A DNA stretch of 64,000 nt. It comes from Lepidodermella squamata. Its lineage: Eukaryota > Animalia > Gastrotricha. Numbering within the stretch: the stretch's first letter is position 1; each line of letters opens with the position of its first letter. The DNA lies in NCBI GenBank assembly GCA_047495785.1, contig JBLDXI010000024.1, positions 1,922,001 through 1,986,000 on the forward strand, written 5' to 3'. The position numbers and the translations under genes were made by a program. Below are positions 1 to 64,000 of the stretch, one piece after another. The notes under the pieces were generated by a model, which saw only the letters and a list, made by a program, of their open reading frames with translations, ran no database searches and had not been told where the DNA came from.

Positions 1-134
1 TATTATGAAGTTTAATTGAATTTTAAAATTCATTTTGAATTGTTCAAAATTTTATAGCGGGGCGGCGAATTTACAAAAAAATCCACCTTAAAATTTTGAA
101 ATTTATTTAATTTTTTATTTTTCTGTATTTCAGG

Positions 135-483
135 CGCTCGATTTGCGAAACTTTCGCCTCTACCTTGCCGCCGTTCATCTTCCGGCGCAATGCTCTCACC
201 CCGTCATTTATCCGCCCAAATCTCAATTCAATCGATCGAAACCTCTCCCGCCCGCTTCAATATCACGAATTCGAGCGATCGCCTCGTCGTTCAAGTGAAT
301 AACTCGCCGAATAAGGACCTGCAAGCGATCAATTCCGCGCTGAAACACCGCGCGACCATGTCCGCAACTCGCCGCCTGCTCGGAGATGTCGATTCAGTGC
401 ATGCAGTTGCGGCTCAAAATGCTCAGAACGCAAGCGCTACATCATCATCTGCCCGCCAGTTGCTAGATAGCCTTGGCGCATGA
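135..483 (+). CDS. Last exon of an unidentified gene starting upstream of the window
   Basis: tttcag acceptor at ~134 followed by an open frame to TGA at 481-483; no recognisable domain. Confidence 0.45.
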
Positions 484-938
484 TCAGAAATACCACCACC
501 TTAAAATTGCTTTACATCAATTTTTCTCGTGTTGTTGTTTGGCTGAATTTTTTAAATAAGTTTTTTTCTAAATGCTGGGTGGATCATTTTTGTTTTGTTA
601 ATGGCTTGAGTGTGAAATTTGATCGAGTCAACATAAAGTGCCACAGCTGTGCTGACTCGTTGTTGTCTGTAAAAACAAAACTTTTTTGTTGATTTTGTGT
701 TGTTTTTTCTTTTCTTATTGGCGATGTAATATTCTGAAAACAATAGCCGTACCTAAACTTGATACGCACTCTTACGACGTGGAATTTTGATGATTGTTAT
801 GGATTTTTTTGTAAATTCGCTGCCCCGCTATAATTGTGCTCGTATAATGTGTCTACTCTTGACCAGGTTGTAAAATAAAAATTACGAAAAATATAAATTA
901 ATTCGATTGAAAAACTCGGTTCTATATTTTATGGGTAG

Positions 939-2631
939 ATTCTGAGAATGTTTACCCGTTGGAAGTCGGTTAGCGGTGACAGTTTAACGAAAAGCGATGC
1001 TCGACAGATTGCTGAAGAAAATGACCGGTTGAAGCAGGAACTTGAGCTGGTCAAGTCGCAACTTGAACGAGAAACAGGCCTGTTGGAAGAGGTAACCGCT
1101 GGTTTTATTAACTTGTGGAATTCGCGCAAATTGAAATATGAACTACCTGAAAGGAAAAAAGCCTTCTTGATAACACGTTTGGCGACGATGATGATGAAGA
1201 TGTAATGGCTAAATTGATACATTGTGAACAGGCTCGCAAGAAGTTGCAGGAAGAAAACGAACATTTGGCCTTGGTTTGACTTGCGCTGTTAAAATTCGAA
1301 TTTTTAGAAATTTCTCCTTCATAGGAACTTCACAAGGCTCGGAAGCAGTGGGAAGACGCGTCGAAAACTTTGAAAATTTTATCGTCCGCCAAAGTTTCGT
1401 ACAACTTGTTCAATTCATTGGTAATTAATCGAGTTATCAAATTTTTTGAGATTTAATTCGATTTTTTTCGCAGTTCTCTTTCCATCAATCTCGAAGTTAT
1501 TCGAATGCCTTGGAGAAAAAGTCGCTTTTTCACCACAAATGGCGATCTATTGCTGCGTTGGCGGTTACTAAGCATTGCTCAGCTGCTGATCTCATCGTTT
1601 TTTATCAATGCGGAAATATTTTCGTATGCCATGAAAAAGCCGTTCACAAAATCCAATAAAATCGAATTTTATTCAGGGTCTGACCCGAGACGCCAAAAGT
1701 ATTGTTTGGCGCGCGAAAATTGACTCGACAATTTGCCACGCGGTTGTCGACGAACGTCGCGGTCTTGTCTATTACTCAGCCTACTTTTTCCATCCTGGAA
1801 TTTACTCAGTTAGCCTGAAGAAACTCGAAAGTTGGCGCAGCTCTACGAAAAAACCACCCGCTAATTTGCCATCGGTGAAAACTGACACATTGATTGAGTG
1901 TCCGAAATGGGTCTTCCGAGGCATGGCTATTGATCCGCATCAGGACTGGCTATTCTGCTGCGCGAGATACGCTGGTTCCAACGCTGAAAATGCGTTCGAA
2001 TTAGGCTATAAAGTCGGTGTCTGGGATTTGGGTCAAATCAATGGTCGAAACACTCAGCCACTTTTCTTCCTTCAACGCGGCGACTCTGGCGTCCTATACC
2101 AGCCGTTCCAGCCGTACTACTGCGCCATCTACCGATCAGACCTCAACGATGAGGTGTTGCTCGCGATTTCGGACTGGCGAAATAGTTTGGTTCACTTGTT
2201 TAAGGTGGATTGCGATGAACTCAGCATGTCGATCGTGCAAACTGTTGCGACAAAGGGCGACGCCTCTGGCTCCGTTTCAGAGCCTTGTGCGCTCCAGTTC
2301 GACAGGGTTGGCAATTTAGTTGTAGCCGAAAGCGGTAACAAACGACTCCAAGTAATTTTTAAGGAGGATTTTTTTAATTTTTTTTTAATTTTAATTTGAT
2401 TTTTTACAGACGTTTGGACCAGTTGGCAAACTTGACGGTTCAGTTGTTTACGAATCAAAATGGCTATCTGAAACGTTTAAAACTGCGGTTTGGAGCGTGG
2501 CTGTTCTCGAAGCCAACGATTTTGACGAAGCAAGCGATGAGCAGTATTCGGATGACTCTCTGACCGATGCGCTCTACGTTGGCGTAAATGATTCCGGCAA
2601 AGTTTTATGCGTTAACTCTCCGTGTTTTTGA
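939..2631 (+). CDS. Coiled-coil plus NHL-repeat/beta-propeller protein (multi-exon, 5' end uncertain)
   Basis: Heptad-rich exons (QIAEENDRLKQELELVKSQLERE; EQARKKLQEENEHLALELHKAR), then FRGMAIDPHQDWLF and an NHL-type EPCALQFDRVGNLVVAESGNKRLQ repeat; intron ~2352-2409; last exon ends VNSPCF-TGA at 2629-2631. Confidence 0.6.
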
Positions 2632-2985
2632 AATTTTACCGTTTTATCATCTTATTTAATGTGAAAGCTCTTTCATTTTTCCGTTATTTTATTCTCACGC
2701 GTGATTCATGCTCATTTTAACTCGTGTTGTGATCAAATTAGACCTTTGAAACTTCAATGCACTTGTACTACAATCAATTTTGTGATCGAAAAAGGCTGAT
2801 TTCTCAATCAATTCTGTCTAGTATAATCGAATAAAATGAACAAGAATACTGAAAGCGGGCGAAAATGGCCCATTTATCGTAGTTATTTGTTTTATTGGAA
2901 AAGCATAGAAATTTCAACCGATAAAATCAAGGGAAATGACGCGGTAATTTTAGACTCTGCACAACTAGAGGAGAAGTCGCTTTTC

Positions 2986-5400
2986 TCAAGTTTGAATAAT
3001 CGGCTCCATCCATGACCGAACTTTACAGACTTGGTTGAAAACCAGCGGCGATGTTGGCGAGCCGCAATTTCCGAGGTTCGCAATGCCATCAAGGGTATAG
3101 TAGCCGTTTTTGTTGCAAATCAAGGCACTAGCGTCGTCGCCAGTACATGCGAAAAAAGACGTCCCAACACATGTTCTAGAGTCATCCAGCGACGAGGTGC
3201 CGAAAGTGCTTTGACAGTAGGAATTCGAGTAGATTGGAGTAAATGTCTTCCTTAACGACGCTGTTGGTATGTCCACGTTCAAATTTGTCGAAAACCACCC
3301 TGCTGTATACGCCAAATCGCCAGGTTGGCACGTTGCTGAACAGTCAGCCAAGCAAATCGGGACAATATTCCAAAACTGTTGAATTTGCGTGGGTACTGAA
3401 ACAAATTATTTTTTTTTTCAAAATTTAGGAAATTAAAAATGACGACTCACAATTGACTTTTAATAGGCAAAAGCTGTAGGCCGAATTTCCTGGTACAAAA
3501 CCAGGGTGTATTACAATGGAGGTTACCGGAGCTTGAAGCGTAAAAGAGGCACTCAGCGTATCGGCCTGGAAAAATGCTGTCACATCACTGGGGAAAAAGT
3601 TGATAAAAATGCAAATTTCAGTAAGATCTAGTTATTCTACCTTAATTGCTGAATTTGTTGGCAACAATGTCCGGCCGTTAAAATCTGAAATGAAATTTAA
3701 AATTTAAATATATTGTCAAATTAGATTTACGATTTGCCAACCCATGAGTTTTTAAGCAACATTCCACTGCAAGAATAATTTGCATTACGCTGCCGAGCAT
3801 TGATTCTAAGAAACGTCTGCCAAGGAAATTCTCCTGGCGCTGCGGTGGTTGCAGCGGTGTTTCCATTCACAGAACTTCTACCGCAAGTAGGATTTGACGA
3901 GGTGGTAGTTGGCGGCGTGAACCAGGGTGGCCACGTCCAGGTGGACGTAGGAGACGGCGTTGAAGTTGGCCACCATGGAGGCCATGTAGTAGAAGTCTGC
4001 GGCGCGCTAGTCGTAGTCCACCATGGCCATGGCCAGGTCGTAGTTGCGGTGGATGTCGATTGGGTAGTTGTTGGCCACCAGGGCCACCATGTCGTTTGAG
4101 AGGTCGTTGATGAGGTCAGCCACCATGGCCATGTAGTTGTTGGCGAGGAAGTGGCTGTGGTAGGCCACCAGGGTGGCCAAGTCGTGCCTGTAGTAGTTGG
4201 CCACCAGGGTGGCCACGTCGTGCCTGTAGTCGTAGCCCACCATGGCCATGTCGTAGTCGAAGGTGACGGGCTCGGGGTCGTCCACCACCACGTCCAGCCG
4301 TTAGTCTGAGTAGTTGCTGGTGGCGTATTCGAGCCAATATACGTGTTAATCCACGACAAAACTGAGCAAACGCGGCTGTAGACACCCGGGAACCCAGCTA
4401 AGCCGCAACCTTTCCCGAACGAGACAACCCCATCCAATGTATGAAATCCATTTCTTCTGCATTGCAACGGACTACCCCCATCACCTGTACAAGCATCGAC
4501 CCCATAATCGCTCAAATAACCAGCGCATAGCATTTGACCGGTGATAACAGAGCCGTAAGATTGGCTACATGTATTGCTGTCAACAATAGGCACATCAGCT
4601 TTGTTGAGGTTGGCCGAACGAGCCCCGTTTAGGGTGGATGAACCCCAGCCAATTACGGTTGCTGTATTTCCAACTTGGCATGTTTGATCGCAAGATGTCG
4701 GCAAACAAATCGGCTGAATTCGAGGATCATACGTGAGAGCGACTAAATAAATATTTGAAAATTAAAAAATCCTCATTAATAAAAAATTCAGAACCATACA
4801 TGGTATTTGTAGTAGGCAAAAATCGTTATTAAGCTGAACATCCAGATTGAACTGAGGATGAATGATCATTTGAGAGCAATTTGTAGCCACTGCAAACGTG
4901 CTAAGGCTATTGCCGCCTATCCGCACCATGATATCCGAGGCATAGGTAGCTTTCACGCAACATTGAGCCGATGTTAAAATCCACGATTGACTAACAATCG
5001 ACCCGCCACATGATGTTTGGCTGCCGGTAGATCGGCTGAAAATATCGAGATAAACAGCCCAGGGGTATTCGTTCTGGGCCGCCTGATCACCGCCTGAAAT
5101 TCGGCCTTGAATTCCTGGGAAAAATCCAGGCTTTTGATATTGATTTAGCCCGCAGTTGCTATTTATCGCCGATATGGTCGCGGGGGTTAAGGTGGACGTT
5201 ACAGTAGAGTCTGTCAACCATGACGTCGGAGCAGTCGTGCTCGGTGATGCGGTAGCTGTGTCCACCCTAGTCTGGACTGTCGTCGACGAGGACACTACAA
5301 CAATTGGGGCGTAATTTGGATTCGTATTATAGGGCGTGCATGCATTGGCAACTTGGCCAACGAATAGCAGATAAAATGCTAAAAAATCAGTTTTAGGCAT
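2986..5400 (-). CDS. Secreted tandem trypsin-like (S1A) serine protease homolog with two catalytically incomplete domains
   Basis: Signal peptide MPKTDFLAFYLLFVGQVANA. Domain 1: RISGG...YPWAV...CGGSIV...WILTSAQC, NDFCLL, DACTGDGGSPL. Domain 2: GEFPWQ...CSG...ILTAGHCC, YSFCLL, ACTGDDASAL. Five exons with short GT-AG introns. Confidence 0.9.
3890..4320 (-). repeat. Coding repeat of TTWPPWWPTT-like units (Trp/Pro/Thr linker) between the two protease domains
   Basis: About 9 degenerate W-rich units in ORF 3727..4704; the DNA is rich in TGGCCA/CCACC. Confidence 0.9.
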
Positions 5401-6454
5401 GTTTGCTAGGTCATTTTTCTCGAAAAATTATTGTCGTGAGCTGAGATATAATAAACTATACCTACGAGTTTATTATCTGCGCGTGGGCAGTGATGTTCGA
5501 ATAACGCAGAGGTACACAGAAACAACATTCACCGCTTGGTGTGTTCTTACGTCGAACAATGGCACACTTTGTTTCAAGAAAAAACACAGGTGCGCATGAG
5601 TTATTGCGCGAACAATGCCGCGAGTTGTCGAAATTTAGTAGCTGGGCTTCTAGGGTTGTTGTTATTTTGACAGCATCGGCCGTCTGTAATGTTAATACGG
5701 CGAACGCCCTTGTCGCTTGCAATAATTATAACGATAATAATTGCTGGATAAAACTTGACTTTTCAAACACGTTTTCAACAATACTTTAAAAACAGTTGAT
5801 CATCAATGAAATGCCAATGAAAATTGTGATTTTTGATATTACTGAATAAAATAACATGAATTATCAAGTTAATCTGGCCTTTATATCCAATTTTTTTGCA
5901 TTTTATAAATAATTGTTCTCATTTCGCTGAAAATTCCAGAATTATTATCATCAATTAATTGCCTTTTATAATTTAGTCGATTTTATCATCACCACCTTCA
6001 ATTATCAGCATAATAAGATAACTACCCTGCAACTGATAAAACCCTCGCCCTCTCCCTCTCCGTCTCTTACGTGCCCCATCAATATGATGAGCATGGATAC
6101 ATCTTACTAGCACGCGCCTCTTGTTCCATAGTATTATTAGAGAGTTATTTTGTGTATTTTGTTATTTGGAAAGAGGACAACAATAAAGATTTTTATTTAT
6201 TTTATTTAAGAGTATTGAATATGGCCAGCTGCCCATTCTCATAGGTCGGCCAGTGTAACACCCGGGTCACTGCTGTTATGAAGAGCACGCGTCACATTAT
6301 TGAAGGGTCGCACGCCGCTTGTGCCGAACTTATTTTCCCCAATTTTTATTACTACAAGCCGTGTTGTCTGCCCATACATAACGTCATTATCTGAATGAGC
6401 TGTATTTCTTGGCAGTGTATTTTCGGAAATATCAAGTATTAACGTAAGAGCTAC

Positions 6455-9400
6455 ATGGCAAGTCACAATGTGAGTTCGATAAATCAGTGAATTTATAGAC
6501 AAATTTCTTTTTCCTTTTTGTTCTTCAGCTTCACTTTAATCGGCCGATCCAAGATTACCCCGATTTTGTACCCACTGTAATTTCACTATGTGCGGGGTGT
6601 GGGAAGCATGGTATTCCTCCTCAGCAGAAAATAATTCTCGAATGTGAAAATATTGTCTGTCGACAATGTATGGCTGAAATGCTTGAAAGAGGCGGCCCTT
6701 CCGCTGTTAAATTCATGTGTTTCGTGTGCTGTAAACCGCATGTTAAACCCGGTGCTATGCCACAATCCCAAGAGAAAGAGCAGGCTTATTTTGGAGGTAT
6801 ACATATTTTTTGTATAAATTATTATTATGGCAACTGATTTATGTATTTTATCGTAGGTTATGCGGGTGATTTGGATAAATTAAATTCGCGGAAAAATCCG
6901 CCGCAGCAGCAGTATCACGGTGACGTGCGTGAACAGTTCAATCAGCATGACACCCGTTACCATCAACAAGCCAATTTACCCCGCTCTGATCACCGCAACT
7001 TCAATGGCCAGTACCGCGGAGATGGGCGCTATAACAACGACAGGCAATGGCACAATGGCCAGGGATCTGCGAAGCCCTATAACAATCAAAAAGTAAGTCC
7101 CTGCGACCACAATTATTTGAAAATTATTTATTATATAGTATTATTAATTTGATCATCTTGTTAATATCTACTGTGCTTTAGTATGACATTCGCCACGATA
7201 ACCGTGAAAAAATGGATAGGCGCAAAGGCGTAAATGACTGCAATCAACAACAGGTACAATTGATCTCTATACCCAACCATAAGATTTTGTTTCTATTTTT
7301 AAAAGAATGAGGGCGATTTGCGAAATACGATCAGCGATCGAAATCAACCACGCGAAAACATGGCTGAGGATGTGTCGCCCAAAGTCAAAAGTGAGCAATG
7401 CGACGGCAAGAAAAATGGCGAAAAAAATCGAGAAAAAATGGCGGAAAACTCTAAATCGAAAAACAAAAAATCTAAGGAAGATGAGAAATTGCGAGAAAAG
7501 TCAGGCGCCGACGAGAAAAATCCGTGAGTAAACCTTGATCTTTTCTATACCAATATCAATGAAATTATTTTAGAGAATTCAAGGGCAAGTCGAAAATGGT
7601 TGATAAGGAGACACAATTTCGTTTGTGATGTTTTCCTGCCTGTATAATCATTTTATTGAAATTATCCCGAAAACAGGTGCGAAAGAAGAAAAGAATCGAC
7701 AAAACCAAAACCACCATATCCAAGAGGAGAACGACAAGCGTTTATCAGAAATGAATCTGGTGAGTGCTTAGCCGTTAATCTTATTATCAAAGTTAAAATT
7801 CGCTTTTAAATTATTTAGGCGCTTGAGGTGCTTCGAAGCGCATTGATGAAAAAGGATAGGGAGATGGAAAATTTGAGAAACGAGGTGACAAAACTTCAAC
7901 CGTGAGTTTGTCTTGCGACAAATTAAATTCAAAAAATGATTCACTAATTATTTTAGTGTCCCGATGATTGGTATTGATATCGGAACAACCAAGTCGTGTG
8001 TTGCCGTTTTCGAAAATGGCTCTGGTAATTTTGAAATTTTTCGAAAAATTCCCGCGATTAATTCTCAATCTTAAGTTCGAACTATTTGCAACGAACGCAA
8101 CGAGCAGATTATTAGCAGTTGTGTCCATTTTAACAACCCAAAAGTGGACGATGGAAGTGATCCGGTTGAAATCGGCACGAAAAAACTGGATGCTAACTCA
8201 ATTCCCTGCATTAAACGCATCGCTGGAATTGCTTATGAAACGCTGATTTCCGAGAGCATTTTCTTACCGTGCGAGGTAACGGGCGAAGACGGGCACAGCG
8301 AGCCAGTTTTCATCATCCCGAATCGCAAAAATGAACCGCCGTTTCAGCGCGTGGAAATTTTTGCGTTGCTGATCGAAAAATTGAAGCGCATGGCTGAGGC
8401 TGAATTTCAGGGCCGCAAGGTCACTCGAGCTGTAATTTCAATCCCGGCCGGGTTCGGTTATTTTCAGCGACTCGAAATTTTGGACGCGGCGGCTATTGCT
8501 GGACTCGCCGAAGTTCGGCTTGTCAGTGATACGGAGGCTCTCGTTGAAACGTTCAAATTTCGAAGTGGCGATGAGAAAATTAACAAGAAATTGCTGCTTG
8601 TTCAAATTGGCGGTGGTGTGACGGAAGTTTCGATGGTTCGCCTGGCTGAAGGTAGTAAACAAAACATTGCTGATATCTCGTCGTATTGGTTCGGCGGTGA
8701 GGATATCGACTTCGAATTGATGTCTATCATGTTATCGAAACTGCAAAACATCGTTAAAGCGAACGTGTACCAAACTGAGGTGAAATGCAATTTGAAAGCG
8801 CAATGCCAGCGGGTTAAGGAGGAACTCTCAAGTGGCGTTAAACAATCGGAAATATCAGTTTCCGTCGATGGGAGTAAAGTCGTGCTGCCGCTAACCCGAG
8901 AGGAATTTGAAGGTATCCTTTCGGAAAAATTAGTACCAAATCTGCTGTCGGCTATCAAGTCAACGATCGAAGGAAGAGGGGAGCCCGAAGAAATCGTTCT
9001 GGCTGGTGGATGTACTCGGATTCCGATTATTGTCGACCATCTGAAGGGTCAGTATCCTAATGCTACGTTGTGTCGTAGCATCAATTGCGACCTAGCGGTG
9101 GCCCATGGAGCCGGTAAGTTCGTGCGATCTTTAATTAAAAAAATTAAAGAATTATGAAGCATTTCCCCTTCAAGTGATAATAAAGAACCGAATCTGAAGG
9201 TGTAAAAATTTCCGCTACCGAATTTGAGATTGGAGTGCTAAATTGAATTACCCCCACTTGCGCAACTGCCACTTGCGCAACTTTTCTAGTTATTTTTTTA
9301 GTTTTAAGCAGTTTTCATCAAGACTGAAGTAGATACATTATAAAAGTAATAATATTTTGGAAATACAACTATTGAAGCGTCATTTGGTGTATGTCATTTG

Positions 9401-11502
9401 ATGATCCATTATTTGGTCATAAGCCTTTAGATGTTAAATTACAAAAAAACAAAATGCCGGCTTTATTTATTTCAAAATGTTCAGCGCATAGCTAGAGTGG
9501 ATATACATAGAAGCAAAGAAGCAAATTATGTAGAAAAGCTTGTAGAAGAGCCGATCAACGATGTTAACTATTTGTAATCAGTAATCAATGATGACATACT
9601 GTCTAGGCAAGCGAGTAAATCGTTGGTGCTATTTTCGCTGTAGCCGAAATGGCGTACAACTTGCTGGATATGTTACTCCACCCGTTCGTATTTCGGCAAA
9701 ACACGCTCAACTTTTAGACCTCGATCGATTTTACGCATTTTCGCGGCAGAGGCGATTTCTTTGTTGAAATGTTTGTTGAAATGTGGAAATGTTGGAAGCT
9801 TGCGAGTATCATCTGCTGACCACGCGTTATTATAGCCACCCGTATAACATACACCAAATGACGCTTCAATAGTTGCATTTCCAAAATATTATTACTTTTA
9901 TAATGTATCTACTTCAGTCTTGATGAAAACTGCTGAAAAAGTGGTAGTTGCGCAAGTGGCAGTTGCGCAAGTGGGGGATAACCGCTAAATTTTCCAATAA
10001 TTCGGCGACTTCGGCTTTTCCCCTAACTTCATCGATTATAATATTACCGTAGGATTTTCCACATAGCCACCTCGCAATCTAAGGCAGGGGGAATAATTTT
10101 CGATGTTGGCTTCTTATAATGCTGATATCGGAAAAATTACTGATTTTTAATATCGATACTCAGCTCTAAAGGCTGAAGTACAGCGTGTCCCAGAAGTTGC
10201 GCAACTATTTTTTGATTTGCCGACTTTTTGCAGCAAATTCAACTAATTTTATTGATTTGAACATACTTGGTGAAATTCCATCTTTTATCCGCGATTTAAC
10301 CGAAAAAATGAAAAATTTACTAAATTTACTAAATCGGTAAGTTACCGAGGAAAACCCGGAATACGTCGATGGTAATTGGTTCGGTAATTTTCGGTATTTT
10401 ACCCGGTTGGACCAAATATCTTCAGACTTTAACCGGGTTTTACGGCAACTCTGGATGAAATTCCTTACCGGGCTACTAACATTTCAACCTCAAAATTTGG
10501 AAAATTTCGAAAAATAATTGTAGGAGAACCGTTAATTTGTGATGTTTTCGAACCGAATTGACCCCTTAGCCCTGGGCTACTGTTAGGATGGGCTACTATT
10601 GGAACAAATACGGTATTTTATTATCAGGCCCACATCCACCTGAGAATAACATGAGAGAAGCATCGCTTTAAAAATCAATTTATTTTTCCATTTTTCGTAG
10701 CTTTGATTGCTAGCAAGGTGGATATTTTTGAGCCATCGATGCCCATCAAAATGCTCATCGAATTCTTCAGCCATGCCACGGGCAAGTTACTCAACGCGAT
10801 TGAGTTGAAAAAATACGTGAAACTGCCGATCAACATTCGCGAATACTTGCCTGATTTCGGCGAGGAAAAAATAGTTATCAAGGTGGGCCTTGTTTTTTTT
10901 ATAAATTCAATAATTTCATCTGTTGAAGATTCACCAAAGCGACGATCAAATCGCTCGGTTAATCGTACCTCGTTGCGCTCGTTCGTCGAAATTGCGATTG
11001 GAAATAAAAGTCGATAAAAATGGCCTGATCACATCTGGCTATGTCGCCGAGCCCTTGCAAGAAATCGAAATTACAGAAATTTTAACAAGGAGAGATTTCC
11101 GAAAAGCCGTTGCTAGGCTCGAAAAGTAGGATCAGTTTTAAATTGTTATTACCTTAAATTCCCTGGTTTGCTCTTCAGTTTTCGAGACGAAGTTGATAAT
11201 CGGCGATTGCAAAAAGAAGCTTGCAACAAGTTGGACAAATTGATTTTCTTCGCTGAGAATGTTACAAGTCAGTGTGATTCCGGGCCTGATAACGTCATGT
11301 CGAGCCTGAAACAAAAGAGTCGCGATTGGACCAAGTGGTTTGATTCTAATCCAGTTAGTTTTCATTTCATAAAATCACAGTAAACAATTTTTAATCTTAA
11401 CAATTCTAGAATGCTTCGATCTCCGAGTTGGATGAAAAGCGATTTTTGATCGAAAAAGAACTTCGTCAAGCTGGAATTACTATTCCTGCTGAATCGTGTT
11501 GA
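6455..11502 (+). CDS. RING finger - low-complexity/coiled-coil - divergent Hsp70 fusion protein (Hsp70 cluster gene 1)
   Basis: Phase-compatible exons: 6455-6469 (MASHN), 6529-6796 (CAGC..ILECENIVCRQC..CFVCCKPH), 6857-7092, 7182-7253, 7306-7523, 7574-7620, 7677-7759, 7819-7901, 7957-8024 (IGIDIGTTKSCVA), ~8075-9113 (VISIPAGF, GGEDID, LAGGCTRIP, AVAHGA), then short exons ~10700-11502. Confidence 0.8.
9245..9983. mobile_element. Non-autonomous DNA transposon (MULE-like) in the intron of Hsp70 gene 1
   Basis: ~140-bp terminal inverted repeats beginning CCCCCACTTGCGCAACTGCCACTTGCGCAACT; direct repeat GCTAAATT at 9237-9244 and 9984-9991; internal minus-strand remnant (GYNNAW...PTF..F...E) resembling a MULE transposase C-terminus, with a stop codon. 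Confidence 0.8.
10181..10420 (+). mobile_element. Tc1/mariner-like terminal fragment (dispersed repeat, copy 1)
   Basis: Starts TA-CAGCGTGTCCCAGAAGTT; homologous in reverse orientation to 21255-21473. Confidence 0.6.
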
Positions 11503-11588
11503 TTTAAAAAAAAAGATGAATACAATTCCGCGTATGTGTCACTTATATTTCTGTTTAATAGGTTTGATTTATCTATCCTATATTTCAA

Positions 11589-14500
11589 ATGGCTTTGGGA
11601 CGAGCACCCGCGCCTGCCGTTGGCATCGATCTCGGCACGACTTATTCGTGTGTTGCAGTCGTGAAAAACGGCATCGGTGAGCCTTTTATCAAGGCATAAC
11701 TTGGAAAAATAGCTAAATTAATTTTTCAGTTCAAACCATCCACAACGGCCAGGGCAATTACGTAACGCCAAGCTGGGTCTCGTTCACTGATGAAGAGATT
11801 CTAGTCGGAGAGCCTGCTCGAATCGCCGCGGCTGGTAATAGCAAAAACACGGTTTTCAACGCGAAACGGCTAATCGGTCGATTTTACAACGAATGGGAAG
11901 CGGAATACAAAACTCTGTTACCGAACTGGCCGTTCAAAGTCGTGAAAATCGGTGATAAACCGTTCTTTGAGGTGGCCCAAAAAGGCCGAGTGAAGCATGT
12001 CTCTCCTCAAGAGATTTCGAGTTACGTCCTGAAAGAGCTGAAAAAATCCGCCGAGGATTTCCTGCAACAACCTGTGAAAAACGCTGTCATTTCAGTCCCA
12101 GCGAATTTCGACTACGCTCAGCGAAAAGCCACGGAAGAAGCGGCAAAATTAGCCGGGTTCAATGTTTTAAGGCTTTGTTCCGAGCCAGCTATGGCTGGGA
12201 TTATGCATGACCCCCTTCAAAATATCTACCACAAGAAAACTTTACTTGTTTTCGATTGCGGTGGTGGAACGACTGATGTTGCTATTCTATCGATTTCTCA
12301 AGGTGGGACCTATGAAATTATGGCTACGGCTGGTAACATGAGCCTGGGAGGCGAGAACATCGTCGATCGCTTACTCAATCATTTTCTTGGTAAATTGAAG
12401 GAAGAAACCGGTGTCGATTACAGTAAGAATGAAGAGGCTGTTCGAAGGCTGAAACGTACCTGCGAGGAGGCGAAATGTCAGCTCTCATTCGCTGAGGCCT
12501 ATACAGTTTGCTTTGATTATCAATGCGAGCCGCGGAGCTGGAAGCTGACCCGGGCTCGATTCGACGCGATGAATGCTGATTTATTCGAAAAGATGTTGGT
12601 ACCGGTTGCTGAGGCGATTCGGGTGGCTGGTTTGGATAAATCGAAGATAGATGAAGTGCTGTTAGCGGGCGGAACGTCTAGAATTTTAGACGTTCAAAAT
12701 CGTTTGGCCAGATACTTCGAAGGAAAGCCGCTGCGGAAGTCTGTCAATCCGGAGCAAGCCATAGCCCAAGGAGCAGGTAAATTTTTGTCACTACCTCAGC
12801 GAGAATATTATTCGAATTTTTCCCTTCAAAAACCAATTTCAAAAAACCATTTAACAGCCCATTTTTGTAAAAATAAGAATTTTGGACTCTGAGAATTCTC
12901 ATTTTTAGCTCAGTTTGAGCTTAAAATATTTACAAAAATTACAGAAAATTAAAAAATTTCCTCAGAATACAAAAATTAGAAATTTCATAAGTGGAGTTTG
13001 CCAATTTTGCTAAATTTCTTTTAACAGAAAATTGGGGTTAGCGAAGAACTAGTCGATATGTGCCTCAAGACTTAATTTGTTTATGAGATTTATCGGCAAT
13101 TTTGGCTTTTGACTGATTTTATTCCGGAAAATGCCAACCACATTTCTAATTGATTTTGAACTGTGACTCATTTTTCGTCGAATCCCTCCATTGGGATAAA
13201 TATTGGGACGGAATGAGCCAAACAAACTTATTTGACAATTCCCCATTTTTTCAGCAATCATGGCTGCTGTTCTTTCTGGCGATAAATCGTCATCGTTGAG
13301 CGGGCGTTACCTGTGTGAGATTGCCCCGCTTTCCCTCGGCATTCGAACTAGCCACAACGAAGTATCAGTCGTAGTCCCTCGAAACACGAAACTGCCGTTC
13401 AGCAAAACTCAAACTTTCTACACAGCAGATGATGATCAGACGATGATTAATTTCGACATCTATGAAGGCGAGCGATTTTTAAGTGTTGATTGCGCTGATG
13501 GTCACCTTGGCGTTATCGAGTTGAAAGGCTTCCGTAAGGCTCGTCGAGGTCATGTCTCATTTCAAGTAACTTTCAATGTGAGTGCCAGCGGTGTTATGGA
13601 AGTCTCGGCTTTCGAGCCTGTCAGCAAAATAATGGCTACTTTGCAACTTGTCAGCCGCAACAGACAGCCTCAAGGCATTGCTGCGATTATTGAAAATGCT
13701 CAAAAGTTGGTGAGAATTTTCCATTTGAAAAGTCTGAATGAAATGGCGAGCGTCGCAAAAATCTGAGTGAATGTCAACATTTATTGAGCGTTTATCCCTC
13801 AGCCACCCTTTCTTTATTAACAACCGAGAGAAGAGAGAATCACATTTTATCATTTTTTAGTGTTGCCGAATAGGTATAGAAATTTTTTTTAGCTTTCTTA
13901 GCTTCGCCGCGTTTTTTCGGCGGCTCGGTTTCGGCCCCAGTTTGTTCGGACAGTTCAGGCGGTTGGTGAGCCAAAGCCGAAACTGTCTTTGCCGGCCGAC
14001 CACGTTTTCGCTTTTTTCGCTTTTGTAAGGCGAGCTTCGCCTGGAGCTGTCTCCACCTTGAGCTGCTGGGCCATGCCACGTGAATGACAGCAGGTGTGTT
14101 CTTTCGCGTAGGTAGAGCATGAACAAGAGAAGACATTTTTCTTGAAAGTTTCGCATTCAGCCGGGCATTGAAAGTCGATTTTCTTCATGACGTGGAAGAT
14201 TTTGCGGGTGAAATCAGAAAAACGATCGGAATCGATCAAATCTATTTGCTTGATCTCGCGGTAATTATTCGCGACTTCTTGGTCATATCAGTTACGACAA
14301 AGTAAAAGACGTAGCTGAGTAAGGAGCTGTTTTTGGCCTCATACAGATCTACGTCCTTGTCCTGCCACAACACGCCATCAGCCCAGCGGCCAACGGGTAT
14401 CGTTAATTTCTGAATTAACTGCAATTTTTAGCAATTGATGTTGCCCGGGTAGCGATCGTGGGACCATTGAGGCAACATAACAGACATGACAATGCGGATA

Positions 14501-15537
14501 TATTCGGTTATCGGCAGGCGCTGTAAAATCCTGTTTTATGATCTCATTTATCGCCTCGATTTCATTATTTGTGGATGGTAAGCTGTTAGCCGTTGGTAAT
14601 TTTCTCGTCTTGAAGTTCTATCCAAGCCGTCCACATCTTGCTCGACTTTTTAATGTCTCTTTGCTCTCAAATTACTCGAATTTTTTCGATAACGTACTCC
14701 AATAGACCAAGCCTCATGATTATGCGGTTTTCCGCGGCCACCACAGGTGCATAGTAATAGCGTCGGTGTCGTAGGCCTTGAGGTCGAGGGGCCATTTCTT
14801 CGCTAAGATACATACTTGGAGTAGGATTTTCTTGATGTCCTCTGCCTCCTCTTGCGTTTTGCACCGTTTTTCTAAGGTTCACAACTCCTGTTTTCGCTTA
14901 TTTCCAAAATCGTCAGTATCAGAAGATTCAGAGTTCGATTCAGAAGAATTGCTACTACTACTATCTGCCTAGGGGTTCGACTCAACCTCAGCCTCGTCAG
15001 CTTCTTCAAAGGAACGAAAGCTTTCATCCGTTGTAAAATTATCAAATTTTGAGCGCAAATTTTTTTATTACCGTTGCTACTTATTACCTTTAATATTTCT
15101 ACAGTCACGCCTGAAGGAATAGAGATTAAAGAGATATAAGAATTAGATAATAGATATTACTGTTCCTCCAAAGTTGCGCCGCTCACTCAGATTCTTGCGA
15201 CGCTCGCTCAGCCGCCCAAAAAATATTAAGGAGGAATTTTTATTTGAATGCGCAATTTTTCAGGAATGTCTACGTCGATTCAGTGAAAAAAGAGCGAGTT
15301 CGTGAGTTGCGCGAATTCGAAGATCTAGTCTACGAGCGGAAGCATCAAGAAGAAGACGAAAAAGTGCCGAATGCGAAGGTGCTCATAGCCTGCGAGCGGG
15401 CGCTGGACTGGATCAGGCAACGGGGCGATACCATTTCTATGGGCTGTATCCGCAATCGCCGTTCTCAGTTCGAAGAATTCTACGGCCTTCGCCGAGCCAA
15501 CCTAGTCAACGCTATGCGAGCTGTTAATTTGAATTGA
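11589..15537 (+). CDS. Divergent cytosolic-type Hsp70 (cluster gene 2), short lid, no EEVD
   Basis: Exons 11589-11677 (AVGIDLGTTYSCVA), 11730-12777 (TPSWVSFT, NAKRLIGR, FDCGGGTTDV, LGGEN, LAGGTSRI), ~13255-13709 (substrate-binding domain), ~15264-15537. Confidence 0.92.
13746..15207 (-). mobile_element. Degenerate Mutator/MULE element with SWIM zinc finger in the last intron of Hsp70 gene 2
   Basis: 25-bp inverted repeats GCGAGCGTCGCAA(A/G)AATCTGAGTGA at 13746-13770 and 15183-15207; minus-strand remnants LPSTNNEIEAINEIIK (MULE catalytic-Glu region) and FSCSCSTYAKEHTCCH (SWIM); stops and frameshifts. Confidence 0.8.
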
Positions 15538-15647
15538 AATCCCAAGCTCCTAACTACAAGTTGTTCGAACTGTGTTAAATCATGCCTTGTACTCAAATTT
15601 GATTGTTTTACATCTGAAATCCTGCTTTTTATTTTAGTCAATTAATC

Positions 15648-18359
15648 ATGGTTTTGATACCGGGCATTGAGCCCGCTGTTGGTATTGATCTCGGGACGAC
15701 ATTTTCATGCGTGGCTGTGGTTAAAAACGGCATAGGTAAGTTCTAATATCGCAGTTTTGGTCATTCTTTAGCGAATTTTCTTATCTACAGTTCAAACCAT
15801 TCACAATGGGCAAGGGAACTATGTAACACCCAGCTGGGTTTCGTTTACCGATGAAGACATCTTGGTTGGAGAACCGGCTCGAATCGCCGCGGCTGGTAAT
15901 AGCAAAAACACAGTTTTCAACGCGAAACGGCTTATCGGTCGATTCTACGACGAGTGGGAATCTGAATACAAAGCACTCTACCCCCACTGGCCGTTTAAAG
16001 TCGTGAAAATCGGCGATAAGCCCTTTTTCGAGGTTACGCATCAAGGTCGCGTGAAGCACGTGTCACCTCAGGAAATTTCGAGCTATATCCTCAAAGAATT
16101 GAAAAAATCTGCCGAAGATTTCCTGCAACAGCCTGTGAAAAACGCTGTTATTTCAGCCCCGGCGAATTTCGACTACGCTCAACGTCGGGCAACTGAAGAG
16201 GCGGCGAAATTGGCGGGTTTTAATGTTTTACGGCTCTGTTCCGAACCCGCTATGGCTGGTATCATGCATGACCCTCTTCAAAACATTTACCACAAGAAAA
16301 CATTGTTGGTTTTCGATTGCGGTGGTGGAACGACTGATGTTGCTATTCTATCGATTTCCCAGGATGGAACTTACGATATCATGGCTATCGCTGGTAATAT
16401 GAGCCTAGGTGGTGAAAATATCGTCGACCGTCTGCTGAACTACTTCCTCGGAAAATTGAAGGAAGAAACCGGCGTTGATTACAGCAAGAGTGAAGAAGCT
16501 GTTCGACGATTGAAAAGAACCTGCGAAGAGGCGAAATGTCAACTTTCGTTCGCTGAGGCTTATACAGTTTGCTTCGATTATCAATGCGAACCGCGCAGTT
16601 GGAAGCTGACCCGAGCTCGATTCGACGCGATGAATGCTGATTTGTTCGAAAAAATGCTTGTACCTGTTACGGATGCGATTAAGCTGGCTGGCTTAGATAA
16701 GAGCAAGATTGATGAAGTTTTGCTAGCTGGTGGCACATCTCGAATTCTCGATGTTCAAAATCGATTGGCTAAGTATTTCGAAGGCAAACCACTGCGAAAA
16801 TCGGTCAATCCCGAACAGGCTATTGCTCAAGGAGCAGGTAGGTCAAACTGAAAGTTTCCCATTTGAATTAAATTTTGCCCATGAGTGGTTGGAAATTCGG
16901 TTTTCTTCAAATTTTAAAATAATTGAAAATTAATTAAAAACTGAAATTTTGGGATTTTAAAAATTTTGAAAAAATTGAAAAATTAAAATAATTAAAATCG
17001 AAGTGCACTTTCATACATATTTATGTATGAAATTTTTACATTTCATACATATTTATGTATGACAAAATTAACTTTCATACATATTTTTTTTCCATAAAAT
17101 CGTGATTTTTAGCCAAACTGTGATCAGGAATTGGGGTTAGGGGTTAGGGTTAGGTGCCAGGGTTCGGGTTCGGGTTAGGGTTAGGGTTAGGGTTAGGGTT
17201 TGGTTAGGGTTCAGGGTTAAGGTTAGGGTCAGGATAGTTCGAGTTTCGGGTTTCTACGAAGCTCGATTTTTGGGCCCTTGTACTTCCCCAACAACCATTT
17301 TCATGCGGAAAAATGACTACGCTTTCGGAACCCCGTTTTACTTTTACATAAACCGAAACCTAGTCATCTGGCATTTCCCTAATGTTTTTAGCTTGAATTT
17401 TATGGAAAAAAATATGTATGAAATTTAATTTTGTCATACATAAATATGTATGAAAGGTAAAAATTGCATACATATTTATGTATGAAAGTTGGCACCCAAT
17501 TAAAATTTTATTTCAAAATTAATTTTTTCAATTTCGCGAGTTCGAATTTTTCTTGAATTGAAAATTTTTTTTTAGCTATAATGGCGGCCGTTCTTTCCGG
17601 TGACAAATCGTCTTCACTATCTGGGCGGTATCTATGCGAAGTGGCGCCGCTGTCGCTCAGCATTCAAGTCACCCACGGCGAGTTGTCGGTTGTTGTTCCC
17701 CGCAATACGAAGCTGCCTTTTAAAAAAACGCGTATCTTTAAGACAGCTTACGACTACCAGACCGAGGCGAAATTCGACATTTACGAAGGCGAGCGATTTC
17801 TCGGCATCGACTGCACCGACGGCCATCTCGGTACCGTTTTGGTAAATGACTTTCACAAGGCCAGGCGAGGTGACGTTTCGTTCGATATCACTTTCGACGT
17901 GAACGCGAGTGGCGTTATGGAAGTCACGGCCAATGAGCCAATTTCGAAGAAATCAGCCTCGCTCCAGTTGACCAGCCGAAATCGACAACGTGACTCGCAA
18001 GGCGTGGCTCAAATCATTGAAAACGCTCAAAAGTAGACGCGATTTTTTTCAATTATTTCATTTCATTTTTTATATTTTTTTCTAGAAATGTTGAGATAGA
18101 TGAAAAGCACAAGGAAAGGATTCGTGAGATCAAAGAATTCGAAAATCTAGTCTATGAACGGAAGCATCAGGAAGAGGATGAGAAACACCCGAGGGAAAAA
18201 GTGCTAGCCGCGTGTGAACGGGCGTTGCAATGGATCGAGCTGCATGGTCAAACCGTTTCGATGCCTTCCATTCGGCACCGTCGTCGGCAATTCGAGGAAT
18301 ACTACGGACTGAAGCGATCGAATCTAGTCAATGCTATGCAAGCTGTTAAGCTACAATAA
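15648..18359 (+). CDS. Divergent cytosolic-type Hsp70 (cluster gene 3), close paralog of gene 2, no EEVD
   Basis: Exons 15648-15736 (AVGIDLGTTFSCVA), 15791-16837, ~17576-18032, ~18087-18359; intron positions match gene 2. Confidence 0.92.
16999..17497. mobile_element. MULE-type MITE with an internal telomere-like tract
   Basis: ~100-bp inverted arms built from CATACATATTTATGTATG hairpins; flanking 9-bp direct repeat AATTAAAAT at 16990-16998 and 17498-17506. Confidence 0.75.
17134..17228 (+). repeat. Interstitial (TTAGGG)n-like tract
   Basis: About 14 perfect or degenerate GGGTTA units (gggttagggttagggttagggtt...). Confidence 0.9.
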
Positions 18360-18495
18360 CGACTCTAAGTCTAAAACTACTGGTCATATGATTGAACGGA
18401 TGCTTGATCACATTTTATGTTTGAAAACTCCGCCTACAAGCTTAGCAAATTTTGTCCAAATTTGTTTTATTATTTTAGGTATTTTACATTTCAAA

Positions 18496-21400
18496 ATGGA
18501 CACTTCTATTCCGATGATTACCAGTCCTCTCAGATCGCCGGATGAAAAATATGGTTCATTGGGAGCGTCATCTGCTAACCAGGTAGATCTTTGTTAAACA
18601 AAAATCTCCCTCAATATCAGCGGAGTTTTTAAATATAATTGAAATTCAGTTTTGATTATATTTCGTACAACAATTCCCATAGAGGGCTGTGATCGAAACG
18701 AGCAAACATTTTACCCGGCTTATTCCACGTTATTCCACGCTATTCCTTGATTAACTGGTGAAACATTCTCAATTAGTGAAATTTTGCTTCAAAAGAGGTG
18801 AGCGAAAGAAGCAATAACTTACATGAGCAACGAGAAAATCGGAAAATCAAGTGTGTCACTTTTAGATTTATCACGCGTTACACCCCCTTTCATCACGCGT
18901 TACTTCTTCATAAAGAATCACGCGTAGCAACACGCGTTACGTCCTTGTGACTAATACCACAGTGGTATTAGTCACAAGCTTTGTAGTTTTAGCGGCGCGT
19001 TTCACAGTAATTTTCGTCGCATGGGCGCTTCGCTTTTTTGAAGCTTTTCCGGCGATTTTTGGCGTTTCTTCGACATGAGCGATTTTTGCTGACGATGAAG
19101 GAACACAGGCGGCGAAGCCATTCATAAGATCTGTGAAGCCATCCTTGCCATCATCACCACCTATCGGCGGAAGAGAATCCGCGCTTCCGCTAGCCCCGGC
19201 GCCAGGCGCGTCGACGTGGGGCATCGAATACTGGCGCATCTCGGCTGTAATATAAAAAACAGAATTTTAAATGAGGGCCGAAAATTCTCAGTAATATAAA
19301 ATGAAAATCTAAAAAATTAAATACCTGGATCGACGTTTCCGCTGGCCAGATCGACGGCATTGAACATGTTTGTTGTAGCGGCGTCATAGTCGCTTAGGTT
19401 TTGGCGCTGGTTGTATTATGCCCATGTTCGAGCGAAATAGCCGAAATAAAATCCGACGTTCCTGCTTTGCAGCACGGCTGTTGCGATCGTGATCAGGGTC
19501 AAGGCGGTATCGATTGCTCATAAGCACACGAGGCTCGATGGGGGCGCTTATTAGACGCCGAAGACATGTCGTTATAAGTTGATAAAATGAGGAGATCTTG
19601 AAATAAATAAGACAGATTTTAGAATCGAAGTGAATTGATACGAATAATAGCCTTGCAAATGGCATGCGGCGAGTTTTCAATAATAGGTTTTTTCATAGAA
19701 AACGGGACATTATTTACAAGGCTAGTTTTGGTGTTTCTTTTGAGGGCGAATAACGATATGGAAATGTCGAAACGGCGGAATATTTCTCCGAGATGTTCGG
19801 CCGAAAGGCGAATGTAGCACCTTTTCTCGCTACAAAATTCAAAAATTTTACTCGATATCGCACATCGTCACCTACCTTTCTAAAATGTCCAGCTGAGCCA
19901 ACTTACCAACGGGAACAACGCAATGACGGGCTACGACCTTGAGCTGATTTAGCATGGGCTTTCAGCTGCATCGCGGTTGAGCTGGGTTTCGAGTGCTAGA
20001 GCCACTTGATTGGTCAGAAATAGCATCTCATTTCGCCGATCGAAAATAGCAAATGGATCGAACAGAACACGAACGAGCCGCACTTGTTATTGACAAAAAT
20101 CAGGAGTCAATAAAAAAGTAGGCATAATGAGCAAAGTGTGTGAACATTTCTGAAAAGGTGTGATGAATTACCGATGACCTTGCAGTATAGGGTGTAGGTT
20201 TTTTCCCGTATGGTTTTGGTCTGCAAATTAAAAAATGAGTGTAAATGTGTCAAAAATATTGTCAAAATTGTGTGCAATATGGCGTTGAATTTTCAAAATC
20301 AACAAAATCAACAGAAATGCCGGCGTAGATTGAATGTTAAATATGCCTTGTGGATGACGTCACCATCCACCTTGACCACGTCCTTAGCATTTGGCGAGGG
20401 TCTTGCAATTTCGTTATGGAATTGGCGAACCTTCTCGATGACTTAGCGTGATACTGAATTCGAAGATTGCGCTTTATTGCAGCCTATCCGGTAATGTAAT
20501 GTCAGGGCCGTCACGATTTGAGGGAGTGTTGAGTTCTGCCATGGGAAACGGAGAATCCTTGAGGGTTACATTTTTAGCAACATCGATTTCGATAAAAATG
20601 TTGATTCCAAATTCCACGATCAAATTTGTTGAATTTATTGAGTTTTTTTCGTTTAGTCTGGAAGAGTTGCAGCTTACAAAGTGGCAGCTACCTGCCTAGC
20701 CTGTCAAATGACCCTCGGTCGTGTTTTGCCGTGCTGCAGCGCCAAAACTGGCCTCTGCGGCGCCTGCCAATCGCAGACCGACCCAACCACCGGCTACGTC
20801 ATCTGCCTGATGTGTGGGCTCAAGTACAACGCCGGCGATTATTCGCTGGTGACATCGCCCATGCGCCTTCGCCGTGTCGAGCCGATCTCTCCAGACGACA
20901 CGTTTTCGGCGCCGAAAGCGTCGCCTGAGCTTACGTCACCCCGCAAAAAGGTCGCAGGGGCTGTTGACAACGAAACTAGTCTGGAATATTTGACGAGCAA
21001 AAATGTTGAATTGAGAGCAGCCATTGCTTGCCTAGCGCTGGTAAGAAATTTTATTCTCATTGACAATTATTGTCGAGTCTTACAGCGTATCCCAAAACCC
21101 AAAAGTAACACAAGCAAAGAAAATTCGCGGAAAAGGGTTCAGAAACTCTAAAATTTGAGACGAAGCCACATCTCATGGCCAGAAAAATTGTAGAAAAATT
21201 CAAAAAATCACGAGAATAGTAATCAAGTATGTCACTGATGGGATTAGAAAAGTCAGGAAAATTTGGTCCAACCGGGTAAAATACCAAAAAATCCCGAACC
21301 AATTACCATCGGGGTTTTCCGGGTTTTCCCCGGTAAATTTTTTATTTCTTCGGTTAAATCGCGGATAAAAGATAAGATATTCTCTCAGTAGGCTTAATTT

Positions 21401-24400
21401 ATAGAAATTGGTTGAATTTCCTACAAAATGCTGCCAAATTGAAAAATAGTTGCGAAACTTCTGGGACACGCTGTATAGTGGAGCCAAATTGTGATTCGCT
21501 AAAAATGCCTTTGCCAAATTTTCGGGAATTTCTCGATTTATTAAAAAATGATGTAATATAATAAACATTAATTCTTTGTTTTTTTATCAATGCAAGACCT
21601 TTGAGAACACGGTCTCATCGGGGTTTTAATTATTCGAAATTGGCCATTTTTAACGGTCTGCGTCAAGTTTTGAAATGCTGAGAGATTTTCTTTAACCCTC
21701 CAGCGCCCACGGCGTGTATACACGCGTTTTTCACTTTTAATACCCAACAAATTCAGATTTTATCAATCAGCCTTTTCTTTTCACCTGATAATTTATTTCA
21801 CTATGATTGCGATGCAAAATATCGACCTCAAAAAATTTTTGTTGAAACACCTGTGCCCTCTGTCGACGCAAAGTTGGCAAGTGCCTAATCGCTGGTTTAC
21901 ACGCTTATGGTGCGTCTTAACACGCAAAGTTGGCGTCTTAACACGCCACAATGGTCACACAGCTAGTGCGTGTTCACACGCGAACAATGTTGCGTCACAA
22001 CACGCCGAAGACATTAACTAGGGCAAAAATAGCTATAAAACGCGAGCTGAATGCATTGAAAAAAATCAGAGTTTCATCGATACTTAGTTTTTGAGATATT
22101 CTGATCTTTTTTTGGCAATTCAACTAACATCTCCACGGCTTCTGGCGCAAGGGCACAAGGTGAACCTTATGAATACCGCGCTGGGTATCACTACCGAAAA
22201 CAATCAAATCGATTGCGCAAGCGGCTTGATTTCGACATCGCGCGCTACCTTGCCAATTCAATCACTAATCAATGAAAACCTGAACTATTCATTTTTATAA
22301 TTTTTAATTTAATTTTTTTAATTTGCAAGCTGAGTGATTGATTATTGTTGATTTTAGCGAAGATCGTTGAAATTCCTGCGACTTCCGAATAAAAATGGTC
22401 AAAATCATGAATAAAATTAGCATATGGGCGTGTTTAGACGCCTCAATTTTTGCGTGTCAAGACGCCTCATTAGCGTGTCGAGACGTCTTAGTAATTTTTT
22501 TCGCAACTTGCGGGTATAGACGTCGAGTTTTTGAAAAAGCGGGTTTACGCGTCCAAGTCGGCGTGTAAACCCGCCAAATCACCGAAAAACGCCTTTGCGT
22601 GTATACGCGCACATAGACACGCGCATCCGTGGGCGCTGGAGGGTTAAATCTGTTTATTCAGTTGTAATTTATTCTCGCCTAGGAAAAGCAAGTGCTGTCG
22701 AACTCGCTACTTCGACGGGAAAATGTTATCGGATATTTGAGCGAGCAGCTGCGAAGTGTTTCCCCGAGGTATTGTTTCACTGATAATTTTCACGTTGTTT
22801 TCACAAAATTGATCGGTTTTTCAGCGAGGAGAGCCAAGGAAAGCGATCGCCTGTTTTGAGCCACACGAGAAAATCCCCGATGATGGAATCTAAAGCCTCA
22901 AACACGACCTCAAGTGGTGATGATCGCAGGCTGTTCGAACAGAAAATTGAGGAGCTAAACCGATGCAAAAAAGTTATTCTTTAGCAATAATTTCATTTAA
23001 AAATTGATCGCAATTTGATTAAATTAAATTTTTAAAATATTTTTATTCCTGCTCTATTTGACTTTTTTCAGAGGATCGAATCTCTTACTCAGGAGCTGAA
23101 TTCGAAAGAAGCTGAGTTGTCTGCCATGAGGGAAATTACAGCTTCCCCAAAATCTCCCAAATCGTAGGTCAATTCTAGTTTGATTTAGCTTCGATTTAAA
23201 TTAAATTTTAGCTCAATCGTTCTTGGAATCGACATTGGAACTGCGAAATCAAGCATTGCCTACCTAACTGAATCTGGTGAAATTGAGACAATCGCAACAA
23301 TTCCAAGCTCTATCAATCTCTCTTCGTCAAATTTATTCGCAGCTCAAGACGAAAATTGCGAAAATTCCGACCCGGCTGATCTGATTTCATGCGTAAAACG
23401 CTTGTTAAGCCTCAATTACGACGACGCTTTGAAACAAGCGAAACGTCTATCGTGGCAATTCAGCATTTCTGATGGCAAATCGCTGGAAATCTCAGCGCCC
23501 TGCCGGCCGGGTGAAGTTTTCTCACCCCTTGAATTGTACGCAATTCTACTCGGGAAACTGAAAAATTTGGCCGAAATGCATGGATCGATCAAGATTTCTG
23601 ATGCCGTAATTGTCGTACCGGCTAATTTCGGCGACGGCCAGCGACAGGCTGTGATTGACGCTGCGTCGATCGTTGGCCTTAATGTCGTTAAATTGATCAG
23701 TGAAACGAATGCAGTTTTCAACTGCGCTCTATCGAAAATGAAAGATTCGCTGCCGAGTCAAGTTTTGGTCGTTGCTATGGGCGCCGGCGTGACTGAAGCA
23801 TCGTTTTTCGAGCTTAATCAAACGTTGCAAACACACGAAATGGCGAGCAGTTTCGCTATTTCAACCGGTGGTGAAGATATTGACAGCCTTTTAATGCAAT
23901 GCTGCCGATCTGAGTGGAAGCAGTATTTTGCCGATCCGGAAATTGAACGCGAAATTTTGTCGCAAATGAAAATGAAGTGTCAACAGGCGAAGAAGGAACT
24001 CACAGTGCCTGGGGTGAAACAGGTTGAAATTCAACTGGCCCTGCGTAATAAGTTGAGTCTAGTGCTGCCGTTGACGAAAAATCGCTTCGATGGACTGATT
24101 TCCGGCTTTGTCATGCCGGAATTTAAAAAGCTGATTGCGAAGGCTGTTAACGGCCGATCGCCGCAGTTGGTCATACTATCGGGTGGTTCGATGCAGATTC
24201 CGATATTAGCGCATGCGGTCCAGGGCCTGTTTCCGGATGCTAAGGTCACTCAAAGTCTCAATTTTATTGAAGCTGTTGCGCACGGAGCAGGTAATTTTTA
24301 TGGATTTGAATAATATTTGTACCGGTAAAATTAGGATTCCAGATTCCAACCTAATTTTAAGCGTCCTTGCTCTAAATTTTCTGGTTTTTTTGCAATTTCG

Positions 24401-27400
24401 GACTTGGCTAACCTAACTACCTAGCCAATCTGGTACCTATATATAAGCTTTTTCAAAGGCCGATATCGGAAAAATCGATACTTGGAATCGACATCGGCTG
24501 AAGCCTTAAATTCAATATAACGGCTATTATACGTGTCACAGACAGAGGATCACAGCTTCGTCACGTGCACGTTTAGTCACGTGCTTCGTCACGTCACGTA
24601 TGCACGTTTAGCGGTGCACTCTTAAATCTGAAACTACAATTTGCTGTATAAAAAAAGCGTAAGCGTAAATAGAAAAGTCCACTTTTTTGTAACGAGAAAT
24701 GGTCACGTTACACTTTACCGGTTTTTGCTTCGATTTATGGCTTTTTTTCCACTGCCAAAAAACGTTAAAATTGCCGCATCATTCGTTACGGTTTATTTGT
24801 AACTACATTTTTTTTCCTTCGCACTAGCCGCACTTCTTGCTAAGCGTGGTCGAAATTTCTATCGAAATCATACAAGTCAGCGAAATGAATGAAATTATGT
24901 GACTTTGACTTGATGATGTTTGATGTTCAAGGGGATGTTTGGGGTATGTTTTTGAGCAAGATTATATGAGCAATGTCGATAACTTTCAAGAGCATCATTC
25001 ATAGGATCACCGGTGTATACATCAGCACACATGAAAGCTATGTAGAAAAACAAGTCAAATCATCATCATCAATATTGTCATAAGATCACATCAGCACAGT
25101 GAAAGCTTGATTAGTTTTCGCGAGTACAGATCCTTTCGAGCTGTGGCGATGAATGCTGGACAAAGCACTTCTTTGAACAGAACAACAGCTCGAACGCTGG
25201 CTCCAACCAGCTTGGCCGGCCTCGAAGCGTTTGAAGCACAGGCGGCACCTATTGCGGTCGACGAGGATTGGCGTCAAAGGCGATTCGTTTTCGAGCAGCT
25301 CTTTGCTATCTATAATCGGAAAAAATTATGAGAAAAATGTTTCATTTTTTTATTATCCTTATTATGCGACAACTTCCGAACGAGAAGAACTGCTCGCTTC
25401 GTTCCCCGCGCTTTGACGCAGTTTGCGCATGCGTTTGACCCTCATGTTCGTCGAAATCGACGTCATTAACCGACGTAAAACATGTCAGCAAGAAGCCATG
25501 AAAACGGTTAGGAAAGTGCTTAGGAAAGTTACTCTGTTATGGAAAAATTTACGTTATTTCGAGCTGTTACGCCCTGTAACGGCAAAAATTGTCGTGCTAA
25601 ATTGAATAGTGTGGTAGTAGATAACCGCTGGGTATGTCGATGTGGGGCGGTGATATTTTATTTATAATAGCAGGGGCAATGTGTAGAAAGTGGGTTTAGG
25701 GTATTGGGGTTCAAGATGTTGTCAGACGGATGCTTAAAATGGACTGTAACAGACAGAGGAAAAAGTTTTGAGTATTTTCCAATGATTTTTATTCCGAATT
25801 TCCTTAATCAGAAATCAGTCAGGGCTCATCAAACTGATAAACAAAACATAAATTGAATACGTAGGATCGATTATACAGCGAAATATGGAGGGCCCCAAGC
25901 ATGTATAGAGCACAGTCAAGAGAAAACGCTGTCACAGACAGAGAACGCGATTTGCCACAGACAGAGGTTCCAAATTAAATTTTTTGAAGTAGGTTTCAAC
26001 TTGAACAATACAATCTAAAGGAGTAGAAACGGTTGAAATAGTCAACAATAAAGTAGTTGAATACGGTGAAACTTCATATCTGGAATATTACATTCAGAGC
26101 AAATGAAGTTTTTACCACCCTTGCGGGAGCATAAAGCAATGCCAAACAGAGCACCGAACACACTGGCCCCACTCTTGTCCTGCCTTCGATTTCTTCTTCC
26201 ATTCGGTCCACGAGGTGTCGCATGCGTAACACCTACTTTGCAGGTAATTTAGTGGCTCGTCATCACAGGATAACGCATCTTCTTCATCGGAAGAAATCGG
26301 ATACTGAGCACCAGTTATTGCGGCTCGCTTCGAAGATCCAGCTCTTGAGATTGGCGCCGGCCGTTTGAAAGCGCTTTTCGGTCGTTCAATGACGGTACTT
26401 GACAAGGCGTTCGAGAAGCTAAAACTCAGTTCATCATTGTCGATTGATGACATCGACGCATACTGCCTTCGCCTCGTCGATGAGAAATTCAAGCCTTTTC
26501 GAATTGTTAGAATTTATATTCTATTAAATTGATATTTTAATTTTTTCAATTTGATGAACGCAAAATTTCTCATTTTTTTCCTCAATTTTAAATTATTTAA
26601 TTTTCGGAATGGCTGCTCGTACATATATATGTACGAGATTTTTGCTGCTAGCGATTTTTGCTAGTCGTACATATATTTCAAAAATATTTCTGCTGAACTT
26701 AGAAATTAAATGGATTAATCAATTTTGATCGCAAATGTTCCAAATTTTAACCATATGTGCATCGAGGCGTGACCAACCTCCCCTCAAAGTTTGGCATGCA
26801 TAGGGTGAATACCCATTATTAGCCAATCTGAAACCCGAAATTACCCGAAGTCGGTAATGTCCGGAACCATAACCGATGGGCGGGTAAAAGTTTGCAGGTG
26901 TGTGGAACCCTGTTAGAGGCATTTGCCCTCAAAAAATGAACTCGCCAGGATTGAAATTGAGTAATTGGCTGAAATTCCAAGTTTTCATTCGAATATATGT
27001 ACGAGCAGCCAAAATCTCGTACATATCATATGTACGAGCAGCAAAAATCTCGTACATATATATGTACGACCAGAGTCACTCTTTAATTTTTTTCGGAATG
27101 TTTCCTTTATTTCGATTTTTATAATAATTTGATTTTTATGAATTTTTAGCACTTCAACCTCAGCTATCACTGCCGTTTGCTGTGATGCCACTCGAGCTGG
27201 ACTGCTTCCTCAAGCATACAGACCCGGAGAGCAAAAAGAGCGCGTGCTGGCGAATCGCAGAATGTGTCACCCTGCCCAGTTCCTTCAAATCAATCCACTC
27301 GTGGCCTATCGATAGCTTGGAAGAAAACGCGTCTAGTTTCACCCTGACCCTACGCCAGAATAAGCGCTGCATCGGCTCGGTTCATCTTAAGGATGGCGAG

Positions 27401-27742
27401 CCGGGTGATGTCCAGATTCATTTAGACATTGATGAAAATGGAATTTTCACCGATATTCGCGTTGAAATTAGCAATCAACCCGGTTCGACGGTTTTCATCG
27501 ATAAAGACTACGATGGCTTGACCAAAAATCAATGCAATCGCGTTGCTGGTCGTCTAAATCGGTTTGCTATTTTTCACTGAACTATAAAATTCTGAATTTT
27601 TTGGAATTTTGCCAGATTGAGTTCGCCGAAACGTGTTGAGGTAAAGGCTGAGACTGGAGCGTTTAAGCTCAAGAAGCTGATTGCGGCCCTGGCCGACGAT
27701 TCGACGTTTAAAGTGAACCCAACTTCCCCACTCGGAGGTTAA
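18496..27742 (+). CDS. RING-like finger - coiled-coil - degenerate Hsp70 fusion protein (Hsp70 cluster gene 4)
   Basis: Phase-compatible exons: 18496-18582, 20657-21040 (CLAC..LPCC..CGAC..CLMC), 22683-22768, 22825-22972, 23072-23163, 23212-24290 (IVLGIDIGTAKS, VVPANF, GGEDID, LSGGSMQIP, AVAHGA), 27150-27561, 27616-27742; a heptad pattern continues across the 21040/22683 junction. Confidence 0.78.
18700..20500. other. ~2 kb insertion in intron 1 of gene 4 with decayed spliced ORFs; probable transposon relic
   Basis: Short tandem motifs TATTCCACG and TCACGCGT at 18720-18935; minus-strand exon-like pieces 18937-19246 and 19325-19597 separated by a GT-AG intron but containing stops. Confidence 0.4.
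21255..21473 (-). mobile_element. Tc1/mariner-like terminal fragment (dispersed repeat, copy 2)
   Basis: Reverse complement of 10181-10420; ends CTTCTGGGACACGCTG-TA. Confidence 0.6.
21696..22643. mobile_element. Non-autonomous piggyBac-type element
   Basis: Perfect 17-bp TIR CCCTCCAGCGCCCACGG; TTAA target duplication at 21692-21695 and 22644-22647. Confidence 0.9.
24530..26500 (-). mobile_element. Decayed DNA transposon (pogo/DDE-like) with a PHD-finger remnant in a gene 4 intron
   Basis: ORF 26112..26492 contains CYAC...WGQCVRCSVWH (PHD-like, as found at pogo-type transposase C-termini); ACAGACAGAG motif repeated at ~24537, 25749, 25934 and 25957. Confidence 0.5.
26605..27081. mobile_element. 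MULE-type MITE
   Basis: Inverted arms containing TCGTACATATATATGTACGA hairpins; flanking 9-bp direct repeat TTTAATTTT at 26596-26604 and 27082-27090. Confidence 0.7.
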
Positions 27743-28074
27743 AAACTGCCGGTTCTCGTTGTAATAAATTGACAATCTGATGAATAACTATTTCTTCCTC
27801 TTTTACTATAACAAACTCATGTCTCCAAACTGCTATAAATATCAAAGCTCAAATTACGCCATTTTTCTCTGATTATTTTGTGCGTATGTATGACAGTTTT
27901 TCGAGACGAATAAAAGTTTCTTTTTATTGATAATCGTAATTCGAAAATTGAGCGACACTAGGTTTACAGGGAGGTAGGATTTCGAAAATGATATAAAACT
28001 GCTTCTGACGAGGTGAAAATAATATCAAAATTTATCAAGTTGCGTTGAAGAAAAATCTTCCTTAAAAAGGGATT

Positions 28075-29040
28075 TTACACCGTGACGTTGTCGTCGTGCA
28101 TTGACGGCATACTCGCGCCCGGTAGTTGATGACTGAGATGATGCTGGTGGTGCGGGTGGTGGTAACAGTTGCCGATCTGTTGCTGCAGCTGCCGCTTGTA
28201 AACCGTCGACGGGGTGTTCTCGACATCGACCCCAACTTCACGCGCTTCGTCGTCGAAAATCGGTTGTATATTGTTGCCATCAGTTATTATCGGTGGCGGA
28301 TTTTTCTCATCATCAGGTTTCGTTGTTTTTCCATCGTTTTTGCCCTTGTAATAGAACAGCGCTACGTCACTTTCGCGGAAATATCGCCGAAGGGTCAGTA
28401 AAATATCAATCAGGGTGATTACAAAATCTGACCCAATTAGCGCCAATAAAATTCGCAATTCGAACCAACTTTTCGGCCATAATGCCGCAATCAGAGAGCC
28501 GCAGGTCATTAAAAGCAGCCCTGCTGCAGTAGTCAGGAAAAAATCGAGCAGCATATTTGAGGGTAGAAATTGCGTCAAATTGCGCAAAAACACGAAAAAA
28601 GCCGTCGCGAGTTGGAACGAAGCGATAAAAATCGTAAACCAGTCGCCAACATCAACAACCGAAATAACGATAATCGCAATTGCCAGGCCGCATTCGATAA
28701 GCTTGAGCAGGCCGTAGGGTGACTTGAACAGGTATCTAGTGCCTTGAAACGGATCTGCATCATTCACTGTCGCCTTGCATTCTTCCAAAATTGCTTTCCC
28801 AACTTGGTTGTAGTAGTAAATCGGCCCGGCGCATTTCCCGCCATTTTCGGCGCTCCCGTTATTTTCCGAGGTAATTTTCTCCGCAGGTGCTGTAACGTAG
28901 ACATCTCTAAGCTGGCTGACACGGTTGACTGATTGCGGAGTCGCCTCGAGATAGGTGTCTTGCGCGTTGTATATCGAACTCCGAAAATTGGTGACTTGGT
29001 TTGATTTTGAGATGGAATATGCCTCGGTAACTTCGATCAT
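28075..29040 (-). CDS. MARVEL-domain (CMTM/MAL-like) four-TM membrane protein, single exon
   Basis: YLFKSPYGLLKLIECGLAIAIIV is a typical MARVEL start; four hydrophobic segments; 321-aa intact ORF. Confidence 0.75.
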   Translation of the reverse strand: MIEVTEAYSISKSNQVTNFRSSIYNAQDTYLEATPQSVNRVSQLRDVYVTAPAEKITSENNGSAENGGKCAGPIYYYNQVGKAILEECKATVNDADPFQGTRYLFKSPYGLLKLIECGLAIAIIVISVVDVGDWFTIFIASFQLATAFFVFLRNLTQFLPSNMLLDFFLTTAAGLLLMTCGSLIAALWPKSWFELRILLALIGSDFVITLIDILLTLRRYFRESDVALFYYKGKNDGKTTKPDDEKNPPPIITDGNNIQPIFDDEAREVGVDVENTPSTVYKRQLQQQIGNCYHHPHHQHHLSHQLPGASMPSMHDDNVTV

Positions 29041-29668
29041 TTTGAAGCGCGAAAAATGTTGTTATTTATTACTTTAGCGATGTTGTAGAGTTTGCGAGGA
29101 AAGGACATGCTCTGATAGCAGACTTAATTTCAGAAAACAATAACACGAGCATGTTTCAATCTAGTATCGTCTGCATGAATGAAATTTACCGTCATCATCA
29201 GCAGAAATTGAATAAAACTAATTCGTGCGGGTATCGTATATTGATAATATGAGATGCGCGCACAGAACGTGTTTTGCGCTCGTGTGTGAGAAAAACACAG
29301 CGCGCGCGCAATATTGAAAATGAAAATAGCGCAGTGTTTTCTGTGCCCTACTTCCTCATCGTCATGTTGTTTAAACTTTTATCTAACACCTGGAGCCGTG
29401 CCATCCTTGCCGGCTAACGAAATGCGCTCTGCAATAAACTTATATATGATTTTCATTTAAAGCCACTAGCATGAAACTGGTTCAACACAAAAAATGTTTA
29501 TCAATCGAATTTTTTTATTCACTGAAGCAAAACACGCTGTACGATTTTTCCATTCCTGATCAAGTTAAGCTATAATAGGAAATAAAATGAAAAAAACTAA
29601 TCGATGAAGATGATGAAGATGAACTAGGGCAGTCTTTTTGCAAGGCGTAAACTATGGTTACATTTGTT

Positions 29669-31661
29669 TCAGTCACTGTGCTTGAATAAAGCCGTCAGAG
29701 CGCCTTCGAAAATCGCTATGGCCAGCATCATGCCGAAGCCCAACAGTAAGCCGATGTTTTGACAGATGAAAAATGTCCAAAACTTGCCGCGAACTCGAGT
29801 TAGCTCAGGCATCTGAATACAAAAATGCCAGCATATTTTCGGGGAAAATCATTAAATTCCTAACCATTTCGGTCAAAGCGACATAGATGAACATTCCAGC
29901 AGTGAGTGCAAAAACCCATTGCCGAGCAGAATCGTCGCCACCGATGCCGATACCAATGTACAGACCGCCTTAAAATCGCGATTCAAATTTCTATAACCAA
30001 GAGATCTTAAATTTTTACCCAGTGAAAGGAAAGAATGGATGATGTTCCAGATGATAGCACCACGCCAAGTAACACCAGCAGTTAGCAAAGCTGCGAAATC
30101 GCCGACTTCATGCGGAACCTCGTGACAAACGATGGCGATCGAAGTCGAGAGGCCTGACAGCAGATCGCCCGAAAAGGCAGCTCCAATCGCGATGCCATCA
30201 ATCACGTTGTGAATCGCATCGCCAACAATAACCATCCATCCGAGGGTCTTCTTCGGGATCATCTCGGCTAGAATACGAGATGCAAGACTCTCATCAGCCG
30301 AAGGAGCAGCTGGCGGGGCTGCAGTGACAACTGGACAGCTGTGGGACAAGTCTACCGGTGCTCGATTCTGAATCACAACGCTGTCAATGTCTAGAGTTGC
30401 AGTTGAAGCACGAATGGCGTGTTGCTGCAGAGGGCACTGACTTGGGTTGATATCGCTGACTTGAGGACTACCCATCTCGGGCTGCTTTTCGGTTGACTCA
30501 GGATGCGAGTCTTCGAACGACTGATTCAGCTCACCACCCGAGACTACAACTTCTGCCGGTTGATTCCTGACGCTGTTCCTTCGGTGTTTATCCGGGAAAT
30601 CTGGCATGTGAGAATGGCCGTGCCCATGTCCATGTACCTATTACCAATTTCGATTATCATCCTTAAGTAAAGTTAACAACTCACATCGTCTTCTAGTTTA
30701 GCATGATGACGTCCACTGACCAGCATTTCAAATACGTAGAATAAATATATCGCTGCAATCATGACGAGTTGCTTCAGGACATAGTCGTCCACTGTGACTG
30801 TATCGTGATCGTGTCCGTCCTCGCCGTGATCGTGTAAGCCGATCGCTTGGGGCAGCAGGTGGAGCAGCGCGTCACCGATCATTGTTGCAGCTGATAAAGC
30901 GCTAGACGTGGGAACGAGGACTCACATTCAACGGCAGTATACCTCAAGTTGATGAAGCTTTGAAACATACATAAGAGCGCTCATGATGTAGCGGTAACTT
31001 TGGCGCTTCGTTGACGGAATCAGCAGGATGAACACAAATGGCACAACGCTGATGATTGCTACAGATGCAGTGCCGTATCCATAACCTGGAAAACAACGAT
31101 TTACAAATGGTCTAGGCAAAGTTGGAGAAAACCCACGTTCCAAGTCGGTGGGTTTATCGTCTGTCCCGTTATTGCTTTCATGCGCCTGACATGCCTTCGA
31201 AAGCTGTTGCTGGACCAGTGCGGATAGCATTGTCGTGAAGTTGAAATAAGTCAACGAAGGCTCGTCCTCAAACCCAAAAATGTGCAGCAAGTCATGGGAA
31301 GAGTAGCAAATGCTATCAACTGATCCACTGAGAACTGACATCAAGTTTTCGTGGTCATGATCATGATCATGGTCGTGATGAGAGCCATTTTGAATCTGAC
31401 CGATCTTCAAATCTGCCATAACACTTTCAAACGCTATAAAGACAGAAACACCAAAATTAATCAAAATTAAGCGTTGTAGAGCAACTTACCTTCGATCGAA
31501 ATCAAACCAGTGGTCTTGTTCATTTTTAACATAGCTTGCAAACTGACGTCGAAATCTTGCGGCGTAGCATGATCGTGATCGTGACTGGGGTAATGTCCAT
31601 CTTCGGACGAAGCTTCAGACACGCATAATGCTATCGAAATGAGAAAGCCCGTGAGCAGCAT
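29669..31661 (-). CDS. ZIP (SLC39, LIV-1 subfamily, ZIP4/ZIP12-like) zinc transporter A
   Basis: Signal peptide, His-rich ectodomain, MLSALVQQQ (PAL-like), IGDALLHLLPQA, GDAIHNVIDG, CHEVPHEVGD (HEXPHEXGD motif). Confidence 0.93.
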
Positions 31662-32294
31662 TTTCGCCGTTATGAATAATTATGATAAAATTAAGATAGC
31701 ACTAAAATGAAATAGTGGAAATGTGTTAGGTGACCTCAGCTTTTTATACATAAGAAATGACCTTCGGCCGCAGCAATTGTCCGCCCTCTTATCTTTATTG
31801 GGGCGGTTTTTTGCATCTTAATAGTTTCAATACATTCAGCGATGAGGTAAAAGCAATAACACTACGCAGTAGTTTTGTTCTCTATGGCGCCATTTGTTTG
31901 CAGAAGGGTTCCACGCGATGTCCACGTGAAGGGGTTAATCAGTCCGTACTGCGGACAAAGGGTGACCGCTATCGTGCGCTACAGCACTGCCGTGGTTGGG
32001 TTCTCTTTTGGGCTCCATTTTTTGATAAAAACTGCACAGAAAGATTAATTCGCCCTGAATCCAAACAGCGCCGTTCCGTTCGTCTATATTTGCCTAGTGA
32101 CTAATGAACGCGAATCCATTGATGAACACCACGCTGTGAAACAAAATGATGGGATCATCAACCATTTGTTGCCCCCAATGTTCTGTGGTGGATTAAGCAT
32201 ATACTCATGAGTGAAACCGATTAATCGCTTTTATTATACAAAAAATTAATTCTCGATAGAAAATTAACATATTCGATACAACGTGGATATAGTT

Positions 32295-35038
32295 CTAGCT
32301 TGATTTGAAAAGGGAGACCAACGCGTCCTCGAATATAGCAATGAGCAGCATCATGCCGAATCCGAGCAATAGTCCGATGTTTTGGCAGATGAAATAGGTC
32401 CAAAACTTGCCGCGAACTCGAGTTAGCTCAGGCATCTAAATACAAAATTTCAATAATTTTCCGGGGACAATAATTCAATTGCAAACCATTTCTGTCAAGG
32501 CGACGTAGATGAACATTCCAGCAGTGAGTGCAAAAACCCATTGCCGAGCAGAATCGTCGCCACCGATGCCAATGCCAATGTATAGACCACCTTAATATCA
32601 GGGTTGAAATTCCTCAAAATAAGTTAGAAGATGATGAAAATGTCTACCTAGTGAGAGGAAAGAATGGATGATGTTCCAGATGATTGCACCTCGCCACGTC
32701 ACACCAGCAGTTAGCAAAGCCGCGAAATCGCCGACCTCATGCGGAACCTCGTGGCAAACGATGGCAATCGAAGTCGAAAGACCTGACAACAGATCGCCAG
32801 AGAATGCAGCTCCAATCGCGATGCCATCAATCACGTTGTGAATCGCATCGCCAACGATAACCATCCAGCCTAAAGTTTTCTGTGGCGTCATCTCAGTAAC
32901 GATCCTGGAGAAGAGATTCCCACTGGCGCGTTTCGGCGCATGAGCAGCCTCGATTCTATGACTGCTGTTATGGCTGTGATGAGACAGGTCGACAGGAGCT
33001 CGTTTTTGGATTACTACGTTATCGATATCCAACGTAGCGGTCGAAGCTCGAATTTCGTTCTTCTCCAACGGGCAGTCCCTATCGGTGTCAGAAGTTCGAA
33101 GTTCGCCGACTTTGTCTTGAGCTTCTAATTTAGCTGTGCTAGTTAGCGATTCGCTTCTTGATGGTATCAGGTTTTGTGTTGAAGATGTGATAACATTGTC
33201 CGCAGTTCCGTAATTTCGGCCCATTCCGTCTTCGGTCAAAGTTGCTCGTCTGCTCGAAGCTTGGACCGGAAAATCTGGCATGTGCGAGTGACCGTGACCG
33301 TGACCATGGCCCTAATAAGTTTTCTTCAATTTCAATATTCAGGCGAAATCAAAGCGCACTTACCTCGTTTTCATCCATTTGAGCGTGATGCCGACCGCTG
33401 ACGAGCATTTCGAAGAGGTAGAAAGCGTAAATTGCGCCGATCATGACTAGCTGCTTGAGCACGTAATCCTCGACGGTAACCGATTCGCCGGCGTGATCAT
33501 GTCCGTCATCGCCGCCTTCGTGGCTGTGAATGCCAATGGCTTGGGGCAGCAAATGCAGCAACGCATCGCCAATCATTGTCGATGTTGACAAAGCACTTTA
33601 AAGTGAACGACACAAAATTCAATTTCTTTCAATTTTCCAAATTATTGTTGTTAAGCGCAGATCAAATTTCACTCCAAATTTCACGTTTAATTTATAAATT
33701 ATTTTTTTGCGCTGTATTTATGCCGTGATTTGATTGTGGAGATGGTAACCTTTGAAACTTGGGTTGTTAAGGGTTCAGGCTTTATTGAATTTTTGGGGTT
33801 CATTGAACGCTTGGAAGTATTTGATATTCTGCATAAAATGCTCCGTCTCATCAGCTTTTGTTTTTCACTTGATTGGATCAACAATTAATTTTAATAAGAA
33901 GTTGGAAGCAGTGAATATCGAGTGAAAAATCGGGTATTTCGGACGATATAAATATGCCAAAGGGCGAATCTTGAGAATTGAGGTCGTTGCATATGCAAAT
34001 GAGCTTCCAAAATTAATTTTGTACAAGGTTAGCCAAACACGCTTTAAATTGCTAAAATTCGGTTAAAATTGAAAAATTCTCAAAATTTGCCGGAAAATCA
34101 AGGTTCACCTTGCCTATATTTAGCAACATTTTAGAAATTTTTAAGGCTGATTTTCAAATTTCAAAAAAATGCATTTATTACGGCGGATTTGGAACATTTT
34201 TTAGTAATATTTAATAAATTAATTTCAATTAAAATGTTTCAATTTGTCTTTCTACCATTTCAAAAGTTATTTTCAGAGTAAAAGTGGACCTACATTAAAG
34301 CACTCATAATGTATCTGTAGCTTTGCCGCTTTGTCGATGGGATGAGCAAAATGAACAAAAATGGCAAGATGCTGATAGCCACGACTGCAGCTGTCCCATA
34401 TCCGTAGCCTAAAATTATGAAATAATGTAAGAGTTAGGCAATTTCTCACGATCATCGTAATTTCTTACGTTCGGTAGCACTTGGACTACTTTGGCTATCA
34501 TTCCGAGCACCAGAGCCCTCGCAGACCTTGGACATTTGCTGCTGAACAAGAGCTGGCAACATCGCGGTAATATTTTCGTAGGTAAGCCCGATCGATTCGG
34601 AATTGGTTCCATTTTCAGGATCGGTTTCCAAGCCAAATATGTGCAACAACTGATCAGAGGTAAAACAAGTTTCTTCGACTGAACCATGGACATCATGACT
34701 GCCAGATTCGTGATCCGCGTGGTCATGGTCGTGATCAGATTCGTTTTGTAGTTTGCCGATTTTCATCGAAGAGAGAAGACCCTCAAAGGCTAAAATAATT
34801 GCATTAATTAAAGCGTGTTCGCAAATCAAAAAATACCTTCGTTAGATATAAGTCCTGTTGTTTCGTTCATTTTTAGCAAATTTTGCAGACTTTTGTCGAA
34901 ATCTTGCGGTGTGATGTGATCATCGTGTTCATGTTCATGGCCTGACGTCTCGGCAGCTGTTTTATAGGCACTTTGTAGGTATAAAAAGAGCAGACCAACA
35001 AAAACAACTGGCTGAAATTTGCTCGAAAAACTGTGCAT
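32295..35038 (-). CDS. ZIP (SLC39, LIV-1 subfamily) zinc transporter B
   Basis: Same motifs including MLPALVQQQ and CHEVPHEVGD; exon structure matches A, with one enlarged intron (~33597-34290). Confidence 0.93.
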
Positions 35039-35575
35039 TTGTCGTATAAAATTGAAAAGTGATAGAATAAAAATGTATAAAAAACAATGAAACCTAGAAA
35101 TATATTTGAAAAATCAGTCAAAAAAGTAGTAATAATAATAGCAGCGAGATTTGCGACCCATTGGACGCTCGTAAACATGAGAAATCCGTATGTCCCCGGT
35201 CAATTTATCGCAAGATCCTTATCTCTGCCATTTTAGGAGATAAACTGGTAAGCGCAACATCAAGTTTGAGGGCTGATAGTAGTATATTCATGAACAGCCA
35301 AGAATTGGGAGTTGGGAGATCATTTTGTAACTAAATTTCTACTGAAACTGACACGCGTCCGAAGCCTAATAATCGCGTGACTCTATTTTTCGTAATTTCA
35401 AATGACACACAAATTAACGAAGTGAAAATTTCATGACCTTCTTTTTCACATCGTCCTTTTAAACAAAAAATTTAAAATTTCATTTTTATTCGCACAACAT
35501 ATAATAAGGATGTGAAAAATATCCAATTAATCATCAATTAAAAATGATGTTAATATATGGCTGTCATTTTTCGGT

Positions 35576-37606
35576 CTAATTAGGCCGAAGACTACCTTGG
35601 AAAGCAAGAATCATATGCTCCTCGAAAATCGCAATAACCAACATAAGGCCGAAGCCTAACAACAGTCCGATATTTTGACACGCAAAATATGTCCAAAATT
35701 TGCCTCGAACACGGGTGAGTTCCGGCATCTGTTAATTGCGATTAAACAAATTAAATAAATTATGAGGATAAAATGTATAAATCACCATCTCAGTCAATGC
35801 GACGTAAATAAACATGCCAGCCGTAAGCGCGTAAATCCACTGTCTCGCTTCCTCATCCGCCCCGATTCCTAACCCGATGTATAGCCCACCGAGGGCTAGA
35901 AGTGAATGAATAATATTCCAAATAATAGCGCCGCGCCACGTTACGCCAGCTGTTAGCAATGCGGCGAAATCGCCGACTTCATGCGGAACTTCGTGGCAAC
36001 AAATTGCGATTGAAGTCGAAAGACCGGACAAAATATCACCCGAAAAGGCAGCGCCAATAGCTATGCCATCAATCACGTTGTGAATCGCATCGCCGACTAT
36101 AACCATCCAGCCTAAAGATTTTTTCGGAATTAATTCCTCTAATAATGTCGGCCCTGTTTCCTCCTCGATTTTCGCCTGCTGCTCATCTTCATGACAGTGG
36201 GGTAGAGGGGCTCTTTTTTGGATGACGACATTATCCATGTCAATCGTAGCAGTTGAAGCGCGAATTTGATTTGCTTCGATATTGCAGACAACATTTTCGT
36301 CGTTAACTGTTTTATTTGTGACTGTAAGCTCCGATACCCGATCGCTCATTTCTTGCCGTTCAGTATCAGTCAACTCGGGGTCCTTATGTCCTGCTGAATG
36401 AGAATGAGCGTGGCCAGATTTTCGCTTTTTTAATTTGGAAAAATCAGGCATGTGTGAATGACCATGTCCGTGACCCTGAAATTTAGAAAAAATTTAAAAT
36501 TTAAAAATTTAAAATCATTAAAAAATTTAATAAATTTAATAAATTTTAAAATCTAATTCAATTACATCATCTTCCATTTTCGCATGATGTCGGCCACTAA
36601 TTAGCATCTCGAACCTGAAAAAAAGAGAAAGGGCTATCGAGATGACCTATATATTTTGGAAAAAAAATTACAAATAAAATGCGTAAAGGGCTGAGACCAC
36701 TACAAGCTGCTTTAGGACATAGTCCTCGACTTTGATAGCAAGATCCTCATCTTCTAACAGCTCCGCGTCAGAATGGGCGTGAACTCCGACAGCTTGTGGC
36801 AAAAGATGGAGAAATGCATCGCCGATCATTGTTGAAGTCGATAGCGCCCTGAAGTACAAATTTAGGTTAATTTAACTAAAATTTTGTAGCCTCACATCAA
36901 ACAGCTCATTATGTATCGGTAACTTTGACGCTTAGTCGATGGAATCAAGGCAATGAATACAAATGGGAGGCAGCTGATTGCAACAACAGCAAGGGTCCCA
37001 TAACCGTATCCTATGAAGGTACAATTTATCTAATTTTTAAAATAGATTTTTCCAAATATTTACGCTCTTCGATCGATGGCACTGAGTATGTACTGTTATG
37101 CTCATCAGAAGGTTCGCAAGCTTTGGATATTTGCTGCTGGATAAGTGCTGGGAGCATCGCTGTGAGATTCTCATAAGTGATAAAACGGATCTCCTCATGG
37201 CTATGGTCGCTTTCATCGCCATCGATTCCGTAAATGTGTAAAAGTTGTTCGGATGAGAAACAAACTTCGTCGTTGTGATGGTCGTGATCACTGTTACGAG
37301 GGACACTTTTCAGATATCGACGGTCGTGTTCATGGTCATCGTGATGCGACGCGTTCTGCATTGAACCGATTTTCAAAGCCTCCAAAAGGCTTTCAAAAGC
37401 TTGACATGAAGAGGAATAACTAAGCTTTTCGGAAAATTAGTCCTTGTTTTACCTTTGCTAGAGATTAAGTTTGAACTTTCATCCATCTTCAGCCATTCTT
37501 GAAGGAGCTCCTCAAAATATTCGGGCGAGTAATCACCAGAATGTCGGACGGAATCGGCAGTTCCGAGAATTATTAAAAATATAAACCAAAATGAAGATCG
37601 ACGCAT
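35576..37606 (-). CDS. ZIP (SLC39, LIV-1 subfamily) zinc transporter C
   Basis: Signal peptide MRRSSFWFIFLIILGTA, MLPALIQQQ, IGDAFLHLLPQA, CCHEVPHEVGD. Confidence 0.93.
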
Positions 37607-38223
37607 CCTTCTCTCTTCCTAAATCAGTCGAACACAAAATCTTATAAAAATATTTCGAAGTTTTTTTAGCCTATTAGGTACTACAACCAAGAAATCCAGG
37701 AAAATGGGATCCTTAATAGGCCATGAGCCCAATAAAAATCGTGGCCAGTAAAATATTTGAATGAATGGATAATATTAATTAAAAATCAAGAGTTGAAGTA
37801 GTGAACAGGAATAGAAAAAATTTAAAATTTAATCAAAAATCCAAAAAATACCCGATAATTTTGAACTTATCCGGAAAATCGCGGATATTGTTGGGAAATG
37901 CTCCGGTTGGTTTGATACATTTTTAAAAAACTTTCCGCAAAATCAGAAAATTAAGTACCGTGATGCTGTATTTTGACATTATTGCTGAATATTTTGCAAG
38001 GCGGATATTTTCCAAGAAGTCAAAGTTCGGCGCAGCCGTTGTTGGCAGGCTTTTAAGAGATAAGAATTCTTGCCCTAAAAATACCAGCTTTATCTGATAA
38101 ATTCCGGTTTCCCGCCCATATCTCAACACGATTGCTCGTATTTTGATAATAGCTGATAACAATACCACAGAAAAAGACGCTTTGCCATTGGTGAAAAAAT
38201 TGATTTATTTTCTTTCAAAAAAC

Positions 38224-39832
38224 TTAAATTGGAAATGAGCATCCACGAAGGTTTTGAAGCACAAACCACGGCTGATAAGTCCAATCTCGCCGGTTGCAAT
38301 CCGTCAAATTGAAGCTTTCATACTCGACAAGCCGGAAGCATTCTGTCACCAGCGAATAACGAACCGCACCGTAGAATCGCTGGTAATTAAAGTCGAGACA
38401 ATCGCCATCAACTGGCACGCTAATTAACGCTAAACCGCCTGGTTTTACCAAACAGCTCAACTTCGCCATTTCCATGAGATCGCCGTCAGGATTCAACGCA
38501 TCGCCATACCGGCCTAGACCAGCGTGTTCGATGTTCGAGAAAGAAATAGCTAGATCAAACGGTTCTTGGGCCAAGAACTCTAGATTATCAGGGTGGGTGT
38601 ACCTCAGCCTAGGGTGATCTTCAGGCAGCGCCAGGCCAATGTCGAAATACGTTACTGAAGTAACCACACCAGAGCCTCGCAAAACCAGCTCATACTCAAT
38701 CCACGGATATTGGGAACCAATTACAAGAACGCGTTTGCTCTTGATAAAACGGTTGTATTTATCGAGAAAATGCCGAAATGCCTTCAGTCCCCTTGAAAAA
38801 TGAACCGAGTAGTGAAACGAGTCTTTCAAATCACTCCGCTGAAGTTTCCGCAGGTAATCTCTAGGTATCGTTAGTTCGATCAGCGATTTCCATTGCTTCA
38901 TCATTTTTTCCTCGCCAACTTTTTCGAGCCGGGAATCTTCGCGAATTTTCGTCTCGTAAAATCTGTACCAGTTCTGGGCGAGAAATTTATCGCGTTCGCC
39001 GTCATGCCAAACTTGGGCGAGTTCACCCTTCGCAAATCGAGTTTCGTATTTTTCAATCCGTTTAAAAAGGGATGTTGTTAAATGACTACGCCATTCCAAC
39101 GTGTGATTCTTCAAAATTGTAGCCAATAAACCAGGATTGACGAGAAATTTCGCGTAAGAATGGTCGAGATCGTTCGAAATATCCGGCTTAAACTCGCTGG
39201 AAAAAACCGCCATCGTCTGGGCAGTTGTGTCGATTTTCGCTATTAAGAAGTAATTTTTGTAGTCTTCCCAACGATCGAACCAGGCTGGCACGGTGGTTTT
39301 GGCGATTTCGGCTGGTTTGTACGACCAATGTGAAGATTCAATGTCGATAATATCACAGGTTGAGTGGGAACTCAGTTCGGAATCCAGGAGAAGATCGTCG
39401 CGACATCGTGCGCAAAAGCCGGGTACCAACTTGGTACTGTGTTCTGTCGGTCTAATATAAAATTTTATTATTCAATTAATTAAATTTATTTATTAATTTT
39501 AAATTATTTATTAAATAGAAATATACAAGTTAAGGAAGATTTTTTAAATTTCTCACATTTTTTTCAAATTGAAAATTTGAAATTTGAAATTTCTGAAATT
39601 TCTTGAAAATTGAAGATTGAAATTTGGAGCGTTTTCTGAACATTTTATAAAGTATTTGCTAAATTTTTAAATCCTATATAATGATATAGAATTACCTTGC
39701 AGTGGATTTGTTTGATGAATCTTGGCCCGACCAGTTAAATTTAATCCATAGAAGAAGCGAAATAGTGATGACGACGCAGATTGATGTTAAAATTCGTTCA
39801 CCGCCGCATCTTCGACGGAACCTGAACAGCAT
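38224..39832 (-). CDS. DUF268-family SAM-dependent methyltransferase-like protein, type II membrane topology
   Basis: Exon 1 (~39695-39832) MLFRFRRR...ILTSICVVITISLLLWI (signal anchor); exon 2 has VLVIGSQYPWIE and FSNIEHAGLGRYGDALNPDGDL...LVKPGGL, the DUF268 signature. Confidence 0.85.
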
Positions 39833-41093
39833 GCCAAGTATCAAATTTACAACCGCTCGGCTACATGAAACAGCTTTTTCGGCAGCGAAACGTAATTGAG
39901 TTGTATTTTTCCTGCATGAAACTATGAACTGGTCTAATTGCGTTGCGGCTTTAATTTTCGAAATAATTATTGCGAAAAACTATTACAACAATTGCAGACT
40001 GCAAACAATTGTTTTTCGGTAGTATTATTTTTATTAAAAGAATAAAATCTGGTAAACAAAAGTGAAATATATTAGTGGTGAAAGCCTGCTTTTGAGAGGC
40101 ACAACCACACAACGTAGCATTATACCCAGCATCAACGGCGCTCACATTGAATTATTATTAATTTTATTGTATTATTTAATTCTTATTCACACTTTTGTAG
40201 TTTCGGGCTCTCTGCGCTATGGTATACTTGATAAGTCGCGCTTTATTAGGGCTATTTTATTGAGTACACTCGCGCATGCTACGCAAAACTGGTGAGGAAA
40301 TGAAGTTTAAGCGCGCACCCGCTGTCGCGTCGGGGAAATGGCCACGCCACACACACTCACACACACTCACTCACTCGACTGCGCTTTTAGAATTTTCAAA
40401 AATTTTGTTGATTTTGCACTATACACTACGCCAACTGCCGCTGAAAATTGCCATGGCGCATCCTTGTTTGCAATTTGAATCCCAATTGAATCCAAAACCC
40501 AGAGTGAAGCGGCGATGCATTTCATTTCACAGATGACAGAAAGTTTAGCTAGAGAGTTGTCAGAAACGGGCACAATAATTGAAGTAAGTTGAGATAATTG
40601 GTGAGGATCAGAGAAATATGATTGAAAACGCTGTAGTTTGGGATCAGATAGACAGGTTCATGTTGCTTTGCATTCGACATTTATTCGGGCTGAGTTTCGG
40701 CAGAGGTGAACTGGTATTAGCGATTACAGATCCACCTGAGTAATCGAGTGTAGCAGCAGCGAAATTGACCGCAGTCGATTTCGCGACGCCTCGTAACTTA
40801 TCGCTATCGCAGCATTGACTGTCGCGCAAGAGCACTCCGAAAAAACTGAGCCCGAGAAATTTCGAATTTCGGACAATCCAGTGTCGGAAATGTTCGGTTG
40901 TCGGTTTGTCCGGACAGATTTAATTGAGAATATCTCATTATTTATTGCAACCGGTTCGATGTGAGCAAATAAGCAATTAAAACAGAATCTCGAAGATCTT
41001 CTATTCAATTTAAAATAAACCTAAAGAGTGCCTTTTCTGATCTGCGTTTTCCCCGGCTGTGCTTTTTGCTTTTACATTCTTGAAACAGAAATA

Positions 41094-42832
41094 ATGGATT
41101 CAGTTGCTGTTACATTCGCCATTGTTACTATTTTGATAGCAGAAGAATGTCTGGCGATGAGCCGAATGGATGTACCGTCTAACTGGCAACTAGTTCCAGA
41201 ATTCACTTTGAGAGATGGAGATGCCAGTACGTCGCCTAACAACAGACATTTGTGATAATCTCTTGGCTTGATTGGGTTTCTTTTTCATTAAGAAAATTTC
41301 GTTCCAATCGTTTCGAATGGCACGTCACCGACAAAGCAACAGAACAATAGCTTCGTACTTATGCAAACCACTTCACCACTTGGTTCATACTCAGCATTAA
41401 AATCAGCTCTATCGATACCACCGTCATACCTTCAGAACGGATTCGCGGTTGATGTCACTCTTATGGTCAAGGAGGGGCGTAAGGGAGACGGCTTTGGTAT
41501 CTTTGTTGTACCCATCGAAGGAATAACAACAAACTACTCTTCTAGTATGATCGCACTTTTTCTGATGAATGTTATTGAATATTATTCTTACAATGCAGAG
41601 AGTTGTGCTGGGATAACGATGGCTTTTCCAGGTGGTTTGTTTCTGTACGGAAGACCTTATTATTCCGATGTGTCTCTGGCGTATTCGCGCACTGCCTCAA
41701 CCAAGACCTCATACGACAAATCTCTTCAAGTGGGATCCGCCCAGAATGGCACGCTTCAAATGCTATACGACCGATTCGGCCTCGTGAGGCTTGTTGTCTC
41801 TAACGACCAAGTTAGCGTGTATGTGGATGTCGATGGAGATATCCGAACGATAGGAAATGGTACCATAGGCGTTCCAGGTGTCAGTCAAGGCGGGCCCTAC
41901 TATATGGGTGTTGGAGCGCAAGCTTACGGGTCAGCTTCCGGCGTAATTTTGAAGTCGATCGAGACTTATCAAATAAACGGACAGACCTATACAACAACGA
42001 CAACTACGACCAACCTTCCAGCTAGCACTACTTCTGTGGTAAGTTCAGAGAAATCAGAGAAATAGTAACGCTTCCTATATCAAACTCTCCGACCTATGCC
42101 TCAACATTTCCATTAACTGAACAGACGGGAACCACCCAACCAAACACAAGCAACGGCGCCCAAATAAAAACCTCCGCATCAGTTTCCCTGTCGGCTGATG
42201 CAGCAACTAAACTTCCAGAGATGCCAACTTCAAACATGGCTCTAAAGTTAGTGCCATCTTCTACGGTTCAAGCATGCAATTGCAGAATTACAAGTTAATT
42301 AATTCTAATTTCTAATCTAATTTATAAATAAGCATAGAATCCTTCTTCAGTTAATGGAACCATTCAGGTGACCGACTTAGTTACGGCTGATGGGAAGTCG
42401 ATTAGTGGCGATCCATGGCCACAAGATCTTAACAGTCCTTCAAGCAACCTTTATATCCAGGCTGTCGGCATTTTCAAGCCAGCCATCGTCCTAATTTACA
42501 GCACTACTGGTCAGTTCTGTGAGATCAACGTCACCATCACGGGTTTCAGGAAAGGAAGCGTGATTTCTGATTATATTGTCGCCCTGAGGAGTTTAACTCA
42601 ACTCAGAGAGGAAGAAATTAATGAGAAGGTAAAAATAGCTGTAGCTACGCTGCAAGCTGCTGCGTCTTCATCTCTCGCGAGTTCGTTAAATATGAAGAAC
42701 GTAATATCAGTGCGCCACTCAGGTGTCGCGATCATAGAGACTAAAGCTACGACTCCAGTGAATTCAGCTTTGATAAATTATCCTACGCTAACAAGTATTA
42801 TAAGCGCGATTAGCTGGTTGGCAAATAAATAA
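41094..42832 (+). CDS. L-type lectin - Ser/Thr stalk - SEA domain - hydrophobic tail protein (apparent frameshift/stop near 42063)
   Basis: Signal peptide; GDGFGIFVVP; PYYMGVGA...LKSIETY; SEA with GFRKGSVISDY; the ST-rich stalk continues in a different frame after TAG at 42063-42065. Confidence 0.7.
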
Positions 42833-42964
42833 GAAAATATCTGAATGCTGAATGTGAATGTGTGTATTGGTTCAAAATTAAATAGTTTATCATACGACAT
42901 ACATAGTCTTCCTTTTCAATTCCTGATATTCATAAAGTGTACATCGTACATGAGATAAAGAATA

Positions 42965-43599
42965 GGGAGCATCCATAAAAGACGTCCGGCTAAAAAGGCA
43001 TTTTTTTGACCCCTCCCCCCGCTGATGTCACATCTGCCGAACCCCCTCCTTTTCGCATGTCACAAACAGGTCACCCCCCCCCCCTGTTTTCGACAAAAAA
43101 GACACTATTTTTCGCTTATTTTTCATTCAATTTTACATAGTATGACACAAAGTTACGCACGCGCAGGTGATAGGTAAAAGCTTATGGCACCTCCCTAAGT
43201 CAACTTAGACAGCAGCGGATGTGGTAAATCACTATCGAGCATTTGTGCATACAAAAGTGTAGTAATGCTGCGCTCTCAAAATTATAAGCGGACAATGACG
43301 GAAATTAGTGACAATAATCATGACGTGATCAAACAACTTTGAATTTTCAATAGCAACACCTAGCACCTTAGGATAGCGCTGATAATTTTTAGGACCCCCG
43401 TCGCAAAACACCAGGTTTCAAAACTCGGGAAATTGAAACATCTGTTGCAAATACGCCGCGTGTGATTGCGCACTTGGCTTAATAAAAATTAGAGATAATC
43501 TCTTGTGTCCGGTCTCGCTAGACCCCCCTTAGTCTCGAGTCACACTTTGGTCGACCCCTCCCCCCCCTCGGAAGCCGGACGTCTTTTATGGATGCTCCC
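42965..43599. mobile_element. PIF/Harbinger-type MITE
   Basis: Perfect 27-bp TIR GGGAGCATCCATAAAAGACGTCCGGCT; 3-bp flanking repeat ATA at 42962-42964 and 43600-43602. Confidence 0.85.
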
Positions 43600-43630
43600 A
43601 TAACAGTTTAAAGGCAAAATCAGTCGATAA

Positions 43631-45451
43631 TTAATAAATAAGTTTGCAAATACATAACACAACTAGCAAGTTCAAGCTGACGTTAATTTGTATGGCCGAT
43701 CCATCGTTGCTACTATCAGCAATCGGCGGGCTCGTCGGCTTCTCAGCATTTGCAGTGCCTCCGGTATGACTCATAGATGAAACCTCTTTGAAAAAAGAGC
43801 TTTGATTGGTTGACGCTGTCTTCAGTTTCGTCACAGCCTGTTCGACCTTCCGTTGAATTTCTGACTCAGTCATTTGGGTCAAACTTCGGAGTGCAACAAT
43901 GTAATCAGAGATCACACTACCCTTTCGAAAGCTAGTAATCGTGACGTCGATTTTACTGAACAGATTCGTTGAGTTGTAAATAAGAACAATAGCCGGCTTG
44001 AATATAGCTTCAGCGCCTTTGAATAACGGGCTGTTGTTATTGCTTAAATCTGAGGGCCAGGGTTCACTGTTTATTGAGGTCCCATTGGACAGGGTGAAAT
44101 TCCCAACTCGAAGCGTGCCATTCCCTACAACACAAACCTGATATGAAAAGCGGCAACGGGAAGAAATATTACCTTTAAAGTCCAGATGGTCTAGCAAATT
44201 TGGCGATGAAGAAGTTAACAATAGGGATGAGGATGATTTTGAAGGGTTCGAAGAGACGGTTGATACTGATGGACCTGTCGCTGTTTGCTGCGACTTTGTT
44301 CCGCCTGTCATTGTTGAACCAGTACTAGCAGCGTTAGGAGAGGTTTTGGCACTAACTCCTCTCGATACCGTTGGTACGCTCGTGCTTGTGGCTGCAGATT
44401 GCGTTGATGCAGGATCTACTTTTGTCAATACTGGTGAAGTGATGGTAGCTGTAGCAGTTGTTGTGGTGCTAGTTTGAGGAGACGTGACTGCGGAACTGCT
44501 TGTTGTCGGGCAAGAATTCGGTCCGTATAATGTCACGGCAGTCGTTTGCGGGCCACAAGTCATCGCATCCGTATTTTTTCCAATGATTTGGTACGTCTGT
44601 ATCGACTTCAAATACACGGCTGAAATGTAGAATCCCGACATCGCGCCCACGCCCAAGTGTAACGGTGCTTTCGTACTCAAACCACTCAAGGTTATTGGGT
44701 TGGTACCGACCGTTCGCATTTGAGAGTTGACACAAACGTAAGTGCTGACCGAGTCCAACTCGACAACCAGACGGACAAGACCGAAAATGTCGTTGAACAT
44801 TGCAACTGTACCGTTTGGAGCCGTGCCTTTAACCAATGTTGGATCGATAACCTGTACAGACACAGGATCTTGCGAATAGGCTAATTGCACATCGCCATAA
44901 AACGGTCTAGCGTATAAAAACAGTCCACCTTGAAAATTTTCCGTCGTTCCCCATTTGCTCGCTAAAAAAGAGTTATAAATAAATTTTATAATTATAGCTT
45001 GCCTAACGTTTTGAACGGTTTTGTGATAGACCAATAGGAGGCACCAGGTAAAGGGCAAAACCATCGCCTTTAGAGTTTTCAACTATTTTGATAGTCAAGT
45101 CGATCGCGAAGCCAGTTCCAGCCTTCCAAAGCGAAATGGGAAGAGGCGAGGAGGAGTGAAATGCTGAGTAAGCGTCCTGAGACCCAAGCGGCATGAGTTG
45201 ATACGATTTATCATTCTGAAACTTCGGCGAAACAGATTGAGAGACAATAGTGTCAAAATAAGCTGTGACAACGAAGAGATGGACTATAACTAAATTATCA
45301 TTGAAGACAACGGGAACGAACATGCATCACCGTTGACCAAGCTGAACTGAGGCAGAGGACACCAATTCGACGGGATGTTCATTTGACAAAATGTCAGCCG
45401 CAGCATAACACTGCATGCAACAATAACTGACCAGACAAGTTGCGACAGCAT
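43631..45451 (-). CDS. L-type lectin - mucin stalk - SEA - putative GPI-signal protein (apparently intact)
   Basis: MLSQLVWSVIVACSVMLRLTFC signal; KGDGFALYLVP; LHLGVGA; ST-rich stalk; SFRKGSVISDY; C-terminus LNLLVVLCICKLIY. Confidence 0.8.
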
Positions 45452-45536
45452 TATAGAAAATCAGGAGAAAGGTCTCGAAATTAGTGTACCCTGTAACCTG
45501 GAACCTTCTTCGAAGCCTGACACGATAATAATTCCT

Positions 45537-45592
45537 TGTTTACTTCTCATCAGTATCAAACGATGCGCATTCTATATCGAGGCTTCATAATT
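45537..45592 (-). promoter_or_regulatory. Conserved upstream element shared by lectin-family paralogs
   Basis: TGTTTACTTCT(C/T)AT at 45537, 53204, 61419 and 62372, each ~75-110 bp upstream of the ATG; AGGCTTCATAATT follows in three of them. Confidence 0.45.
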
Positions 45593-45987
45593 GGCACACA
45601 GCTAGCGCCTTGGCGCTTAACAAACTCAGTCGCACGATGTTTGCGTGAAAAATACCGGGAACATCCAAATTGTTAACGACTTCAACATAATCAATCGTTT
45701 TCATATCCTTCGAAATTTCGCTTTGGGTTTTTCGAAATTATCTGACTTTCACGAAATGATCAAGCGTTACCATTAAGACTATAGAATATGATACTTGCTT
45801 TTTTAGTTCCGGCTCTTAATTCGGAATTTTAACAATTAGTAAAAGTAACAGTTGACATATTTCTAAAAATTGAAAAATCCTGTTTACAATAACGCCGGAA
45901 ATCAGAGAAAAGTGAAAACGGGAAAATGCTCCAGTAATAGCTGAATTTTGAAGAATGTTTGTTGTTTGTCTCTGCAGATTTTAAAAT

Positions 45988-47847
45988 CTAAATAAAATGA
46001 TTAAAAACTCGAAAGAACGAAACGAAAATAAAAATGATAGGTTTGTACTCTGGTGCGGTGGAAACATGTTTTGGGTCAATACTCGGTCGGGTCGAACTAC
46101 TGCTTGTGATTGCTGATCCACCTGAATGTTTCATGGTAGTAGCTGAAAAATCGACCCCACTCGATGTTATAGTGCCGCGTAATTTCGCTATAGCTGCATT
46201 GACTTTGATTTGAATTTCAGCCTCCGTAAGCTGCGTCAAACTTCTCAGAGCGACAATATAGTCTGAGATGATGCTGCCTTTCCTGAAGCCAGTTATCGTA
46301 ACCTTTACTTCAGTGAATTTGCCAGTGGTATAGATAAGCTCAATAGCAGGCTTAACGGCAGCTTCTATTTCCTTGTAGAGTTGGCTTGATGCATTATTGA
46401 GATCGTTGGGCCACGGCTCGCCAGTTAACTCAGTGCCATTGGTAAGTGCGACAGCATTAGCCCGAAGCGCTCCATCACCTGCAATTAAACAAATTCTTGC
46501 GATTAATGCCAACTTATAATGCTAAAAAATGTCGATAATAGTTTCCTCCGCGAAAAATGTATAAGCGTGACAATCGCAGTAAATTTAGTATACATATGTA
46601 ATAGTATTCAAACGACCCGAGGATTCCCTCTTTAATTGATTGATAGAGGATTGCTCGAAAATGTATTGCTATTTCACTAAGACCTTTACTGCTATTTCAA
46701 TTACCAGTTATGTCGAATCCTGGTTGCGTTGGCGAGGTGGGTTGGCCTTGAATTGGCGATTGTGTTGTAGGACGACTTGAATCTGTATCAGATAACAGAT
46801 AAGGAAGGGGTCGAACGGACTTTGTAGTAGCTTGAGTCTCACCTGTTTTCGCAACCTCAGGTATAGAGGTTGTAGGTGTTGTAGGCGCAGGAGTAGAAGC
46901 TGACAAAGTAGTAGCGGGCGTCGTAGTCGATCCAGTCGTGGAGGGAGGGGCGCGACAATTCTGGGTCTCCGTAGTCGTTCCTACCACTTGATACGTCTCA
47001 ATCGACTTCAATATCACTCCAGATGCACCGCCACCCGACTGAGCACCGACACCTACGTGTTAGGCTTGACCGTAGCTAAACTCCATGAAAGATAATGGTG
47101 CGCTACTAAACATCGTCATTACGCCATTCACACAGAAGGAAATGGTCAATTTGCCATAAGGTTGGAAAAGCATTCTTATTTGGCCGAATGTATCGTAGAA
47201 CGATTCAACAGTTCCTCGTGGGGCATCGAATTGACGTATCGATTGGTCCACAGCTGCTACACTCGTTACACCATATGAGTAAGCAAGAGCCATGTCGCGG
47301 TAGGCAGGACGAGCGTATAGAAGCAGCCCTCCTCCAAACGGTTCCTTCAAAGCGAATTTCGCTTCGTTGCCTTGAAAAACAAATGCATCAAACTAGGCAA
47401 AGCAAAATTATGTTTAAATACTATTAGAACCATTGACAGCCAAACTCGAAGGTGGTACTATAAAAATTGCGAAGCCATCGCCAGTGGTGCCTTGGATAAT
47501 CTTTAATGTTGTATCAATAACGAAGCTGAACATAGGTTGCCAGAACGCAGACGGTAACGGCGTGGCAGTGTAAACACCTGATCCTGCGAAAGTCAAATCC
47601 TCTTTCAGCAGCTGGATTGTTCCATCAGGTAGGACAACCGGCCAGAAATTATAAGAAAAGAATGTGCGGAAGTTCGCTGAAGTAAAATTCCTGAATATTA
47701 AGTGAAGATAAGCTGAGCTATAAACGTACTCATGTCAGCATTCCTCAAGGTGTATTGGTCCTGTGGAGCCCAGTTAGATGGCACTGTGAACTGGCCATCA
47801 CAGCACCATATCATCAACGCTGCTAGCAAAAGCGTCAGCCTAGACAT
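45988..47847 (-). pseudogene. Lectin-mucin-SEA-GPI paralog with an in-frame nonsense codon
   Basis: MSRLTLLLAALMIWCC signal; TGDGFAIFIVP; GQA-TAA-HVGVGA at 47060-47062 where paralogs have Tyr; SEA GFRKGSIISDY intact. Confidence 0.7.
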
Positions 47848-48022
47848 ATGGGATGAGAAAATTCCCCTCTGAAATGGAAAAAATTGTCTACTTTACCCTG
47901 CTCGATACTGAATGGACAATTAAAAATTTCAGACAATTATCGTGCTTTACTTTTCATCATCCGCACTGTAAATACCGGACATATAAACAACAGAAAATTG
48001 GTTTACTGCTTGCAATGATTTG

Positions 48023-50516
48023 TCATATTTCTCTTCGCATCACTTCACCATAAATGAAAATTATTGCAACTGCAAAAAAGCTTGGTTCATTCCGATATCC
48101 TGTGGACTTTGGCGAATTGTTGGCTGTTTCCTTCGGATCAACCTTGCCAGAAGAGCCAAGCGATTCGACAGAATTAGGCTGACTGACCATGCCACCGGAA
48201 TGACTTACTGACTCGACGTTATCGAAATTTAGGGAACCTGCAGTTTCCGCAGCTGCTTTCAGCTTTTCAACAGCCGCTGTGACTTTTTGCGATATTTCCG
48301 ACTCTGTCATTTGCGTCAGGCTTCTCAAAGCGACGATATAGTCCGAGATTACACTTCCTTTTTTGAAGCCAGTGATAGTTACGCTTATCTCAACGAACTG
48401 GCCAGTAGTATTGTACATTAGAAAGATCGCCGGTTTGAATATGGCCACTGCTTCTTTAAATAAGGAGCTTGACGCATTGCTCAGATCTTGAGGCCAGGGT
48501 TCTCCGCTCACAAATGTCCCATTTGCCAGGGAAAACGCGGTAACATGAAGCTTGCCACTTCCTAAGGGTACTCATGATATAAAATAAATAAAATTTATAA
48601 GGAAGAGGGAAACCTTTGGTTTGAAAATCCTTCGAAGCCGAAGTAAGGGAAGAATCTGTTTGACCCTTTGTGGACCCTTTGGCCGTTGAAGATCCAGCAG
48701 TTTTTACTGTTGTAGTAATTGACGGAGCTGGGGTTGTTTTCGGGGTATTAGTAATAGTTGACACAGTTCTGGTAGATTTAGCTGTGGTTGTAGTTTGTGG
48801 ACCGCAGGTCATCTGATCATTGTTTGATCCCTTGATTGTATATGTTTCGATAGACTTCAAAAATACTGCAGAAGCAAACTGCCCTGACTGAGCCCCAGCC
48901 CCGATGTAATAGGGACCCCCAGAGCTCAAACCAGTTAAATTGAAAGAAGGTTTTCCAAATGTGTAGAGCGTATTATTCCCACAAATGTAAGCACTAACAA
49001 GATCTCCCGAACGAAAATGGCCTGACTGGTTTTAGATATTTATTGACCGTATGGATGTTTTAACGATGTTTATTGACCAAGTCGCTCCAAAAAAACGTCA
49101 GCTCGATGTTGTTATGACGTTTTTAGCTAATAAAGCGCAACAGTCTAAACCGGTCTCAATAATGGCTAGCCCTTTTTGCTAATGGATCGAAGTTTTGGCG
49201 ACTTTCGCAGACCCCATTTTTTGCGATGCCTTTTTCTGCGACCTTTCTGCCAATTAGCACTCTAGGAAAGCGCGATATTTCTCGACTTGGTGGGTGCGCT
49301 AGACATAAAATGACTATTTCTTGAACTTTATTTGGAATTGTCTAAAAACTTCCGTGACAGCTTTCTAGTAAAATGAACATCTAGAAATATCAATAAATAA
49401 TCGGGCACCCGAAAGCCTAGTAAGGTCAAAATAATTGCTGGGAATGATTATCTGGAACCCTCTAAAATATTTCAAGCCCTGTATCCAGGACATGGGACTT
49501 GGCAAAAATCACCAAGTCTAAAGTACAACTTATTTATAAACCAATTTAATCAATAATAATCATGTGATAGCTGGTGGCGTAGTGGGTGAGGTGTTGGGAC
49601 TGTGTCATCAAGGTCACAGATTCAATCCTCATCAGCAACAGTTTTTTAATTATAGTTTAAATTATACCCCGACATTACATTGACATTTCTAGGTATTAAC
49701 TTGGCTAGAGGTTCTTAAGAAGTTTATTGACAATTCCAAATAAACATCTAGAAAACATCCAAGCGTAAATACCTGAAAACATCTAGAAAAGTCAGCAAAT
49801 TTTCGTTCGGGCTCCTTCAACAACTATTCTCACTACGGTAAATTCGTCGTGAAAAAGCTGTATGGCTGTTCCAACAGGAGCAATGCCAACGATGAAAGTG
49901 TTATTATAAGGGGAAAAGTCTGTCGCTGTGCTCGAGAAAGCGAATTTAACATCTCTATAATAAGGCCTCCCATAAATAAAGAAGCCGCCTTGAAACTTAT
50001 CCAGCACACCGGCGTTACTGGCTAGTGAAAATTAGAAAAAATGTGTATTGGCCTTCAGAAGATTGATATATAATACCGGAAGACTTGTTGTTTGATAATC
50101 CACTATAAGGCACGACAAAAATGCTGAATCCATCTCCTTTTGCTGATACATTCAGCATGAGGGTGAAATCCATCGCAAAGCTTGCGCCACCTTGCCAGAA
50201 CGAGGATGGGAGAGCCGAAGCTGACCGCATGCCAGAGTTCGAATAATAGTTATCAGATTTCATTAATGCTATCGTGTTATCGGTCATTTTTGTTGGAGTA
50301 ATAGATCTCGTTGAGATAGTAGGAATAAAATATGCTGGAAAAATTTATCTTCAACGATGGGACACATGTTTTGCTTCATAGCAACTTACTAATATCCCCA
50401 TTTATCAAAGAATACTTCGGAATCAAGGTCCAGTTGGGAGGAATGTTCATTTGCGATGAACATAGGCTGCATTCTAGCAAAATAACCGCAAGAATAGCTA
50501 CTAAGTACCTCACCAT
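48023..50516 (-). pseudogene. Lectin-mucin-SEA paralog interrupted in the lectin exon by a transposon
   Basis: MVRYLVAILAVILLECSLC signal; KGDGFSIFVVP; removing 49006-49811 plus one CT restores VVEGDLVSA in frame; SEA GFKKGSVISDY. Confidence 0.8.
49006..49811. mobile_element. Non-autonomous EnSpm/CMC-like element with a tRNA-like cassette
   Basis: TIR CCCGAACGAAAAT; 2-bp target duplication CT at 49004-49005 and 49812-49813; A-box TGGCGTAGTGG and degenerate B-box GATTCAATCC at ~49575-49630. Confidence 0.8.
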
Positions 50517-50767
50517 AGCGGCCATTTTTTTGAGGGATGTGGAAGCTATCCTGCAAGTCTGCTGGAGATGCGCCGTTCTGTTTACATACCATCAGTATAG
50601 ATCTTAGAACCTTTTCAAGACAGTCACCCAATTAAATAGGGCCTCAACCTGATGTCTTCCTTGTTATCTTCAGATTCATTCAAGAGATACACAATATGAT
50701 TTTAACAAGCGATAAGAAAATTAATAGATCGATAGTAAATAAGCTTGTACAAACAAAACACCTAGGA

Positions 50768-51273
50768 CATTATAGGGCGACTTTGCAGTCACGTGAATAA
50801 GGTCAAAGTCCGTCTATTTTTTTCTGGTCTTGGTCGCGCGGTCGCGCAGTCGTTGTGGTCGGGCGGTCGTGTAAAAAAATGCTCACTTAAAAATGAGAGA
50901 AAAAAAACGATGCACCACCAGGAGTCGAACTAAGGATGTTGGAATAAAAAGCCATGTTTTTGATCCACTACGCCACCAGTTGAAGAAATCGGCCGGGAAA
51001 ATATTTACACCCATATTGTTGCTAATCGGATCCACTGATAGAAACTCTTAATTGCCATGAATTGGTGGCGTAGTGGATCAAAAACATGGCTTTTTATTCC
51101 AACATCCTTAGTTCGACTCCTGGTGGTGCATCGTTTTTTTTCTCTCATTTTTAAGTGAGCATTTTTTTACACGACCGCCCGACCACAACGACTGCGCGAC
51201 CGCGCGACCAAGACCAGAAAAAAATAGACGGACTTTGACCTTATTCACGTGACTGCAAAGTCGCCCTATAATG
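50768..51273. mobile_element. Palindromic non-autonomous element (EnSpm/CMC-like) with 211-bp inverted arms containing tRNA-like sequence
   Basis: Arms 50768-50978 and 51063-51273 appear perfectly complementary; ends CATTATAG; 2-bp target duplication GA; each arm has TGGCGTAGTGG (A box) and GTTCGACTCC (B box). Confidence 0.88.
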
Positions 51274-53098
51274 GAGGTTCATTATAAAATCAATCCTCAT
51301 TTCCGAGCCTTTGCTGCTGCCTTCAGGCATTGGTGGGGTGTTCGGCTTATCGGCAATGGCGTTGCCTCCATTATGACTTATGGATGTAACATCGTTGAAG
51401 AAAGCCGCGAAAGTGGTTGACGACTCCTTCAGTTTCGTTATAGCCTTTTCGACCTTAAGCTGAATTTCCGACTCAGTCAGTTGCGTCAAACTTCGCAGTA
51501 CAACAATGTAGTCACAGATCACACTCCCTTTCCGAAAGCCAGTAATCGAGATGTTGATTTTGCTGAAAAGCTCCGTTGTGTTGTAAATCAGAACGAGAAC
51601 CGGGTTGAAAATAGCATTGGCCTGTCTGAATAATGGGCTGCTGTTGTTGCTCAGATCGGAAGGCCAAGGTTCGCCGTTCATTGAGGTTCCGTTGGACAGG
51701 GTGAACTGGACGACCCGAAGCATACCATTACCTATGAAGATAAAATGATTAGAAAGTCTCAAAACTGAAAGTATACGTCTATTATTACCTGTGAAATCGA
51801 GAATGCTTGACAAATCCGATGGGGAACTCGTCACCAATGGTGATGAGTATGATGCGGTAGGGTTCGAAGATAACACAGACGCCGATGCAACTTTCGCTGT
51901 TTGTTGGGATTTCGTTGTTGAATCGGTGAGAAGGTTAGCGATTGTCGTAATGTTCGCTGCGGTCGAGGCCATGCCGCCTTTTGATAATAATGATAGCAAG
52001 TTTGAGTTTGTTGCGGTCGATTGCAATGATTTAGAAGTTATTGTCGTTGAAGTTGAAGATGAAGTACTGCTGTTAGTTGTGATTTTAGCAACGCCTGAAG
52101 TCGAGCTACTAGCTTGAGTAGTGGTGGTTGAAGAACTGCTTGTTGTCGGGCAATAATTCGGTGTAGTAGATGGCACGATAGTCGTTTGTGGGCCACAAGT
52201 CATTGCATCTGTATTATTTCCCACGATTTGGTACGTCTGTATCGACTTCAAGAATATAGCAGATACGTAGTCTCCCGTTTGTGCGCCCACGCCCAAGTGG
52301 TACGGTCCGGATGTGCTCAATTTGCTTAAAGTTATCGGAGGGGCGCCGATCTTTCGCATCTGAGAGTTGACGCACACGTAGGCACTGACTTGGTTCTGCT
52401 GAACAATCAGACGAACAAGGCCGAAAGTGTTGTAGAACATCGCAACTGTTCCACTTGGAGCAGAACCCTTAATTAAAGATGAATCCACAACTTCTATTTT
52501 CAAAGGGGTTTGCGAGTAGGCGATTCGCACGTCATTATAAAAAGGCCTGGCGTATAAAAAAAGTCCACCTTGAAAAGCTTTCTTCGTTCCCCAATTGCTT
52601 TCTGTAAGGTGAATAATAGAATCAATTTTATTCATTTTAGCTAACTTTACGGCTCGATAGGTTTTGTGATAGACCGCTAGGAGGTACCAGATAAAGAGCG
52701 AACCCATCGCCTTTAGAGTTTTGAATTACTTTGACAGTCAAGTCAATCGCAAAGCCAGTTCCGGCTTGCCAAAGCCAAGAAGAGAGGAGCGAGGCTGAGT
52801 AAAATGAGGAGTATGAACTTGTGGCAGTTGAACTCATCAGTTGATACGTAATATTATCACTCTGCAACTTCGGCGAATGTGATTTAGAGAAACCAGTGTA
52901 AAAGTTGGCTAGAAAGGAAAGAAATTAAATTTTCAGATAGGCACTCGCGGTTAGGGACTAACATGCATCTCCATTGGCTAAGCTGAATTGGGGTAGAGGG
53001 CACCAATTCGATGGAATATTCATCTGACAACAGGCCAGCCGCAGCAAACCGCAGCAGAACGAAGCAAAAATAGGTGACCACCAGCTTAGCAATATCAT
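51241..53098 (-). CDS. Lectin-mucin-SEA paralog whose hydrophobic tail is replaced by transposon sequence
   Basis: MILLSWWSPIFASFCCGLLRLACC signal; KGDGFALYLVP; GFRKGSVICDY; ends MNL-HYRATLQSRE inside the palindromic element. Confidence 0.8.
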
Positions 53099-53647
53099 GT
53101 TTCAATGAGGAGCTGGTAGAAAAGTCTGGAAAATTTCATCTGAAGTACCTGAAAACCTTCTAAATCCCGAACCCGCTCAGGAGCCTAGTTCGATGCTTCA
53201 TCATGTTTACTTCTCATCAATATATAAAAAAGTTGCGCATGCTATAACAAGGCTTCATAATTGGCACATAAAGAACGTGATGGAGTAACGGGATTTCAAT
53301 AATTAACATATTTTGCTTATTTTTAGCCTCGGCTTCACTGGGCGTATTCGGGCAGACCGCCATAACAGCAAATACTTCGTATATACAGTATATATACAAA
53401 ACTCTCTCAGTTGAGTCAAACTCCTCAATGCGACGATATAATCAGGTGTCACACTTCCTTTCTTGAAACCAGTTTGCTGACACTGATCTCGCTGAACGCG
53501 CCAGTGGTGCTGTAGATAAGGGTGATAGCAGGTTTGAAGATACCAACGGCTTCTTTGAAAAGGTTACTTGAAGCGTTGTTAAGGTCTTGTGGCAATGGAT
53601 CGCCACTAATCGATGTTCCATTAGCCGTCACAAAATCAGTCACTTAA

Positions 53648-54354
53648 CCCTTTTGACCCATCAACACACGGGTGTGTGACCACTTTGGAAAATTCTGAAA
53701 AATCAAGTGTAACTAATAAGGCTTAGCGTTTTTGTTCAATAGGGAGGGGAGTAGTTACTTAGTTAATATTGATTTTCTCATATTTTTTGCAGACACCTAA
53801 GTTATGAAATTTATTGGTCAAAAAAAACTAAGACCAAAAAATCGATTTTTCTCACACCGATATTTTTGAAGTATTTTTTTTCCTATATATATTTTGGTTG
53901 GCTATTCATAGCGTTGTGGATTATCAAGGTGAAAGGTGTGGCTACCATATGAGACAAAAATTTCAATATTACGAGGCTAGATGGCGGCGTGATAAAACAC
54001 GAAAGACACGACACACGGGTGTGTTAGCGGGCCAGATTTTCATTCATCTGTAGTACATTTCTATTATTAGTATCATATTAGTGAAATCTTTACTGCTTAA
54101 CTGCTTGAAAAATACGAAGGCTAGGAACCTGCGGTTTCAGAATTTTTATCAATCAAGGATAGGAGAATACGTCTATGCTTTCTTTCAGGGGGTCATAAAT
54201 TTGACAGATTACGTAATACGGTAATTACGTCACTAATTAGCGGTTGGTAATAAAAATATAAGAAGGTCGGATCTGAAATCAGCGCATCAAGTTTAGTCAG
54301 GGACGAAGTTCTCATAATTTTCCTGTGGAAAAAAGGGGTCTGGGCTAATACGGG
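53648..54354. mobile_element. piggyBac-like non-autonomous insertion
   Basis: TTAA-CCC...GGG-TTAA ends with imperfect terminal inverted repeats. Confidence 0.55.
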
Positions 54355-54371
54355 TTAAGCAATCTTGGATG

Positions 54372-54993
54372 GGTCTAAATAAGTGCACCACCTAAAATGA
54401 GGTTCCAGCGCTAAATTTGTGAGTGCGTCCACCTAAAATGCAAACAGGCGGCACTAAATCTTCGCGCCACCTAAATAATGAATCCAGCACTAAATAATTG
54501 GTGTGGCACTAAATAATAGCTTAGGCGCGCCGCCGAGCAATATTTAAGGCGGCTCAGTCATCATATCATCAACTGCATCATCATCATCTCGTCATTATTA
54601 TTTCTTGGTTATTATTCTGAAATGGAGGAAGTGCCCCTCTTAATCATCGATACGGCCGAAAATCTGCCGCCGCCGCAACCAGCCAGTCGTCGACGCGGCA
54701 AGGAGCAGGTCTGGACGTGTGTTCAACAGTTCGAGGACGAGGAGGCTGCCGACGATCACGTCGCGGACACCGGCACAGCTTGGTGGTGGAATAACGGCCA
54801 CTCGTACCTCACCAACCGCGGCATGATGCACTACTTCGACTGCTCACACCCTGGTAGCCAAAGTAAGCTCCGAAACGTTATTCATGCCGATTCGCTGTAC
54901 GTGTCGCTGGAAGAAAACGACATCAACCATGATCATTCGCAACCGAAGAAAGAAAAACAGCGCGGTTTGCCCCCCAGCAACTCGACGTTGTAG
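54372..54993 (+). mobile_element. 5' fragment of a MULE-like element
   Basis: Subterminal CACTAAAT/CCTAAAAT repeats at 54372-54550, then ORF 54622..54993 (W...YFDCSHP...SKLR...NHDH) resembling the N-terminal Zn-finger region of MULE transposases; truncated against lectin-gene stalk sequence. Confidence 0.55.
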
Positions 54994-55781
54994 GTGTTCT
55001 GCTGGTTGGTTCTTGCTCCGTTGTAGTTGAAGAAGTCGTTGGCACGGTTGTTGTTGCCTCAGACGTGGTGCTAGAGGCATAAGTGCTCGTTGGAGCTGAA
55101 GTAGTTGTCGTTGTCTCAGGGGTTGTAGCAGTCCAACAGTCCATGCTATCTAGAGTATGTCCAATGATCTGATAGGTTTCGATGGACTTCAATGTAACGC
55201 CGGAAACAAATCCACCAGCTAAAGCTCCAACACCCATGTAGTAGGGCCCACCGTTACTCAACCCTGGGGTGGCTATGGTACCCGATCCTATCGTCCGGAA
55301 ATTCCCATCAACACAAACATAGGCGCCAACTTGATCCTAGTTGACAACGATCCTCACGATGCCATATCTATCGTTAACAAGTTCAATTGCACCACCTGGA
55401 GCGGATCCAAGTTGAAGAGAGTTGTCGTATGAATGTTTCGGGGAAGTGAGTAAGCCAGAGAGACATCGTAATAATAAGGCCTTCCGTACAGAAACAAGCC
55501 ACCTTGAAATGGATACGCTACCCCAGCGCAACTAGCTGAATTTATTCAAGAATAGTATTCATCACCATTCATTAGTTAGAAGAAAATATTGCAGCTCATA
55601 CCGGAAGAGTAGTTTTTAGTTACTTAAATCGCAAAGATTCTAACGTAATGATTTATTTGCCAACGTCAAAAAAGCTCAGATACAATAATGAAATATTCAC
55701 AATTACAGGGGCTCAGTTTATGCCTGTTTTTTTCTAGATTCGACTATCTATGCGCCGGGGAACTGGGTATGAGCGTAAGAA

Positions 55782-58495
55782 TTAAGCAGAGATATCCACT
55801 ATTCGATAAGTTTCGATTGACTTGACATAAACCCCGGAACATTTCGCCTCAGCATGTGCTCCAACTCCGAGCCAATAAGGACCCGAAGTGCTGAAGTTTT
55901 CAAGTGCCGCCGATAAAACTGCTGTTGATCCGTCGTTGAGAATAATTGTTGCGGTGACATGGTTCCCTCGAAAAACAAGGTTCACCGTATGATCACCAAA
56001 CATTTTATCAAGTGTGCCTTCCGGTGCGGCAGCGATTTGACACCCGTCAGCTCCAATGGCAGTGCAGCGAGGTTCAATCTTCGAGTTATAGTAAAATAGC
56101 CTGACTTGGGAGTAATGGGGTCGCACGTGGAAAGCGAATCCACCTGACAAGGGATATTTCGCTCCATAATACGATGTACCGCCTTGAAAATTGTGTATAA
56201 GTACCCGATGAAACAAAATTTGCTTTAATGAGAATTACCTTGCTTCACAGGGTTCGGGAGAGATTCTTGAGGTATTAAATAAATCGCGTAGCCGCCACCA
56301 AAAGTTCCTCGCTCTAATGCTAAGGAAACTCTAACCGCAAAATTTGCAAATGGCGTAAACAGCGCTGAAGGTAGGGACGATTTCGAAATCATCGCAGCTT
56401 GAGCGAACCGAGCATAGGAAAACATCAGAGCGTAACGTTTGTCGGGCATAATCTTCTGCGCTGGCATAGAAATCGCGAATGCTGAGAAGTTTTCTAAAAC
56501 GGAAATGATGGAAGTAAATGTAAAGAGACATCTAGCCATACCAGGTTTTCCGTCAGCGAAAGCGTAGCCTGGTACCTTTTTCCACGAACTTGGTATGTCA
56601 ATTGTAGGGCTGGGTGTTGTTGGTGCTGCTGTGTTTGTAGGTGAACCTACCCCGTATACACGTATAGATTTTACGTAGACATTAGAGGATTCGGTTCCTG
56701 AAGCAGTTCCAACGCCCAGGTAGTAAGGTTCGCCAGAACCAAAACCACCCAGAGTTACGGGAGTCGTGTCAAATCCATAAACAGATCCATCAGAAAATGT
56801 TAGATTTGCCGTTAGCGCTTTGTTTTCAATGATCATGCGAACGGTCATGTCATTAGCCAAAGCTTTAGATATAGCTGCCTTATCGGCATTGGCTTTGAAG
56901 ATTTCCGGTTGACTGCCTACTCCTGTGGTCGTCGGCGCATTGGAGTAAGCAATAGGAATCTGAGCACCATCGTAGCCAGGATATGGCCTCACAAGCATGA
57001 CAATACCTCCTTGAAACGGCTCAGTTAGCGAGTAGGCAGACCCTTCGGAAATGTTATCAAAATAAATTTAGACTAAGTACAATGTTCTTGAGAAAATCTT
57101 ACCATAGAAGTTGGGCTGCTCTGATATACCTTGTCTCGGTACAATGAAAATTGCATATCCATCACCAGGCGTACGTTTTGGGCTGTTATTCATCCGCATG
57201 GTTATCTCAACAATGCATTTAGCGTTAGTCGCTTCGAACAAATAACTTGGTAACGCGATTTTTGAGTAGATGCCGCAAGACGAAGATTGCACAGTTTCAT
57301 CCATCAGCTTTACAGTTAGATCGTTCATCACCCGCGGTTTGATTATCGGGTTTTCTGTCGAATTGTAGTTTTCTACAGGTCAGCGAAAAAGTTTTAAAAA
57401 CGTATAAATCTATAGCATAGCGCATTAACTCATATCTCCGTCCATCAGGGTGAACTCTGGTAACAACTGCCCGTTGCTTGGTTCGGCTTGAGCAGTGATA
57501 GTTGAAGTTTTCGAGTTACGCAATGGCGTCGTAGACGGTTTTGATGTGGGTTTCGTCATTGTAGTCGTTGTTGATGTTGTCGTCGGAGAAGAATCGGAAC
57601 ATGTCATAGGTGGATCGACGGGCAATCCGGTAACATATGTTTTTATCGACTTCAAAATCACTTCGACAGCATGTTCACCATTGAAGGCGCCGACTCCCAG
57701 GTAATAATCCCGCGGAATGGGGTTTGTAGGTGATGGGGAAAGTCCTTTCGCCAGCTGAGGTGTGGCAACATTAACCAATGAATTTCCCGCGCATGCGTAG
57801 GTTGTCACGCTGTCACCTTCGATTGCTAACCTTAACGTGGCGAAATCGTTGTTGAATCGGTCGACAACCCAAGGCTCTGCTTTTGCAAGCACCAAAGACT
57901 CATCGTCTACTGTCTTGGTAGTCTTCACAGCTGAGAATGCGAGAGCGGCACCCCTCCCGGGCCTCGCGTAAAAAACTAGACCACCATTAAAAGGGCTTGC
58001 CAAAATTCCAGGACCTGCGATTTATTTTCTGAAATACCATGAAAAATTAGGTAAGTAGAGTGAGCTTACCACTGGCGTTAGCTGCAATACTTTCGAGTGG
58101 AACTAAAAAAACCGCGAAGCCGTCTCCTATGCTCGTTGGTATTATCTTGATGCTGATATCAATAACTAAACCCGAGGTAAAATATGCAGTGGTTATTGTC
58201 GTCGCCGAAATGAAAGCAGCACTGACATGGGTCTTTGTAGAATCAACTATTCGAAACGAGCCATCAGACAGCTTGGCTATGGGTGAAGCATCAGCTGACA
58301 AGTAGTTCTTGAAGTTACCTAGGTAGCAAAATGAAATACAGGCTAGGTCCCATTGCGTTTTATGCATGGCTTACTGTTATCTCCACTGTACATGGAATAA
58401 GGTGGCCACATTCTCCAGTGTGTAGGAACCGTCGTATCGCTGTAAACTGCAACCAAGCAGAAAATAGAAATTGCGCTGAGGCGCGTCAAAATCAT
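55782..58495 (-). CDS. Secreted protein with three tandem L-type lectin-like domains
   Basis: MILTRLSAISIFCLVAVYS signal; three copies of G(D/G)G(F/Y)A(I/V)(F/Y)xxP...YxLGVG...KSI; Thr-rich linkers; no SEA domain or hydrophobic tail. Confidence 0.78.
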
Positions 58496-58682
58496 CGGTC
58501 AAGTGTCTGTCGCTTTAGAATAAATGCCTCCTGCAGATAGATTGATGAAAGAATGCAATGATAAATCGCAAACAAGAAACAGACGCTGTGTAAATAGCGA
58601 AGACAAGTTTTAATGACTTGATAACTGAAAAATAATTGCTTAGTTTTATTCTTCTGTTGATTTTATTCCCAATCAGATGGGC

Positions 58683-61340
58683 TTATCGCAGGTTGCTAGG
58701 TATTTCATATGTTTCGATCGATTTCACATAGACCCCAGACGAGTTCCTTTCTGCATGAGCCCCGACTCCGAGATAATAAGGCCCTGATGATTTGAATTCA
58801 GGCAGATTGCCTGTCAACACCGTCGAGTTTCCGTCTCCGAAGACGATCGTCGCAGACACGCTCTCGTCTTCGTAGAAAGCAAGAATTATCGTATTTTCGC
58901 CGTACATCTTGTCGATAGTTGCCGCAGGAGCTGTTTGAAGAACGAATTCCACATTGTTAATTTCAAATCCTGGCGGAGTTGTCGAAGGGTCGGGCTGGTA
59001 ATACAACAATCTGACATGTTGCGTATTAGGAACCGCCAGGAAAACGAAACCGCCCTGGAACGGAGCTTTCAAGCCGTAGAACGAAGATCCGCCTAAAATT
59101 TTGACATTGAATCAAAACGACAGCATGACGGAAAGTGAATACCCTTTTTAACAGGGTTCGCCAGAGAAATAGCTGGAACGACGAAAATAGCAAAACCACC
59201 TCCGCGTGTGCCCTTCTCCAGGGTCAATTTGACCTGGACGGCGAAATTAGTTGAGGTCGGTAGAGGATGCTTTGACGTCATAGCAGCTTGCGCATGACGA
59301 GCATAAGAAAACATCAAGGCGTATCGTTTGTCGGGCAATTTCTTCCCAGTGGGCATTGTTATTGCAAAAGGGTAAAAATTATCTTGAAAAGGAATAGCAT
59401 TGCAGGCTTAGGATAGTATTTTCCAAATATTACCAGCATTGCCATCTTTGAAAACGTGGGTTGGGATGATTTGCCAAGTGTCTGCATTATCGATTGTCGG
59501 AGCTGGCAATGTCGTCGTTTCGGGCAACTTGTCTTCATAGACATTAACGGACTTGATGAAGACATTTGAAGCTAGCATTCCAGCCGCAGCTCCAACGCCC
59601 AAGTAGTAAGGCCCACCTTGATCGAAACCGGACAAAATTACAGGCGAAGTGTTGAAGCCCGCTTTCGACCCATCGGCGAATAGGATTTCAGTACTAAGTA
59701 CATCCCTTTCAATTATCATGCGAACAATGAAATCACATGTCACCGCTTTTACGATGGCTGAATCTACAGCTTTGGCTTTGGTGATAACCGGAGCCATCGC
59801 TTTAGCAGCAGTCGGCGTTGCTGAGTAGGCAATAACAATTTCTGAGTAGCAAGGCCTCCCATATACAACCAATCCTCCTTTAAACGGATTCTCCAGAATA
59901 TAAACAGTAGCTTTATATTAAAAGATTTAATCGATAAATCATCTGAAAGTTTCTCAAAACGTACTGCCAAACGAAGGCTGATCTGATATGCTGGACCTCG
60001 GTGCTATGAAAATCGCAAATCCATCACCAGAAGTTATACCAGGGCTGTTATTCATTCGCAACTCAATGTTTACGACACACTTTGTCCCAGGAGTTGTGAA
60101 GGTGCTGCTAGGTAACGCCACTTTCGAATAAATACCACTATCAGCCATAGTCACTTTTTCACTCATGAGTTGAATTATTTGGTCAGGCGTCTTAATCGGC
60201 GTGAATTTTTTAGTTTTCGAGACGTTGTAGTTACCTGAAAAATTAATTATGAAATACGAATGTTTGAGGATGCGTAGAGTTGGGGATTACTCAAATCTCC
60301 ATTCAGGAGAGTGTAAGCTGGCAATAGTTTCCAAGAAGAGTCTGGCGGCCATTGTTTTTGACCTGATGCAGAGCATGATACCGGTGTTGTTGTAGTTTTA
60401 TACCTAGGTGTAACCGTGGTTGTTGAATCACACTCCATCTTGTAGACAAGAGTACAGCTCACGATGTAAGTTTCGATTGATTTGAGGACGACGCCTGAAG
60501 CGTGCTTGCCATTGTGAGCCCCAACGCCTAAATGGTATGTGTTCAGGTTCTTCGCTAGTCCACCCAGTGTCAGTGGCGGGTTGCCGACGGCTTTCAGTTG
60601 GCTCGCGCCATAGACATAAGCACTGACGTAATTCCCTGAAATCATCAATCTGACGACCCCGAATCCATTCGACGAATTCAACAGTTGAACCACTGCACTC
60701 TCTGCGAATCCTTTCACAAGCGATGTTTCGTAAGCCGGTACTTCGGTCTGCGTAGCCGAATAAGCCAACTTTGTATCGCTGTAAAAAGGCCTCGCATAGA
60801 AAAACAGTCCACCCTTAAACTTTGTCAAAACTCCAGCATCTTGTTCTGTGAATAATGAGTTATCCTTTGTTTGGCAAGTCATTTTGGAACTTACCACTCG
60901 AAAAATTCCCTCCTAGACCTGTTTTCGGCACGAGAAAAATTGCAAAGCCGTCGCCACCTTTGGGGTCAGCTTCTACATCGAATTCAATTTTAATCGTCAC
61001 ATCTATTACTAAGCTGATGCCCGTATCTAGTTTTGGTAACGGATCAACTGAGTAGAAGGCCGAATCAGAATTTGCCGTTGTTGTTCCCATCATTTTGAAG
61101 CTGCCGTCAGTTAAACGCTTGGGCGCTGTTGAATCAGTGATGATTGGAATGAATTTTGCTAAAAAATATGCATCTTGCAAACATGGATCAAATGTAAACT
61201 TTTCAGCCTCCATTACATGCGTCTCCGTCTTTCAAAGTATGCGACGATAGCAACGACCACTCTGCGGTTGGCTTGTTCAACTGAGCCCATGCGGTGCTGC
61301 AATGTAGGCAACAAAGAATAGCAATTTGAAAGGCGACCAT
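58683..61340 (-). CDS. Secreted protein with three tandem L-type lectin-like domains
   Basis: MVAFQIAILCCLHCSTAWA signal; GDGFAIFLVP, GDGFAIFIAP, GGGFAIFVVP; ends ETYEIPSNLR. Confidence 0.78.
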
Positions 61341-61793
61341 TACTCAAAAGGAAATTTCTGCGAAATGTCGCACGCAACACCTCACCACACTTACCTAAGT
61401 CTTGTATCGATAGAAAAATGTTTACTTCTTATTACAATTATTTTTTAACGAATCGATTGTTATTACAAAAATTGTCCACAGGCATAAGAAATCGAGGTAA
61501 AAACCAATATTTATCAAAGCAGTCACCATCGGCTTTTCCCAGGTTACTGTGTTACATTTGGTAGTTCTTTCTCGATATCGATTCGATTAAGACCCGCAAG
61601 CCTACTGAAAAAATTGATCTTAGCTAATTACATCTAAGAATTAAAAGGCTACTCATGAAAAGATTCTCATGTGTGCACATTATTGGGCGTTCTACTATTA
61701 GCGATTTTCCTTTTTTTCAGATGAATGAAAGGTACGACAGATACAGATACATTTCAAGGCGACGTAGTGGTAGGATGGTCATTAGATACATAA

Positions 61794-62299
61794 TTAGTAA
61801 ATAAGCTTGCACATGGATGAGAGAGTAATGAGGTTCAAGAAGAACTCAACTGTTATTTTGGAGCCTTTGTTACTGCTTTCAGTCGTCGGTCGGCTCTTTG
61901 GCTCATCAACAATTACAGTGCCTCCAGTATGCTTTATGGACGTGACATCTTTGAAAAAAGATCCGAATTTGGTTGACGCCGCTGTCTTGAGTTTCGCGAC
62001 GGCCTGGTCGACCTTTAGCTGAATTTCCGACTCAGTCAGTTGCGTCAGACTTCGCAATGCAACAATGTAGTCAGCGATCACACTTCCCTTTCGAAACCCA
62101 GTAATCGTGACACTGATTTTGCTAAAAGCCTCCGTAGTGTTGTAAATGAGAACAAGGGCTGGGTTGAAAATCGCATCGGCCTAGCTGACCAAGCTGAATT
62201 GGGGAAGAAGGTACCAATTCGATAGAACGTTCATTTGACAACATGCCAGATGCAGCAGAAGAAAGTAACAATTGGAGACCAATCGCTTTGCGAAAGCAT
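61794..62299 (-). pseudogene. Internally deleted lectin-SEA paralog (exon 1 fused directly to the SEA domain)
   Basis: Exon-1 sequence ...PQFSLVS joined at ~62182 to ADAIFNPALVLIYNTTE...GFRKGSVIADY; frameshift in the signal region and TAG at the junction. Confidence 0.78.
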
Positions 62300-63046
62300 T
62301 TTTGGAGGTCAGCTGCAAGAAAAATCTCGAAAACAGCCTCTCTTGGACCCAATACCTCCCTGCTAATTTCTTGTTTACTTCTCATCAAGATCCAACGATT
62401 TGCAGTAATATTGAGGCTTCATAATTAGCCTATAAAAAACTCAGGTGTACGTTGTACGGGGTATTCGAGAAAAATTACTGGAAAGTCAAAATGATAAACA
62501 ATTTCAATAAAAGCAATCGTTTTTCCAATTCTCCGGATTTCGGAATACATTGCAGGAATTAATTTGCCACGGACAACTGAGAATGGTCTTTTTCTCTTTT
62601 CTTTTTACCATAATGCACAGAGAACACATTTCAATCCGCTTCGGGTTTTCCAATTCGATCATAGATAAATCAAGATTAGAACAACAAAGGCTTAGCAAGT
62701 TCTTTCCGAGGATCAATATTATCAGACTTTGACGAATAGGTTAATATCGCTAAGTTCTCAGATGTTGGGACCATGAATGTTAGAGGTTTTCGAGTCATCT
62801 TTCTAAACTCTAAACCAGAATTAAGTAGACAGCTAAAGGCGACCGAGGCGACCTAATTATTACGCAGGCTGTTCTGAAGGTGGAAACAATAGTTCGCTAA
62901 AACTACACTTTGTGCACAATCTTGTTGGTGAAAAAACTGAGGTGAGCTTGCTTTAAGCGTGTTTTGAGCAAAATCAAGATTTTCTGCCAACATTATTTGC
63001 TCAGTTTTATTCTTCTTCTGTTAATTTTATTCAGTATCAGACAGGC

Positions 63047-64000
63047 TTAGAATGAGTTACTATTAGGTAATTCAAATGTTTCAATCGATTTCACATAGAC
63101 CCCAGACGAGTTCCTTTCTGCATGAGCCCCGACTCCGAGATAATAAGGCCCTGATGATTTGAATTCAGGCAGATTGCCTGTCAACACCGTCGAGTTTCCG
63201 TCTCCGAAGACGATTGTCGCAGACACGCTCTCGTCTTCGTAGAAAGCAAGAATTATCGTATTGTCGCCGTACATCTTGTCGATAGTTGCCGCAGGAGCTG
63301 TTTGAAGAACGAATTCCACATTGTTAATTTCAAATCCTGGCGGAGTTGTCGAAGGGTCGGGCTGGTAATACAACAATCTGACATGTTGCGTATTAGGAAC
63401 CGCCAGGAAAACGAAACCGCCCTGAAACGGAGCTTTCAAGCCGTAGAACGAAGATCCGCCTAAAATTTTGACATTGAATCAAAACGACAGCATGACGGAA
63501 AGTGAATACCCTTTTTAACAGGGTTCGCCAGAGAAATAGCTGGAACGACGAAAATAGCAAAACCACCTCCGCGTGTGCCCTTCTCCAGGGTCAATTTGAC
63601 CTGGACGGCGAAATTAGTTGAGGTCGGTAGAGGATGCTTTGACGTCATAGCAGCTTGCGCATGACGAGCATACGAAAACATCAAGGCGTATCGTTTGTCG
63701 GGCAATTTCTTCCCAGCAGGCATTGTTATTGCAAAGGGGTAAAAATTATCTTAAAAAGGAATAGCATTGCAGGCTTAGGATAGTATTTTCCAAATATTAC
63801 CAGCATTGCCATCTTTGAAAACGTGGGTTGGGATGATTTGCCAAGTGTCTGCATTATCGATTGTCGGAGCTGGCAATGTCGTCGTTTCGGGCAACTTGTC
63901 TTCATAGACATTAACGGACTTGACGTAGACATTTGATGCAAAATATCCAGCCGAACCTCCAACGCCCAAGTGGTATGGCCCACCTGAGGCAAAGCCAGTC
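63047..64000 (-). CDS. 3' part of another multi-lectin gene (continues beyond the window)
   Basis: Last lectin domain and its introns nearly identical to 58710-59555; ends ETFELPNSNSF. Confidence 0.8.

What the first reader, a model, noticed from the sequence alone, without database searches (positions are those of the whole stretch)
6455..27742. RING-finger-Hsp70 fusion genes bracketing a pair of divergent Hsp70s: candidate undescribed ubiquitin ligase/chaperone system
Seen in sequence: both outer genes of the four-gene Hsp70 cluster splice in frame from an N-terminal RING-type exon through coiled-coil/low-complexity exons into an Hsp70 domain. Gene 1 exon 6529-6796 is absent from the ORF track and reads CAGC-x14-C(EN)IVCRQC-x16-CFVC. 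Gene 4 exon 20657-21040 reads CLAC-x9-CC-x6-CGAC-x12-CLMC. Every splice junction from these exons to the Hsp70 GIDIGT motif is phase-compatible. Established: RING plus coiled coil is the TRIM-type E3 layout, and canonical cytosolic Hsp70 recruits the E3 CHIP in trans through EEVD, which all four genes lack. Inference: these proteins may join an E3 ligase to an Hsp70-fold recognition module and work with the two adjacent RING-less Hsp70s, for example in proteostasis or intracellular pathogen defence. I know of no characterised RING-Hsp70 protein.
Basis: partly seen in the sequence, partly recalled or inferred. Interest (0 to 1): 0.92.

Follow-up and report, generated by a model that had tools for sequence, protein, structure and literature searches.

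The report
RING-like zinc finger fused to Hsp70
Both outer genes of this four-gene Hsp70 cluster, plus a third gene 815 kb away, encode a RING-like zinc finger and a short coiled coil fused to a degenerate Hsp70, a domain combination I could not find described elsewhere and whose ubiquitin-ligase activity remains untested.

Summary
Four Hsp70 genes lie on the + strand at 6455-27742. All splice sites in my four gene models are GT-AG and in phase.

- **Transcripts.** RNA contigs join gene 1's ATG exon, RING exon and the next five exons at the predicted junctions. Other RNA contigs join its Hsp70 exons.
- **Third paralogue.** An intact gene (g5, same contig, about 815 kb upstream) has the same layout. 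It aligns with gene 4 from the zinc finger to the C-terminus. Gene 4's fusion therefore rests on conserved architecture, not on RNA.
- **RING homology.** The three zinc fingers share seven invariant Cys. Their profile matches independently chosen RING domains of this genome (hhalign 88%, E 3e-6) but not PHD (3%) or B-box (1%). It is a variant: no His ligand, below Pfam cut-offs, no B-box, so not TRIM.
- **Degenerate ATPase.** The three fused Hsp70 domains keep D10 and K71 but have lost D199. The two inner genes keep an almost complete catalytic set.
- **Selection.** Variants in gene 1 are 25 synonymous to 9 nonsynonymous.
- **Distribution.** No relative closer than generic Hsp70 turned up in public protein sets.
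- **Not shown.** E3 activity is untested. A functional link to the inner pair is not supported, because g5 stands alone.

The parts
6455..11502 (+). Gene 1 (g1), 14 exons, 924 aa: 6455-6469, 6529-6796, 6857-7092, 7182-7253, 7306-7523, 7574-7620, 7677-7759, 7819-7901, 7957-8024, 8076-9113, 10701-10882, 10929-11125, 11179-11353, 11410-11502
   Evidence: All exons are GT-AG and in frame. Nine junctions are seen in RNA contigs. Listed variants are 25 synonymous to 9 nonsynonymous.
6589..6729 (+). g1 RING-like zinc finger core (residues 26-72), with Asn where RING-HC has the His ligand
   Evidence: Sub-threshold RING-clan Pfam hits: zf-C3HC4_4 E 0.0067, zf-RING_5 E 0.011. Atlas features score 0.92 to RING clusters. 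The family profile matches RINGs.
6857..7620 (+). g1 low-complexity linker (residues about 95-300, rich in K, N, R, Q, D, E), four exons
   Evidence: Composition. Exons are joined in RNA contigs.
7677..7901 (+). g1 exons carrying the heptad helix (residues 305-340) directly before the Hsp70 domain
   Evidence: Crude heptad score. This stretch aligns with the equivalent stretch of g4.
7957..9113 (+). g1 Hsp70 nucleotide-binding domain; D10 and K71 kept, D199 to Q, T204 to V, D206 to E
   Evidence: Pfam HSP70 1.6e-41. Own Hsp70 HMM aligns end to end to residues 343-914. Site table.
10701..11502 (+). g1 substrate-binding-domain-like and helical lid region; ends ...AESC, no EEVD
   Evidence: hmmsearch alignment. 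Exons are joined in X3 RNA contigs.
11589..15537 (+). Gene 2 (g2), 619 aa, RING-less Hsp70: 11589-11676, 11730-12776, 13255-13705, 15264-15537
   Evidence: Catalytic residues almost all intact. About 45% identical to any public Hsp70.
15648..18359 (+). Gene 3 (g3), 621 aa, tandem duplicate of g2 (86% identity): 15648-15735, 15791-16837, 17576-18032, 18086-18359
20541..27742 (+). Gene 4 (g4), 8 exons, 783 aa: 20541-20564, 20657-21040, 22683-22768, 22825-22972, 23072-23163, 23212-24290, 27150-27561, 27616-27742
   Evidence: All exons are GT-AG and in frame. No RNA evidence. g4 aligns with paralogue g5 from residue 16 to 765, E 1e-58.
20693..20815 (+). g4 RING-like zinc finger core (residues 21-61), eight Cys with a CC pair at ligand positions 3 and 4
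   Evidence: No Pfam RING hit on its own. Atlas features score 0.86 to RING-type clusters.
22825..23163 (+). g4 exons carrying the heptad helix (residues 206-236) before the Hsp70 domain
23212..24290 (+). g4 Hsp70 nucleotide-binding domain; D199 to A, G202 to A, T204 to V, D206 to E, D366 to I
27150..27742 (+). g4 short, very divergent substrate-binding-domain-like C-terminus
   Evidence: Weak match to the Hsp70 HMM, positions 475-553, i-E 3e-4. No Pfam hit.
21691..22648 (.). piggyBac-like MITE (perfect 22-nt inverted ends, TTAA at each end) that inflates g4 intron 2

Best explanation
g1 and g4, together with a third gene g5 on the same contig about 815 kb upstream, form a lineage-specific family.

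**Shown**
- Each protein has a short first exon, an N-terminal RING-superfamily zinc finger of an unusual type (seven invariant Cys, no His), a disordered linker, and a 30-36 residue heptad helix.
- A complete Hsp70-like body (nucleotide-binding domain, substrate-binding-like domain, lid) follows.
- g1 is transcribed and spliced as one unit through the RING, linker and first coiled-coil exons.
- The Hsp70 part of g1 is under purifying selection.
- All three Hsp70 domains have lost Asp199 and carry Glu for Asp206.

**Inferred**
- The proteins dimerise through the helix.
- The RING recruits an E2.
- The ATPase-impaired Hsp70 body acts as the receptor. It would hold either unfolded clients through its substrate-binding domain, or canonical Hsp70s and co-chaperones through its nucleotide-binding domain. 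This would be a built-in version of the CHIP-Hsp70 partnership.

I put the architecture at about 0.9 and the E3 mechanism at about 0.45.
For: - **RNA junctions** for g1.
- **Gene models:** GT-AG, in-frame models for g1-g4. g5 is an intact 862-aa gene with the same exon logic; two of its donors are GC.
- **Full-length homology:** g5 aligns with g4 over g5 19-803 and g4 16-765.
- **Shared intron:** a phase-2 intron lies 4-5 codons before GIDIG in all three genes.
- **Zinc finger conservation:** seven invariant Cys plus V, L and two P.
- **RING homology, biased set:** the profile's only further hits in the 121-Mb genome are five domains that each pass at least one Pfam RING-family cut-off; hhalign against them gives 96.6%.
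- **RING homology, independent set:** against 12 RINGs chosen by Pfam alone hhalign gives 88.4%, E 2.8e-6. Controls: PHD 3.2%, B-box 0.9%, reversed profile 14%.
- **Single-sequence Pfam:** g5 finger zf-C3HC4_3 E 0.001; g1 finger zf-C3HC4_4 E 0.0067.
- **Tree:** g1+g4+g5 form a clade at 96/94.
- **Catalytic sites:** table.
- **Selection:** 25 synonymous to 9 nonsynonymous variants.
Against: - No Pfam RING model reaches its curated cut-off for any of the three fingers.
- The His ligand is Asn in g1. In g4 and g5 a second Cys directly follows ligand 3, which is an unusual geometry.
- The residues that usually touch the E2 are atypical: Gly, Ala or Val before Cys2, and no Pro after Cys7.
- AlphaFold2 single-sequence models were of low confidence (pLDDT 53 and 63), and Foldseek on them found nothing.
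- Docking the g1 RING to a UBE2L3-like E2 gave no answer.
- Three g1 junctions between the coiled-coil exons and the large Hsp70 exon were not among the printed rows.
- g4 and g5 have no RNA evidence.
- The g1/g4/g5 clade joins long branches.
- No orthologue was found in any other organism, so conservation beyond this genome is unknown.
Confidence: 0.5

Rival explanations
1. The fusion is real, but the zinc finger is a decayed RING without ligase activity. It would serve as a zinc-stabilised interaction or dimerisation module. The proteins would then be specialised non-cycling Hsp70-like scaffolds or co-chaperones, comparable in principle to Ssz1 or Hsp110, which use a degenerate Hsp70 fold to bind or regulate canonical Hsp70s.
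For: - The His ligand is missing and all Pfam scores are below cut-off.
- The E2-contact positions are atypical.
- Catalytic Asp199 is lost in all three genes, and the adenosine motif has decayed in g5.
- The E2 docking job gave no support, although that result carries no weight.
Against: - Seven Cys, the LP motif and the Pro before Cys7 are invariant across paralogues that are only about 27-32% identical overall. That points to a maintained RING-like fold.
- Many active RINGs deviate in single ligands, and U-boxes need no zinc at all (established knowledge).
Confidence: 0.3
2. One reading: the four clustered genes form one functional system, in which the two RING-Hsp70s act on or with the two inner RING-less Hsp70s.
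For: - The four genes lie on one strand in 21 kb.
- g2 and g3 keep a nearly complete catalytic set, while g1 and g4 do not, which would fit a division of labour.
- Both kinds are lineage-specific and divergent.
Against: - The third family member g5 has no Hsp70 neighbour within the 10 kb read.
- g2/g3 sit inside the cytosolic Hsp70 group, apart from g1/g4/g5.
- The introns shared by g1-g4 at the end of the nucleotide-binding domain suggest the cluster may simply reflect old tandem duplication.
- No co-expression or binding data exist.
Confidence: 0.15
3. Annotation artefact: the zinc-finger exons are separate small genes or untranslated exons, and the Hsp70 genes start at internal ATGs (for example MMESK in g4 exon 4).
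For: - g4 and g5 have no RNA evidence.
- g4's zinc-finger exon could in principle read through its donor to a stop at 21151.
- g4 intron 2 is 1.6 kb long.
Against: - RNA contigs join g1's RING exon through five further exons in the Hsp70 reading frame.
- The same order of parts, and the same phase-2 intron before the Hsp70 domain, recur in three paralogues that diverged to about 27-32% identity.
- g4's long intron is explained by transposon insertions.
Confidence: 0.05

Closest known systems
CHIP (STUB1) working with Hsp70/Hsc70
   Same: An E2-recruiting RING-type fold (a U-box in CHIP) is coupled through a coiled-coil dimer to an Hsp70 that holds the client. The proposed mechanism is the same triage logic.
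   Different: CHIP binds Hsp70 in trans through TPR repeats and the EEVD tail. Here the two parts are one polypeptide, and there is no TPR and no EEVD. The finger is a zinc RING variant rather than a U-box. The Hsp70 part has lost Asp199, so it is probably not a cycling chaperone.
TRIM / RBCC E3 ligases
   Same: An N-terminal RING is followed by a coiled coil and a C-terminal recognition domain. This genome also holds large arrays of RING exons.
   Different: No B-box is present. The coiled coil is about 30-36 residues rather than about 100 or more. The C-terminal domain is Hsp70-like, which is not a known TRIM C-terminal domain as far as I know or could find.
Atypical Hsp70s with impaired ATPase (Ssz1, Hsp110/Sse1, HSPA12-14)
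   Same: The Hsp70 fold is kept while catalytic residues are degenerate and there is no EEVD. These proteins act as partners or regulators rather than as cycling chaperones (established knowledge).
   Different: None of these carries an N-terminal RING and coiled coil. g1, g4 and g5 group with none of the named Hsp70s in my small tree. Their relation to HSPA12-14 was not tested.
C4C4 RING variants such as that of CNOT4
   Same: g4 and g5 have eight Cys and no His, with overall spacing within the RING range.
   Different: In g4 and g5 the fourth Cys directly follows the third, and g1 has Asn at the His position. I recalled this resemblance from memory and did not test it against those proteins.

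Membership tests
RING finger superfamily (Pfam clan of zf-C3HC4 and relatives) | Eight metal ligands spaced C-x2-C-x(9-39)-C-x(1-3)-H-x(2-3)-C-x2-C-x(4-48)-C-x2-C | tested here: not met
   g1 fits the spacing only if Asn stands for His, giving 7 of 8 ligands. g4 and g5 have eight Cys, but ligand 4 directly follows ligand 3. Seven Cys are invariant in all three.
RING finger superfamily (Pfam clan of zf-C3HC4 and relatives) | Score above a Pfam RING model's curated cut-off | tested here: not met
   Best scores: g5 zf-C3HC4_3 19.3 bits against a cut-off of 27 (E 0.001); g1 zf-C3HC4_4 17 bits against 30 (E 0.0067); g4 has no RING hit.
RING finger superfamily (Pfam clan of zf-C3HC4 and relatives) | Profile-level homology to bona fide RING domains, specific against other cross-brace or Cys-rich fingers | tested here: met
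   hhalign of the three-member profile against 12 RINGs chosen by Pfam alone gives 88.4%, E 2.8e-6, over the full length. Controls: PHD 3.2%, B-box 0.9%, reversed profile 14%. Against the five RINGs the profile itself found it gives 96.6%, but that set is biased.
RING finger superfamily (Pfam clan of zf-C3HC4 and relatives) | Cross-brace fold binding two zinc ions | tested here: inconclusive
   AlphaFold2 single-sequence models had pLDDT 53.5 and 62.8. Foldseek on them found nothing at E<=0.001.
RING finger superfamily (Pfam clan of zf-C3HC4 and relatives) | E2 binding and ubiquitin-ligase activity | tested here: inconclusive
   Docking to this genome's UBE2L3-like E2 returned 'no answer' with score 0.01. 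Activity itself needs a bench assay.
TRIM / RBCC | B-box zinc finger between the RING and the coiled coil | tested here: not met
   No zf-B_box hit in the N-terminal exons. The profile scores 0.9% against this genome's B-boxes. The linker of g1 is low-complexity.
TRIM / RBCC | Long antiparallel coiled coil | tested here: inconclusive
   My own crude heptad score found only one stretch of 31-36 residues in g1 and one in g4. No dedicated coiled-coil predictor was available.
Hsp70 (PF00012) | Pfam HSP70 score above cut-off over the nucleotide-binding domain | tested here: met
   E-values: g1 1.6e-41, g2 1.2e-74, g3 8.1e-86, g4 3.3e-38. g5 scores 190 bits against my own Hsp70 HMM.
Hsp70 (PF00012) | Catalytic residues of the ATPase (Hsc70 numbering: D10, K71, E175, D199, T204, D206) | tested here: not met
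   In g1, g4 and g5, D199 is Q, A and S; D206 is E in all three; T204 is V in g1 and g4. D10 and K71 are kept. g2 and g3 keep all six.
Hsp70 (PF00012) | Substrate-binding domain and lid following the nucleotide-binding domain | tested here: met
   g1 and g5 align end to end to an Hsp70 HMM (positions 6-607 and 6-608). g4 aligns only over positions 475-553 of that part, weakly.
Cytosolic Hsp70 that recruits CHIP or Hop | C-terminal EEVD | tested here: not met
   C-termini: g1 ...AESC, g2 ...VNLN, g3 ...VKLQ, g4 ...PLGG, g5 ...PGSL.

The most novel reading that the evidence does not exclude
These genes define an undescribed class of ubiquitin ligase. An Hsp70-derived, ATPase-dead module serves as the built-in substrate or chaperone receptor of a dimeric RING E3. 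It would be a natural cis-fusion of the CHIP-Hsp70 triage pair, diversified into at least three paralogues in a poorly sampled animal lineage.
Probability: 0.35. Interest if true: 0.8.

Novelty: new variant of a known kind. Interest (0 to 1): 0.62.

Why it matters
Hsp70 and RING or U-box ligases are known to cooperate only in trans, with CHIP as the textbook case. A natural protein that welds a RING-type finger and a dimerising helix to an Hsp70 body would show that this partnership can be hard-wired.

It would also offer a compact model for how chaperone-type recognition is coupled to ubiquitination. The shared loss of catalytic Asp199 suggests the Hsp70 fold has been repurposed as a binding module. 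That bears on the open question of what non-cycling Hsp70-like proteins do.

Three paralogues keep the same layout at about 27-32% identity, and the Hsp70 part of g1 is under purifying selection. Both argue that the fusion is functional rather than accidental.

The limits are clear. Activity is untested, the organism is unknown to me, and no orthologue was found elsewhere.

Tried and rejected
- **AlphaFold2 and Foldseek.** Single-sequence models of the two zinc-finger exons had pLDDT 53.5 and 62.8. Foldseek against the PDB found no match at E<=0.001, so the rows are meaningless.
- **Complex prediction.** g1 RING exon plus 2 Zn with the UBE2L3-like E2 (L011:233-688:-) returned 'no answer', score 0.01. 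This is neither for nor against binding.
- **PDB sequence search.** Nothing significant for either finger.
- **The search of protein representatives with the g1 nucleotide-binding domain.** The best hits were only 29-33% identical, and the top ones were tandem-Hsp70 fusions. None of the 150 hits has a Cys-rich N-terminus.
- **RING-pattern scan.** No RING-like pattern occurs in any of the 270 Hsp70 proteins fetched.
- **The search for homologous proteins.** The g4 finger exon found nothing. The g2 domain found only generic Hsp70s at about 45%; the top hit was a Mesorhabditis tandem fragment. A neighbouring DUF268 gene, tried to place the organism, gave at best 36-42% identity, so the lineage is poorly sampled.
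- **Metagenome scans.** The g1 RING exon and the g1 Hsp70 domain both found nothing.
- **Nematode SL1 leader.** Absent from the genome, so my first guess of a nematode was dropped.
- **Heat-shock elements.** One site at 5929-5941, which is not more than chance gives.
- **Paper searches.** Five searches turned up no RING-Hsp70 protein.
- The spliced full-length proteins have no reference, so I did not send them to the database, Pfam or folding tools. They were analysed only in scripts.
Full report
**What is in the window.** The window comes from a 121-Mb eukaryotic assembly (G000, contig C24). GC content is about 42%, and introns are mostly 50-90 nt with pyrimidine-rich acceptors. Pfam finds strong Hsp70 matches in six long open frames between 8144 and 24313. 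I built four gene models on the + strand by hand and by script: g1 (6455-11502, 14 exons, 924 aa), g2 (11589-15537, 619 aa), g3 (15648-18359, 621 aa) and g4 (20541-27742, 8 exons, 783 aa). Every intron is GT-AG and every junction is in phase.

**The observation.** None of the four proteins ends in EEVD. Shuffling the N-terminal residues of g1 keeps a RING-type spacing in 1 of 20000 trials. For g4, three spaced CxxC pairs survive in 58 of 20000 shuffles.

**Transcript evidence.**
Two of the three runs found behave as RNA, because their contigs skip GT..AG stretches.
- A 790-nt contig of run X1 matches without a single mismatch. It carries 6300-6469, 6529-6796 and 6857-7092, so the 5'UTR, the ATG exon, the RING exon and the first linker exon sit on one molecule.
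- Further X1 contigs and loose ends give 7092|7182, 7253|7306, 7523|7574 and 7620|7677. At 7523|7574 four letters lie between the two sides; they have the predicted length and carry two substitutions.
- X3 contigs give 9113|10701, 10882|10929 and 11353|11410.
- The 47-nt exon 7574-7620 is real. It sets the frame that runs into the Hsp70 domain.
- Three junctions (7759|7819, 7901|7957, 8024|8076) were not among the rows printed, so the chain is not complete on paper.
- No RNA evidence could be gathered for g4.

**A third member settles the architecture.**
- A search of the whole genome with the g1 Hsp70 domain showed g4 as its nearest relative (35%). It also showed another divergent copy on the same contig, about 815 kb upstream. 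That copy grouped with g1 and g4 in a tree (96/94, long branches).
- Reading the locus (L023, minus strand) gives an intact 862-aa gene, g5. It has a 9-codon first exon, a Cys-rich exon (CSVC-x11-CC-x5-CTKC-x14-CWSC), two coiled-coil exons and a full Hsp70-like body. Two of its donors are GC.
- BLASTP aligns g5 with g4 from residue 19 to 803 against 16 to 765 (E 1e-58). With g1 it aligns from the coiled coil to the end.
- In all three genes a phase-2 intron lies 4-5 codons before the GIDIG motif.
- The same order of parts is therefore kept in three paralogues that are only about 27-32% identical. This is the main argument that g4's zinc-finger exon belongs to its Hsp70 gene.
- Its long intron 2 is explained by a 958-bp piggyBac-like MITE and other repeats.

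**Is the finger a RING?**
- On their own the fingers are weak. g1 gets zf-C3HC4_4 at E 0.0067 and zf-RING_5 at E 0.011, g5 gets zf-C3HC4_3 at E 0.001, and g4 gets no RING hit. All are below the curated cut-offs. Language-model features point to RING clusters (0.92 for g1, 0.86 for g4).
- Aligned together, the three fingers share seven invariant Cys, a Leu before Cys3 (followed by Pro in g4 and g5) and a Pro before Cys7.
- A profile of the three finds only themselves strongly in the genome. Its five next hits (E 0.006-0.19) each pass at least one Pfam RING-family cut-off. hhalign against those five gives 96.6%, but that set was picked by the profile itself.
- I therefore took the 12 best RINGs by Pfam alone, with PHD and B-box sets as controls. 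The results were RING 88.4% (E 2.8e-6, full length), PHD 3.2%, B-box 0.9%, and the reversed profile against RING 14%.
- In that alignment the Asn of g1 sits exactly on the His ligand.
- I conclude that the finger belongs to the RING superfamily but is a variant without His. It fails the strict ligand pattern and the Pfam cut-offs. There is no B-box, so these are not TRIM proteins.
- Fold predictions were uninformative. The E2 docking job gave no answer.

**The Hsp70 parts.**
- An HMM built from 36 ordinary Hsp70s aligns end to end with g1 (residues 343-914) and g5 (251-854). With g4 it aligns over the nucleotide-binding domain plus a weak piece of the C-terminal part.
- Mapped on Hsc70 numbering, g1, g4 and g5 keep D10 and K71. 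They have Q, A and S at D199 and E at D206, and V at T204 in g1 and g4. g5 has also lost most of the adenosine motif.
- g2 and g3 keep all six catalytic residues. They fall inside the cytosolic Hsp70 group on a long stem.
- That these residues matter for hydrolysis is established knowledge of Hsc70 enzymology. Their loss here makes a normal ATP-driven cycle unlikely, which is an inference.
- The variants that the runs show in g1 are 25 synonymous to 9 nonsynonymous, and mostly synonymous within the Hsp70 part. The gene is therefore under purifying selection. The printed list of variants was partial.

**Distribution.** Neither the exhaustive representative search, nor the word-indexed searches, nor the metagenome scans found a relative of g1 or g2 closer than generic Hsp70. 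None of the 270 Hsp70 proteins fetched carries a RING-like pattern. A neighbouring gene also has no close relative in the database. The lineage is thus poorly sampled, and absence elsewhere is weak evidence. Five full-text searches found no described RING-Hsp70 protein.

**Mechanism and rivals.**
- My best reading is a dimeric RING-type ligase. Its receptor would be an ATPase-impaired Hsp70 body, a cis version of CHIP with Hsp70. The architecture is shown; the ligase activity and the receptor role are inferred.
- The main rival keeps the fusion but treats the finger as a non-catalytic zinc module on a pseudo-Hsp70 scaffold.
g5 has no Hsp70 neighbour, and g2/g3 belong to another branch.
- The artefact reading, in which the exons are separate genes, is now unlikely.

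**Verdict.** It concerns a family of three genes, not two. It is a new combination of known domains, with an atypical RING and a degenerate Hsp70. I rate it as a new variant of a known kind, of moderate to high interest, pending a ligase assay and cDNA for g4 and g5.

Noticed in passing
G000:C24:1107800-1110810 (L023:4804-7809, minus strand), outside the window: Third intact RING-like/coiled-coil/Hsp70-like gene (g5, 862 aa). It has two GC-AG introns and no Hsp70 neighbour; it lies between a serine-protease gene and a CUB-like gene.
   Followed up: yes
window 21691-22648: 958-bp element with perfect 22-nt inverted ends and TTAA at both ends (piggyBac-like MITE) inside g4 intron 2. It also has internal inverted repeats.
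   Followed up: partly
window 10100-10640: Highly repeated element inside g1 intron 10. The DNA run X2 reaches a summed contig depth of about 43,600 here against about 100 on the flanks. A similar sequence seems to lie at about 21160-21560 in g4 intron 2.
   Followed up: no
G000:C24:1807681-1808082 (L009), about 114 kb upstream of the window: Intronless UBE2D-like open frame in which the catalytic Cys position reads Gly (HGDIGIDLF). It may be a retrocopy or a UEV-like dead E2.
   Followed up: no
whole genome, e.g. C25:845000-930000, C1:3224000-3236000, C46:1042000-1190000: Very large arrays of short RING (C3HC4) exons: at least 83 hits at E<1e-6, many in tandem clusters. This suggests a strongly expanded RING or TRIM-like gene family in this genome.
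   Followed up: no
window 29873-36451, minus strand: Three tandem copies of a ZIP-type metal transporter gene sharing near-identical C-terminal exons (...GWMVIVGDAIHNVIDGIAIGAAF...).
   Followed up: no
window 41361-60897: Array of at least nine open frames for secreted Thr/Ser-rich proteins. They share a GGLFLYARPFY...YHLGVGA module and a SEA-like ...ITGFRKGSVISDYIV... module, and their function is unknown.
   Followed up: no
window 3727-5400, minus strand: Two trypsin-like serine protease genes. One carries a long Thr/Pro/Trp-rich repeat (TTWPPWWPTT...).
   Followed up: no
window 20541-20564: The predicted first exon of g4 encodes MGNGESLR, which fits the N-myristoylation pattern MGxxxS. g1 and g5 do not have it.
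   Followed up: no
window 13840-14239, 18937-19680, 26112-26492, minus strand: Open frames of 94-126 aa on the opposite strand, inside or between the Hsp70 genes' long introns. Some are Lys/Arg-rich and they are possibly transposon remnants.
   Followed up: no
window 38227-39429, minus strand: Intronless 401-aa gene of the DUF268 family (PF03269). Its best public relatives are only 36-42% identical, from EukProt transcriptomes and metagenomes.
   Followed up: partly

Follow-up and report, generated by a model that had tools for sequence, protein, structure and literature searches.

A tandem array of anchored-type and triple-head genes with a predicted L-type lectin fold in the gastrotrich Lepidodermella squamata

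Gene content and state of the array

The stretch of Lepidodermella squamata DNA analysed here (64,000 nucleotides, hereafter the window) contains ten related units within 41,094–64,000 and none upstream in its first 41 kb. In a six-frame motif scan the sequences G[DG]G[FY]A, F.GG, [YH]LGVGA, KSI.TY and GS[VI]I.DY were confined to 41,484–63,921. The units are of two types: seven (A–F and I) follow a single-head, SEA-bearing plan of signal peptide, head domain, Ser/Thr stalk, SEA domain and short hydrophobic tail, and three (G, H and J) consist of a signal peptide and three heads with the stop codon right behind the third head. We counted 14 head domains in the window, and every full gene model has a hydrophobic, signal-like N-terminus. 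A first-pass annotation had proposed at least ten lectin units, seven with SEA domain or stalk and three tandem-lectin units without an anchor; motif scan and gene models gave ten units with the same division, and the claimed coexistence of anchored-type and secreted-type versions is found in the array. Positions are compiled in Table 1.

Table 1. Units of the array and inserted elements, with positions in the window
Feature	Position	Strand	Description
Gene A	41094..42832	+	signal peptide, one head (predicted L-lectin fold), short Thr stalk, SEA, weak hydrophobic tail; intact
Gene B	43631..45451	-	signal peptide, head, 139-aa Ser/Thr stalk, SEA, hydrophobic tail; 555 aa; intact
Gene C	45988..47847	-	architecture as B; in-frame TAA at 47062-47060
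Gene D	48023..50525	-	architecture as B; last head exon split by 806-bp TIR element
TIR element in D	49006..49811		806 bp; ends CCCGAACGAAAAT...; 22-nt arms 86% complementary; AG/AG flanks
Palindrome in E	50768..51273		506 bp, perfect; 214-nt arms, 78-nt loop; TC/TC flanks; in C-terminal signal
Gene E	51241..53098	-	architecture as B, its nearest relative; tail lost
Unit F	~53300..55760	-	pseudogene, A-related, inverted; nucleotide identity 72-81%
Gene G	55782..58495	-	signal peptide, three heads with Thr/Pro linkers; 793 aa, 7 exons
Gene H	58683..61340	-	signal peptide, three heads; 779 aa, 7 exons
Unit I	61794..62381	-	remnant: signal/first exon joined to SEA second half and hydrophobic tail
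Gene J	63047..64000	-	end of head 2 and head 3 of a triple-head gene; runs off window end

Among the seven anchored-type units only A and B are intact. Gene A was modelled with four exons (41094-41226, 41293-41544, 41599-42038 and 42338-42832; 439 aa), the intron in its stalk (42039-42337) being a predicted one. The remaining units carry different lesions. The stop codon of gene C replaces a Tyr or Leu two residues ahead of GVGA (A-stop-HVGVGA, compared with YYLGVGA or LHLGVGA elsewhere), and this copy is likely to be a pseudogene or a null allele. When the TIR element and one AG were removed from gene D in silico, the reading ...RIVVEGDLVSAY... came back in frame. The current frame of gene E finishes with ...MNLHYRATLQSRE, without a hydrophobic tail; past the palindrome the former tail resumes and runs to ...LGVLFVQAYLLSIY and a stop (to about 50721). 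In unit F the first head exon is degraded, the second contains a frameshift and a stop, about 1.2 kb of foreign DNA interrupts the stalk near 54925, and the SEA domain is frameshifted (53643-53400). The first exon of unit I ends ...QMNVLSNWYLLPQFSLVS and is followed by a stop; head, stalk and the first half of the SEA domain are deleted. Disabling is thus seen in progress by transposon insertion into a head, by a palindrome in an anchor signal and by deletion from the signal exon to the SEA domain, which makes the locus useful for studies of turnover in surface-protein families.

Furthermore, gene J is ~99% identical to gene H over 63112-63887 (H 58745-59520) and diverged on either side; because the identity is restricted to this tract, we attribute it to gene conversion. 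Given that five of seven anchored-type units carry disabling lesions, the history of the array fits birth-and-death turnover and not simple expansion, which weakens the earlier description of the array as expanding.

Domains of the encoded proteins

The stalks comprise 75–147 aa (28 aa in A) with 39–50% Ser plus Thr and 5–15% Pro, a composition that classes them as mucin-type. For the SEA domain the Pfam model PF01390 gave 29.0 bits with gene B, above the cut-off of 26.4, and scores below it with E (25.2) and A (21.8). A profile built from the array matched the SEA domain of ADGRF1 with an E-value of 0.006, placing FRNGSIVAGY over FRKGSVISDY, the cleavage motif of gene B (predicted cut between G and S). 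All six aligned SEA copies contain the sequence F(R/K)KG-S(V/I)I(S/C/A)DY, with G68, S69 and I71 invariant; the putative self-cleavage motif G-S(V/I)I is intact. An AlphaFold model of the SEA domain from the six sequences had a low pLDDT of 43 and did not confirm the fold. In hydropathy plots a 12–17-residue hydrophobic tail was observed at the end of B (ending ...NLLVVLCICKLIY), C, D and I, with charged residues at the end of the D tail; the tail of A is weakly hydrophobic and G and H have none. Hydropathy revealed neither a transmembrane helix nor a cytosolic ER/Golgi sorting motif, hydrophobic stretches being confined to the N-terminal signal and, in B, the very end of the protein. From the shape of the tails and simple hydropathy we infer a putative GPI anchor for the anchored-type proteins. 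In MUC1/MUC16-type mucins and ADGRF1, too, a stalk rich in Ser/Thr leads to a SEA domain close to the membrane with G-S(V/I)(V/I); however, they are transmembrane proteins with cytoplasmic tails or 7TM and without a lectin-fold head, whereas the array proteins have only a short hydrophobic C-terminus and no cytoplasmic tail.

Each head comprises ~225 residues and is encoded by three exons: W..P.y.L.nGDA lies in the first, GDGFAIFLVP closes the second, and the third extends from F.GGLFLYARP via LGVGA to KSIETY. Eight head pieces matched no Pfam family at E-values up to 1, no relative was found among 1.84 billion representative proteins, and profile searches of the PDB were empty save for one motif match, in which GDGFAIFlVP of the N-terminal half was aligned to ADGFAIFIAPP of the legume lectin 5t50 (E 0.07). 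An AlphaFold model was built from gene A, without the first-exon strand and including 18 read-through intron residues (pLDDT 82.4, pTM 0.82). The top 50 Foldseek matches to this model were all L-type lectins, with E-values of about 1e-8 to 1e-6. VIA comparison gave Z 19.0 and rmsd 2.2 over 180 aligned residues for p58/ERGIC-53, Z 18.7–19.0 and rmsd 2.2–2.5 over 180–187 residues for ERGIC-53/VIP36 as a group and Z 17–18 for legume lectins. A Foldseek-independent structure search was led by ERGIC-53, VIP36, Emp47, peanut lectin and legume-lectin domains of Entamoeba and Methanocaldococcus (Z 16.2–18.7), other ConA-like folds scoring 14.9 or less, and the best ESM Atlas matches were PF03388 clusters (TM 0.72–0.73). 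With Z 19 against ERGIC-53/VIP36 and Z 17 against legume lectins, the model supports an L-type (legume-like) lectin fold of the head at the level of predicted structure. The L-type lectin identity in the first-pass annotation, for which a ConA-like sandwich was expected from Foldseek, is borne out as a fold by these structural comparisons. As the heads escape Pfam and sequence searches and were found by structure prediction only, they are a warning for the annotation of such genomes.

The best structural match is to the family of ERGIC-53/LMAN1, VIP36/LMAN2 and Emp46/47 (Z 18–19, ~185 of ~198 ordered residues, rmsd 2.2–2.6). Heads and cargo receptors have in common the Asp of loop A, set in a strand of the DG(L/F)A(I)(W/F) type, and a glycine-rich loop that follows the penultimate strand. 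In contrast to these cargo receptors, the array heads are only 10–14% identical to them and have no Pfam match; the array proteins lack the transmembrane helix, coiled-coil stalk and ER-sorting tail, occur in many tandem copies and combine the head with a mucin stalk, SEA domain and GPI-type tail or with two further heads. Legume lectins have the same fold, and the ADGFAIFIAPP strand is the sole match at sequence level; however, their Mn2+/Ca2+ site is not conserved in the array. In plant lectin receptor kinases the L-lectin fold forms the extracellular head of the receptor; these kinases are found in tandem arrays, and their sugar-binding residues are often missing. A PF00139 kinase cluster was among the ESM Atlas matches, but the plant proteins have a kinase output, whereas the array proteins have a predicted lipid-type anchor or none. 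The bacterial adhesins SraP, Aap and YwfG carry an L-lectin-like head (Z 14.2–14.7) on a long stalk that is repetitive and serine-rich or glycosylated; with their cell-wall anchor, unrelated stalks and lack of SEA they share the design and not the descent. Neither the combination of head, stalk, SEA and GPI-type tail nor the secreted three-head design had a precedent in the databases and papers searched, and the architecture of L-lectin, mucin and SEA is in this respect as unusual as first claimed.

Proposed role and ligand site of the heads

We consider it fairly probable that the array encodes secretory-pathway glycoproteins of a lineage-restricted family that is tandemly duplicated, evolves by birth and death and has the L-type lectin-fold head as its working part. 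The anchored form would reside on the cell surface, held by GPI, with an O-glycosylated stalk; the cleaved SEA domain could serve as a force-sensitive break point at which head and stalk are shed, and the soluble triple-head form might serve as a multivalent cross-linker or compete for the ligands of the anchored form. To our knowledge, animal L-type lectins have so far been a handful of intracellular cargo receptors. We put forward, tentatively, the further possibility that an animal lineage moved the fold from its ER-Golgi cargo-receptor role to a private extracellular system, with metal-independent heads on shed-able mucin-SEA-GPI stalks and soluble trivalent forms, convergent with plant lectin receptor kinases and bacterial serine-rich-repeat L-lectin adhesins. 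If the heads do bind ligands at the cell surface, they would represent the first case in an animal of the fold being used outside the cell by a multi-gene family, and this without the canonical calcium site. In addition, the array offers a natural comparison of anchored single-head with soluble triple-head forms.

What the heads bind depends on the residues at the presumptive site. The loop-A Asp in GDG(F/Y)A(I/V/L)(F/Y), aligned with ADGFAIF of 5t50, is present in 9 of the 11 full heads; the third heads of G, H and J have GGG instead of GDG and have lost this key residue. ERGIC-53 has the sugar-binding Asn156 and Ca2+ loops at 155-161 and 176-185 (PMC3912170). At the counterparts of these loops the heads have no conserved set of Asn, Asp or His, Asn156 included, and in the alignment of the C-terminal half of the head no Asp, Asn, Glu or His is invariant or 90% conserved. 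A single Asp past the GG strand is present in 6/11 heads, and in the head model a 4-residue turn connects the strands of this region. The heads may keep a reduced or shifted site. Ligands are probably bound at the concave face, which is bordered by the invariant GDG, GG and GVGA..G loops. We propose that the canonical Ca2+ site is not used, and because of this the ligand could be a glycan bound without metal, or no glycan at all.

In a different reading, the heads are not lectins: the sandwich would be a protein-binding or structural module and the family would build a glycocalyx, cuticle or mucus layer or mediate protein-protein adhesion. Arcelins, alpha-amylase inhibitors and many plant lectin receptor kinases are examples of such non-lectin use. 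The missing conservation in the Ca2+/Asn loops and the loss of the Asp from the third heads are in line with it, as are the long mucin stalks with SEA, which are typical of barrier mucins, and the metal-free non-lectin arcelin-1 fits the head model as well as true lectins do (Z 17.5). However, most heads retain the loop-A Asp, and both loop A and Gly251-Gly252 of ERGIC-53, whose backbone amides touch the sugar, have conserved-looking counterparts in GDG and GVGA..G. All nearest structural neighbour families are also carbohydrate-related, and on balance we regard a non-lectin role as rather unlikely.

Transcription and selection

The stop codon of gene G lies seven residues past the third KSIETY. 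Contigs of RNA run X2 contained a joint in gene G (56494-56541) and a loose end at 56238, and in gene H a joint (59092-59141) and loose ends at 59383 and 59910, all at predicted junctions. The two GT-AG joints and three loose ends correspond to the top-ranked predicted introns of G and H, and DNA run X1 contained neither the joints nor the loose ends. Because the RNA contigs match five predicted GT-AG junctions, the secreted-type genes G and H are transcribed and spliced as predicted.

B and E are the only unsaturated gene pair. Their dN/dS is 0.27 in the head and 0.28 in the SEA domain, with no 40-codon window above 0.62, which shows purifying selection over the whole length including SEA and tail. 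This bears on the idea that the anchored half is a decaying relic and that the secreted triple-head genes alone are functional here. Such decay would account for the disruption of C, D, E, F and I; RNA evidence came from G and H only, plus one contig with a J-type C-terminus (which may be an allele or a further paralog), and X2 contained 28% of sampled words at the triple-head genes versus 10% over B and C. However, we judge it improbable, as the reading frames of A and B are open throughout and their motifs intact, purifying selection acted along the full length of B and E, and the insertions in D and E are young (palindrome arms 100% identical) and may be single-allele events.

With dN/dS of 0.27 in this sole unsaturated pair we found no sign of diversifying selection, and the variable, diversified repertoire claimed initially has no backing from selection. 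A diversifying and currently expanding repertoire of receptor and soluble proteins that recognize glycans in immunity or symbiont recognition would agree with the tandem multiplicity, the two architectures and the pseudogene turnover and conversion tract, which are common in immune gene clusters, but it has little probability given the low dN/dS, the broken majority of the anchored copies, the lack of a signalling part in the proteins and the missing canonical sugar site. What could still be taken in its favor is that heads change about 1.5–2 times more than SEA domains in amino acids (dN 0.49–0.65 versus 0.26–0.34). Identity among heads of anchored genes is 35–67% and among SEA domains 49–72%; of the statement that the heads are highly divergent and the SEA domain conserved, the contrast is thus not dramatic, but the SEA domain is indeed the better kept of the two.

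Architecture of the lectin-like array

A six-frame scan of the window found the motifs G[DG]G[FY]A, F.GG, [YH]LGVGA and KSI.TY, together with the SEA string GS[VI]I.DY, only between 41.5 and 63.9 kb. None of the five occurs in the first 41 kb, which carries trypsin-like, Hsp70-like, ZIP-transporter and DUF268 genes (the first exon of the Hsp70-like array, the only one run against Pfam, matched HSP70 with an E value of 1.6e-41). The scan and the spliced models bear out the array reported in the first-pass annotation: ten related units (A–J), seven of which join a head, i.e. an L-type-lectin-fold domain of ~225 residues, to a stalk and an SEA domain (A–F and I, here called anchored), and three of which are triple-head genes lacking an anchor (G, H and J). 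Coordinates are collected in the table.

Features of the window, in window coordinates
Feature	Position	Strand	Description
Trypsin-like protease genes	2986-5400		one (3727-4704) with a long Trp/Thr/Pro repeat of the form TTWPWWPTTT beside the protease domain
Four tandem Hsp70-like genes	8144-24313	+	mutually diverged; large exons 8144-9157, 11942-13766, 15862-18036, 23402-24313
Three tandem ZIP zinc-transporter genes	29873-37385	-	His/Asp-rich N-terminal exons; Pfam Zip E 8.8e-36 for one
Unit A	41094-42832	+	anchored type
Unit B	45451-43631	-	anchored type
Unit C	47847-45988	-	anchored type
Unit D	50525-48023	-	anchored type
Insertion in D, last head exon	49006-49811		806 bp, non-coding; 22-nt terminal inverted repeats (CCCGAACGAAAAT...), 2-bp AG/AG duplication
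Unit E	53098-51241	-	anchored type
Palindrome in E, last codons (C-terminal signal)	50768-51273		506 bp, perfect; 214-nt arms 100% complementary, 78-nt loop, ends CATTATAGGGCG..., TC/TC flanks
Unit F	~55760-53300	-	anchored type
Foreign DNA splitting F	53700-54925		~1.2 kb; 123-aa ORF 54622-54993 (+)
Unit G	58495-55782	-	triple head
Unit H	61340-58683	-	triple head
Unit I	62381-61794	-	anchored type
Unit J	63047 to window end	-	triple head, seen in part (cut by the window end)
H/J near-identical tract	58745-59520 (H), 63112-63887 (J)		~99% identical over ~775 bp

The DNA is of animal type with very short GT-AG introns (~45–60 nt), and the models were assembled from open segments, with splice sites chosen by a simple score for donors and acceptors. 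Three exons make up a head. The first, exon a, holds the signal peptide or an inter-head linker plus the motif W..P.y.L.nGDA and closes with a phase-1 donor; exon b terminates in GDGFAIFLVP; exon c spans F.GGLFLYARP, LGVGA and KSIETY, in this order, and continues into the stalk or linker. The anchored units consist of signal, head, Ser/Thr stalk, SEA domain and a short hydrophobic tail; their stalks measure 75–147 residues (28 in A) with a Ser+Thr content of 39–50%. In the triple-head units a signal is followed by three heads connected by short Thr/Pro linkers, and a stop follows 7–8 residues past the third KSIET(Y/F). A hydrophobic signal-like segment opens every full model. A C-terminal hydrophobic stretch of 12–17 residues without a cytoplasmic part is found in B, C, D and I, is weak in A and is absent in G and H; the shape of this tail suggests that the head-stalk-SEA units may be GPI-anchored. 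Most of the copies among B–H carry a single cysteine in an M-x-C context just past the first head (e.g. DAMTCGPQTT), which is absent in A and could be a candidate for an inter-chain disulfide.

The SEA domain of B exceeds the Pfam cut-off, which those of A and E narrowly miss. A profile of six SEA copies matches the SEA domain of ADGRF1, with FRKGSVISDY aligned to FRNGSIVAGY. Across the SEA copies, G-S-(V/I)-I and the DYIV.LRSLTQ that comes after it do not vary. The AlphaFold model of this domain (pLDDT 43) was too poor for use.

Fold and putative sugar site of the heads

Sequence searches with the heads returned almost nothing. Pfam holds no family for them at E values up to 1, and a word index of 5.8 billion gave no match for the long ORF of B, either whole (Ser/Thr words swamp the query) or as its head part; a word-index protein search with its SEA part was likewise negative. 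The HMMER profile of the C-terminal half-head had a sole match among 1.84 billion representatives, a repetitive protein of 3348 aa with an E value of 4e-5 that we took as noise, and 0 of 60 pattern matches in JGI metagenome contigs were confirmed. Against PDB sequences the C-half and whole-head profiles found no matches, and the only match of the N-half profile aligned GDGFAIFlVP to the legume-lectin segment ADGFAIFIAPP with an E value of 0.07.

The fold was addressed with a model of exons b and c of gene A, where the 54-nt intron between them happens to stay in frame; the model was based on an alignment of all half-heads of the window and leaves out the first-exon strand. It reached a pLDDT of 82.4 and a pTM of 0.82; disorder is limited to residues 79–108, including 18 read-through intron residues. 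All of the best 50 PDB matches in Foldseek are L-type lectins. VIA-align matches the model to p58/ERGIC-53 with a Z score of 19.0 (rmsd 2.2 over 180 residues), to VIP36 with 18.5–18.8 and to legume lectins with 17–18. A search independent of Foldseek placed ERGIC-53, VIP36, legume-lectin domains of Entamoeba and Methanocaldococcus, Emp47 and peanut lectin at the top (Z 16.2–18.7), followed at Z ≤14.9 by a phage carbohydrate-binding module, the bacterial L-lectin adhesins YwfG, Aap and SraP, the thrombospondin C-terminal domain and GH16 enzymes. In the ESM Atlas, PF03388 clusters rank first. The L-type lectin fold that had been proposed from motifs is supported, and the first-exon motif W…nGDA would fit the N-terminal strands missing from the model. 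As modelled, the heads are classed as having the L-type lectin fold and not as functional L-type lectins. The fold alone is no proof of sugar binding since arcelin-1, a non-lectin, shares it and aligns to the head model with a VIA-align Z score of 17.5.

ERGIC-53 holds mannose through Asp121, Asn156 and the Gly251-Gly252-Leu253 backbone, and binding further needs two Ca2+-ordered loops, 155–161 and 176–185 (PMC3912170). The loop-A Asp is kept in 9 of 11 heads, and the glycine-rich GVGA..G segment is invariant across heads. The C-terminal half lacks any Asp, Asn, Glu or His with ≥90% conservation. Past the GG strand, a single Asp is shared by 6 of 11 heads and the Arg of YARP by 10 of 11, and in the model the two strands at this place are linked by a turn of four residues. 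GGG replaces GDG in head 3 of G, H and J. The missing conserved residues, the short turn and the GGG heads argue that the canonical Ca2+-dependent site is not conserved; a reduced or metal-free site is possible.

The observation made in the first-pass annotation is confirmed, and its interpretation is partly supported. The best explanation, in which we have moderate confidence, is that the array encodes a lineage-restricted family of glycoproteins, some displayed at the surface and others secreted, and that their heads of L-lectin fold would bind a ligand with no use of the canonical calcium site. In the anchored form the heads would sit on shed-able stalks of mucin-SEA-lipid type, and the triple-head form would be released as a trivalent soluble protein. 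Full-text searches on L-type or legume-like lectins with SEA, mucin or GPI found no paper describing the head-stalk-SEA architecture; its kinds of components (L-lectin fold, SEA mucins, GPI proteins) are already known.

Turnover and divergence of the copies

Full-length intact units are limited to A, B, G and H, and J is open within its visible part. C has an in-frame TAA at the position of the Tyr/Leu that stands two residues ahead of GVGA in other copies. In D, excision of the 806-bp element reinstates the reading frame and yields the strand expected there, RIVVEGDLVSAY; the window contains no second copy of this element. An ordinary intron was rejected as explanation because of the terminal inverted repeats and the 2-bp duplication, and because the only GT-AG options remove a core strand. 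The former hydrophobic tail of E (LGVLFVQAYLLSIY-stop) sits just past the palindrome, in which ARAGORN called no tRNA although part of the arm is tRNA-like; the palindrome may have arisen in the assembly or may be a foldback element of very recent origin. F, a relative of A, is an old pseudogene: its exon b is degraded, it carries a frameshift and a stop, and it is split by the ~1.2-kb insertion, whose ORF has no Pfam match at an E value of 0.01 or better. In I, the signal exon abuts mid-SEA, and this unit is a deletion remnant. Joining J and I into one gene (triple head plus SEA) was rejected, as a stop ends the third head of J, and unit I opens with a signal-type exon of its own, behind which lies another stop.

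The near-identical tract of H and J extends over head 3 and into head 2. Since the sequences diverge on both sides of it, the tract indicates gene conversion between paralogs 4.4 kb apart. Together with the disrupted copies C, D, E, F and I, this points to birth-and-death turnover: the array stands, the plain expansion originally read into it does not.

Among anchored units, identities are 35–67% for heads and 49–72% for SEA domains, and head dN is ~1.5–2x SEA dN, with dS saturated in most pairs. B versus E, the only informative pair, yielded dN/dS ratios of 0.27 (head) and 0.28 (SEA), and all 40-codon windows were ≤0.62. The ratios indicate purifying selection and give no hint of diversifying selection. 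The variability of the glycan-recognition repertoire suggested in the first-pass annotation is not backed by selection. Heads of the triple-head genes match by position (G1-H1 39%, G2-H2 49%, G3-H3 54%; 26–31% across positions), so the three-head arrangement predates the split of G and H. First heads are closest to the anchored heads in H (H1 34–44%, G1 30–37%), and heads 2 and 3 reach only 27–33%.

Transcription of the triple-head genes

Contigs of an RNA-bearing sequencing run (X2) and of a DNA run (X1) were compared with the window; 92 of 102 X2 pieces were ≥99% identical to it. X2 skips exactly 56494-56541 in G and 59092-59141 in H, segments that begin with GT and end with AG when read on the gene strand, and three loose ends run on across the predicted junctions 59383/59433, 59911/59964 and 56183/56238. 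None of these five joints was present in X1, which argues that X2 contains RNA and that G and H are transcribed; all five testable introns (in G and H) had been predicted correctly. About 10% of sampled words of the B+C region are contained in X2. A further X2 contig, with a loose end at window position 58697, encodes a J-type C-terminus (…NSNSF-stop). Its 3′ UTR departs from the window's J five bases past the stop codon and matches nothing elsewhere in the window; this RNA probably stems from another allele or from one more paralog located past the window end. X1 contigs differ from the window by ~2% over G (55700-57292) and by up to ~10% in parts of H (59449-60023), with small indels, which may reflect divergent haplotypes or strains, or paralogs collapsed in contigs.
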